From Raja brachyura (taxonomy: Eukaryota): DNA of 64,000 bases. The notes below the pieces were generated by a model. It was not told the origin of the DNA. It made no database searches and saw only the letters and a list, made by a program, of their open reading frames with translations. Shown here piece by piece: positions 1 through 64,000 of the stretch. A program made the position numbers and the translations under genes. The stretch is from assembly GCA_963514005.1 (NCBI GenBank), contig OY740821.1, positions 13,268,001 to 13,332,000 on the forward strand, written 5' to 3'. The first letter of the stretch is position 1, and every line of letters begins with the position of its first letter.

Positions 1-649
1 TATCTTCAGTTTAAACCAGCATCTGCAGTCCCTTCCTACACAAAAGGATTTTAGAGACAGAGAGATGGCAAGAATGATTATACATTTTGAAACGGAGTTT
101 CAAAGCCAAGGCCTAAGAACATAAATACCTTTCACCAATGAACAGCACATTCAGTTTTGGAGCCCAAATGACCCAAAGAAGACTCAAACCTTCTCAAAAC
201 CTTGCATGTCTTGAAAACCTTCCAATAATTTCAGAAACTACAACTGAAACAAATCTTAGAAGGACAAACCTCACAATCCTCCCTTCAAATAAGATAGATT
301 GCAAGAACGTTTATCAACCACAACAACGCTGGGAGATAATAGTGCTGCAATTGTAATAAGGCAACACAAAATGCTGTCATGTTTTTTTAATATAATTAAG
401 AATTCTTTCAAAGCTGACCAGTTAGACCGGCAAGTAAACCTGTATCTCTTAAATAATCATACATTATTAGCCAAGTATGTTTTGCAACAAACGAGGAATT
501 TGATTTGCCATCGAGTCATACCAATGAAAAGCAACAGAACACACAAAATACAATTTAACATGAACATCCACCACAGTGACTCCTCCGCATTCTTCAGTGT
601 GATGGAAGGTGAAAACAAGTTAAATCTCTCTTTTCTTTGTCCTCCAGCA

Positions 650-1012
650 GGTGGGGGCCACTAACCTTCCATTGACGGGACGATCTTACTCCCGTAGCCT
701 GCGGCAGGCCGAGCGTCTATCTCAGGCAAGGGATCGGCTCCGATTGCAAGTCCATGCCCCGCGGTGGGGCTCAAAGCCAGTCCCGAGCAAGGCCTCTAGC
801 TCCACGATGTTAGGCCGCAGAGCAACCGGAGATATGATCCAAAAATCTCTGGCAAGGTAAGAGATTGAAAAAAGTTTGCCCAAACCTCACCCCCCCCCCA
901 CATAAAACAAACCAGTGAACATTAACATATACTTTTTAAACGCACTAAAAATAACAAAAAGACGAAAAGGACAGACAGACTGCAGGCGAGGCTGCCATAG
1001 AAGCGCCACCCT
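650..1012. repeat. GC/CpG-rich interspersed repeat fragment, family not assigned
   Basis: Abrupt CpG-rich insert with simple A-rich tracts in AT-rich intron-like DNA. No splice or promoter architecture is evident. Confidence 0.4.
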
Positions 1013-2305
1013 AAATCAATCTATTGCCACATAGAAGGTGAAGGGAGGCACCTTGAAGATTGATAGTGGATTTAAAAAAGAAAAACAAGTTAAGAATAGT
1101 CTAAACGCTTCTGACAGGTTTTGGAACCAAAAAACAACTCATGAAATTCTGTATTTATACTCCTCGAATAAATTATTTAAGTTCCTATTCCTTTCCACCA
1201 GTGATTTAGTGGCGTAATAGACATTGCTGAGAAAGAATGTAAAGCTTACGGTTTTCACCAGGTTCGAGCAGATTATACTTGTCCTCATGCCCCAGAGTAG
1301 GGTGAGAAATCATATCAACTTCTCACAACCCCAAATGATGTGCAGTGACACTGTAGAATCTGTGTACACATGGACATTAAATGAGGCAGCTTTGAGATGT
1401 TTACCGTCCAGGATTATCCAACTAATGGCTACTTTGCAAGATACTGCAAGGTTGCTGCTCTGATCACCTGTGAAACTTTACACCAGCTTCAGAAGAGACA
1501 AAAACAACTTTCTGTAGACCCACAGAATGTCAACACATCAGGAAAGAAAAGGGGCAAGTTAAAAGCCAGTTTCAAACTGGTCTACGAGCTTTGAAGCTCA
1601 GTGCCTGTAAATAGTCAGGCAGCATTCCTGCTGTTACATTCAGTTTCTGCCTATTGCCGGCAGGTTTGTAGACCTAGATTTACCTTTAACTCCAAGTTTG
1701 CCGCCAGTCTACCATAATCAGATTTAACGGGATAAAATAGAGATCAGCTCATAGATGTTCGGCTTCTGATATTGACTTAGAAGGCCAAAATTGAAGGCAA
1801 TAAATTAATATTTAACTTTTAATAGATAGATCTCCACTGACACTGTCAAATTCATCTGGCCTCTGTTATAGATGAAAAACATTAAGCACTGAAAGCATTG
1901 TAAGAATAAACAATCTTCAAAGAAATGCCAGAATATCAGCAGTGCCAGAAGGATGGTCAAATTTCAACTCCCACAAGCAAACTGTCCAAATCCAGCCTTC
2001 AGGCTTGAATTACATTCATTTCTTCTGCTGTGCCGGAAGTTGGAGTAAATATGAAGTAAAACAAGTTTAATAAAAAAAAACAACTCTGCACGCTCAAGAC
2101 CAGAGTTTTCATACTTGACGCTCTTTTGGATTCAGTGGAATTAGATCGATAATGTTTATCAGCCAGCTGGGAAGGTGGGGTTATTGAAGTAGTAACGAGG
2201 AGTACAATTTCTGCTGGGAACTTCAGGCTATAAGAAAAAATGATTCCTGGAAATCTGTCATATTCTGGAAATCCTACAGAAGACAAGGAAACTCCTTAAC
2301 TCCTT

Positions 2306-2980
2306 CATAGAAACATAGAAAAATAGGTGCAGGAGTAGGCCATTCGGCCCTTCGAGCCTGCACCGCCATTCAATGTGATCATGGCTGATCATCCAACTCA
2401 GTATCCCGTACCTGCCTTCTCTCCATACCCCCTGATCCCTTTAGCCACAAGTGCCACATCTAACGCCCTCTTAAATATAGCCAATGAACTGGCCTCAACA
2501 ACTTTCTGTGGCAGAGAATTCCAGAGACTCACCACTCTCTGTGTAAAGAATGTTTTCCTCATCTCGGTCCTAAAGGAATTCCCCCTTATCCTTAGACTGT
2601 GACCCCTTGTTCTGGACTCCCCCAACATCGGGAACAATCTTCCAGCATCTAGCTTGTTCAACCCCTTAAGAATTTTGTACGTTTCTATAAGATCCCCCCT
2701 CAATCTTCTAAATTCCAGCGAGTACAAGCCGAGTCTATCCAGTCTTTCCTCATATGAAAGTCCTGACATCCCAGGAATCAGTCTGGTGAATCTTCTCTGT
2801 ACCCCCTCTATGGCAAGAATGTCTTTCCTCAGATTTGGAGACCAAAACTGTACGTAATACTCCAGGTGTGACCTCACCAAAACCCTGTACAACTGCAGTA
2901 GAACCTCCCTCCTCCTATACTCAAATCCTTTCGCTATGAATGCTAACATACCATTTGCTTTCTTCACTGCCTGCTGCACC
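2306..2980 (-). mobile_element. CR1-clade LINE, 5'-truncated 3' fragment, little decayed
   Basis: Open 193-aa C-terminal ORF2 segment with HLEYYVQFWSP, VQRRFTRLIPG, RRLRGDLIETYK and FFTQRVVSLWNSLP. Short (TTCTATGT)n-type tail at 2306-2320. Confidence 0.9.
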
Positions 2981-5663
2981 TATTTTCTATGAAACCATTC
3001 GGCTTAACCATGCACATACTGGCTCTGACAGAATTCAAAATTAATTCCACCAAGCTCCTCAGAGCCTGCAATTATTTACAAGTATATATCCAACTGCCTT
3101 TTTGAAGGTTACTATTGAATCTTCTGCTATCTTTTAATGACAGTGCATTCTTATCTTTTCTCTGTCTCCCATTGGCAACAATCTTAAATCTACACACTTG
3201 CGTTATCAACCTTCCTGACAAAGCAGTTTACTCTAATAAAAACTCTTCATAGTTTAAGATATTGTAAATATCCCCTGAACATTCTATAATGCAAGACAAA
3301 ACTTCAAGTTTCTGTACACAACTGAATTGCTTCATTTGCTTCACCATATCTCTTTTCAGAGGCTTCAACATCCTTGTTCAAGTACGGTGCCCAGAACAGC
3401 ACACAGCACTCCATTTAGGGCATAACCAAAGATTTAGAAGGTTTAGTTTAACCTCCTCGCTTTTGCACTCTTACATCTCAAAGTATGTTATTGCCCAGGA
3501 ACAATTGAACGTCATAATTTAAAACTGCTACCTTCAATTTTTTGTATATCTGAACTCACAGGCCTCTGACCAGCAGCCTTCAATAGAAATTGTAGAAGTT
3601 AGTCAAATACAACATTTGTGCACAAAATAGTGGAAAACTCCTCAACTAAATTTGAACAAAGAGTTTTGTCAATAGAGGCTAAAACCTTGTTTTTATTTCA
3701 AGTACATTTTCAGCAAAGTACAGTGGATTATTAAAGCCAATAAAAAATGCTGAGTTTTCAAGACTTCTGGGTCCAAGGATTATTATCGTATTTAAAATCC
3801 TTTTGATGTCTTGTAACACAGAGAAACACGATAGCCAACTAATGCAAAGCAATTTAACAGTCACACAGCAATTAGATAAATGACTCGAACCGTTGTAGTA
3901 CATTGGCTAAGGAATAAAATGTGGCCATGACAAAGAACCAGTCTGCTCTGTAAAATAGAGCCACAAGATTGTTTTTCACACGGTTGAAGTTCTTGGTTCC
4001 AATCTCTCAACCACCAGGCATATTTTAAATATATTTTATAAACTTAATCCACACTTTAGACTCAACCTCAGAAATATAAAAACATCTTTGCATGAATGGA
4101 ATTTTTATTATTGAAACTGAGCTTACACAATTTCACTTGGTCAAATTCTAGAATTGAGCAGTTCTTCAATTTATTGCCCAACTCTACCTTGCCGTTTGTG
4201 CAATTTTATTCGTAAGAAACCACCCTGAAGGGCATCATTTTCTAGTTATGCCAATTTATATCTAACGCTTGAATTGTTTTGGATTGTAAAGAAGAATACT
4301 GTATATTACCAGCACTGCCAAAATGGGAAAGGCAAATGTGTAAGCAGCTTATTTAAAATGTAATTGGCCTATTCAAAAATCTATTCTCCTCCTGAATACC
4401 ATCTAAACCAAGTATTGTGCATTTCTATTTCAAATAGAATTGTTTCCTGGTCTCTTCACCGACCACTTCTTTGCGTAGCTCGTTTCTAGGCAAAGTTTCA
4501 TTGATTATATTAATGCCATGCTATAGGAGTGGAAGTTAAAAATGGATTTCATTACCAAAGGGCTGAAGGGTTAAAAACAGAGCTCACCGGGAAGCAAGAA
4601 TCATTTCTCAGAAAATGAACAGAATAAGCTGGCCTGCTGCCATAGGGAGGCGTGCACATTTAAAACCAAATAATGTAAATACCAATGATTCTATTAATAA
4701 TCCTCCACAAAGTTTCAGGTTTGTTGCTCACACACCACATGGAAAAAAAGGAGATTTTCTTCATTAAAGGAAATAAATTAACTCAAAAGGTATATAAACA
4801 AGTTAGCCAGTTACAATTGCAATACTGCCCAATTACCCATTAAGACTTTTCTATCAAGCAGCACTAAATTCCCTTTGTCACCTTCAAAACCTGTGACTTA
4901 TCAGTTATAGAACCTTTGAGGAAAACACTATTCTCTTCAAATTTCTAATCAAGATTTAAGTTCTCACTTGGAGAGAGGTGGCAGGGACTAGCAAACATTT
5001 ATCTACCTCTGGCACAACAGAAAGCAGATAAACAAGTGGCGCATTCAAAAATAAATACTTGGATTGGAATTGCAAAAATGTTTTGTTTTTTTAAGCAGCA
5101 CATTTACTCAGATCAACCAAACTTGACACCCTATTGTAGGATGTATATATAAAAAATAATCAATATTTATATCATGAAAATATTGCAAGGATTTTCCAGG
5201 CGCCCTTCCCCATTTATTTTGGTGAATTAATTCAGCTTTTGAAGCTTGCGACAATAAATGAGAAATTTAGCCAAGTAATTAGACAGTTTGTTGTTTTACA
5301 CTTGTACTTGCTACTGTATTACTGCTTGCGAGCTTCACGTGAACAAGGAATTTCATTGCACCTCGGCATATAGGGCAATAAAGTAATCTGAAGCGGTAAC
5401 AGGTACACAAAGCCACTGGCCATTAATTGTCATTAAGGTTTTGGCTGTGTGGCATCGGCTATATCTTCCGACAATAACGTCCAAATTTCAGAATGAATGA
5501 GAGCAGAATTACAATTTAGACTTTTGAAACATCATTATTAAAGTGATGCATTTGGTTATGTATCTGAACCTGTGTGATGATATACAAAAGAAAAATGCTA
5601 TTTAAGAACTTAATCACATTCTGTGAAACACTGAAAGATATTGACAGTGTATTAGATCAATTA

Positions 5664-5922
5664 AAAGGCATGTCCCACTGCGGGGACCTAATTGGCGACT
5701 TTAGAAGAGTTTGCCCTCGACTCATTCTCGCAGCATGGTCGACACGAGGTCCTAGGAGGTCTTTGTAACTCCTTCATGCCTGAGAGTAGTCCCCGCGTAC
5801 TCGAGGCATCAGTTAGGTCGCGGCGTTTTTTTCAGCAAGCTGAAAAATGCCTCCGAGTAAAAAAAGGTCGTAATTGAAAAAAAATCGATATTTTTTACTC
5901 ATAGATTTAGTCGAGGTAGGTC
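5664..5922 (+). mobile_element. Probable non-autonomous DNA transposon fragment (PIF/Harbinger-like end)
   Basis: CpG-rich insert starting ttaaaaggcatgtcccact, similar to GGGCCTGTCCCACT-type terminal repeats. The second terminal repeat was not found. Confidence 0.4.
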
Positions 5923-6361
5923 ATTACAATTTCCTTGGATCTCACGGGCTATGACAAGTCAGCTAAGACATAATGGAATTGGAACAGAAAATGTAAACAT
6001 AAATTATGTAACTCCACATTCCAGATGTCTTTTGAACACTAAATTCTGAAAAGGATAATAATGCATGGGAGAATACAGGGAGCATAACAAATCTCGGAGG
6101 GTCGAAATTACGTGCACTGAATTGCAAAAATGAACTCTCATTCAAAAAATAGGTTTTGCACAACTCAAGTCTGATGTTTAAAATTGCAAGAGAGCTTACA
6201 TAATAACGATATCAGACCATAAACCACAAAGAATAAAAAGGTTTAAAATTAAATTATGAGCAAAATTAGAGAACAAGGACCTATTTCCATGGCATATCTA
6301 GAGAAATGAAAAGTAAAATTGGCATAAAGTTTAGAAGGGAGTCAAGAAAACCTTCCTCCTT

Positions 6362-7366
6362 TCAAAGTCAAACAAACAAACTTTATTGTCATTTAGAAAT
6401 ACATCGATACATGCAATTCCAAACGAAATTCCGTTGCATTTGGCTCCCCGTGCAACACGATAATAAACAGAAGGATAAACTGGATAAAAGGATAAAAAGG
6501 ATAAAAGGATAAAATAGACAATGGTGGCAGCCCATCACATGGCATTCAGGAGTCCGATGGCTCGTGGGAAGAAGCTGTTGCAGAACCTTGATGTTCTGCT
6601 CCTTATGCTACGATATCTTTTGCCCGAGGGCAGCGGAGTGAACAGTCCGTGATGGAGATGTGTGGGGTCTTTTATAATACTGCTGGCCTTAGACACGCAA
6701 TGTTTGGTCGCAATATCCCCGATTGAGGGGAGAGAAGTCCCAATGATTTTTTCAGCTGTCCTCACCACTCTCTGCACGGACTTCCAGTCGGAGGCTTTAC
6801 AGTCCCCAAACCAGACACAGATACAGCTGGTCAAAATACTCTCTATGGTGCCCATGTAGAAAGTGGTGAGGACGGGATGGGGGAGGTGAGCTCTTCTCAT
6901 CCGGCGCAGAAAGTGCAACTGCTGGTGCGCTCTCTTAACTGTTGATAAGATGTTATTTGACCAGGTCAGACTGTTAGTGATCTGCACCCCCAGGAACTTT
7001 GTGCTACTGACCACCTCCACATCGCTGTCATTGATGTGAAGTGGTGTGGGACTGTGCTAGTTTTTCCTGAAGTCGACGATGACCTCCTTTGTTTTTTCGA
7101 CATTCAGGATCAGGTTGTTCGTATTGCACCAGTCCACCAGTTGTTTCACCTCCTCCCTGTAAGCCAGCTCATTGTCGTCCCGGATGAGGCCCACCACTGT
7201 TGTGTCATCTGCGTACTTCATGATGTGGTTTGTACTAAACCTGGCACAACAGTCGTGGGTCATCAGGGTAAACAGCAGTGGACTCAGGACACAGCCCTGA
7301 GGGGAGCCGGTGCTCAGAGAGATGATGTGAGAGGTGTTGTTTCCAACCCTCACTGACTGGGGTCTA
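6362..7366 (-). mobile_element. Rex1/Babar-type LINE, 5'-truncated reverse transcriptase fragment
   Basis: RT motifs GSPQGCVLSPLLF, KYADDTTVVGLI, LNVEKTKEVIVDFRK and KFLGVQIT. The ORFs 7057-7515 and 6535-7020 are one reading frame broken by a single TAG at 7057-7059. AATAAA and a simple-repeat tail lie near 6365-6385. Confidence 0.88.
6472..6514. repeat. (GGATAAAAA)n-type tandem repeat in the Rex1 3' UTR
   Basis: About five imperfect 9-10-nt units, read directly. Confidence 0.8.
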
Positions 7367-8134
7367 CCTCCTTCTACCCAAAGGAGCAGTGGAAGTCTGG
7401 ACTTTGCAGCTTGAAAAGATAGCTGTGGCAGAAACCGTACATTACAAATGTACCTGCCATAACCACAAGGACATAGACTGGGCGCTAGATTGTGGGAATC
7501 ATCCAAATAGTTCAATTTTTGGTTGGCAAATCTGGACTCTTGTCTGAAGAAATAGCCTCGTAAAACCTACTCCTTCAAACTTTCTCAGAATTGCCAAGAG
7601 ATCATTTATTTGACCTCTAAACCAGTATGGGCGATTTTTTTAATCCATTCTCTCTCCAATAAGGCAACCCCTTCATTCAGGAATCATTTTTGTGGATCTA
7701 TCATGACAAAATGGCACATAGTACTCCAGGTGCATGCCTGGTGCAATCGCAAACACATCCTTAATCTTGCAATTCAATCCTTGCAATGAAAACAACATTC
7801 TATTTGCTGTTTGAATTGCCTGCTGCACCTTCAAAGTTACCTTTGTGTACCAGGAAACCAAGATCCCTCTGTATATCAACATCAACAAAATATTTGACAC
7901 TTAAAAAATGTTCCCTTTTCTAATCTTCTCAGCAAATGAATAATCTCACTATTCTTTTTGCACTGGCCCCTCAAGGTATACAGGTGGATCGCCAGTATAT
8001 TTTCAAATATCAAAATAAAAGGTATTCTTGAGACTGCAACATGAAACATTACGTCCGATGACAATCCACCGCCCGTTAATCACCTGATATGTCCCTGCAT
8101 GCCTGGCTTTCGTGGCACATTCATCTGCATTGTT

Positions 8135-8329
8135 CAGGATGGAACTGCAGATGCTGGTTTAAACCGAAGACAGACACAAAAATCTGGAGTAACTTAGCAG
8201 GACAGGCGGCATCTCTGTAGAGAAGGAGAGACTGACTCTGCCTGAGGAATGGTCTCAACTCGAAACATCACCGATTCTTTCACTCCAGAGATGCTGCCTG
8301 TAAGTTACTCCAGCTTTTTGTGTCTATCG
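8135..8329. mobile_element. Penelope-derived inverted-repeat element
   Basis: Same family sequence with inverted arms. TSD tctgcattgtt at 8124-8134 and 8330-8340. Decayed core CTGAGGA...GAAACATC at 8242-8269. Confidence 0.8.
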
Positions 8330-11300
8330 TCTGCATTGTTTGATGGAATTGGATTGAAATGGTTGACACACAGTGAAAATGTTTTTGGCGCACTGCATTT
8401 CCACAATACACAATCATGAGGCATCCATTTATTTTTTAATATACGCCCAGTTAACAATAATCAAGGCACTTCTCTTTCCCTCCAAAGCAAAGCACCACAA
8501 TTTTCTTATTTTACGGCATGTAAAATTAATAATTCCCTTTTAAAAGATCACAGGAAATTCATTGCGTTTGATTACAATTTCTATCCAGAGATTTGATCAC
8601 TTTGCAAAAACTAATACCTTAAGGGATGCCCATAATTGTTCCAGTCCACTCGAGAAAACCACAATTGAAATTATTTCACATTCACCAAATGATGGCACTC
8701 TAAATAACTTTCATTATGCTGTTTTTAATGAAGCATTTTTCCAAAATGATAACTGATCTAACCAAGCTAGTCTGTACTTTTGACGTGAATCCTTCCCATG
8801 ATCATTCAAATTCAAATTTGAAGACAGATCGATTCATTCATTTGGTCTTACTTGGAATAGAGAAAAAAATTCCAATTTAAAATAACTATTTTATGACGCT
8901 GTCCATCAATAATGGCAGGTCCACATGGGCATCAAAAAAAATGGTTCACACAAATCGAGCAAGCGGAATTTATGCAAAATCAACAATAGACCCGAAGTCG
9001 GCACAAGTACCTCAAAGCCAAATTATTGCAAGGCTTTGAGTGTGGAAGTGCATAATTCAGGAAGGAAGGGTACATCACTTCACAAGTCACACTCACACAG
9101 CATGGAAACGGGCCCTTTTGTCCAACACGTCCATGTGGACCAAGCTACTCCATCTGAGCTAATCCCATTTGCTCATGTTGACCCCATGTTCCTCGAAACC
9201 TTTCCTATCCGTACAACCTGTCCAAATGCAAAAGGATTTCTCAGAATATGCACATTTTCATACAAAGCAAGTGCAGGAAAAAAAACCACACAGCATTAAA
9301 CCATAAGACAATTTAATCCATCGGAACTTAAGTTTTCATTCAATTGGCAGACAACAACGTCTCATGTCTCAAAAGCCAGTTCTCTTTTTGCACATTTTCT
9401 GATCTTGTTTAACCACATGGTTGGGGGAAGAGACCCAGGGGCCCAGCCGTTTGTATAGCTGCCGCACAGCTCCAGCAACCCTCGTTTGATCAAGGATGCT
9501 GTTTGTGTGGAGGTTACACACTCAGCCAATGACTGCATGGGTTTCTACCCACCTCTCTCCCTGCTCCAGTTTCCTTCCACATCCTGAAGAAGTGGTTTGT
9601 TAGGTTAAGCGGCTGTGTAATACTGTGAATCACCCCAGGTGAAGCCAGAAGGCAGGAGAATCCGGGTGGGGTGGAGAGGAGTGGGTGAGAGTAAAGTTGA
9701 TAGCCATGTGCGAGAGAATAGGTTTCCGGGAAATACGTGTTTGGGGGGGGGGGGGGGGGGGGGAGGGGAGGAAAGAGAAGAAATGGGACTGTTCGGAAAG
9801 CTGACACTGGAGGAGATTATTTGGCCCATCAAGACCATGTTATAAGGAAATATAAATATGACAGCATTAAATATATACATACAAACCATCATCAGAACTT
9901 TTCAATTTCCTTCTTAACAAAATAATTCAAGTAAATGATTCAACTTGCAAAATACAGCAATTAGATTCCTAGGTCAAAAGTGTAATTACACAGGACAGGA
10001 GATGTGAAGGGGGGGGGAGATGACGAAAATTTCTGAAACTATTTAAAATTGTGAACACTACATTTTTTACTGGAGATTAAAGCATTCCTCTGAAAACAGA
10101 GAGTATTCCAGCAGCTTCCAGACAAATCCTGAAAAACATATGAAAGAACCCTTTCATGTACTTCAAAAAGTTAACTGCTGTCGCAGCTCAATTTACCCAT
10201 CATTCACAAGCTGTTTTATAGACTAGCATTTTGCAAACTTAAAATACAGTTGAGAGCTTACTTTATTATTTTCTGAACATACATCATTGGCCATCCCATC
10301 ACTGCACCCTTCAAGCATGGGAAGGCATTCTGCATCAAAATTAGAAATACATTTACTTTGATGACTCCTCTTTAGAATCAATAAATATTCAAGACTCAAA
10401 ATGCTGGAGTAATTCTGGAGAAATTCGGGTCAAAACCCTTCTTCAGACTGAGAAGGTCTGCCATTCCTTCCTACATAGTAGATATTCATGTGCTTTTTGA
10501 TTCCCCTGGGTAATCCAGTACCTACACACCAGCCTTTAAACCCAAGTTTTGCTTATCTTTGTTTCATGCAAGCATTGCGGCTAAGGTTGGAGATGTGCTT
10601 GGTAGGAAGCAACGCTCACCCTTTCAGATGACCAGTGATAAGTCACTCTGAAACTATGAACAGAATAGGCTATTTTGTACTAATAGCCCATGTCCTCTGG
10701 GATGCCAATCAGTTCCCCTTGGCTTTTATTTGAGATCACAATTGGGATACGAAGCTCTACAATAATGACGATAGATGCAAAACAATAGCTTGGGCGAGTG
10801 GTACAGCCTCTCTGAAGAACCAGGGTGATGCTCACCTCACCAAGCTTCAATTTGATTATTTTCAAATGATTTTATTTACAGTAGAATGCAATGGGCCAAC
10901 CCTTACAATGCACTGGGCAAAACTGTACATGCTACTGCATTAGCTTTGGGTTCATTGAGTAACAGTGTTACTTCTGGAATCTGAATGTTGTGGCCTTAAG
11001 ACAATCAAGAGATTTGAGCACATAAATCAAAGTTACACAGCAATCCAGTGCAAGACGTGGGAAACTAAGGTGCCAAGTTGTGCCGGATATCCTGTCTGCA
11101 GAGAGGTGTTTCAGTTTAGTTTTTTTGTCACATGTACCAAGGTGTAATTTTGTAGCGTGCTAACCACTCTAAGGGGGTTACAAATTACTCTGTAGCACTA
11201 GACAGGAGATGCATTCGCCCAGTGTCAAGTTTAATATTTGACCCTTAATTGACATCCCTAAAACACATTATTTGGTCATGATCACATTGCTGTGAGGTTC

Positions 11301-12009
11301 TGCACAAGCTATATGCCCATGTCTTACAATGATTGGACTTCAAAAAGATCTCAATAGCCTGACAACCCCGAAAGTCATCAAAAGTGAGTTAAATCTAACT
11401 CTCTCTTTTCAAGAGAGGGTTAAATTTAGCTCGAAGGGCTAAAGGATTTTAGATGATCAGCCATGATCATTTTGAATGGCGGTGCTGGCTCGAATGGCCT
11501 ACTCCTGTACCTATTTTTCTACGATCCACCCTTGAGCCACAGACAGGGCAGAAATCCCAAATTTTCTTACTTGGACTTTGCCTCAATTAGTGACACGCTT
11601 GTAGACAATGACAACACTCACCTCTTATCAATTGATCCCCAATGCACATCAGTCAGGGGAAATGAGCTTTGATATGGTAGTGCACAGAACCATTCTTTGT
11701 CTAACTAGAGAATTTCAGCACAGAAATGGAGAGGACAACAGAGAAAGGCTGGAAAGTAAGATGCACTTGTCAATTTCCTCCATACATAGTTCAAGAACAC
11801 AAGTTTTATCAAATTAACCAGATTTTCACATTGAACACTAAGAAAAGCCTTGTGGAGGGAGGGGACTTGGTTCAGGTTGTATTTTATGCCGAGGATACAA
11901 TTTTGAGAGTAAAAAGTCAGTATCTACAGAAGCAGACATTATCAGGAACATGTCCAGATCTGTTCAGATCCTCAAGGCACCTTCGTGGCTGATACAAGCT
12001 GGCAAAAAG

Positions 12010-12112
12010 CCCTGACATCAGTGACGAAGGATCTCGACCCGAAACGTCACCCATTCCTTCTCTCCAGAGATGCTCCCTGACCCGCTGAGTTACTCCAGCA
12101 TTTTGTGTCTAC
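12010..12112 (+). mobile_element. Penelope-derived terminal-repeat fragment
   Basis: gtgacgaaggatctcgacccgaaacgtcacccattcc...cattttgtgtctac, flanked on both sides by ctggcaaaa. Confidence 0.75.
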
Positions 12113-14435
12113 CTGGCAAAATAACTGTTTGTTCGTTGTGTAGTTTGGACCTTCGGATAGATAAATTTGTCTTACAGCCATACCAGGATCAGCATCACCT
12201 TCTCCCCAGATTTGATTGCATCTGCGCTTATAAGTCAAGGCTGTTGGATAGCGACGCAGCAAGTCTCTGAAATGCATAGCTGTTGACAGTATGAGGCTAA
12301 AGATTGCAAATGTACTAAGTTACTATACAATGCTAATATAGGGAAACAGGTTGTCCAGTCTCAGGAACTGTACCCAAAGTTTACATGTATTATCTTTTGA
12401 GTTCCATTTCCTCTTATAAAGCTATAACCAAACAATTCCAGATCTCTGATGCCTGCCAAAGAAATGACTTCAAACTCCACGACAACTAGAATACAAGTTC
12501 CTCTTTAATTTAGTTTAAAAGTACAAACCAGCATAGGTTGTCCCCTGAATTCAGCTGTTGATCTGCCAAAATAAAAGACAGTTCAACGTACCTTGAGAGT
12601 CGACTTGACAAATTTGCTCAGCAACATAAATGAACACTTTCTCTCGTCGCTCCAACTGTGTATGCCAAATTGCCAAAAATTATTCCTCATTAAACATATT
12701 ATGAGGTTTAAATGTAGTGTCCTTACATAATGCATTTTATGTTTGCTTTTACAGAGACCTGCATTGTTTCAATCTGGATTCAGTCAAATCAATACATTTA
12801 ATGCCAATTGAGTTCCACTTAACCAAACCATTTCACATTCATTTTAACAAAAGATTTCTTGGTTCAAGCATTCATTTTACATAATTTTTAAGCTCAGCAT
12901 CCAAAAGCCAACTGACAGCCAAGTTCCACCTCAACACCGAAGTGCATTTGGTGTTAAAAGTCCACTTGATATTTCCTCCCCTGGCTCCACCTCCATGAGA
13001 CACACCCTCTTTCAGGGATAGTTTCAGAGGTGCATTTCCTATCACCCGAGTTACAATTCTCCACACAGATAATTAACTGAGTATTGGGCCCCATTTGGCC
13101 CTCAGATGAATGCAAAAGATTTATCTGATCGGCACAGCTTTGTAACTTCTAACCATGACACAACCAGAAGAGATCAGTTAATTATCTTTAGATTTTATTG
13201 GGAGCGACTGTAGCCAATTTAGCAATGTACTCATTTATCTTGGAGTCCTGGATATTGCACTCAGCAAATTACACCAGTAAATCTGTTTCTTATCGCAAAA
13301 ATAGAATAATAAGCTTATGCAAAACTCCATCTAGGATTTTGAAAATGAGACTGAGATTGGTTTAGTTCTCAATTATGTATCATGGCCTGGTCAAATCCAA
13401 ACTATTCAAGGGCAACTTTACTTATGAAAATACACATTCTGTGCAAAAAAACAGATTACTAAGGTGACACAAAGAGATGTTTAGAAGGTAGCTGAACAAG
13501 GATTCGCTTGGGACACTGCCCTGAGACTCTATTGCAGCAACATCCTTGGATTGAAATATCCCTCCCATGATTAATATCAGATTGATCAACTGGCAATTGG
13601 CTGGATTATATTTGTCCTGCTTTTCACAGACAGGACGTACCTGGGCAATTTTCCACATTGATGGGTCTGTGCCAAGCACTGTAGTTGTACTGTTAAAACG
13701 TGGCTGGAGGCACAGTTAGTTCTGAAGCCCAAACCTCCCCCACTACAACTGAGACTTCAGAAAAGCTCAAAGCCTTGGCTGCTTTTCAACCCTCTCTGAT
13801 ATCACATGGAATTAAATGAGTTGGCTCAGGACAGGCTTATATAACAGTGGAGACTTCAGCAGGAGGTAGAGTTGAATCATGCCCTTGGTACTTCTGGCAG
13901 AAGATTGCTGTAAATTCTTCAAGTGTTCTCTTTGGCACACATGCTGGGCTCTGAAGAATGGGGTTGCCTTTTTTGACCGCCTCCTCTTGAGCCATTTAAT
14001 TGTATGCAACTATTTATAACCATACATAGCTTGGCCGGACAGGTTTGATTTGACCCGTTGATTGTGCTGTTATGTTGCTTTCACTGTTTCACCCACATTG
14101 TCCTTTGTGGTAAATTCAGCACATGGGCACGTTTTTAAAAGTGTGCCTGGCGCTCCTCCCGACATACACTTCTACATTACTTAATGAACCAGGGTTGAAC
14201 CCTGTTTATCCGGCACTTTGCATCTTTTTTTTAAAAACCAGCATCTCCAGTTCTTTGTGTCTACAATGGACCCCTGGTTTGATGGTACTGACAGAGTTAG
14301 TGACATGCTGGGCTAGGAGTTGTAGGCGATGTTTGATTCATCACTTTTGCTCGGTACCTCGGGTATCATAAGGTCATGTGTGTTTCTGTGTTGGACGAAT
14401 CTGACAGACAAGGTGGACGGAACTTCTGCACAATT

Positions 14436-14897
14436 TCATAAGTCATAGGTGCAGAATTAGGCCATTCAGCCCAACAAGTCTACTATGGCAGATCACTTTC
14501 CCTTCTGGGATAAATAAAGTTCTATCATTTTGTATCTATCTCTCCCTCCCAACCCCATTCTCCTGCCTTATCCCCATTATCCCTGACACCCATACTAATC
14601 AAGAATGTATCTATCGCTGCCTTAAAAATATCCATTGACTTGGCCTCCACAGCCTTTTGTGGCAAAGAATTCCTCAGGTTCACCACCCACTGACCAAATA
14701 AATTCCTCTTCATCTCCTTCCTAAAGGAACGTCCTTTAATTCTGAGTCTATGACCTCTAGTCCTAGACTCTCCCACTAGTAGAAACATTCTCTCCACATC
14801 CACTTTATCCAAGCCTTTCACTGCTCGGAAAGTTTTAATGAGGTTTCCCCCTCATCCTTCTGAACTCCAGCGAGTACAGGCCCAGTGCCGTCAAACG
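14436..14897 (-). mobile_element. CR1 LINE 3' fragment
   Basis: MKGLDKVDVERMF...ESRTRGHRLRIKG...WVVNLRNSLPQKAVEA is homologous to the 2.3-3.0 kb copy. Confidence 0.85.
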
Positions 14898-15279
14898 TCA
14901 AAGCCCAGTTTTATACTCCAGGTTCTGAATCTATTCCTTTAGCATGATGCCAGTGCCACACAACATGCAGGGTGAACTTTGTGGGAATACAGGGATTTAC
15001 CACATTCACTCCTGTCGTGATATAAAAATGTATCTCATATGGCTGTGACACAGGTATCACTGCTCATCACGTTGGTTCCACCACCACCATGTGGAAACAC
15101 ATACTGGGAACTTTTTCCTTCAGCACACAGCCATCTCAATTGTGCTGCTATCAAGCTATGTCAACTACATTGCTGTAGCTAGATAAGGAAAGGATGGGAC
15201 CTGCAGGCTCTTCCTCAGATGGGACAGGAGGTGCCTGGCAAGGCAGATAGGTGGATAGTCTGCAAGGTGGTTCACTCAT

Positions 15280-15650
15280 TCCACCATTTACGCAGAGTTT
15301 GTGTGGGCTCCATTGCATGCACCCTCAACATTACCCCGAATGCTCTTTCTGTATTTTGAGGGCCATGGGATTCTCAAGAGTCAGAGAAGTACTTTGCTGT
15401 ATTTCAAGACAGCTTTGAGCATATCTTCAAATCTTTTTCTCCACGACAGAGCTTGGAAGAGTGTTTCTGTTTTGGGCATGTGAACGATGCGTCACGCTCC
15501 ATGAAGCTGACCGAGTGGAATTAGGGACTCGATGCTGGGGACACTGGCCTGACAGAGACCACATATGTTAGCTCACTTGTCGTTCCAGTGTATTTGGGAG
15601 ATCTTGCAGAGACAATGTTGGCAATATCTTTCCACTAGTGAAGTGCAATG
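15280..15650 (-). mobile_element. Decayed RTE-clade LINE fragment
   Basis: Translation ERYCQHCLCKISQIHWNDK...ASVPSIES...RKRFEDMLK resembles the RTE C-terminal HQRCLRKILQIHW region and contains stops. Confidence 0.6.
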
Positions 15651-18600
15651 TTTGAAATGCATACTAGACATTCCAAAACCAAAATGTCTGTCATGAATTA
15701 GCTTCTTGGGTAAACATTTTTTCCCTACAACACAGAGTAAAATTAAGGTGAAGCAGTTAATGCTTCTAACAAATGATTGGCTGCACTTCAAAACATGTTG
15801 CTAAAACATCTCCTAATCTGGTAAACACCAAATAAATATACCCATTCCTTGATCGAAGGATAGTTTGGTCCAATGGAGCCGAGAAGGTTACATTATTTCC
15901 ATTCAGTTCCATTATTTGACAAACTCTAATGACCAAATCCCTTCCCATGTACACCCACTGACATTGAATTCCAAAGGACCAAATCATTTCCATTCACTCA
16001 AATTCTTCAACTATAAGCAAATTCCAAAGGATCAAATGGATCCATTCATTAGTCCTGCAAGTGAATGCCACTGGGCTAAATCTTTCAAAATCACTTCTGT
16101 CATTTGAATTCCTAATCCGAGCATCAAGTATTCCCAGTAACTAGATCCATGTGTTTGTAGTGCAAAATGCGGAATATTCAGCGCACCAGTTACTTCTCAA
16201 AATGACACTTAAAAAAAATAAATAAACAGGAAAAATTATTTATTTCACTTGGATATTACAATAAAGTTATATTTTTGTATACACCTACATTATGCATGGC
16301 AAAAAGTGTTTTAACAAAGAATCTACAGAGCAAAATATCAAGGCTGTGGAGAATGAAAGATAACGAGGGAAATCAGAAAGTGGTAGTTAAGCCAGTGCCT
16401 TCGTGGGGTTTAAAAGCATTTTGTTGGCAGAAATAACAAAACTGTGTAGCATGAATGAGCAAGTAGGGGACTTGTGATCAAGCCACTGGAATCAGTTCCT
16501 GCAATGTGCTAAATATAAGGAATTATGTGCAAAACACTCTTATCAACCTTGACCCTTCCATTCCCAAAAGGCAAGATAATTTGTCGCATCTTAAAAAAAA
16601 GACATCAAGGCTACCTTTTTCATAAATACATCAAAACAACAAGATATACAACTCCCGCCAACATCACAACATAGTCCAATTCTATCTTCCTCAGATACTT
16701 AGCTTTCTTCCAGGAACGAAAGAGTAATAATCAGCAATTGGAGCAAAAACCCCCCACTGTTGCCGGAAAGTTGAAACATAAACTAGAAGTGTTTATGAGT
16801 TGCAGAGGGGGGTGGATAGAGAAGAAGGAATGTCAATGATAGGCTGCACCTATCAGGAGGTAGTTACATTTGCATCAATATGCTGTGGCTAACTGCAGCA
16901 CCATAACCAAAATCAACTGATTCACAACAAACCAAGGATTAAACGCAAGAGCAGCAGCCACACCTGACTGGAGGTGATCGACATAGGTGCAGCAGTTAGT
17001 GCCGCTGCCTCACAGCTCCAGCAACTCAATTCGATCATCGCCTTTAGTGACGTCTACATGGTATTTGTACATTCTCCATGAGACCTCACGGATAATTCCC
17101 TCGCATCCCAAAGACATGCCAGCTGGTAGTCTAATTGACCACCCCTAGCGTCGGTATGCAGCAGGAAAGTCAAGCAGCTGGTGAACGCAAGAGAAGGGAA
17201 CTGACGTGTTTGCTGGAGGGAGCCAGCACAGACCTGTTGAGTTGAATGGCCTCTTTCTGCATTGCAAGAGGCGATTCCCACGCTATTGAGAGAGTGGTAA
17301 AGACATATGGTATATGATTGAGCACTTTGCCAGCAACAAAATACAGTTGGGAGTCAAAACCCTTGTATCCTCACTGATAGAAAGTTAAGATCAGTTATAT
17401 CAACAGAAGACACCCCACATGTACTAAGCAATATATTTACCAGGAAGTAACAGATTTAATTCTCAATTTGTTACATTACCAGTCCATGGTAAGCAAGATG
17501 CTCAGCTACAAATGAATTCAAATCATGAAGAATGACCTTAAGAATCAAATTAAAATTAAGCAAAGTTAGGAAAGCTTGGTGAAACAGCCAAGTTTTAAGA
17601 ATAGATTAACAGAAAGGTGCATGGTCAGAATAGACCAAGTTTATTAAAAAAAAAACAATAAAACAAATGAAGGCATGCACAAAATGACAAAGTCAGGGGA
17701 ACTTATGGAAAAGTGAACAGAGAGGAAAATGAGTACGGGCATGATTACATTTTAAAGGCCATGTTTTGTAAACATATTGGGAGCTAGGAAGTCAGTATGA
17801 ATCAATAAGTAACACGACGGGAGAGTAAGGTTCAGTGCCAAGCGTGTGTAGCAAAACTAAACAAGAAAGTAAGATTGCTAATTGGCAATGCGCAGTTATT
17901 AGTATTTCACATTTAGCAACACCATTGATAGCAAATTATATGCTTCTACCCCCAAGAGACGAAGTTGAAATAGTGATTGCTCAGATAAAGAGGTGAGCAA
18001 TTTACCTGGAATTGTAATATAAAAGTGCCTTTTTATTTACATCAACTTTGACAATATGAACCTGCTAATTAAATATGATTCAGTGCTATGATTCAGCAAG
18101 TGATCGTCACATCTGCTCCCGGTTATTTCAAGTCTATTTGTTTTCAATTCACTGCACATGCACAAGCAGGCATCGTCTTTTTAATTGACCTTTCAAATTT
18201 GCTAAAGCATAAGTTGTTATTAAACAACATACAATATTTGTTTACATCAATAATGATTTTCTGCTTAGTATTGTTTCTGATAAACCAAACAGTCATCTGG
18301 GAATAGATGCAGGAATTTCAAGTCTCAAATAAAATTCCTTTAGGAAGAGGGCCAAAATCTCACGACAGTCACTCAGATCTGAATAATGACTGTGAATAAC
18401 ATACCTCAAAGCAAATACAAATTCAGAAAGCAAGCACCGCTGGACTGAGCCGTTAACTTTCTATTGGATTGATCTGCCTCGATACTTTCTCTCAAGAATG
18501 TCAGCAGCCATTTTAAAATCATGGGGTGCAGATAAGACCAATGGAGAGTACCGAAAGAGGCAAAAAGTACAGAATGGGACAGTAACACAAAAAATAACTA

Positions 18601-19972
18601 GTTAAAATGATTATAGCTGGACAGCTTGGAATATTATGTGTCAGTAACACAACAGAAGTTTCACAACAAAAGCATATTGTGTTAAAAGGAGCAATAATCC
18701 AATAAATTGATCTAGGAATTTTCTTCAATGCAAATATAACTGTGCTGCTTCACCCAATGAGATGAAAGTACCTTCATATCAAATGATGCAATTTTATTAT
18801 TTTTTCGAGGGAAACTACGAGTCAAGGTTACAAAATGTTCACTGTCTCAGAAAGAGTAGAAAAAGTCAAAGCCAGGCATCCACTTCCATTTCTTTTGTGT
18901 TGTAATTAACTTGTCTTTATTTTGCTGTGTTGCTGAATATCATCGATTGTGCTTGATGCCCTCAGCACCAGAAATAATGTAGTGAATTGTGCAATGCCAA
19001 GATTTAACAATTGAGCTTTGCCCCAAAACCTCACATCGCAAATCTGGTACTCCCATTACTCTATACCGAGCTAATGATGCCTAAGAATTGAAGGAATGAT
19101 GCCATACACATGGGTGGGATCATGGAGAAATTGTCGCAGAAGGGTGGAAGGTGCAACAACTTTCATGTTTTTCCCCACTGCAGTAATTCACATGGAGTGG
19201 TGGTAACAGTAAATATTTGTTGAGACATCTCAATGCTAATATTCCCTCAAAAGATTCCAGGGTTTCCCACAAGCCATTTTTTTTCAGGTTCTCGTGTGCG
19301 TTACATAACATTAATTTTGAGCATGGTGGAACCAAAGAACAATTGAGGTTAAAGAAAATGAAATCAGGAGCTACCTAGTTTGAGGGGTGTTTTGTTTTTC
19401 ATTGCAAGACGTTTTCACACCATCGAGAGGAACTGGATAAGTGTATTTTTACAAGTAGTTTTGCTTGCTTTTGTGAAAATAGGTGCTCCAGCTGGCAAAC
19501 TTTAAAAGGAATTGCTAACCATACACAACTGTAGAGCTAATAGTTCTGTCAAGGATCCTGCATCATTTTTTTAAATCTCAGAAATAAATATCAGGAGGGG
19601 ACTCAAGGGTGTCTGTGTTTCGCTTCTAGTGATCCGGAAAACTCAGTCAGCTTTCTCGGTCACTGTGCCTGCCTGCTACTGACTATATCCTGTTCCCAGT
19701 ACAGGTTCTCCAAGCCATGGTACAATTCCACTTACTCTCTGGTGAACAGATCAAAGGGGAAAATTATATTAGTAAATAGTAAAAACCTCCAAGCAGAAAC
19801 AGCTCATTTGCTGGCCAAGAAAGCGATGGTGCCAGTTTCCAATAGTGCTGTTCTTTCCCTCATCAGGAACCATCTTCAGAATTCATAACACAGGCCTTGA
19901 TTTCAGGAAACATTGAGACGTTTAGTGGCGCAAAGGGTGTGTTTTTGTGGCACAAAAGGTTATAGATTCATT

Positions 19973-20278
19973 CACTGTGGCGCAGCAGTGGAGTTGCTGC
20001 CTTACAGCAAATGCATTACCGGAGACCCGGGTTCGATCCCGACTACGGGTGGTGTCTGCACAGTTTGTACGTTCTCCCCGTGACCTGCGTGGATTTCCTC
20101 CGAGTTCTTCGGTTTCCTCCCACACACAAGACGTACAGGTTTGTAGGTTAATTGGCTTGGTAAATGTAAAAATTATCCCTCGTGGGTGTATGATAGTGTT
20201 AATACGTGTGGATTGCTGGTCGGCGCGGACCCGAAGGGCCTGTTTCCGCACTGTATCTCTAAATTAAACTAAATTTAA
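19973..20278 (+). mobile_element. tRNA-derived V-SINE (HE1-like)
   Basis: Pol III box A tggcgcagcagtgg (19978-19991) and box B ggttcgatccc (20030-20040). V-domain-like ggtttcctcccac. CR1-like 3' end gaagggcctgtttcc with a (ctaaa)n-type tail. Confidence 0.8.
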
Positions 20279-23244
20279 AGTTCCCTGCTTAACCATACAG
20301 ATAGCAACAACTTTGTTGAAAAACAAAAACAGCTCAAAAGGCAGTATGCGTGGAACAAAATATCCTTGTTACAAAACGAATCCTTTAGCATATGACCATT
20401 TTGAAAAATGTTACATTTTGATCAGAAATTCCAGATAAAATAAGGATAATAATGCAACTCTGCTGTACAGCTTCTTTTTTATTTATTTAACAAGTCAAAC
20501 AAAAATATCACACAAAAGCTTCAACACCAAAACTGACTAAGCTTCCACACATGCCGTTGTTGATTCGGGTAAAGTGCAACAGTACAGAGTTTTCGGAATC
20601 AGAAAAATAGGTCGGGTGACAGTTTGGGGGAGGGGACAGATGGAGGCATTGTAGAGAAGGAATATTTTATGCATAGATCAGGAAGGAGATCTATACAAAG
20701 ATAATGAATAGGGAATGTTTTGTCTATTTGAATTCTTTGGAGTGGGAGTGCAAGGCAAGTGCTTTGCTCTATTGGAATTTTATGCTTTGATCAAATTTCA
20801 CTCGGATGGAGTCATCCAGATGGCACATTGAAGGTGTTGGTTTTTTTGGGGCAACTGTGAATATCACAACAGTCTTCCACCCAGAAAATCTGGAGAAATG
20901 GCTTTGATTATAAAAAGCAAAGAAACTAAAAAAATATATACAAATACAGAAAATGATAGAAGCACGAGCAATGTAAACAGCAAAGGGAAAGACAGACATT
21001 AGGTGAGAGATAGAGACAGACAGACATCAGGCGAGAGAGTACATCACACGAGCAAGAGATCTTGACTCGGGGAAGCGGTGGGGGGAGGGTCTCATTGGGA
21101 GAATGGGTATGCAAGTGAGGCACCACATGCACGAGAGGGCACGAGCCAGCGGCATTAGCCGGGCAAGAGGGGTATCAGCTGGGCAAGAGGGCAGTCATGT
21201 GTCGGCAAGACAGCCGGCAGGCGAGACGGTGGCCAGGCATGTGCTTGAGGTAGCTGGGATGCGAGACTGAATGAACGGCCCATGGGGCAGGCGCTTGAGG
21301 CAAGACAGGGACAAAACTTTAGGTATATTATTGTCACGTGCACCGAGGTACGTGAATGGCTTTGTTTTGCATGCTATCCAAACTGATCAAATAATACTGT
21401 ACATAAATATAATGTTCAAACTCAAGTACAATAGGGACAGCGAAGGGGAAAATACTGGGAAGATGAAAGGGGAAGACTCCAGTGATTTGCAGAACCTCTG
21501 CTGGATGGGTGAGTGGAAATGGCAATGTATTAGACAATTAAAGTAAAACAAATACCATAGAACATGGAAACTATCAATTACTATTTTCAGTAATTACTTC
21601 ACAACATTAATAATGTAATTTTACTATTACATCAGCATTTTTAATACATTAAACCTCTTTCATGGGCAAAAATTTGATTTTAATGGAAAGACTAAAAATC
21701 ATATCAATGCATGTCATGTTGATCTTTTCCATTAAAAATTTCTATGGTAAAATTGACAAAATGGAAATTTTTGATGCAAACATCACAATGCAATTCCATC
21801 TCATCACCAATGGCGGCATTCCAGTGTAACACTGGCAGAAGTGCATACCTTCAATGCGACAAGTTTATCCAAATCAGGGAATGTCAGTAAGAATGAATAA
21901 CTTTAAAAGTGAATAGGAAATCAAACCTGCACACCCCGGTCAAATTACAATTCACGCCACCATTCTCTCCACCTAATGAATGTACATGGTTTCAACTGCA
22001 CACACAATAGAATATTGGTTTGACTTACAGATTTATATATATCTAAAAATCAGAACGATAGGAACAAACAGGACTAGTTAGAAGACAAGGAAAATAAAAG
22101 ATAGTTAAGCAGTTAGTTTTTGTTCCAGGCAGCACAAACACCAAGGTATTTACAAAAGCAGACTATACACCTTTTAGTCTCACATCAGCATTTATAATCA
22201 TATGCACACAGCACCCCCCCCCCCCCCCCCCCGGTAAGTCTAGACTTAGTAGTTGAAATGCAGTGCCGTGTTCCATGGTAACAGGAATACAATGTGGTAA
22301 ATGGTCATCAAATTGCTGCTCCTGTACAGAATAGAGATTCCCATTACCCAGAACTAACTGATTGAATGCTAATATAAACTGGTCGTCAGTCCTTGATCTT
22401 AACCAAATGGAAATCCGCTATAACCACCACTGTGAAAAATCTTTCCCACTGCTGCCAACTTCAATCATCACTTACTTTCATCCCCACCACTTGGCGAACT
22501 GTTCAGAGTTCAGAATACAGTGAATATGCTTTTCAAAGCAGCAAAATATTTCAGGAATATGAAAACAGTCGTACAACAACAGTAACTCCAAATATCAGTA
22601 GTGAAATTTTCAGCACTGATATCATCAAAGATCTTAGCGTGACACAACATACCAACACAAGACGCTGTAGAGAATTTAACCCAGCAATCCACAAGTTGCC
22701 ATCTTGGGAAATTATCGTAGGTTACGTAACACTGCAGTATGTAACTTCTAAGGTCATGAAACAATGCTATTGCTAATTGCTGCTTTCATCCGTAGAATAA
22801 TGTAAGCTTAGTAAAACTTTGCAATTTATGTTCAAATTTATAGCAGCCACTCAAAAGAACAAGACACCTAGTTCCATTTAATAGCTTTGCTGTGTTTGCC
22901 AGCAGAAAATGCATTGCTGATCCCACCAGAAGTGTATTTTAGCGTTAAGGGAAGAGAGGAAAAGGTTAAAAGATGTGCAGGACAAGGTGGGTGCCTTAAA
23001 TGTGCTGCAAGGGCTGGTAATGGAAGTGGATACAACAGTGCCATTCAATAATCTTTTTGATGTGCACATGGATATGCAGTGAATGGAAGGATATGGATTA
23101 CGTACAGGCAAAGGAGACTAGTTTAACTTCGCATTATTAACTTGGGGATCATTCCTGTGCTTAATGTTTAATTCAAAATCTCCCCATATTCCCCATCAGC
23201 TTTTCCCAGGTTCTGTCACTCCCCCAACAAGCATTTACAGAGGC

Positions 23245-23420
23245 TAATTAGCCTGCCAATCTGCACATCTTTGTGATGTGGGATGAAACCAGAGCACCAG
23301 GGAAAAAACCCAAGCAGTCACACAGGGAACGCGTGAACGCCACACAGACAGAGCCCAAGGCCAGGATTGAACCTGGGTCTCTGGCGCTGGGTAGCAGTGA
23401 CTCTACAAGCTGCACTGTTC
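23245..23420 (-). mobile_element. Degenerate V-SINE (further decayed plus-strand copies at ~9440-9610 and ~16985-17265)
   Basis: The reverse complement contains agcgccagagacccaggttcaatcct and a V-domain-like segment. Confidence 0.6.
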
Positions 23421-24599
23421 TGCCTGTATGCAAACTGGCTGGTTGTGCCACTTTCACCATGGACATTTGTCATATCTGATCTAAGTCAGGTAACTGAAGG
23501 TGAATTACATAGGCTGGAGACACAGACGTGGAAAAGTAACTTAACAAAAGTAAAATCAAACTCAGGTCTTTATCACATCGCCTAAATAACTTATATGTTG
23601 ACATTGGCAGAATTTGGAGGCAATTTTGGCACCTGCCTTAAGATATGTGAAATGATATAGACGTAAAGAACATTTAAAAAATAAATAAATAAATCTAATT
23701 CTCACAACTGAAATAATGTGTGGTGAAAGAATTTCTAAACACTTCAAAATATAAGCCACTTATGATGTGGATACATATCAATGCAAACGTAACCAATGAC
23801 ACTTGCCATAATTTAGATGTCAATCTAATAAGAATGGACAGAACATTTAATCCTTATTCTTGCTCTTATACTATTACCTGTAAAAATAACAGTAATTAAA
23901 CAACTTGAAACTTAATTGAAATAATGATCAATGGGCTAACATGCCACATTCCATTATTTGTGTTTAAACACTATATTTTAGCAATCAATTACTGAAACCG
24001 CATACAAATTTTGGACAGTACTTTATTGTTTCATTCAATTGCAATACGAGTTTCACCTTCACTCAATTTACTCGGAAATGCCTTCTAGACTAAGGGAATT
24101 CACCCATTACATTTGTGTGATCAATACATCAGACTTCCAAAGATGTGTTGATCTTCTTAACAATCCCGTATTTAGATCTTGATTTCGGAACCTTCACCGT
24201 GTACAACTTTGATCCCGTTCAACAATGGTTGTTTTGCGAACAGGCGAGGGTTTGCTGTTACACAAAAGGCCTCACTCTGGGCAACTGAACAACGGGGGAG
24301 AAATACAATACATACGTGAATCATCAAAACAATCTTTCCAAATGGATCTGATATCAATCTTGAATAATGGCCGTGGATAAAACGCCGTGCATTGCAGCTG
24401 ATTTTAACTTCTGAGGGAGATCTTCATGACTGACAACACACCTGCAGCACTCAATAGCTACAGGTCTCAGAGCCATTAATGGCCATCATCGGATTTCTCG
24501 AGGGAGAAAGGGGAAATTAGCTTGCCACAATACCTATAATCCCACCACAACAGAACTACACTTTCAACTAAATTAGACGCACATTCCTTTTATTATGAA

Positions 24600-25260
24600 C
24601 CCATTGTAAACTCACACTAATTGCGCCAGACATCCCGCCCCTATTCCAAGAACTGACAGCTCCGCCGTGCAACCACCGAGCGAACATTCCCCAGAGGCGC
24701 CAATGACCACAAAGGAAAGGCGGGACCTCCGGTAGCAGGTGCGGTTGACTAAGAAAAGCAGACAAATGCCTCCAAAACCAATTTTAAATTGCACTTCAGT
24801 TTTGTAAGCAAACAGAGAGAGCAATGCAAACAAGGTAACCGGATTTGTTATGAGAGCAGGTTCACATCCAAATGGAATCATCCCTCGCTCCCTCGAAGAG
24901 GTAATAGTGGAATAAACCTTAGGCCCCAGGTTCGCTCGCTTGACAGCGCGACGCACGCCGACATTTTATGGGCCGCCGGGCTTAGGAAGGAAACATCGCC
25001 TTTCTGACGGATTAACACACCGTTTTTACCTCAGGAATTAGCGTTTACGGGTAGAGCAGCATTCCCTCCGCTCAGCTTCGAGCGATTGAATTCCAGTCAG
25101 CGAACAACTTCCGCCATAACTTCCGAGCGCCAGGGCAGCGAGCGGAGAGACCAAAAACCGATTCATAGCAGCGCCAGGCCAAGCGGTCGAACGCCGCCGC
25201 ATCCATTCATTCCGGGAACAAGGGCAGCGAGCAGATTGCGGAAACAAGGATAATTATGGG
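24600..25260 (-). promoter_or_regulatory. CpG-island promoter with a non-coding first exon (~25030-25125) of an unidentified minus-strand gene
   Basis: CpG-rich island. Tandem ETS sites CGGAAGT (25107-25113 and 25119-25125) flank a YY1-like ATGGCGG (25111-25117), all on the minus strand. Donor CCTGAG|gtaaaa at 25030/25029. Only short upstream ORFs are present. Confidence 0.65.
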
Positions 25261-25929
25261 AACCAACGCCAATCATTGGACCCATGAAAGACATCACATT
25301 GGATCTTGTTTCAACGCAAAAAAACATTGTTACCAACTGAACTGGAACCGAAAGTCCAAAATCTCTTTTTTTTTCTATATACGTCCATCAATACGGAATA
25401 ATTCACGGTCAATATTTAAAATATATTAAAAAACGGCACCTATTCCTATTCTCCTATTCCTATGTTGTAGTAAATGCCTTCTATGTTCTGTGTGCTAAAG
25501 CAAAGCAAGGATTTCATTGTCCTATCAGGGACACATGACAATAAACTCACTTGAACTTGAACTGGAACTTCTCCGGGGAAGCTGGACAAAGATCCTATAG
25601 CGGAGCTCGCTGAGTTACTCCAGCATTCTGTGTCCTCTATCATGTTCTCCAGAGATGCTGTCTGACCCGCTGAGTTACTCCAGCATTTTGTGCCTATCTT
25701 CAGTTTAAACTAGCATCTGCAGTTCCAACCTGCACATTTAAAATATTATCGCTCAGCCAGAAATTCAAAGAGAAAAATAATCGTATTTAGATCAGGAAAA
25801 GATTGACTGGGGAATGGACAATAGACGACTCTGTAATCTGGCTCCAGGATTGATTTGGAATGACCTCTATATCAATCAACTGCCATATAGGTTGTTCTGC
25901 AAACATCCATCACTCAAATCCAGGATTAG

Positions 25930-26350
25930 AACATAGAGCGGTATGGCTCAAGAACAGGCCCTCTGGCCCACAATGCCTGTGCCAAACATAATGAAAGACC
26001 AAATCTCATCTACCTGCACATAATCCACATCGCTCCATTCCCTGTATATCCATATGCCTATCGGAAAGTCTCTTAAATGCCACAAATCTGCCTCAACCAC
26101 CACCCCTGGCAACATGTTCCAGGCACTCACCACATGTATGAAAAATATACTTGCCCTGCACAGCTTTATACTTTGCCCCTCTCACATTAAAGCTGCACCT
26201 TAAAGTGTTGATTTTTCCACCCTGGGGGGAAAAAGTTCTGTCTGCCTTCGCTATCTATGCCACTCATAATTTTACACACTTCCATCAGTTCTCCCCGCAA
26301 CCTCCAGCATTGCTTGGAAAACTATTCAAGTCTGCCCAACCTCTCCTGGC
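25930..26350 (-). mobile_element. Decayed CR1 3' fragment (others at ~7690-7950, 22950-23160, 41870-42035, 47480-47880, 53557-53900 and 59320-59500)
   Basis: VSAWNMLPGVVVEA motif and a typical CR1 3' UTR. Confidence 0.65.
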
Positions 26351-26649
26351 AGGAACAAAATACGTAATTTATTACCTTTCTATTTGTTCACATATTTATG
26401 AAGTTTGGGCATGAAAAATATGCTGTATCTTTTTGGATCTTATCTAGTGATGGTGATGAGAGAGTGCAGAGTTTGGAACTTGGCACTATGAACAGCTCAG
26501 TTGTACAGGAAGGGAAGAAGAAACCAGAGGGAGAAATTGTGATTAGGGATTCAATTGTTGGAGGGGCAACAGGCATATCTGTGGTTGTCAACATGACACA
26601 TGGTAAAGTTGGCGATGAGAAAGTAACATTAGCATGGGAATGGAAAACG

Positions 26650-26960
26650 ATGAGAGAGCAGTTTCCCTGAAGTTGGAGAATTTGATGCTCATTCCAGAAA
26701 GTTGCAAAGGCACAAGATGGAAGATAAGATATTTTCCTCCGATTTATATTGGGCCTCACTACAGCAGTGGAGGAAACCACAGACAGACAGGGCAGAATGA
26801 GAGTGGGATTAAGAATTAAAGTGGCATGCAACAGGAAGCTCAGGACCACTTTGTGGCCCAAGTCCAGGTGCTCTACAAAGTGATCACCCAATTAGTGTTT
26901 GGTTTCTCCAATGTATCATTACTGTTCATAATGTAGCCTCCTCTACATTTGAGAAACTTA
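26650..26960 (-). mobile_element. Old Penelope-like GIY-YIG remnant
   Basis: A GDHFVEHL motif and a frameshifted HFN/RLG-like region resemble the 41.6 kb and 55.9 kb copies. Confidence 0.55.
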
Positions 26961-27703
26961 TATTTGAGCACGAGGTAGCTAGGAAAGGGGTGACAAAGCA
27001 GGACCTCAAACAGAGTAATTCCCAATGGAAATAAGAGGATAGATTAGATCAATGTGTAGCTGGAGAGATGATGCAAGGAGAAAGGATTCATCTTCTTGAT
27101 GAAATGGGTCTGTGTCTGTGGAAAATTGCATGACACGCAACAATGAGCTCGGCTCTTAACGCCTCTACAGAATTGCCCAACAATACACCCATTTCAAGGG
27201 AAATGAGACGTGTAATAAATACTGGTCTTGTCAACGATGACCACCATTTATCACCCATCTTTCAAGAAGTTGCGTACCAACGATATGCCCACAGTAGTTC
27301 TGGGAAGTTACAGGTTCAATGAAGGAACTCATTTGGAATTTACATCTGCCCGTTCAATTGTCATTTTGCTCTTTTTTATAATTACAAATTTGCCTACGTG
27401 TGTCGATAGAATGCCTGAAATGCAATACCAAACCTGCAACATGGTGATATAAATAATATATTTTTCCAGCAGCAGTCCTTAATCATCTGGAATTTCTGAC
27501 AAGGCTCTCTTGACCATCCACTGTAGCTTCAGCAGCAGAATTGTGGACGCCTCAGGGACACAGCTGTTTGGTTATAATTGCAACAGTGAGAGCATTTCAA
27601 ATATAATTAATTAACTATTGTAAAGCCCTTTCTGACACTCCCGATGATGTTTAAAAATTATTTCAAAGCAAGAAGCTGTCAGCTTCATGTAGCCAGCAGT
27701 TAG

Positions 27704-27832
27704 ACAGTACAGAGACAACGAAATGCATTTAGCATCGCTCTTCCAGGGAGATGCTAAATGCATTTCGTTGTCTCTGTACTGTACACTGACAATGACAATT
27801 AAAATTGAATCTGAATCTGAATCTGAATCTGA
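27704..27832 (+). mobile_element. Short retroposon 3' end with a perfect 33-bp hairpin and (GAATCT)n tail
   Basis: Arms 27704-27736 and 27750-27782 are exact reverse complements. They are followed by aattaaa and (tgaatc)4, with agttag on both flanks. Confidence 0.7.
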
Positions 27833-27998
27833 GTTAGGTTACTGGACTTGTAATCAAAAAACTAAAAACTATGTGGAGCCATTGAATTCAAAGCATGGCA
27901 CGGCAACTGGAGACTTTAATGTAGTTAGAAATACATCTGGAATGAAGGACTAGTCTCCGCAATCATAACACTTACACATTGTCATTACAATTTTGAAA

Positions 27999-28144
27999 TG
28001 TAGAAACAAGGAACTGCAGATGCCAGTTTATTATTTTTTTTTAAAGACACAAAGTGCTGGAGTAACTAGTCGGTCAGGCACCATCTCTGGAGAACATGAA
28101 TAAGTGACGTTTCAGGTCAGGACCTTTCTTCAGACCCTTCTTCA
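27999..28144 (-). mobile_element. Penelope-derived terminal-repeat fragment with an intact hammerhead core (28106-28133)
   Basis: The minus strand reads CTGAAGA-A-AGGT-CCTG-ACCT-GAAAC-GTC, followed by the family tail. Confidence 0.8.
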
Positions 28145-31100
28145 TTAAAATGTCATCTGGTTTACTCAAGGCTTTAGGAGAAGGGAAGTTGCTGATTTAT
28201 CCATTCTAAAGTACATGCAACCCAGATCCACTAATGTGCTCGATTCTTTACTGGGATCTATAATGGCTCAGCAACTTACTCAAGTGAAATCTAATTGGGG
28301 ATAGGCAATAAATGCTGGCCTTACCAGTGATGCCCACATCCCAAAAATGAAAAAAAATAAACAAAAGCTCAACACTGGGGGAAGATAACGTTTTTTAAGA
28401 GACATTGGTTTAAGCACAGGTTTGTTTTAATCCAGTCAACAAATAACCAGAATTCATAAATTATGTGAATAGATCCATTCTGTCAAATATTCCAGTCTTA
28501 CAACAATCCCCAAACAGTCAAATAGTCTGCTTGAACAAAAGGTCCTGATATTCAGAAACATATGCTGTGACTCACATCAAATCCAACACTTAAATCTCCT
28601 TAGGAGCAATGCAGCAAGTGGAAAATCATGGCTTTACACCACCAAGCTGAGGAAATGCAACTGGTGCCTGCTGTTCTTTCTTTGTTGACCAAATCAGGAG
28701 AGGAAAGATATAATTTGATCTTCAAAGGGCTTATTTTTAATAAATGATTTCAGCTGCCTTCATGAAGAAATACTGAGAGCTATACAAGTCCCAAAAAAAT
28801 ATATTGCAAGATTCTGTGTTTGGAAGAACTTTATGAAAAGAGCTGCAAGAACTATGTTGGCTCCTGTCAAGTCTGGTTACAGCATAGATCCCATCATTTT
28901 ATCTGGAAAGTCTGGGCAAGTAGTTTTAGCCTTTACAGTGTGGACCAAGGTAGAACATGGTAGGCATTCTGCATAAATTACATAGGTGGAGTAGACCTGG
29001 TGGGCCGCAAGGTCTAATTCTGCTCCTATCATGTATGATCTTATGAATTTATGAAGGTAAACTTTGGGAACTGTTGTAACTGAACATAAGCAGTGTGGTG
29101 ATGCCAAATAGGAACATGGACATTGTGGGCCAAAGGACCTGTTCCTGTGCTGTCTTGTTCAATGTTCCATGGAGGCTTGTTCTCCTCAAGCTTTTGTGAA
29201 GAGATGGGCGAGTGTACAGGAGCAGGTCAGCTGTGTGCTTCCTTGTACAGCCTATGAAGAGAACTAAGAAAAAAAAATCAAAGGCATGAAAGTACTTCAT
29301 AGAAAACATGATGTGAAAAAATGTGAACAGATACATTTTCCACAGATACCAGCACATTTTACATGGATATAGCCTATGCCTTCTTACACCATGCTCAGAC
29401 ACAGAGCACACCACATGAGCTATGAGGAACAAAAGTCCAACACAGTTGGTAAGATTCGGTCATAGACAGTTATTTCAGCTGGAAGACCAGTTGGCTCTTT
29501 CACTGCTGGTGATCTTCCAGCAGCAGTTCATGTCTTCCAGTGGGAACAGAGCAGAGAATGCTGTGTTATTCAGTTGTTGAGGATGAGCCAGAGCAGATAC
29601 TGTACATATCTCCCCCACACCTTCCGGACAAAGGGAGTCTCCAGCAGGGGGGGGGGGGGGGTGATGAACTTGTTCCTGCTGTAGCCTCGAGGGCAACTGA
29701 GGCTCCATGCACGTTGGAAGAAGTGCACAAACATACCTGATGTAGCGTGATCAATGATGAAATTACTTAACATTTGACTGTAATGCGCAAATGCATCAGT
29801 TGTAATTATGTAACATACTGCTTTTGTATTTGTTGTTATAATGAATGTTTTCATAGGAAAGTGTGTGCAATGAAGTACTTACATTTATATTGAAAAAGCG
29901 AAGAATAAATGGAAATTATATCCTGACAGAAGATTTAATGGACCAGACGTTCCAATTTGACTCCTCAGAGCAACCCAATTACTTTAAATGGTTGTGGCAG
30001 AGCCATTTTATACTCCTCAAAAGCTGTGACAGCTGCAGGATTAATACATTGAAACAAGCAGAAAACAGAACAGCTCAAAATTAGGCGCACATGTAGAAAC
30101 TGAAAAGTTCTCTTTTCAGAAATGATTTGTAAAGCAGCAGCTGTGAGCATTGTAATAGCTGTATTCAGCTGCACTCTCTCGCTCCAAAATGATCGCCCTT
30201 TAAACAAAAAGCACGTGGCAGCACTGGCTGTTTGCAAACCCCACCTTTGTCGCAGTGTGGAAAAGAGAGGAGACATTGTTCAAACCGAGGGGGGGGGGGG
30301 CAAAGTTTGATGCAAAGAGTTAGTCTCAAGACTGTTGAACAAGGAAAATTTTAGATATTCTTGTGACTGGCATTGATTGGACATTTAAACGACACCGCAA
30401 CAAAACTAGAGAATGATTTTTAAAATATTTCTTTAGCAAGATGATTATTGTACCATGTGTACCATTGTCATACATTTAGAAATACTAGAATTATTTCTGT
30501 TTAGTTAACATTCCCAGTTGATTTCTCTTTTGTAAATGTATATTACTGGATAGAAATGGCATAAATCTTACCAATCGACCAGGTCGCTCCATGGCCACTT
30601 TTCTCAACTTTCCCCCTTTCCTCTGCTGCCAACAGTAACATACAAGTTGTGTCACAGCCAATGTCCCACAAGTCCCGTAGCAGAATGGCCACGATTCAAG
30701 TAGAAACCAAGAGCAAATCGTCTATTTTCAAGAGTCACAACTCTATGCCCAATCCTATCCTGATCATTCTTGTAGAAGTCGCTGGGATAGCAGTCGGGAA
30801 TAGAAAACCTGTACATTGTTTCCTTTCCAGCTGCGGTTTATCGTAGCCAGAGCTGCCACCACATTGGCACTCTGCAAACTGCGCTCAGACATGGAATAGA
30901 ATAGTCATGGAATAGTCATTGTCGCTCTATGTGGTTCAATGGGAAACCGTACAATGCGTTTCTCCCAGTGTGGTTCTGAGGCACCAACGAGTGCATGAAG
31001 GACCCATACGGTCAGTGGTTCCTGGGTCTAATCTCTCATTCCTGCACTCCATTATATTGGGTTCCATCTTTCAGTGTTACAGAGCCAATAAAAGATTGGC

Positions 31101-33573
31101 TCAAATGGTTGCTACCAAGCTGTTGGCAGATACCAAAAGTTAAAATTTACAAAAAATAATGTCAAAGGAACAGTTTACTCTGCTCATAAAACATATAGCT
31201 AATTAGCATCTGAAATGTATACCCTAGTCCATCTTTGCTTCTCAGTTTAACTTATTGCGAAGGAAGAACATTTTGAATAATATTTACTATATACAGTACG
31301 AGTTGCCAATTTTAGTTGAGATGAGGTGAAAATCTTTCCCTCAAAACATTCTTCCTCAAAAGGTCAATGGAAGAAGTCTTTGAATGTATTTGAGGCAGAT
31401 AAGCAAGGAGTGAAAGGCGATTGATGGGCAGATGGGAATGTGGAGTCGATATTAGCTATAATCTTATTGAATGGCAGAAGATTGCTGGTAATTTGATTGT
31501 AACGCTAACTCCACATTGCGTGGCTGAGTGGCCTTATGCATACTTCTCAAGTTTGAACCACAATTAATTTCATATCTCCAATATGTCATTACTCCAATAT
31601 ATGTGCTTGCTAATATCAAAATCATTCCTTCTCCTAAAACAGTGCCTCAGGTGTATAATAAGATCAAGATCTCTGTGTCCACCTCAGCAAAGTGTTACAA
31701 TCAACTTCAGTGTCAACGAGCTTGGAAGGGAAGCAACAGGTAGGCTTCTCACTCCTAATTATATCTGGCCAGACTCACCATCCAAACTTACACACAAAGA
31801 ATGGGTGAAGTTTCATCTAGAAGCTCTGATTAAGTATGGGATTAAAGACATCCATTTAAATTAAGCTCAAGTTACTATCCTAAGGTGATATATTGCTCAA
31901 AAATGTGCACCATGTCATGTAAAACAAGTTAATTTTCAGCTCAAGCTCCATGAAGCTTCCATAGATTTCCCCAATGGCTGTGTATACCCTTCTTATTTAG
32001 GCAAACCACGCATTTGACTTTATTGTAAACAGAAGATGAAGTACCGTAGAGTCAAAACGCAAACAGGAAGACAGAAATTTAGCACAGTAAATGTCAGCAT
32101 CGTACACTCCAGTCTGACCTTTGGCATTTCACAATATTTCCAGTGAAATTATTAATCAAGGGGTTTACAGAGGAAGAGTCTGATCAAGATTAGAAAATAA
32201 ACGTGTGTAAATCCAACCACAGTGTTCTAATAAGTTTAAAAAACAGAAATCAACTTGCCTACTGTGACCAGCTTCTCAATACTGAAGCATGACAATCGAT
32301 CCAGAAATGGAATAAGAATAACAATATTCTTCCAAATGCAAAAAAAAATAGCATGCAGATCAAGCTTTTCACATAATAAACTAGACTAAATAATTATACT
32401 GCATTTGCAGCTCCTCCAGGCTTTTATTTCCTATCGCCAACCCCCCTTTCAATCTGCCCAAACATTAACTCTATCACAGGTCTCTCCTTAGAGTCAGTGT
32501 TATAGCATGGAAACCAGCCTTTTGGGCCCACCAAGTCTACAATGACCATACCCACCCATTTACACTTCTGTTCTCTGACTTGCTCTCCTGAGCCTTTCTT
32601 GCATTGTCTGGTTTCATTTCAGACTTTCAGCATCTGCGGTATTTTGCCCTTGTACAATTTCTCTGTAATCTCCATGTCGAGGATGAAGGTGACCCGCTTA
32701 CACAAGTTGCTTTTCAAAAAACAAAAGAGATCGTTGTATTTTGCAAAAAAAAGTGCTGCAGGGACACTGGGAATAATTTATGCAGCAACAGAAGTACAAT
32801 ATACGCATGCTTCCAAGTATTATTTTCATTGTTAAATTCCTGGTGTCAGCACTTCTGTCACAGGAGAGTCACTGAATGGAAGTTGGATATTTCCTTACTA
32901 TAGTGCAAGTGCACAATTGGCAACTTAAATTTGCTGGCAGATTATGGGCATTGGCATACAACTGGCAGCAAATGTTTGTCCATTTTCTTGATCAAAAACC
33001 CATGTAGAACCAAAACTGAGAAACTTAAGTAGGATAGTAAAATACGTACCTGTGATCTTATCATAGACACCAGATCATAGGACAACGCAAGCGTTATTTC
33101 CCCATAAACCTGCGGTGATGAGATCACGAACCTGTAAAATCCCTCCTGTGAACCTTATAGTCGACTGCTGTCACAAGGCACAAGTTAAAAAAAGGTCTGC
33201 GTTTAGAAAAAGATTGCTGCTTTCGTCTTTTTAAAATGAATGATGAGCTTTTCTAAAAAAAAACATTGATCTAAAATGAGGACAGCAGCAAGCTGCAAAG
33301 GAAATATTGCCAACGTTCTGTGTGAAAAGCATCTGCAGCCCACAGAATGCAACCATGCAATCAGCGATCTGTTCCCAGCATTGAGGTGTGGAATGGATCA
33401 ATGCATTCTATCTTAATTAGTGTTAATTATATTCAGCATTATGAACAATGGATATTTATTCTGGTAGGAACAGAAAATGAATTTCCTCTTGGAACAGTGA
33501 GAAACATTAGTTTGCTCAATGAAATAATGTTACGGTGTAGGTCCAACCAGCAATTAGAAAGGTAGACAGTGAG

Positions 33574-33700
33574 GTGTAGGAAGGAACTGCAGATGCTGGT
33601 TTACACCAAAGGTAGACACAAAATGCTGGAGTAATTCAGCATGACAGGCAGCGTCACTGGATAGAAGGAATGGGTGACATTTCGGGAAGGGTCTCGACCA
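33574..33700 (-). mobile_element. Penelope-derived terminal-repeat fragment (further partial copies at 1-41, 10392-10475, 25600-25735, 34635-34720 and 55260-55385)
   Basis: Shares the family signature ggaaggaactgcagatgctgg...gacacaaaatgctggagtaa...gggtgacatttcggg. Confidence 0.7.
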
Positions 33701-36700
33701 TTTTACAACTTGTTTTCTCTTCCAATTCTGATAAAGGTCATCAAAATGAAACTTTAATAGTTTCTGTTCTCTTGCCACAAATGGGGCCTGACATGAATAT
33801 TTGCATAATTTCAATCTTATTGACATGGTTGCAAGATTCAGTGATATTTAATGTAAAGTACAAGGTTAGTCCCAATTAAAATTATGGAAAAGTGAATCGT
33901 GCCTGGATTTGGCACACTTAAGAATCCCAACAAAATAACCATAGGAGAAAAGGCCAAAAGCAAATAAACATAACATGTAAGTAATTGTATCTTTACATTT
34001 TCACCCTTAAGGAACCCCCATCCTAAATAACCTAAAGAGGATAAAGTCAATTATTTTTTCCAGTTTCACATGCAAACCTTCCTTTTTTATTTAAGTACAG
34101 CCAGTTTCATATCACATGGGTAAGAATTAAACATCCTCTAACTTGGGGAAAAATAGAAAATAAAGGAGCTGGTGTGCACTTGTGCTGCTGAAAGAAACGG
34201 CTCATAGATGCAATGGAGATGGGATTTAATTTATCCATTGTCTCCCTGATAATCCCATACAAAAGGAGGACTGAAAATAGCATATCCATCTAATGCAACA
34301 TGGAATATGCATTATACCACAAAGAATGACTGCCTACGAAAAGTGTGCTTTAGAAATTGTGGATTGACCTTGCTGGATGGAAAAAAAGATTGGAAAGACT
34401 TGAATTACTTGAATAGGTAGACTCAAGTCATCAACTGTTAAAATTGCTTTTCTAAAGCACTTATAGAAAAAGAGCTGTTAAGAGTTACCAAGAAGAGGGA
34501 CATACTTTTAATGATGTAAATTGTAGAGAGCCTTGAATTTTTCAATTTGAAATTGCATAGAAAATTTAATTTGACAATGTTTCTTTTTAATCAAAAGTTT
34601 TAGCAACTAGTTCAGCTGTTGAATGCAATAAGGGAGTCTGACGAAGGGTCCCAAACAAAATGTCCCCTTTCCATGTTCTCCAGAGATGCTGCCTGATCTG
34701 CTGAGTTACTCCAGCACTTGTGATTTTTTGTCTTGTTTCAGTGTGGGACAGGATCACTTTGAACATGTCATACAAAATAGAAACAGTCGCTTCGGCACAT
34801 GTATCATTTGGTACGCCAGTTGAAAACAATAAAAAGCTGGGGTGGTGGATATTTAAAATTCTCCTGCATTGTCTCCAGGCTGTCAAAGCCTGTCCAGAAC
34901 AGTGGGACTCGGTGTATGTTGTCCACTTACCTTTTATTTGATGCAGATCGTTGTCCTAGCTCTCCTTGAAGGATTTCACAAAAAAAAAATCATTTTTATT
35001 ATTAATCTGCTGGATCTTTCATTTAATTCCCCTCAAAGGCTTCAGGTAGGGTTTTGCTGCAGATAGTTGGAAATTTCATTTGAGCTTCTTTGATGCTAGG
35101 ATTTTCCATGTCTTATGAATACTAGGATGCTTCAAAATACAACCAAGGAGAGCTTTGTGCAGGGGAAAATATGTTACAAGAATAAATTGTATTTATAATA
35201 ATGTTCACAAAACCAAAAGCTCAGTCGTACAAAAATAGAAATTTTATATACTGACTTCTGTACTGGGAAGAGCGGTAGGAGGCAAGGTTTCTTAGAGGTA
35301 GATTATGAAATATACATTTAATATTCTTAGTTTAGAGACAGAAACAACGGTTTGTTTCATCATTGTTCAGGACATGCGGGAAAATCACTGCCAAGGCCAT
35401 CAGTCATTGACCATCTTTAAATAGTTCTTGAGAAGGTGAAGCTGAGCCAGTACCTCAAACTATTGGGGTCCTTTTGGTGAAGGTACTTTACCATGTTGTT
35501 TCGGTATGGAATCCCAAGTTTGCCCTGCGACAGAGCAACAGTGGTGTGTTTCCAAATCTGAATTTGGAACACAGAGACAGAGTTTCCACATGGTGGTGCT
35601 TTACTCAACTTCTACCAGCAAGGAGGACAAGATCAGAAGGCACTGGATTTGGGATACTGTTGGAATGGCATAGGTGGGTAATGCAGTGCTTTTTTTTGGA
35701 TGGCACACACTAAACCGATTGTGGAGGGAGTATCTAGCATTGTGGAAAGAGCTGCTTTGTCCTGGACAGTATTGATATTGCACTTAGTTAAGCAAGTGAA
35801 TATCACATCAGACTCTTGATTTGTTTCTTGCAGATTGAAATGTTTTAGGGCATCAGGAGTTGACGCACATGTCACAGGATATCTATCTTCGACTTGCTTG
35901 TGTAGCTACAGTACTTATGGCTGATCAAACTGAGTATCTGGTTAAAAGGTCATCCAGGATGTTGATGATGAACATCCCGGCAATGGTAAATGCTTGAGAT
36001 GGTTCTGGCCCAACACAAATGCTACTCCTCATTTACAAGCCCAAGCTCTGAATGTCGTTTAGCTGCATGCAGATGTGGTCTACTTCATTTTGAGGATGTC
36101 AAATAAACAATTTAAGTTCAAAAGCATTCTCTGATAACATTAGAGAAGAATTCAAGGATGAAGGAATAATATAATTTACTGTAACATTTTAATGCTAAAT
36201 TGTGAAAGTACAACAGGAAAAAGTTGGTAAATGCATATTACACAGGTAATAGTCACACAGTGTGGAAACAGGCCTTTTGGCCCAACTTGCCCACACTGGC
36301 CAACAAGTCCCAGCTACACTAGTCCCACCTGCCCGCGTTTGGTTCATATCCCTCCAAACCTGTCTAATAAATTAGAAGGATTAGGATTAAATTTATGTTT
36401 TTATGCAAATAACCTGTAAATATCGACTGTAGCCGAGTAAAATGGTTCATGTTAGTTCCTTCCGTATAGGGTTTTAAGTCATACAATCCGAGAAATTTAA
36501 TATTCTTTTAAGATTAGAAAAATCACCCCAAAATGTGTTGTGTACACACACCCTGCTCCAACCTTAAACTTTGATGGCTTCATTCTTCGTCCAGCTCCTT
36601 ATTTAAATCCTTGACCTCAACCTCTCTCGTACTTAAATAGAAATTAGAGTTACCAGCAAAAAGCTATTTGCTCCATAACTTCATATTCAACCAGGTTTTT

Positions 36701-37535
36701 CCATTCTGCTCTCGCATTCCTCAGGACCCACTAGTCACTTGATCAACAATATTTCTCCAACCTAAGGAGGGGTTGGAAGCTTTTCCTGTCTTCACAACAC
36801 AAACTCGGGGATAGAAAATAGTCTTGAGCAGTTGCACAAAATGGCTACTTGATACAAACCATCTCCCCTCAACCCCTCCCTCCTGCACTGGCAACAAATT
36901 ATTTCTGCTGCAGGACCAAGGATAAAGGCAATTCTTCATGTAGGTCTGTAATGTAATTTTAGTAGAACAATACCATCAATGTTCAAGGATTCCTACTTTT
37001 TTAAAACATTTAACTCGATTTAGATTTTTTCAAAATCTTTTCACACAATTGTTTGTTAAAATCTAAAATACATCCTGAGAAAGCAAGCCAGAGAAATAAC
37101 ATGGAATTGGTTATCTTCAACGTGCAAGTTTAAAAGACGAGAAGGCAGATACAGATTTATCAAGTACAAGAGGCACTCGATTTGGCACCAAATCAGGCAG
37201 CAGGTTCCAAGCTCAACAAAAAATGTAGGTCTCTGCTGCCCTCAGATGTCAGGTTGATTTAAATCTACTTTGATCAAATGCACCATGACAATGCGTTTGA
37301 TTCTAACTTCTGCATATTCCCTGGTTTTATTACATTGTTTTTATTGTCGACTTGAGGTCTTTTTACTATCTAATGCACAATGGAAAATTAATCTGCAGAC
37401 ATTTCCACTTTGGGAGAAGATATTATATAGAAGATCACTGTACAATCGGTAGCTTTTCCAACATTTCCTCACATACAAACTAATCAAAAACGTTAAAAGA
37501 CTCGGGCGTTACTATAATGTAATGTAATTACATGT

Positions 37536-37784
37536 GGGCGGCACAGTGGGGAAGCAGTAGTGTTGCTGCCTTACAGCGCCAAAGACACGGGTTCGATCCT
37601 GACTACCGGTGCCGTCTGCACAGAGCTTGTACATATTCCCTGTGACCCCATGGGTTTTCTTCGGCTGCTCCGGTTTCTTCCCACACTCCGGGTTTGGTAA
37701 AATTGTAAATTGTCCCTAGTGTGTAGGGTGCGGACTTGGTGGCCCGAAGGGCCTGTTTCCGCACTGCATGTCTAAAGTCTAAAA
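37536..37784 (+). mobile_element. tRNA-derived V-SINE (HE1-like)
   Basis: Same architecture as the 19973 copy: gggcggcacagtgg head, ggttcgatcc box B, tctaaagtctaaa tail. Confidence 0.8.
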
Positions 37785-38314
37785 TCACTGTACAACGTCC
37801 ACATTAGAAAGTGAAATAATTAACTAACATTATTCACTGAAATGTTAACATTAATGACAAAACATTTTCTGTTGAAGGTTTAATGCAAGCTTTATTCTTT
37901 TTCGAATCACAAATTTCCTTGTCCATAACCGATACTCAACATTACAATTTGCATAACTTTCTGTGCCCCACTCCCTCCCTGTTTTTAGATTTTCTTTACA
38001 AAGTATCCATAGAGAAATGAGGAAAACAAAGTGCTGAATGCCATAAAACAGCGGGAGAAACATGCAGATAAACTCTGGATGCTTGTTTCAGTCCCATCTC
38101 CAGGAAGAAATTATCAAATGGAAATTGGGTGTTAAACTGATGGATGGCCAATATTACACCAACGCCACTTGTGCAACTTCTACACCTGGAGGAAATCCTT
38201 GCATAGGGACAGAGCCTGATGGGCTGAGTGACTTCATCTTGTTCTGCAAACTTCTATGAACAAAGGAGAGCAGATACAACCACCCTCAGCTTCATTCTTG
38301 ATGAGCATGTCAAA

Positions 38315-38320
38315 TTTATT
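38315..38320 (-). terminator. Candidate SUOX polyadenylation signal (AATAAA)
   Basis: First canonical AATAAA I found on the minus strand after the SUOX stop, implying a 3' UTR of about 1.2 kb. No transcript evidence. Confidence 0.35.
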
Positions 38321-39078
38321 AGAATCAAGGCATTTATAGCTTCACATCTACTGAATAACCAAGTGGAGTCATCACTGTAAAACAAAAAAATATTCACCAT
38401 CTTCCCTACCGCTTGGAAAATTATGTAGTCATCATTATGTGATCATCGTTGTCGTTTCATTGCTTCCTCCTCTTATGAATTTTAAAGATAGGAAAAGTCA
38501 GGAGAACTGCATTGCATCTATATTCAATTGAGCATTAATTGCCCTACTGTTAGTTCAGATTATTTTGAAAAAGGCTTTTCAAATTAAAGTAATTCAAATT
38601 AAGCAGAGATAAAATATTACTAAACATTTTGTGCTAGTTAAATACTGAAATGTACAAAAAGAGTGGCTTTAAAAGTAGACCATACGTGTGATTAACGCTC
38701 GGGTGGATAGAGGTATGTCACGATGCAGGAGGAATATTTCAAAAGGATGGACACAAAGGCACTGCGTTTATATAGTATTGCTGACAATTTTAGGATGCCC
38801 CAAAGCATTTCACAATCAGTAAGTACTTTTGAATGGCATTGCTTCAATTCAAGAAAGAGGCAGACAATCAGCACATATCTAGTTCCCAAAAAACAACAAT
38901 GCAATAATAATCAGTTTCTTTTAAATTTCATGCTTAAGGTGGGATAACTGTTGACTAAGATGCAATGGATAACAAATGTTCCTCTTCCAAGAGTTCCACA
39001 GGACTTCTAATCCACACAGGGAAAGCAGTTGACAGTACCCGTCTATCCTATTGTTCAAATGACATTAAGTCAACACTG

Positions 39079-39319
39079 TGTGTAAGAAAGAACTGCAGAT
39101 GTTGGTGATAAATCGAAGGTAGACACAAAATGCTGAAGTAACTCTGTGGGTGAGGCAGCATCCCTGGAGAAAAGGAATGGGCGACATTTCGGGTAGAGAC
39201 CCTTCTTCAGAAAATCCCTTATAGTCTGAAGAAGGGTCTAGGCCCGAAATGTCGCCCATTCCTTTTCTCCAAAGATGCTGCCTCACCCACAGAGTTACTC
39301 CAGCATTTTGTGTCTACCT
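39079..39319. mobile_element. Non-autonomous Penelope-derived palindromic element with two opposed hammerhead cores
   Basis: About 95-bp inverted arms (39116-39210 and 39226-39320). Perfect 14-bp TSD ttaagtcaacactg at 39065-39078 and 39320-39333. Confidence 0.85.
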
Positions 39320-39514
39320 TTAAGTCAACACTGCACTGAAGTGCCAACCTTAACTAAGTACTAGCCTCTGGAGTGGAACAATTTTCTCACAATTTTCAGA
39401 GGCAAGAGTATTACCAAATGATCCCCACTGACAATTAAGACTAAATTACTAGCCAGCTGTAATTGTGCCCAAGTCTCTCAATGTTACGGAATCAGGAACA
39501 GTTTCTAATCATTT

Positions 39515-40957
39515 CTATTTGATTGTAACGTTCACTCGACTCCAAGAATTATTGAGGACGCCTCGTAAATTCCAGATGGGCGCAACAGTGTCCGGCTGCA
39601 CATTGTACTGGTTATCCACAGCTTTGGAAATTATCTCCAGGCTTTTCTCGTCCTTCGGCATAGGCACAGTGAGTTCCCACAGTTTCCAGGCCCAGGCCTG
39701 CCCCTCATTTTGCTTCATCTCACTTAAGTCAGCCACGTGCCAGGTCTGTCCACCATCCATTGAGACATCCACCCGGATCACTTCTCGCCCACCTCCACTC
39801 CACGCATAGCCTTTCACTGTGATCTCATCCAAGTCTGAGCTGAGACGTTCATCTTTGGAAGGCGATGTAATGGCAGATTGGATGGATAATTCTTGGATTG
39901 CTGGAGCAGTGGTGAAGTCAACGGTATTCCAATCCACAGAAGGAGAAAATCCCTTATAGTCATTCACTTGCCAATGGCTCTTGCTTTCTTCTTTACTTAC
40001 GATGATCTTGCTCAACCACTTCACATTACGTGCTCCTACCACTCCTGGGACAACGAGACGTAGTGGAAAGCCATGATCTCTGGATAAAATTTCATCATTC
40101 ATTTCGAAGGCAAGAAGCACGTCACCATCTTTGGCAAGCGCCTTACGAATAGGAATAGAGGCTCCGTAGGGAGTCCCACTTATATCCTTATCAAGTCCCT
40201 CAAATTGGACATGTTTAGCATCTGTGTTGGCTGGTAGCCTTGCATACTCAAGGACATCAGAGAGTTTAACCCCAGTCCATTTTGCATTACCAATCGCTGC
40301 TGACCCCCAATTTAGTCCCTTCACTTCACGCACTGCATTCATGTCCGAGCGGCGATTGCCAGCGCATTGCAATGTAGCAGTTATTGTGTGCTTTGGGAAC
40401 TTGGTTTGAAGGTCACGGAGGGACAGTTGGATGGACTTCAGCCCCTCTCCCTTAATCTCCAAACTGAATTTTTTTGGATCAACTTCTGGGACAGGCAGGT
40501 GGTTTCGTATGAAGAACAAGTCATTTGGGGTAAGATAATTTTCAGTTAGAATCTCTGCCGGCGTTTCTGCATTAAATGGCTTTAAACTATTCACCTTCAA
40601 AACCGGATGTCTCAATGGGTCTTTCCCATAAGGGTCAGTCACATCACAGGCCTCCTGCGCAGCTTCTGGGCTCAATTCTCCTACTTTGTATTCTTCAAGA
40701 ATTTGGTATACATGTTCTTGTTTGTGGACGGCATACATTGACCAAAATGGTTCAAGGGCACCTCCTGCAGCAAGCAATATCTTATCACCCCCAGGATGCA
40801 GTTCCACAAAGTTTGTAATATCATACACGTCTGATTTGTAGGTGACCCATATTCCGCTTTCCATAGTTTTATGCTTGGCCACATCTTGCCTGGTGTAAAC
40901 AGGATAAGATTGTTGAGCCTCACTGTCAACCGATGTTTCTGGTTTTGGCTCCGCTTC
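39515..40957 (-). CDS. SUOX: Sulfite oxidase, final large coding exon (cytochrome b5 heme, Moco-binding and dimerisation domains)
   Basis: Uninterrupted ORF with the b5 motif FVELHPGG, the Moco cysteine motif TLQCAGNRR, plus [22 protein letters not shown] and [12 protein letters not shown] polypyrimidine tract and acceptor (ttttcttttgtcttttggtaaag|GAA, phase 0) put the exon start at 40957. Stop codon at 39515-39517. Confidence 0.97.
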
Positions 40958-41179
40958 CTTTACCAAAAGACAAAAGAAAAGTAATTTATCTTTCATGAAG
41001 AGATAAAATAATGTAACTCAACCTTCTGTCCTAGTATGGCAACTGGAGCAATGTGATTGTTTCTCAGCATTTGGATGTAGAAAAGAGGGCAGTCAGCCGG
41101 CTCCTTTTTTTGATTGGTTCCATTTTGGAACCATTTAATACAAGTTTAAAGAAGATATGCAGGCTGTGTGTTTTTTTAA

Positions 41180-41830
41180 AACACCAAGGTGCGGAGTAAC
41201 TCAGCGGGTCAGGCAGCAACTCTGCAGAACATGGATGGGTGACATTTTGGGTCAGGACCCATGTTCAGACTGATTGTGGGGGGGGGGGGGGGGTGGGGGA
41301 AGAAGAAAGAGGAAATAAATCTTGGAGGAGAGACAGGACAAAGTGTGTCAGGTGGACATGGGCGGGGGCTTTTGATAGGCAGATAGTTGGAATAATGGCT
41401 AGAAATTAAGAGGGCGTGAGACAAAAAGATTGAAGAATTACAGATTGTGAAACCAGAAGAAGGAATGTAGGTGGAAGAAATAGGCGAGAGTCCAGGTGGG
41501 GCACAGGGAGGGGGGTTGTTAGAGATTACCTAAAATTGGAGAATTAAATGTTCAGATCATTGGGTTTTAAGCTACCAATGCAGAATATGAGGTGCTGCTC
41601 CTCCAGTTTCTGTGTGGCCTAACTCTGGCAATGAAGGCGGCCCAGGTCAGAAAGGTCAGTAAGGGAATAGGAATTAAAATGGTTCGTAACCAGGAGATCT
41701 GGTAGGCCTTGGCAGACAGAGTGCAAGTGTTCAGCGAAACGGTCGCTGAGTCTATGCTTGGTTTCACGAATGTACTGGAGGCCACCGCAGGATACCGGAT
41801 GCTGTAGACGAGATTGGAGGAAGTGCATGC
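41180..41830 (-). mobile_element. Degenerate Penelope-like element 3' fragment in the last SUOX intron
   Basis: LQYIRETKHRLSDRFAEHLHSVCQGLPDLLVTNHFNS is homologous to the 55.9-kb copy. The same terminal repeat is present, with a decayed hammerhead core at ~41241-41269. Confidence 0.8.
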
Positions 41831-42421
41831 AAACCCCTATTGCATCTGCTTCCATTACAGCCCCTGCACTGCAGCAACAGTGGTGGAAGCAGATATATAG
41901 TGGCGCATAAGAGACTTTTAGATAGGCACATGAATATACAGGGAATGGATCATGTATAGTGATTAGTTTAATTTGACATCATGTCTACACAGTCACTGTG
42001 GGCCAAAGGGCCAGTTCCTGTGTTATATGTTCTATGACCAAAATGATCCATACAACAATGGCTGAAGTCCATTGAGGTGCAGTGCAGAATTGACCTCAAC
42101 CACATTCACCACCTCTCTGTATCAAGCACCATCCATAAATAATGGTTACTTTGCCATAAACCAAAGCGTTTGTCATTCTCACAGAAAAATGTATCCCAAG
42201 CATCGTGTATCTCCAGCAGAGGAAAAAAAATCACGTGGCAGTGGCAGTGAAGAAAGCTAAAGGAATGTTGGCCTTCATAACAAGAGGATTTCAGTACGGG
42301 AGCAGATATCTATGATATGATCTTTCATAGGGAATATGGTACATAATCATTCTTTAAAAATATTGGTAAGGATATTAATGAAACCAGTTTGTAAATCAAC
42401 AATACATCTTTTGCTACATAC

Positions 42422-42614
42422 CTGTTTTCTGTATAAGCCGTAAGCTAGGATAGCGCCTGTACCAGTGATGACCCCGAGAACCATTTGCCTCCAACGTGCA
42501 TTACAGAACTGATAGTTTGCTTCTTTCTCCTGGTTAGCAGCGGTGCTCTTCCATCGTACTGAGCTGCAAACTGAGCATGCATGTGGGAGGACCGCAGTGG
42601 TTTCCAGCCACACT
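42422..42614 (-). CDS. SUOX: Sulfite oxidase coding exon 2 (rest of the mitochondrial presequence with hydrophobic segment)
   Basis: Acceptor cttcctttttag|A and donor AAACAG|gtatgt. 193 nt, phase 2 to phase 0, which fits both neighbouring exons. Encodes ...RWRQMVLGVITGTGAILAYGLYRKQ, a basic then hydrophobic stop-transfer-like segment typical of SUOX leaders. Confidence 0.9.
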
Positions 42615-45600
42615 CTAAAAAGGAAGTATTAAGTTATGCACACTTACATAGCACACATTTTAAAACAATTTTTTCATCACAATAAGCATCAGAGATAGCT
42701 TCCATGCTCTGCTGGACCCAGTCTTTGGAATGAACTGCAGGTTCCTGCCTCCAAACATATTGTCATGATCACTAGTACTCATTAACATGATGAAAATCAA
42801 GAATCCAGATCATTGAAACTTTTCAGTTTATAAGTGCAGAGAGGTTAAAATCAGTTGTCAGGTCAAGGTCAGTTCTTTACCTACATTGACGGCAAACTAT
42901 AAAGAAGTTGGTGACAATTCTTCATTCTACTACCCATCACTCCATATGTACTAACAACTTGCTGCTGAGGCTATGCTATTTCAAAATACCTCAAGACGAG
43001 CGGACCAATTAACCAAAACAGACTCATTCAAATAACTAAGATGCTGCGCTGTTACTAGAATTCCAGCATTACTGTACTTTGCCTTCTAATTATCAGTAAA
43101 CTAAATTATGCTACAGCAACTTTGAAAAATTCAGTTGCCTTGTGCAGCTCTTTTTTTTTGCTCCAGCTCCATTCATGTTGTACTAGTCTATAGTTCTAAA
43201 GACCATCAGAGATTCAACGAGCAATTATGGAAAAAAACATCTAAAGATTGCAAACTCATTTGTTATTGCAACATTTTAATCATGTGCTTGTCAGGTCTTG
43301 TACTGACAGTGAACTGTATTCTGTTGGTCTATTTGTAACACTGCAATAACCCACACACTAAAGATACTCAGGTTTAAGTTGTCATTCCAAATACATGTTA
43401 CTATTTAAATAGTCCCAAACAATCAAATACTGCTGGGAAAACTTCAAAGGACAGTGCTATGACAAGTTTTGGGGTGAGGTGGTAATGATAGAGATCTTTT
43501 GATAATATTTTCAAAATGTACTTAGATATTGCAAACTGGATCAGTCGCCTCTGTGGGTGGTGCTGGGCAATTTAGCTGCTGCAGTTCTTGAGACGGTGGT
43601 GCTAGGAATAAAACATGCAAAACTAAGCTAGCCGGAAAGCCAGATTGATTTGTAACCAGAACCTTGCACATTCACAATTGTCGTGACATTGGCAGAACTT
43701 TTCTCTTGTTCTCTGCAGTCTTTGACCTGGTCAGCTCTCCATTCTCCTTCCAATACTCTTCACCATCAACCTACTCAATATCACTGTTCTTGGTTTCAAT
43801 TTAAACTATCTGAGCACAAGTTTTCCAATCACAGCTTCTTACCCCACTCTCTGGTCCCATTCTTACTTTTCCTATTCTTGGTCATCTACTTGCTCGATAT
43901 AACATTCAGATAGGAAAAAATAAATAAACTTTCAATATTCCTTGCATTATTTCATGTTCTTTCGTGAGGAGGCGTGAGGCCATTTCAGTCAAATATGTTG
44001 TTGTGGAATGGTGTTACACAGATCAAACAGGCAAGGAAAATGGTGCTCTTTTCTCCCCAAAGAAAGGACGTTGACAAAGTCTTCGTTTTTTTCCAGTTGA
44101 ATAGTTATATGGTTAGTTTTATCTATACAACTAATCCCTCCCCCACACCAAAAATCAAATTTAAACCAACTGAAACAGTAGGATTTCAACTGACAGTCTA
44201 GATTAATTGTCTAGGTCTCATACCATAACATTCTAGGTGTGTGTGTATCCTTGGAATACTGTGATCACACTGTCTCACCTATTCAGAATTCTGGACTTAA
44301 AATGCTATTAAATCAAGACCATTTCTGCAAGATGACAAAAGAGATTGCAGAAGATGGGAACTGGAACAAGAACGTTGGAAGAACATAGTGGGTCAAGCAG
44401 CATCCGTGGAGGCAAGTGGTCCAAATCTATGTTTTGGTTCAAGACCCAGCATCATATCCTGATGCAGGGTCTCAACCAGAAACATTATCTTGCACCTCTT
44501 GCTGCTTTCCAAGTGCCCTCCTCTACACCCAAATCCAACACGCAACAAACAAGCAAGATCTTCATGAAAAAGCGAGGCAATTCAACCAATTGTAAAATAT
44601 TACATATACAAATATTCAGCAAAATAATTCACACATAAAAGATCACCCGTGAAGATTGAAAACATTACTCATTCCTCCATAAGCAACCTATAAATGAAGC
44701 AGAAATCCCAAATCTTGATCTCTAACCAGGTTTCACTCGGTGTACATAGCAATTACCCAATTACACACATCCCGATTTAGAATAAGCATGCAGAACAGAA
44801 AGGAACTTTTACAAGTGAAAAGCAAACTTTAGGGACCATCTTATAAAAGCACTAGAAATTAATTGGTTTTCAATAGCATGCACACAAATGAACTGAACAT
44901 TTTTTCTACCCATAGCTGAAGCACAATGTGGAAATGCAAAAGCCAATTACACCAACCAGTTATTTTGCGCTACCTAGCTTCATGAATGAAATACCTTGTA
45001 CATCTATAAGTTCAGTTGACTCTTCCGTGTACAGAAGGGCATAAGAATGGTTTAAAAGCCAACAAGATTAAACATTTCCCACCAAATAGAATTGCTTCCT
45101 ACCACTAAAACGTAATCATAACAATGTTAATAGCTTTGGTAGGCTGAATGGATAGAGTGCTTTTGATTTGTGTCTGAACAGAACATTTCCAAATACAACA
45201 TTAAAAAATACATCCCACAAAAGAGAGGCTTCATACAGACATTTTTTTTAAATGGCACTACTTGCTGACAATATTTAACTGACAAAAAAATAATTTGCAG
45301 CAAGCAGCAAAAGCAAGTTAAATGCTGCAATATGCCTTATAACTATCTCGTTCACAGAGCACATGCAAATCTACAGAACCATATAATCTATTACGGTGCA
45401 ATCTTATTTCACATCAGCTTTATTATTCTTTTACCTTTTTTTGATCCAGCTGAACAAAAGGAAATAATATTCAAGATTAGAAAACAAGCAGCAATAACTA
45501 CATTACCAATTTCATTTTGGGAATCAGGCCAAGTGTTTACAAATTATTAAATTTTCCAGTTAAATCATAAACTTGCCATTAAACGCCATTTGAAGAGCAA

Positions 45601-46065
45601 CTCAAATTGACATCTCCCCATTAACTAGACTATCTTGAAGTAATCTGTTCACACTTGTTACTTATACAGCATATGTGTGTGGTGGTTAGCTGAATCCTTG
45701 TTATTATAACATCAAATATTGTGCAAGGTTTACAGCAGAAGTAATATGTATTGAAAATGACCTACAAAGATCAAGAGCAAACAGTCATATTTTGAGGGGC
45801 AAGGTATCCACAATCGTAAGGAACTGCCTAAGAAGGTGATGTTCAGTTGAAGCGCTGGCACATCCATTATTACAGCACTCCACGAGAACCCACTTTCATC
45901 TGGGGCAGGACTTGAATCCACAACCCCTAACCCAGAGTTGCTCCCAACTTAGTCAAGGCTGACATTAGTTTCTCACTTACACTTGGGAAAAAGGGCCTCA
46001 TTAACTGGCTGTTTCAGATCTACAAAATAAATTAGAGTTGTTCTCCTCAACAAGATAAACATTAC

Positions 46066-46124
46066 CTGCTTTGTATCTGCCAGATGCCCAGAGCAGACCG
46101 CGTACACTTAAGGAACGACATCAT
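46066..46124 (-). CDS. SUOX: Sulfite oxidase coding exon 1 (start codon; exon begins at 46129)
   Basis: Acceptor tctgtctctag|GTACTATGATG and donor AGCAG|gtaat. Encodes MMSFLKCTRSALGIWQIQS(R), which has no acidic residues and resembles a presequence. Phase 2 matches the next exon. The joined CDS is 59+193+1443=1695 nt, or 564 aa plus stop. Confidence 0.8.
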
Positions 46125-46970
46125 AGTACCTAGAGACAGAATAACATTTCAATTTTAATCAGCTGATTATATTTTAATCTATTGTATTTTAACTACCTAC
46201 TTCAATAGGGGGTTGCAATCAGAAAACCAATGGAATAGAACTTGATCGGCCAGTTTGTTAATTCTTGGAGTTTAAAATGCATTAGAGGAACAACTTCAGG
46301 CTGGAAGTCAATATATTGAATATATTTACAGTTCTCAAACAGTAACTTGTATCAGTGCTTCAAACATGAAACATTTGTAACAAATGGAGAATAGTTAATG
46401 CATGCGAGTAGTCAGAGGAAACAGATATGGAAACAACGTGTTTGCTGTCCCTTTCGCCAGCAGAGTGCATTGCTCACTAACAACAATAGCTCATGTTAAA
46501 TCGAACTGTCACCAGTAGAGCTAATAGGACTTGATGTTTCAATCCCTGTAATAAGTCGGCACTCTTGCTATTTGCAGTGGGATTGGAGGCAGAGAGTACT
46601 AAGTCACACACAAAACAGCATTTGGACTGTCAGTTAAAAAGTTACCCAACTCAAAAACCATCGCAGCAGACTACTGAGGTAATGCTCTATTTAAAACAAT
46701 TTGATTTGCATATTATGCCCTGTTAAACAACTACGCAAAATATTTAAACCCATACATGATTAACAAGTGGCATGAGGTAAATGGGTAAGACTTCCAAGTT
46801 AGTACACTGGAACAAAGCAAAAGTATAGAGTTTCCTAAAGTGTAAAATATCCCAAATAAAATGTGATTCTCACTTGACTCTCAAATATAAAGCTTCAATA
46901 AAACAGAGTTTTTTTACATGCTCAAATTCACAAAGGATCATCTTTTCAAAACATCAATAAAAATGGAAAG

Positions 46971-47083
46971 TACACAAAAGGCTGGAGAAACTCAGCGGGT
47001 GCAGCAGCATCTAAGGAGCGAAGGAGATAGGCGACGTTTCGGGTCGAGACCCTTCTCCAGCATCTGCAGTTCCTTCTTTAACA
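46971..47083. mobile_element. Penelope-derived element with an internal inversion, in SUOX intron 1
   Basis: Family sequence in minus then plus orientation. 15-bp TSD aataaaaatggaaag at 46956-46970 and 47084-47098. Confidence 0.8.
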
Positions 47084-48709
47084 AATAAAAATGGAAAGCT
47101 GTCTATTTCTCGTGGCAAGTAGACACATTTACCACAGTAGATTTATTTCCACCAGTGAAATGTTGTAGACCCACAAAAACTTGCATTTGTGTAATACTTG
47201 CCGCAAAGGTTAGGCCAGACATACCCTGGTCAAAAACAAAGTCAACGTTGGAGTCCAAAGTCAAAGTACAAAATCCTGTGGTCAGAGGGGGAGGAGGTTG
47301 ACTCACTGGAGTCAGCAGTTTCAAGGTCAGTTATGGAACAAGAGCATCCTTCTGAAAGTATCTGGTGCCCGAGCAACAATGGAGGCTCCTTTTACCCAGT
47401 GAAAAATGGAGAATCAGCCACGAGGCGCAGAGATCGGCAATTGCAGTATTAATAGTGAAAACTAGCATATCCAAAACATGTAAGATTCTTAACGGGCTTG
47501 ACAAAGTAGACTCGAGGATAATTATTTCCCTGGCTGATGCATCTAGAACCAGGAATCAGGAGTCAAAAAAACCAGGAGATGTTTCGATAGATGGAATCAA
47601 AGGATGTGGCGTTAGTGCAGGAAAGTGGCACCGAGGTCAAAGATCAGCCACAATTGTTCTGAACAACTGAATAGTGGTGGGTATCTTGAACAAGTTGCCA
47701 GAGGAAGTGCTAGAGATGGGGACATTACAAAGTTTAAAAGACATTTGGACAGGTACACAATAGAAAAGTTTAGGGGGATATGGTCCAAACACAGGCAAAT
47801 GGGACTAGCTCAGATAGGCTCCTTGGTAGGCATGGGCAAGTTGGGCCAAAGGGTCCGTTTCCACACTGTATGACTCTATGAAAACAGGTATATGGGGCTG
47901 AATGATCTATTCCTGTTTATATTCCTTATGCTGCCTTCTCGGCTTTATTGTGCTGGAATACAATAATAAAACCTTGCAGATCAACCCTGAAGATGTTCAA
48001 TACAGTTTGCATTAAAACTGGTTGCAATAGAATGGCAGAGCAGCCATAGCAACCAAGACAAGTGGCCATGGATCATGGTAACCCAGATTAAAAAAGGCTC
48101 CAGAAAAATACACAGTTGTAAACATGGTACAAAAAAGTTGAATCAAAACAAGCAAAGTAGGCAGTTTGCTCTATAAAGATGGCTATCAATTTTCAGTTTG
48201 GGCCAAAACATACCCACCATGTGCCAATGATCGAGATTTTTGAGGAAAGAGTAGGAATTGGAGTTTTCCACTCAACAAAAATCACAGTTGATCTTAATTG
48301 CCATTACATTTATGCAACTCGGTTCTGTAATAATGCCCTTGCCTCAGAGAAATACGTGGCAGGAGAAGAATTAAATTAGAAATTTTCAGCTGACCCCATG
48401 TTTTGTTTAAAGTGGGGGTGGGAAAGTATTAGATTTGTACTGGCCTTTAAGTGGTGATATCCCTACTGAAGGATGTTGGTCTACTCAGAAGGTTACACTA
48501 TCTTGTTCCTGATTATTCCACTGCAATTAAACAATAATCTTTATTAACCCTTATAGTTTACTGAAATGCAGAGATTAGATTAGACCTCAAATGTTCTGCA
48601 GTCATAAAAGTAATACAAGTTTTGTCTACAGAACTTCACCTTTAATTTGAACCTTTTAACTCTGATATGTAAGTGATGTTGGCATTGCTGCCAAATATGA
48701 CATTTATTG

Positions 48710-48815
48710 GGTACACAAAATGCTGGAGAAACTCAGCGGGTGCAGCAGCATCTATGGAGCGAAGGAGATAGGCAAAGTTTCGGGCCGAAACCCTTCTTCA
48801 GACTGAACCTTTTAT
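48710..48815 (-). mobile_element. Penelope-derived terminal-repeat fragment in SUOX intron 1
   Basis: Family sequence with a 12-bp TSD tgacatttattg at 48698-48709 and 48816-48827. Confidence 0.8.
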
Positions 48816-49995
48816 TGACATTTATTGCCCATCCCAAAATATATTTTAAAGGTGTTGGTGACCTGCCCTTTGAACCAGCGAAGTTCTTTTGGTGAAGGTA
48901 CTGCTGCAGCATTGTTAGGTAGTGACTTCCAGATTTCAACCCAAATGAAGGAATGGCAATGTTTTCAAGTCAAGATGCTGTGAGTTGGTCAATCTGTGCT
49001 ACATAACCTCCAAGTCTGACACATCCTTCCCAGAGGCTCAGAAGTGAGCAGAGTAGCTTAAACAGTCAAATCCTATTCATATCCAACTTTACAAAAAGCA
49101 CAATCTGTCTAATTACTGTCCAAATTAGTCTCTCCTCAGCCATCAGCAGAGTGATGGGAGGAGTCGTTAACTATTGAGAGGCAGATATTCACCAATAACT
49201 AGTTCTCCAATGCCCAATTTGACTTTCCTCCCAAGAAACACTTGGTTCTAGACATCATCTCTGCTTTGATCCAAACATGGACCAAAGAGCTGAGTTCCAG
49301 AGATGAGAGTGATTGCACTTGACATCAAGGAACCCTTGTAAAAGTGTAATCAATGGACACCAAGAGGAAAACACTCTACTGGGTGGAGCCATGCCTTATT
49401 CAAAGTAAAATGGTTGTGATTATTGGACGTCAATCTTCCTAACTGCACGACATTATCTCAAATTCTTCATGTCAGTGTCCTAGGGCAAACCACCTTCGAC
49501 TGCTTCCTTCCACAAGATTGGAAGTGGGGATGTTTGTTTAATTCTCACTTAATTCTATGTCAGCAGCAAACTCAAATGTTCCACTTGCTCTCCTCCAGCA
49601 TCCCTTTGAGGTACATTGTGTATAGTTGGGGCCTCAAGCATCAATCCCCTCTATTCACAACTTGAGAAAGAACCATTTAATCCGACCTTTGCTATTTCCT
49701 TATGTACTCTTTATTTTGTGTCTTAGTTAACTCTCAAATGTCATGCTAGTTTATAACTTCCAATTCCATGTGTTCTAATCCCATTGGCCAACATCCTTCT
49801 TATCAAAAGCCTTCTTTATAAATCTAAATACCCCACATTCAATGGCTCCCTCTCATCTATTCTACTGGATACATCTCAAAGATCACACAAAAGGAACCAG
49901 ATACACAGACGAAGGCTCATCCATTTACCTTCTTCACCTTGCTTTAGGTCTTGATTAAAATAACTTAAAAAGAACAACCTTTTTTTTTATAAATA

Positions 49996-50174
49996 TGTAG
50001 CAAGGAACTGCAGATGCTGGTTTAAACTGAAGGTAGTCACAAAGTGCTGGAGTAACTCAGCGGGACAGGCAGCATCTCTGGAGAGAAGGAATGGGTGAAG
50101 TTTCGAGACCGAAGAAGACTCCAGAGATGTTGCCTGTCCAGCTGAGTTACTCCAGCATGTTGTGTCTATCTTCT
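49996..50174. mobile_element. Penelope-derived inverted-repeat element with the centre deleted
   Basis: Inverted arms (gctggagtaactcagc...ctctggag and ctccagag...gttactccagc), flanked by similar T-run/taaata sequences. Confidence 0.75.
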
Positions 50175-50778
50175 GTTTTTTTTTTAAATACAGGCAGAAG
50201 ATTGAAAAAAAATTGCCCGAGAAGGGGAACTATTTTAGATTTCTATTGCACCATCACATTTATATGATTGTCTTTTAATTTGTGAGAAACACTGGAGTGC
50301 AGAAAAGCAACCAGTGAATTCCAAAGATTCACCGTACTTTGTGTATAGACATCTCGTAATTCAGCCCAGGTCAATATCTATTCGTAAAATAACAAATAAC
50401 ACAGAAAAATGATTAGCTGGCCATCATTTCTGACAGCGTTTGTGGGAACTTGCTCTGAAGGCGAATCCAACAGTGATTACACTCTACAACTCCGAAATGC
50501 TTTGAGACCCCTTGCGTTATAGAAACTATTCTCTGCCCGCTTCCGCTACCTGTCAAGTGAATGTGTGCCTTTTTGGAGGTGGGATAAGGGAATAGAAAGT
50601 GTGGAGGATTCAAGCAATATTTTCTTTCACCTTCCAATACCAATTAAGACGAAAAAAAACTTTTCTCCCCCAGATATTATCCACATTTTCTCAACCCTCG
50701 GGAAGGCATCTGACCACAGGATTAACCGTGTAACTGAAAGGTTCGAATCGGTGATTGTTGAGAAGATATCCCTCAAAT

Positions 50779-50806
50779 AGTGTGTGTGTGTGTGTGTGTG
50801 TGTGTG
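50779..50806. repeat. (TG)n microsatellite at the edge of the SUOX CpG island
   Basis: About 13 TG units, read directly. Confidence 0.9.
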
Positions 50807-51260
50807 GAGGACCGACTGGGCAGCGGCCCTTGGTCTTAACCCCATAGGTCTCACATTTTAACCTCAAGAGGTTCGGTTTATGGTGCCGATACAATAATGA
50901 CCACGTCGCCGTTTTAAACCGGGCGTTAGTTACTCCGCTGCCCTCGGTCTCCGTCCACTCAAAGCCATTAAATGACATTCCACTCACATTTAGTCAAAAA
51001 CGCCGACAGAAATTCTCCTCCAAATCTTCGCCGGCTGGAAAATTCTTTCTCTTCGCCTCACGCCGCCGCTCGCGTTCCCATCACCAGCTCACTCGAGCGC
51101 TCTGCGCAAGCGTGGCCTCCGAGCCGTTCCCGCGGGTGACGAGCTCTTATGGCGGCGACGGCGACCGCGAGCAGCGTCTTCCATCGCGCCGAGCCTCAGG
51201 GCACTGAACTTGACAGGGTCCCGCGGTGAGATGGCGGATGCGGGCTTTATATTTGTGACT
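50800..51260. promoter_or_regulatory. CpG island, probable SUOX promoter and non-coding first exon
   Basis: Sharp CpG/GC enrichment about 5 kb upstream of the SUOX start exon. Contains NRF1-like tgcgcaagcg and two YY1-like ATGGCGG motifs. Candidate minus-strand donors are CTCGA|gtgagc (~51092) and GCGGC|gtgagg (~51061). Confidence 0.7.
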
Positions 51261-51502
51261 GAGGTAACACAATAAATGGCAGCAGCAGTCCATTCGTCCC
51301 TGGGGGCTGCTCTCCAGTCAGCCAGATCATGACTGATCCACACTGTCCAAACACTATCTATCAAAACATACATTACTCATCAGGTCAGGCAGCGGGTGTA
51401 GTGAGAGAAACAAAGTGAATGTTTTGGGTCTGAGACCCCTTTGTCAGCCCTGTTCCAATGAAGGGCCCCGGACCCGAATCGTTAACTTCCTCTCTCCACA
51501 GA

Positions 51503-51695
51503 TATAGAAACATAGAAAAATAGGTGCAGGAGTAGAGGCCATTCGGCCCTTCGAGCCTGCACTGCCATTCAATATGATCATGGCTGATCATCCAACTCAG
51601 TATCCTGTACCTGCCTTCTCTCCATACCCCCTGATCCCTTTAGCCACATCTAACTCCCTCTTAAATAAAGCCGATGAACTGGCCTCAACTACCTC
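51503..51695 (-). mobile_element. CR1 LINE extreme 3' fragment nested in a Penelope-derived repeat (51380-51745)
   Basis: Near-identical to 2310-2500 (atagaaacatagaaaaataggtgcaggagtag...). The flanks resemble the Penelope-derived inverted arms. Confidence 0.8.
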
Positions 51696-52374
51696 AATAT
51701 GGCCTGCTGACCTGCTGAGTGTTCCCAGCATTTTCTGTTTTTTTTAATTAATTTCAGGCATCGAGCAACTGCAATTTTGTTTTGCCCCATCCCTGTATTC
51801 CTTAATCCTCATATTCTTTTAATTCTCATATTGTCCAAATGTCTATCAGCCTCAGCATCAATGACTCTGCAATAGACATTTCCAAAGATTTACAACTCAA
51901 ACTATAATATTAAAGCCTAAGATAAATTCAATGAGGCACAATTTCTTATGTCTGCAGCATTAAAGAAACACTGGTTTTCAGTTGTGTTTTTTTGACAAGC
52001 AGCTTGTTTTGGAATGTTCACATCCTTGGTGGTTTGTTTAAGAATTCAAAACAAGGAAGAATTAAATTTACCCTCAGTAAAGTTTACTTTGACAGCGAGA
52101 AGGTCTTTGACAGTTGTTCTGCGTATGGATGGCTCCATTGGAGCGTTACAATTTCCACGTTCCTAGCCTTCTCGAGTGACGTGTCCTGGGCTCGGCCTAG
52201 CACATACATGTATGTAATCACAAAGTAGGCATGGCATGCCTCTACTTTTTTCAAGTTTAAAGAGATTCGGCATGTGAGCAAATGCTCTGACAAATCTCCA
52301 CACATGCAATGTAGAAATTATCCTGACCGGTTGTCTCATGACCTGATACAATTATTGCAACGCACAAGAATGTA

Positions 52375-53270
52375 AAAGGCCACAGAGTCAACCTGGTCCA
52401 TCACAGGCACAACCCTCCCCACCATTCAAGAATCTACATGAGGTGCTGCCTCAAGGAGGCTGGCTATCTTCAGGGATCCCCACCATCCATGCCCTCTTCT
52501 CGCTGCTACTATCAGGAGATACACAAGCCTGAAGTTGCACACCACCAGGTTCAGGAATAGCTACTTTCCTACAACCATCAAGTTCTTGAATCAACCTGCA
52601 CAACCCTAATCCCACCTCGGTGGATTACTACAGACAGCCTCTTGCACTACCATTGAGTATTTTGTACTCATATCTTGTTTTTATGCATAATCCTTTTCTT
52701 TTTCATAGTCCCCAGCAACTCTCGCCAACTTTTATAGATGCGCCATAGAATTTATTATATCAGGATACATCACAGCATGGGAACAGCTCCACCCAAGACG
52801 GCAAGTAATTGCAGAGAATTGTGGACACAGTTCAGACAGTCTCACAAACCAACCTCCCTTCCATTGTCTCCATCTACAATTAATGCTGCCTCAGCAAGGG
52901 CACCAGCATAATCAAGGACCAGTCTCAATCCAGTCACATCCTCTTCTCCCCTCTCCCATCAGGCAAGTGGTACAGACGTTTGAAAACACATACTTCCAGA
53001 TTCAGGAACAAACAGTTCCTTCCCACCTGTTGTCAGGCAACTGAAACATCCTTATCAATGACTAGAGATTGGCTTCGAGCTACTATGTACCTCATTGGGG
53101 ACCATCGGACTATCTTTAATCGGAATTTACCTTGCACCAAATGTTATTCCCTTCGTCATGTATCTGTACACTGTGTAATCATTTATAGTCATTCAAATGA
53201 CTGGTTAGCACGCAACAAAAAGCTTTTCACTGTAACTTGGTACATGTACAATAAACCAAATTAAACTAAA
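52375..53270 (+). mobile_element. Two decayed Rex1/Babar 3' fragments (52375-52620 and 52740-53270)
   Basis: Motifs equivalent to IIKDPTHP..LF.PLPSG.RY..T.RF.NSF.P, then aataaa and a simple tail. Confidence 0.65.
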
Positions 53271-54047
53271 GCTGATTAATATTCCCAATCATTAACTTTT
53301 TGTGTATTAGTTTAGTCAACCACAAATGGGCAAATGCCAGGGATTTCAGTTCAGGTTTCAAGCAATCGCTACTTAATAAAATACAGAATTTTCAGTTCAT
53401 TTTCTCTTTTCCAACTCTGCCTGTGGTTCTCGATTTATGTTGCAATATTGTTGTATAGTCACTGGTCAGCTTCAGTACCCCACCTGTCCAAATTACGCCA
53501 ATCTTACTTTCAAGCAGCAACATACTTCCTACAAATATTATCAGTTCACAGAGGATCACAGAGTCATACAGCGTGGAAACAGCCCTTTGGCCCAATTATC
53601 CATGCAGACCTTATCCATCTACCAGTTCAGAAGCACTGAGATTTATGTCCAAGTACCACCCCAACTGAAATCAGTCGATCTACCAGAAACAGACTGTCTA
53701 CCCTAACTATGCCTCTCATAATTTTATTTACTTCTATCAAGTCTCCTTTCAGCCTCCAGCGTTCCAGAGAATATAATTACATTTATCCAACCACTCCTTG
53801 TAGCAGAAATCCTCTAATTCTGGGAAAACGTCATCTGCACCCTCTCTAAAGCCTCAGCATCCTTCCTGTAATGGAGCGATCAGAACTGCACACAAACCTA
53901 AGTTCCAGAATTTCAACACATAATCCACAGTGACACTTCCTTGCATCGTCGACAAAATGCCACGCTGTTGTGATGGGCCAAATGTTTATTTACCTGTTCA
54001 GCTGAAAGTGAAGGATCTTGCATTGTATCATTTGGAATAGAACAGAG

Positions 54048-54201
54048 GGGTGGGAGATTGCAACCTTCACGTGGTCCGCCCTGTTTCAACTAATGCAGTC
54101 AACGTGGCGTGCACAATCAAATAAGATCAAATAGAACAAGTTGTCCTACAACTTTAGGCTGTGTACACCATAAGCAAGAAGAAGAAGAAGAAGAAGAAGA
54201 G
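54048..54201 (+). mobile_element. Short non-LTR retroposon insertion with (AAG)n tail
   Basis: 10-bp TSD tagaacagag at 54038-54047 and 54202-54211. Tail of about 8 AAG units. Confidence 0.7.
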
Positions 54202-55918
54202 TAGAACAGAGTGTTCACCTTTAACTAAGACATAAAAAAGAGATATTTGTTCATTTATTGTTTGTTGAACTTGCTCTTCCCAAATTAACGAGAGCACTTG
54301 AAAGCAATTTATTGATTTCAAGCCATCTTGGAACATACTCAGCGTTTGAGGTATGGGGCTCGATCAATAAGACCATACCAGCATCATTACATTTTATCTC
54401 ATTAAAAAAATGTGCTTTCTTAAAAAAGGTTTAATCATATTTTCTGCAAATTTTGTGGTCCGAGAGGAGTTGAAAAACTACCAAGCAGCATTCAGTTCCA
54501 TTGTAAAAGCAATGCGATGGAGTTAGGCTACATTTTAACAATAGAGTTGTCCTATAAACCTTTTGTTGCAACCTGCCTGACTTGTGTTAAGATGAATAAA
54601 GGAATTCTCACCAAGATCTTTTGCATACTTTTTTGCGATATTGGTAAATACCTCTCTGTAAAAGTATTTCGCCATCAAGCAATCTGTTCCTTTTTTTTCA
54701 TACTAAGTAACAGCCTCAATATTCCACGAATCTGAAAATAAATGTTTGACAGATTTGCCTTCTTTGTATGGCACCTGCCTGGGTAACTGAGAACAGGTTT
54801 CAGAGAATGAATTTGTGTTCAGCAGTCAAGCAATTTGCACTGAACAAAGGACAAATTAGACAAATAAACAGGTAATCTGTACTTTTCACTTTAGGTTCAA
54901 ATATTCACCAAGGCACTGAGAGAAGCACCTATTTCTTCTTCTAGTGATGCCATAAGATATTTAATATCCACCTGATCAGGACTTCACAAAGGGTGGCACC
55001 TCAGACAATGCTGCACTATAATGTTAGACTAGGTCATGTACTCGATTCTTTGATTTTGGGCTTGAATTCACAAATTTTAGTTAGAAGCCAAGTTATAATC
55101 GCAAAACCAAGGTTGTCACGAGTTTGTTAGAAAACAAGTACTTTGATGATATCTTTCAATCCTCAACTACCTGCACAAACAAAAATGTGTTATTTCACTC
55201 CTTGTAAAGAAACACTTTGACTTAAGTTTATGCACTAGTGTGAAGATACCGAGTATCCAGTCTAGACAAAGTGTCCCGATCCAAAACATTGACTGTCCAT
55301 TTCTAGATGCTGCATGACCTGTAGAGTTCCTCCAGTAGCTGTTTTATTTTTGCTCGAGATTTCAGTATATTCATTCTCTTATGTCTCGACCTATAAATCA
55401 CAGTTGTGCAGTATCATGTCTGGATACTAACTTGCTGCTTCTTCTTATCGAGTCCACGCACAAGATCATAGGTAGTTCAGCCAGAGCTGAACACACTTCT
55501 TGGCATCACTAACTTGCTTATTCAGCTGCGCTCTAGCTATGATCTTTGATTCAGCCCCAGTCTGGCAGACAGAGAAGCACGCCCAATTTCCAACTTGATG
55601 CATGCACTAACCATGTTAATGGATGTGACAAACCATGTTACAGGCATGAGCCCTAATCGTATAGGTAGCAAGCTTCACTCTTTATTTTCCTTTGCAACTC
55701 TGTTCCGGTCACAGTTTGAATACAATGTTCAGTGTTGTTTGGCAAAGCACCAAGAAAACACCCGAAAATCGAGAAAGTGTGCAGAAGGGCACTACAGCAA
55801 TCCTTGAGACCAAGTAAAGAATCAAACAACTTAAAACTGTATCCTGATAAAAGATCTGCACTCCAAATTTTCTCTCTTTAATCTGCAAATGGTAGTGGAG
55901 TTGATGTGTCATTTTTCC

Positions 55919-56365
55919 TGTGAGACCAAGCGTAGGCTTGGCGATCGTTTCGCCGAACAACTCCGCTCGGTTCGCATTAACCAACCTGATCTCCTGGTGG
56001 CTCAGCACTTCAACTCCCCCTCCCATTCCGAATCCAACCTTTCTGTCCTGGGCCTCCTCCATGGCCAGAGTGAGCACCACCGGAAATTGGAGGAGCAGCA
56101 TCTCATATTCCGATTGGGCAGTCTGCACCCCAGCGGCTTGAACATTGACTTCTCCAATTTCCGTTAGCCCTTGCTGTCTCCTCCCCTCTCCCCTTCTCAG
56201 CTCTCCCTCAGCCCTCGGGCTCCTCCTCTTATTTTCTCCTTTCTTCTCCCCACCCACCCACCCTACATCAGTCTGAAGAAGGGTTTCGGCCTGAAACGTT
56301 GCCTATTTCCTTCGCTCCATAGATGCTGCTGCACCCACTGAGTTTCTCCAGCATTTTTGTCCACC
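55919..56365 (+). mobile_element. Penelope-like element 3' fragment (GIY-YIG endonuclease C-terminus plus terminal repeat with hammerhead core)
   Basis: ETKRRLGDRFAEQLRSV...AQHFNSPSH...LEEQHLIFRLGSLHPSGLN matches the end of PLE GIY-YIG domains. It is followed by a pyrimidine tract and CTGAAGAAGGGTTTCGGCCTGAAACGTT (56273-56300). Flanking duplication tgtcatttt(t)cc at 55907-55918 and 56366-56376. Confidence 0.85.
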
Positions 56366-59300
56366 TGTCATTTTCCACCCTAGTTTACTGTAACTCACCA
56401 CTTGCAATAGATTGTCCTTACCATTTGATAATGATATTGGTTTGGGATTACAATAGGTTATGGTTTTTCTGAGAGATTTTATACAACGATCAGAGCATGG
56501 AAGTATTGGGTTGAGACATGACTGCCGATTTAATGTTTCGTCTTAACCTATTTATTTGATGAAAAACATGTTATTAATATTGTGTTTTTCAAGACCAGGA
56601 TATCTGAAAATATTTGCAGCCAATTAAATATTTTTAATGTAGTTCCTGTTAAAATATATATGACATTGTTGGCAATTTGCATAGAGCAACATTTCACAAA
56701 CAGTAACATGATGACAATCAGACTGGTCTGTTATAGCGATATAAAAATAAAATGCTGAACAAAATGGAGACAAAGGGAAACTAAACTACACAAATGTGGT
56801 GGAGCTGGTTGAGAGGGTAACGAAGACTTCTTGGGAAGAGCTGTAAAAAGGAGATCAATGAGGTTGGAGGAGAGAGAGAGAGATACAGAAACTGTAGCAC
56901 AGTAACTACCTTGAGATCCAAAACTTTGCTGGCAATCTGAAATGAAAACATTCGCTGTAAAACACAGCAGGTTACGCAGTGATTTGCATAGAGAAAAATT
57001 GAGTTTGTTGACCTTGCATCAGAACTGGCCTGTTGTGACACAAACTGGAAAGGCTGGTTATCTGAAATCTCAAAAGCTGTAACATGCTGAATCAGAAGAT
57101 TGAGATTAACTGGAAAGGTGCAAGATACTAAAGATACAGAGTTCATGGATTGGAGAATTAAATCAATAAATGGATGTTGGTTGTAGAATAAATATTGGCT
57201 TGGGCATCGGGGGGGGGCAATATCCACCTGTGTAAACAGATTGCACCTTAGTTTAGTAGCTCACCCAAGATAATTACTGATCTCTCATACATTAAGAATA
57301 ACAGGCAAAGCATTTCCTTAATGAGGTAAACTTTAACATTGGTTTCAAAACAGAGGTTGTTTCAGAGAGTGAGCGTATCCTAGCAAGAATATTCTATATT
57401 CCTGGGGAATCCATTTGTATTTTGTACATTTTTTGAGATGTACACTCAACTACAACAGACAGGAAAAGCGTATTTAAGAGAAAATCTGCAGGTTGCGATC
57501 CCAATTTTGCTGCAGGATCCCCATGATAGTTTCAGAGGCAACAGAGTTCTCCTTAACTCTGCGCAACAGCCATACCTGGACCTCACTGATAAAGGTCGGT
57601 TCCAGCAATCAGAAAAAAAAATAGCATTACCAAAAGAACGTGGGGAAAATAAAGCAGAAATGAACGCAATACCTGTTAATAGATAAAGTAAATCATCATG
57701 CTATGTTTATGAAGGCGTCTCTAATCTAAATACATGCTATCTCTTCCCACAGCTGCAATATGGTAACAGAGATATTGAACAGTTGCATATTTATCACTCA
57801 AATGAAACAAACTTCATCAGTGCCATATGATAACAAACGAGAAACTAGTCTTTAATGTACATGTTTGTGTCTTAAAATGAAAACCATACTTTTATCACAG
57901 AGAGTCCAAGCAGAGCATTGCAACTATTTCCTAACATGAATTTCCTTTATTGACTCAAAGCACACCACACAAAATATGGTCCCTAGTTTGTGGTTGTGGG
58001 ATTCCTTAACAAAATTATTCTGCAGGGCAGCAGTCCTGCAATGTGTAGCATACTTGCCATGGAATCTGAAGGTAGTGGGTTCTTTCAACGGAAACATTGT
58101 ACTGCGGCTTTGTCTGTCCTTCAAAGTGGACATCAAATCTTCCATAGAACTATTTTAGGGAAACGCTGATGAGTTATTCTGCCGTGTTCCAGCCAATACT
58201 TACCTCTTAACCAACACCTTAAGAACAATTTACCTGGTTATTACCACGTTGCTTTGCTGTTTTCAAATTGACTGGCGTATTTCCTACAATTTGTGCTTTG
58301 CAATGTCCTGAGGTTATGCAGTTTTCAATTCTATTCAATGTGTTTATCTCTTGTTCTTCAAAGACAATTGTGGCTTTTATTGGGTTTTGAAAACTGGGAC
58401 AGCATTAAGCCTCCATGAAATCAGATTCATTTTCTGGATCAATAACATAGTTTGTCATGTGTGTTTTCGAAAGACACTGTTCAAAGGAAAAGATGCTTTT
58501 AAAATCCAGATATTTATTTGGGGATCTTCATTTTCATGTTTCACCATATGTGGGAACTAATAGAGTGCCTGTAGGTCTTCACTCTTCATCTAAATGCAGG
58601 CATTTACTTGGATACCAATGAAAAAAACATATTTTATTCATAAAGTTCATAGATTATCCAAGTGTGATTATGGTAATGTTTTCTATATTAAGCTGTTATT
58701 TGGTTTTGCATCCCCTTGTTCTTTAACTGTGCTTATATTTGATGAATTAGATAAAATCTAAATGCATTGGTCTCAGATTATGTTTTGCTGTCAGCAATTA
58801 TACAGATGCCCAATAAAGAGGGTTGCCATTAAGAAGAGATTAATTATTAAGCCTGGCCATGCTAGCCTACTCTGAGCTTTAACATGGACAAGTTTCAGTT
58901 TGTAAGGTTTGCTCAGTAATAAAGATCAGTTTGCTTATGAAAACTACCTTATGAACATGAAAATAAATATCAGAGGACAGAGTCCAAACTGTAAATAAAA
59001 TCAACAAATAATAAGCCTACCTCAGAAAATCTCTCTTTCAAATAGGAATTAAAAGTACATTGATTCTTTTTAGGGGGTGTATCCTTTAAGACACCATTTA
59101 AAAAAATCCCACCACTGGATGTGGACATCATCAGCAGGGCCAGCAATTACTCAATTACCCTTGAACTGAATCTCACAAGGCCATTTCAAAGGGCAGTTAA
59201 GAGTCAGTTACTACGAGTCAAGAGCCACATATTTTTAAGACTACCTCCCCTGATGGACCTGAGTGAACCAGCTGGGTTTTACGTGACTTCTATTTTTTTT

Positions 59301-60618
59301 TAAAGTTTTCACTTAATGGAATGGGTTGCTAGATGAGGTACTTGAGACAGATTATATAATAGCATTTAAAAGATACTTGGACAGGTACACGCATGGGAAA
59401 GGTTTAGAGGTATATGGGCCAAATGGGACGAGCTTAGATGGGGCATCCTGGATGGCATGGACAAGTTGGGCGAAAGGGTTTGTTTCCATGCAGCATGACT
59501 CCAAATGAGTTTTGTTATATGTTTATAAGTTATGGTTTGTTTTCTTGAAAATGGAAATAATTTGAATTCATTTAGCTTTGACATGTGTTTGATCCTGGGA
59601 AACATTCACAAACATTCTAAGTTTCTGATTAATTTAGCAGCCAGCTAAGCAAGGGGGTGGTAAATTGGCTAGTTATCAGTTTCTTTCTGGGGTATTTTGT
59701 TGGTAGAACCTATGCTGCCCCCATCCCACTTCCAAAGCCAAGGGTATTCACATATGTAGGGTCTTGTGACTATAATGAGGATCAGGTCAGAGCTCTGAGA
59801 CAAGTAGTGAAAAGGGTGGCAGATTTCTGTCCTTGAAGGACACAAATGAACCAGGCAGGTTTTCTTTCTACAATGTAGTAGTTTCATAATGACAATATCA
59901 GATTGAAGACATTTTTCCCCTGCAGATTTGTCCAACTGATTCTAAGTTCCAAACTACCACAATGGAACATGATCTGACTTCCAGATCCTTTGTCTTGTTT
60001 CTGGAATGCAAGTACTATGTCATCTGACCCCTGTTAGATGGCAAGCATACAAAGGGAGGCCAACCAGCTGTGTTCCAGGATAGTGAAGTCTCGTGCAAGG
60101 CATGGAAGAGCTCTCCGTACGTGAAATGTAATGTTCAGAATACTAAGCTGAAAAGCATAGGTCTAGAATTTCCTGCCAACAGTGAGCCACCCACAATCAC
60201 TTCTACTCCATAGATTTATCCTTTGCTGTGACCCTTGTGTCACTTTGATTCAAAATGTTGGGCTCATCCCTAATGATACATGCTGAGTGATGGCAAGACT
60301 CTGCAGGTGTTCATCCTGTATGGTTTGGAGGTTGAGTGGGGCAACACAAATTCTGCCAACAAAATGCCCAAGAAGGAACCAGGAGCTGTCAAAACTTTCG
60401 CAAGCTGTGAATGTCATTGACATTTAAAAATGTTAAATGCTAAAAAAAACACAGCAAACTAATACACTTAAACCATACATTTTTAACTTGTTGTGTTTAA
60501 TCGTTAACTGGGAAAGAGTCAGTAATTTACCTTCAGAATCCTGAACTTAGTGAGCTTTCCCACAAAGCACTTGTTTTGGCTTGTTCAGGAAAATCAATGT
60601 GGCTGCTGCACTTGATCA

Positions 60619-60813
60619 CTATCTAAAGTATTTTCCAAAATTGGCTTGGATGCTCAGTGAAGAGGAATCAGGCTTTGACGATGGCATTGCCGCAGCTGGG
60701 CGGGCAGCCAGCCAGTGCCGAGTGTCAAAATGCTCTTCTGATGAATGGCTGTCTGCAAAGTGCCAGAGCTCTCCCTGGAAATCATCGAGCTCTTCTCCAT
60801 CATGACTCAGCGT
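60619..60813 (-). CDS. Candidate last coding exon of an unidentified upstream gene (TLSHDGEELDDFQGELW...QANFGKYFR*)
   Basis: GC-raised, non-repetitive block. Good acceptor ttccccctctaatactgttcttcag|ACG. Only the phase-0 frame stays open (64 aa) to TAG. Donor-like GAAG|gtaaat at 60531/60530. I do not recognise the protein. Confidence 0.4.
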   Translation of the reverse strand, partial: TLSHDGEELDDFQGELWHFADSHSSEEHFDTRHWLAARPAAAMPSSKPDSSSLSIQANFGKYFR

Positions 60814-62444
60814 CTGAAGAACAGTATTAGAGGGGGAAGCAAGAGAAAGCAACCATTCGATTGTAATTGAAAGCTGATCAATGCTTAACAAAATTCTTTC
60901 ACAGATAAGCTGCAACAGCAAGGAGAAATCTTTTAATTTACTCGTTTAATTTACTTACCTTTCAGCATGGAATGAACAAAAACAATGTTTTAATGACTTA
61001 ACTGAAAGATTAAATTCCAACAAAAGCCGTAGTTTCAATTAGTGTCTTTCATGGATATTTTTCTACCTGTAATTATAACTTCACAAGACCTTTGTCTTTT
61101 AGTATAGTTATTTCCTTGAAATTTGTTCTACTTTCCCCCTCCATGAGTCTACTCTTAAATTATCCCATTCACATCCAGCACCTCACACTTAGCCACTGCC
61201 AGTTCTTTCCTTCATTGTTGATCCTTCCCTTATAAACCAGAGGTTGACCATCACAAGTTGTCTTTCACAAGAGCTCAACGTACAGCATTTTCATAAGCCA
61301 TTCTCGGCTAGTTTACGGTTTCCAGTTGATCCGAGTTATTATTTGTCACAGACTCTATTTGACTTGCAGAAGTCATGTTAGCAAATGAAGAAGACCGAAA
61401 GATAAAAATAAAAGCAAAGCAAATGAGATTGAAGTAAAATTATCAGCAAATTCTAAATTTGACTGGAACATTTTGGATACTTCAATTGTAACTCAGGGAC
61501 CAAAACATAACAGCAACCTCACTACCACAACTTGCATCTTTGAGAAAACACCCTAAGATGCATCGTAGGAGCATTATCAAAATACGTTCTGCCCACAAAC
61601 TTGAAAGAGGAACAGAAATTTAAGGAATAGATTATAGAGGTCGGGATCTTTCCAAGATGAAAGTACAGACACCAACGTTGGAACAATTAAAATCAGACTA
61701 AGCAACAGCCAAAACTGCAGGAGTGCAGATCACTCTAAGGGTTAGACTGGGGGAGATATCAGAGGAGAGGAAGAGAGGTTGGAAACATCTTCACTTAACA
61801 AGGAGCCAAGGGTGAATGGGACTTGGTGTAAGTTAGGCAGCAGTATTTTGGATTACCTTAAGGTAATGGAAAGTGGACATTTTACCTGCTCGTAGCTGGC
61901 CAGGAGCAGTTGGATCTCGTGGATACAAAAGATGTAATTGAGGGCTTCAGTCGTGGATGAGTTTGCATAGAAAATAGCCGCAGTTAAATGCTAAAAATCC
62001 TGTTCACAACATTGTTGATACGGAAAAGATTAGGGTAAACATTTACGATTATCACAAATGCTCAATGCAGTTTGTTCTGGGTGGAGCTGCATAACTAAAC
62101 AGGCGTGGGCAGAATTTGCAGATACGGCAAACCTGGAAAAGACCAAAAACACTGGAAGCACTCAATAGGTCCGGGGGTGATTGTAAAGAGGAATCTGTAT
62201 CTATGCGTCAACCTGTTGCTCAACTCAGCTTCTGGTTAAGACTCCACACCCAAAATGTAAATGTACTCGTTTTGTTTACCAGTGCTGCCTAAGTGTTTCC
62301 AGCATTTTTGTTCTTAAAGAATGGCATAAACAAAGAATAGCTCTTTTCCCCCTCATTCAAGGTAAATGTGGATTTCAGGATCCATCTTTGCAATTGCAGA
62401 TTGTGCAGGCTAAAGTAGTTTGTGCAATGTACAAAGTGGTCTAG

Positions 62445-62812
62445 TGTCGGGTGGTTCAAGAACCTGATGGTTGTTGGAAAGCAGCTGTTCTTGAACCCAG
62501 AGGTCACAGTTCTCAAGCTCCCGTTCATTCTTCCCAACAGTAGCAGCGAGGTTAGAGCGCGGCCAGGTTGGTGTGGGTTTTTGATAAATTTAGCTGCTTT
62601 CCTGTAGATCCCTTCACTGGTGGGGAGGTTAATACCACTGATGCACTGGTATAAATGTTCACCACTTTCTGCAACCTCCTTTGTTCTTGAGCATTCAAAT
62701 TACAGAACCGAGCAGTGATGCAACCAGTCAGTACACTCCCCAGCTGCAGAAGTTCAATTGCATATTTGGTGACATGCCAAATCTCCTCTAATGTCTGAGG
62801 AAGTAGAAGCGT
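62445..62812 (-). mobile_element. Decayed Rex1/Babar 3' fragment
   Basis: SVLTGCITARF.N...RRLQKVVN and FKNSCFPTTIRFLN motifs. Confidence 0.65.
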
Positions 62813-64000
62813 AGGCGATAATTTGCCAGTTATTCTTGGTAAACCTGACCGCGATTGTACGCAGTACAACTTTAGTCGTGCAAAGTTCATAGAAGACCAT
62901 TTTACGCAAAGAAAGATGAAATTGTGGGTGGTATCCCTATCTTATGACATCAAGCATGGCCGCCAATGGTGGCAAAATAAAAATAGGCGATACATGAGAG
63001 GGATCTGTGCCAGATGAGATAACAGAGATAGGGAGGGATGAGAGCAAAGTCTGTCTGGATAAGGTCTTGATGCTCAATTGAGCTAGGAGTGGCTTGGGAT
63101 AGTTAATTCTAAGAGCTACAAAGGCATGGATACATTAAAAAAATGCAGTTTATTAATAAAAGACTGAACAAAAAGATAAGGCATTCAAACATTCAATGAG
63201 TTCACCTTGTTTATCTGATCATCATTTTTGATTAATCTGAGCCTTTCAAACACAACCGCCCAGAGACAACAGGTGAATACTGATCACGTGACCTTAGCCT
63301 TGGGACAGGGATTCATTGTCCACTGTTCATTGTTCGTGGACATATTGCAAGCATGTTCCTCATAACAATCATTAGAATGCCACAACAGAAAGCATATAAA
63401 GAAAAAGTTTTGGTCAGGTTCCCAGACTTCGAGAAGGTTCTCTTATACTTTAAATAGCTGAGAATAGTCCGTGCCCCATTAAATTGATATGAAACAAACA
63501 TTGTGCATTATTCATTCATGGAATGTGGGTGTCACTGACTAGGTCAGCATTGCTTACCCAACTATAACTTCCCTTGAGCGGAGTGATTTGCGACTCATTT
63601 CAGAGAGTAGTTAAGGATTGCTGGGGTATGGAGTTCACAAATAGGACAGGAACTTAGAAACAGTAAATTTATTTCCTTAAACTTGAACCACAGTAGTAAA
63701 CAAGGTTGTTTTTTTTATGGCACCAGCAATTTCATTTTCACTGTTATTGATGCCAATTATTAATTTCAGTTCAATAATCTTGAATTCAAAGTTCTCAGCT
63801 GCTCTTCAGCTCACTAGTGCAGACAAAGCGTGTTTAAAATAAATAAATAAAGGGCAACTATAAAAGTACTACAAAAGTAATTGGGTAGGAAGTGCAATGG
63901 GAATGGATTAACTTTTAAAACAAACAGCTCTCAATCACCCTTAATGAAAAGGGAAGCCTCCAAAATGTTCTTTGCTTATCTCCAAAATTGAACCAAACCC

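Follow-up and report, generated by a model that had tools for sequence, protein, structure and literature searches.

The window analysed here, a 64,000-nt stretch of Raja brachyura contig OY740821.1 (positions 13,268,001 to 13,332,000), holds 16 loci of one dispersed repeat family, retained from 39 nhmmer matches at E<=10 (Table 1). More than a dozen copies at high copy number had been claimed in the initial annotation, and both claims are borne out, the loci summing to 2,841 bp, or 4.4% of the window, at a density of about one locus per 4 kb. Older look-alikes at 44.3, 51.4 and 62.1 kb were excluded from the main family. Short copies, with units of ~100–135 bp, outnumber long ones 14 to 2, and the copies form three skate subfamilies, two of which also include long endonuclease-bearing copies. 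The window density implies hundreds of thousands of ~100–135 bp copies. Summed contig depth in run X3 was roughly 1e4–1e6 in family bins and 10–20 in unique bins, which is not a copy number. No match to the downstream family motif turned up among viral, prokaryote-genome or metagenome contigs, and a protein alignment search of viral contigs returned no relative.

Table 1. Main-family loci, numbered from the first letter of the window
Locus	Position	Strand	Features
A	8135..8329		Head-to-head twin: minus arm with tail, without core; plus arm with degenerate core 8242-8269; 11 bp TSD at 8124 and 8330
B	10392..10481	-	Body lacking the cut site through an internal deletion, with an inverted tail; candidate TSD of 7 bp (<9 bp threshold)
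C	12008..12112	+	Single short copy, C3 lost, without tail; 9 bp TSD at 11999 and 12113
D	25603..25736	+	Two 3' pieces in tandem with tail, without core
E	28001..28135	-	Short copy with tail; complete core 28106-28133, ACGT palindrome retained
F	33572..33700	-	Copy with tail; 5' half of core locally inverted
G	34635..34730	+	Short copy; G12 lost, helix II broken
H	39079..39319		Head-to-head twin; complete cores 39183-39210 (-) and 39226-39253 (+); 14 bp TSD at 39065 and 39320
I	41155..41835	-	Long copy in which a broken GIY-YIG remnant (~41526-41835) is followed by a pyrimidine-rich spacer and a degenerate core at 41241-41268
K	46971..47083	-	Short copy fused at core to inverted tail; TSD of 15 bp at 46956 and 47084; organism E likely lacks it
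L	48710..48815	-	Young short copy with CTTT disrupting the palindrome; TSD of 12 bp at 48698 and 48816; organism E shows an exact empty site
M	49995..50175		Head-to-head twin, most of core missing; poly-T TSD candidate
Q	51707..51760	+	Old 3' fragment without core
N	55256..55345	+	Old short copy, decayed core
O	55916..56365	+	Single insertion: GIY-YIG C-terminal remnant 55922-56167, pyrimidine-rich spacer, complete core 56273-56300; 9 bp TSD at 55907 and 56366
	1..42	+	Further copy, tail only, cut by window edge

The short copies had been read as separate insertions with TSDs of 9–15 bp, and this holds at 7 of the 15 tested loci, where such TSDs are exact, although one is a weak case consisting of poly-T; among 600 random intervals, 3 had them. 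The other 8 tested loci have no TSD of at least 9 bp, and the binomial p for the excess is optimistic because locus bounds were refined after the first scan. An empty site strengthens the reading: a contig of organism E skips exactly 48698–48815, which is the copy at locus L plus one TSD. Organism E likely lacks the copy at locus K as well. Organism E is a related species, and insertions are polymorphic between close species.

A Penelope-like (PLE) parent is supported by GIY-YIG endonuclease remnants upstream of the repeat in two copies (loci O and I), which best match skate, ray and shark Penelope-like proteins, the locus O remnant having 81% identity to a Leucoraja protein and 59–65% to ray and shark proteins. 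The repeat was said to follow these remnants directly. Continuity stands, since at locus O remnant, spacer and core all lie within one 9 bp TSD, but the stop codon is separated from the core by 106 nt in the 55.9 kb copy and about 258 nt in the 41.6 kb copy, with a pyrimidine-rich spacer. By themselves the window remnants match no Pfam family, and the 64-kb window contains no RT or full-length element. Pfam scores an RT as well as a GIY-YIG in two of the ray and shark relatives, and a PLE-type RT lies in the same ORF in relatives 59–62% identical over the remnant. A C-x4-C-x2-C linker is present in 7 of the 8 relatives examined, and the window remnants begin downstream of it. Since a CX2-5CxxC linker between RT and endonuclease marks Neptune and Nematis elements (PMC8557442), the sequences suggest that the parent likely belongs to the Neptune clade.

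The minimal type I hammerhead architecture proposed for the repeat is supported, as the boxes, NUH triplet, bulged helix II and palindrome are all found. All 8 core coordinates given in the initial annotation fall on family copies, and the full CTGANGA-N8..16-GAAAYGTH is complete at four (28106 and 39183 on the minus strand, 39226 and 56273 on the plus strand), against a chance expectation of 0.03; none of 100 shuffles gave at least 4 matches. The other four deviate: the first helix II pair is gone from 8242, which ends in CATC; C3 is missing at 12021; A6 is replaced by G at 47033, at the junction with an inverted tail; and 48774 ends in CTTT. All 11 catalytic bases are present in 6 of 11 aligned copies. 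The ACGT palindrome (15.1-16.1, for dimer formation) is the majority state in the skate subfamilies, and 28106 and 56273 are the only sites where a complete core accompanies it. The motif is decaying in most window copies. Genome-wide, the loose-end majorities of three DNA runs (1470–2000 contigs each) have an intact core. The Rfam comparison proposed earlier left the curated hammerhead models unmatched, none being among the 11 matches at E<=5 in the window. Rfam miRNA matches at 39.1–39.3 kb and 50.1 kb fell below the gathering score and reflect inverted twins.

Within the window, helix II covariation is weak. Of 11 copies, 8 form all four helix II pairs and 3 have a broken pair; G10.1-C11.1 is preceded by a bulged base. 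The compensatory changes reported earlier come down to one two-sided change in a single copy, 28106, whose C-to-T half sits at a CpG, while the U-G wobble is a subfamily trait. Selection on helix II in these copies is unsupported, as private substitutions affect 7 of 104 catalytic non-CpG positions and 57 of 592 downstream positions (p=0.46). An initial conservation test (catalytic 6/110, downstream 106/649, p=0.002) was discarded, its downstream count being inflated by gaps and by differences between subfamilies. Between the three subfamilies, 17 of 62 downstream columns and 1 of 11 catalytic columns differ, which is not significant (p=0.27). Helix I is confirmed at 2 bp, shorter than in most relatives, with an ensemble probability of at most 0.02 in predicted folding. 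Predicted folding also supports the doubt previously voiced about monomer activity: helix II probability is at most 0.05 in 7 of 8 skate monomers, and in most monomers the 5' core pairs instead with bases just past the cut site in a competing hairpin. Single copies are predicted not to self-cut.

Evidence for a conserved ribozyme comes from distant families rather than from the window copies. The core with helix II occurs at the same place, 70–430 nt past the endonuclease, in 31 of 57 distant relatives and on the sense strand only (antisense 0, shuffles 0.08). Even an unfiltered core is missing within 800 nt in 23 of the 57, and 11 of the 26 relatives counted as non-hits have a one-mismatch core. 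Helix I, which was not a selection criterion, forms 36 pairs over 10 representatives (not fully independent, about 8 families) against 2–4 when slid and 10.8 when permuted; it is clear and covarying in the invertebrate relatives. Two-sided changes occur at all 7 pairs in a mixed 17-row alignment, and helix II, partly a selection criterion in relatives, is 97% paired across families. Folding predictions make it stable for 7 of the 10 invertebrate representatives. On this comparative sequence evidence, the motif is a genuine PLE minimal hammerhead at the family level.

The structure of the copies bears on how they arose. Loci A, H and M are head-to-head twins, which carry the tail on one arm, and loci B and K have inverted tails. 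Two 3' end points lie 35–40 bp apart, giving an optional 35–40 bp tail, and this tail and the inverted twins are canonical PLE features. Both the two end points and the tail-on-one-arm twins match published PLE descriptions (PMC3846280; PMC8557442; PMC11167929). The inverted pair at locus H is probably part of the sulfite oxidase 3' UTR and is predicted to fold as one long hairpin, and locus I lies inside a sulfite oxidase intron; the family would thus put long hairpins into host mRNAs.

At the other end of the repeat, 10 of 19 segments have their first base no more than 13 bases from C3, the core's 5' edge, with ends spanning -12 to 0. An initiator-like TCAGT sits at this edge in skate copies. 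An Inr-like TCACT is known in a PLE pLTR (PMC3846280). Across the 10 invertebrate representatives no conserved splice acceptor or initiator is seen just 5' of the core, so such a signal would be skate-specific at best. The pile-up of 5' ends possibly reflects reverse transcription running off at a transcription start. A fuller version, which we put forward tentatively and hold to be rather less probable than its negation, makes the ~100–135 bp copies 'strong-stop'-like products and not random truncations: reverse transcription would start internally near the mRNA 5' end and run off at a TCAGT start 3–5 bases before the core. If so, genomic 5' ends would map the element's start site, the ribozyme would sit at the extreme 5' end of the mRNA, and the dispersed single min-HHRs flooding vertebrate genomes would be explained without a non-autonomous family.

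Taken together, our data make it very probable that each repeat is a 3' end (pseudo-LTR piece) of an endonuclease-bearing, likely Neptune-clade PLE, inserted on its own and inheriting the parent's minimal type I hammerhead. In most copies this motif is now in decay, and as a single copy it is predicted to have no activity. The parent's GIY-YIG endonuclease would make a staggered cut in AT-rich DNA, and reverse transcription would begin internally, at either of two RNA positions ~60–65 and 100 nt beyond the ribozyme cut site, copying uncut RNA through the core and mostly halting at its 5' edge; priming from both DNA ends would yield head-to-head twins. Cutting by the parental ribozyme, after GUC/GUU, would require either a dimer, formed through the ACGU palindrome, or assistance from the protein of the element. 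As copies retain both sides of the cut site, their templates would be uncut or religated, as found in vitro for a PLE (PMC11167929). The initial annotation had left the choice between a non-autonomous and an extremely 5'-truncated family. Repeated short reverse transcripts of the parent are favoured, and a dedicated non-autonomous family is less likely because the short copies vary in 5' end, tail and inversion and because, of three subfamilies, two have long copies.

Such a self-propagating family (SINE-like, or dispersed retrozyme monomers), with its own start site and PLE protein supplied in trans, would fit the clustering of 5' ends near C3, the excess of short copies and the initiator-like TCAGT. 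Retrozymes, moreover, derive from pLTRs (bioRxiv 10.64898/2026.07.22.740005). We nevertheless regard it as distinctly unlikely, given that the 5' ends, tails and inversions differ copy by copy, that the subfamilies with long endonuclease-bearing copies take part, and that the window has no tandem array with two cores, its sole tandem (25603–25736) lacking cores altogether. Somewhat more plausible, yet still improbable, is a true PLE ribozyme by descent that has stopped cutting even in the skate parent that is active, and that is retained in another role, for example as a promoter or protein-binding site, a reading compatible with the 3'-end origin. Even the skate parent could carry a dead motif, because helix I has 2 bp and monomer helix II is improbable, the competing hairpin of most skate monomers standing against a stable helix II in most invertebrate representatives. 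Insertion in vitro is also unaffected by ribozyme mutants (PMC11167929), and 8 of 9 Xenopus dimers stay uncut (bioRxiv 10.64898/2026.07.22.740005). However, poor monomer folding is no proof of a dead ribozyme, because the anole ribozyme cut only with protein; the genome-wide majorities retain the core, and the subfamilies differ less at catalytic than at downstream columns, although not significantly. That the hammerhead likeness arose by chance in an unrelated MITE or SINE is scarcely credible: Rfam gives no match and some loci resemble inverted-repeat elements, but GIY-YIG coding DNA is continuous with the repeat inside one TSD, and the same-place motif with covariation in distant relatives refutes this reading unless those relatives are not PLEs.

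Inherited 3' ends of a PLE would extend to skates a ribozyme class described in 2014, with no principle changed. The sharp clustering of 5' ends at the edge of the ribozyme offers a testable handle on how PLE solo repeats form and where the ribozyme lies in the mRNA, and the density of the family together with insertion polymorphism between species could supply presence/absence markers for skate phylogeny. As to the suggestion that the family may be poorly described, a search of openly accessible papers turned up none that deals with PLE hammerheads in skates or sharks, but dispersed single min-HHRs of fish Neptune PLEs have been known since 2014 (PMC4209133).

Cervera and De la Pena (2014, PMC4209133) described min-HHRs in the pLTRs of metazoan PLEs, among them Xena, Poseidon and Neptune elements of fishes, coelacanth and Xenopus, mostly as dispersed single copies. 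The window copies share with them the core boxes, one unpaired base between 9 and 10.1, the G10.1-C11.1 pair, a palindromic 15.2-16.2, no helix III stem, a sense position in the pLTR and dispersal as singles. Helix I has 2 bp in skate, compared with 4–5 bp in Schistosoma and 2 bp in D. virilis (PMC4209133). No shark or skate term occurs in the two supplement files of that study that were searched. The skate family has a density of about one locus per 4 kb. Neptune EN+ PLEs (Craig et al., 2021, PMC8557442), like the skate family's close relatives, have an RT, a zinc-finger-like linker plus a GIY-YIG at the C terminus, and like the skate copies show 5' truncation, partial tandems, inverted 5' copies and an optional 30–40 bp tail; in contrast, the window has endonuclease C-terminal remnants only, and the likely clade is read from a linker that Nematis shares. 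Anolis Poseidon (Frangieh et al., 2024, PMC11167929) shares two 3' end points past the ribozyme, AT-rich targets and uncut-RNA templates, but it belongs to a different clade and its ribozyme was shown to cut with protein help, which for the skate family is a prediction. Finally, vertebrate non-LTR retrozymes, including PLE-derived ones in one chondrichthyan (Li et al., 2026, bioRxiv 10.64898/2026.07.22.740005), resemble the skate repeats as pLTR-derived, hammerhead-bearing, protein-free elements found as dispersed monomers; retrozymes are, however, defined by a tandem arrangement in which every unit has a ribozyme (mean unit length 363 bp in the chondrichthyan), whereas the skate units are about 100–135 bp, single or head-to-head, and flanked by TSDs.

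All eight sites that the initial annotation had assigned to one repeat family lie on copies of that family. From 39 profile-search matches at E≤10 we kept 16 main-family loci and omitted weak matches; the 16 make up 2,841 bp (4.4%) of the window. The hammerhead core proposed at the eight sites stood at four of them (28106-, 39183-, 39226+ and 56273+), the only occurrences of the strict pattern CTGANGA-N8..16-GAAAYGTH in the window (0.03 expected), and the pattern is broken at the other four. Among the 11 copies with an alignable core, six keep all 11 catalytic bases, eight retain the four helix II pairs, and a complete core occurs together with the ACGT palindrome at just two sites, 28106 and 56273. 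Hammerhead was absent from the 11 matches of an Rfam search of the window (E≤5). Three older, more divergent look-alikes, two of them head-to-head pairs, were left out of the 16 loci and are possibly earlier PLE (Penelope-like element) subfamilies.

Features of the window discussed in the text
Feature	Position (strand)	Description
Locus A	8135-8329	Head-to-head twin, tail on one arm
Locus B	10392-10481	Only tail inverted
Locus F	33572-33700	Core's 5' half locally inverted (33685-33699)
Locus H	39079-39319	Head-to-head twin, tail on one arm
Locus I	41155-41835	Core 41241-41268 (-): two changes give complementarity to its own downstream arm, like a quasi-palindrome template switch
Locus K	46971-47083	Only tail inverted
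Locus L	48710-48815	
Locus M	49995-50175	Head-to-head twin, tail on one arm
Locus N	55256-55345	
Locus O	55916-56365	
Look-alikes	44345-44510, 51375-51452, 62100-62330	
Sulfite oxidase gene	39515-41017 (-; ORF), 42422-42616 (-; upstream exon)	Cytochrome b5, molybdopterin and dimerisation domains
Indel polymorphism	44563-44677	115 bp, not of this family; skipped by a single organism B contig
Indel polymorphism	46514-46593	80 bp, not of this family; skipped by a single contig, likely organism E
Repeat fragments	2307-2979, 14525-14886, 51504-51692	One family, LINE-like C-terminal reading frame; presumably CR1-like
LINE remnant	6535-7566 (-)	Pfam RVT_1 and ALKBH8_N matches, two frames
LINE remnants	52709-53264 (+), 62289-62941 (-)	
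Two copies of one repeat	19973-20263, 37542-37776	A and B boxes like those of tRNA genes; probably a SINE of shark type, presumably HE1
Palindrome	27712-27774	Near-perfect, 63 bases; Rfam miRNA match under gathering score; possibly a small MITE

Evidence for a conserved ribozyme is weak within the window and strong across families. Subfamily-corrected private substitutions occur at similar frequency at catalytic non-CpG positions and downstream (7/104 vs 57/592, p=0.46), decay is faster at CpG positions (14/68 vs 81/819, p=0.012), and the pattern is that of neutral decay after insertion. The compensatory helix II change reported earlier is weak evidence, as a single copy shows the pair and half of it falls at a CpG. 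The majority sequence of the contigs continuing from locus M (1,470-2,000 in each of three DNA runs) has its core intact, in versions from two subfamilies. Across families, we took the best 80 of 503 relatives confirmed in metagenome contigs, of which 66 include the endonuclease end and 57 sufficient downstream DNA. Core plus helix II lies in sense, 70-430 nt past the endonuclease, in 31 of these 57, and in antisense in none (shuffles average 0.08); dropping the helix filter gives 34/57, and a one-mismatch core is found in 11 of the 26 relatives without a match (antisense: 1). Helix I, a feature outside the selection criteria, forms 36 pairs over 10 representatives of about 8 independent families, whereas sliding gives 2-4 and permutation 10.8 (0/20,000); in these representatives U16.1 does not vary and G never occurs at position 17. 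When 9 skate rows are aligned with 8 from invertebrates, 86% of cells pair, with two-sided changes at all 7 pairs, and on four of the five measures pairing beats every one of 500 shuffles, a result inflated by the relatedness of the rows.

Of 104 candidate proteins, 28 matched an 81-residue remnant at 55922-56164; the top matches come from Leucoraja (81% and 76% identity) and from Hypanus, Rhincodon and Stegostoma (59-65%), which points to a skate or ray as host. The remnant at 41.6 kb shares 56% identity with the Rhincodon protein across 54 residues. Pfam scored no family on the window remnants alone; among eight relatives scanned, GIY-YIG scored in seven (one over the Pfam cut-off) and RT in four, one of which (P0001) has an RT part that looks by eye unrelated to the PLE alignment. 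A C-x4-C-x2-C linker precedes the endonuclease in 7/8 relatives. We infer that the parent belongs to the Neptune clade, because this linker is given as a mark of Neptune and Nematis (PMC8557442, in part) and the available part of a 2026 preprint reports only Neptune and Poseidon among vertebrate PLEs (10.64898/2026.07.22.740005). At locus O, one 9 bp duplication encloses the endonuclease remnant and the core together with the 106-nt pyrimidine-rich spacer that separates them; the three were therefore inserted as one piece. The predicted Stegostoma protein P0005 reads through the 3' repeat and ends in what a hammerhead core would encode, which suggests, from the protein only, a shark element with the same motif.

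That the copies are separate insertions was borne out by exact 9-15 bp duplications at 7/15 loci tested vs 3/600 random intervals, although one of the seven is a poly-T run and locus bounds were refined after the first scan. We aligned contigs of four public runs to 38800-57000. In run X14 (organism E, ~2-3% different), 48697 is followed immediately by 48816 in one contig, an exact empty site in which copy L and one duplication are missing. Copy K is likely absent there too, because a second X14 contig picks up at 47084, where the second duplication of K begins, and its distances place the end of its preceding piece at 46949. X14 contigs contain ends of H, I, M and N, so these copies are older. 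The family was still inserting after these species split, since L, missing in organism E, is present in a run of organism B, and K, likely missing in E, in a run of organism C.

Copy 3' ends fall at two places 35-40 bp apart, the PLE "tail", which has been equated with two internal RT start sites (PMC11167929, in part). PLEs described in the available part of PMC3846280 show the same twin and inverted layouts, with 8-10 bp duplications, and self-priming on an antisense template is proposed there; we favor priming from both cut DNA ends, which could also yield twins. The same head-to-head layout is seen in invertebrate relatives, where a further copy with the ribozyme sits inverted ahead of the ORF (L033:1789, L044:475, L049:237, L058:2372 and L073:2371, minus strand).

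One contig of run X12 (organism D; RNA, we guess) joins the sulfite oxidase exon to 42421-42616 (-), skipping a GT-AG intron in which locus I lies, and extends to 39310; another spans 38802-39138 (depths 44 and 39; intron pieces 6-15). Because these contigs flank locus H and the first AATAAA is near 38320, H likely lies in the 3' UTR, with no single contig spanning it. Its inverted arms would form a ~105 bp hairpin (predicted -191 kcal/mol, z -25), a possible A-to-I editing substrate in which both cores would be buried.

Skate copies have a helix I of 2 bp, as short as first described. Predicted helix II ensemble probability is ≤0.05 in 7/8 skate monomers (exception 39183, 0.72), because the 5' core pairs with bases past the cut site; helix II is predicted stable in 7/10 invertebrate representatives. 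In the parts of the sources available, minimal hammerheads of this class leave monomers uncut and cleave little as dimers (PMC4209133), 1/9 Xenopus dimers was active (10.64898/2026.07.22.740005), and the ribozyme of the Anolis Poseidon element cleaves only with the element's protein and is dispensable for insertion in vitro (PMC11167929). Both sides of the cut site are kept in copies, so templates were uncut or religated.

The part worth following is a pile-up of 5' breakpoints, the one unexplained feature of the family. Relative to C3, the 5' edge of the core, 19 segments with a mappable 5' end stop at +1 to +65 (7) or -12 to 0 (10), or continue for over 350 nt (2); given the downstream hazard, 10/12 stops within 13 bases has p about 2e-9, in a post hoc test with non-independent twins and six old or edge segments dropped. 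Loose-end majorities lose between-run agreement just past -5, which backs the pile-up weakly, as mixed subfamilies would give the same pattern. The stops could reflect run-off at a transcription start in the initiator-like TCAGT at the core edge, release once the cDNA hairpin completes, arrest at the C-rich tract, or short master copies that carry a promoter themselves. In D. virilis, helix I marks the end of an intron (PMC4209133, in part) and the start site lies 46 nt ahead of that intron (PMC2377424, in part). Skate copies have a pyrimidine tract and AG ahead of the core, but no upstream exon is common to the short copies, and neither feature is conserved in 10 invertebrate representatives.

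Overall, the initial observation is partly confirmed and its interpretation partly supported. Our search, outside Dfam and Repbase, found no literature on skate or shark PLE hammerheads; the available part of the 2026 preprint reports retrozymes in one chondrichthyan, and its supplements may list the present family (10.64898/2026.07.22.740005). The same motif occurs in fish Neptune PLEs, and thousands of dispersed single copies are described in coelacanth and Xenopus (PMC4209133, in part).
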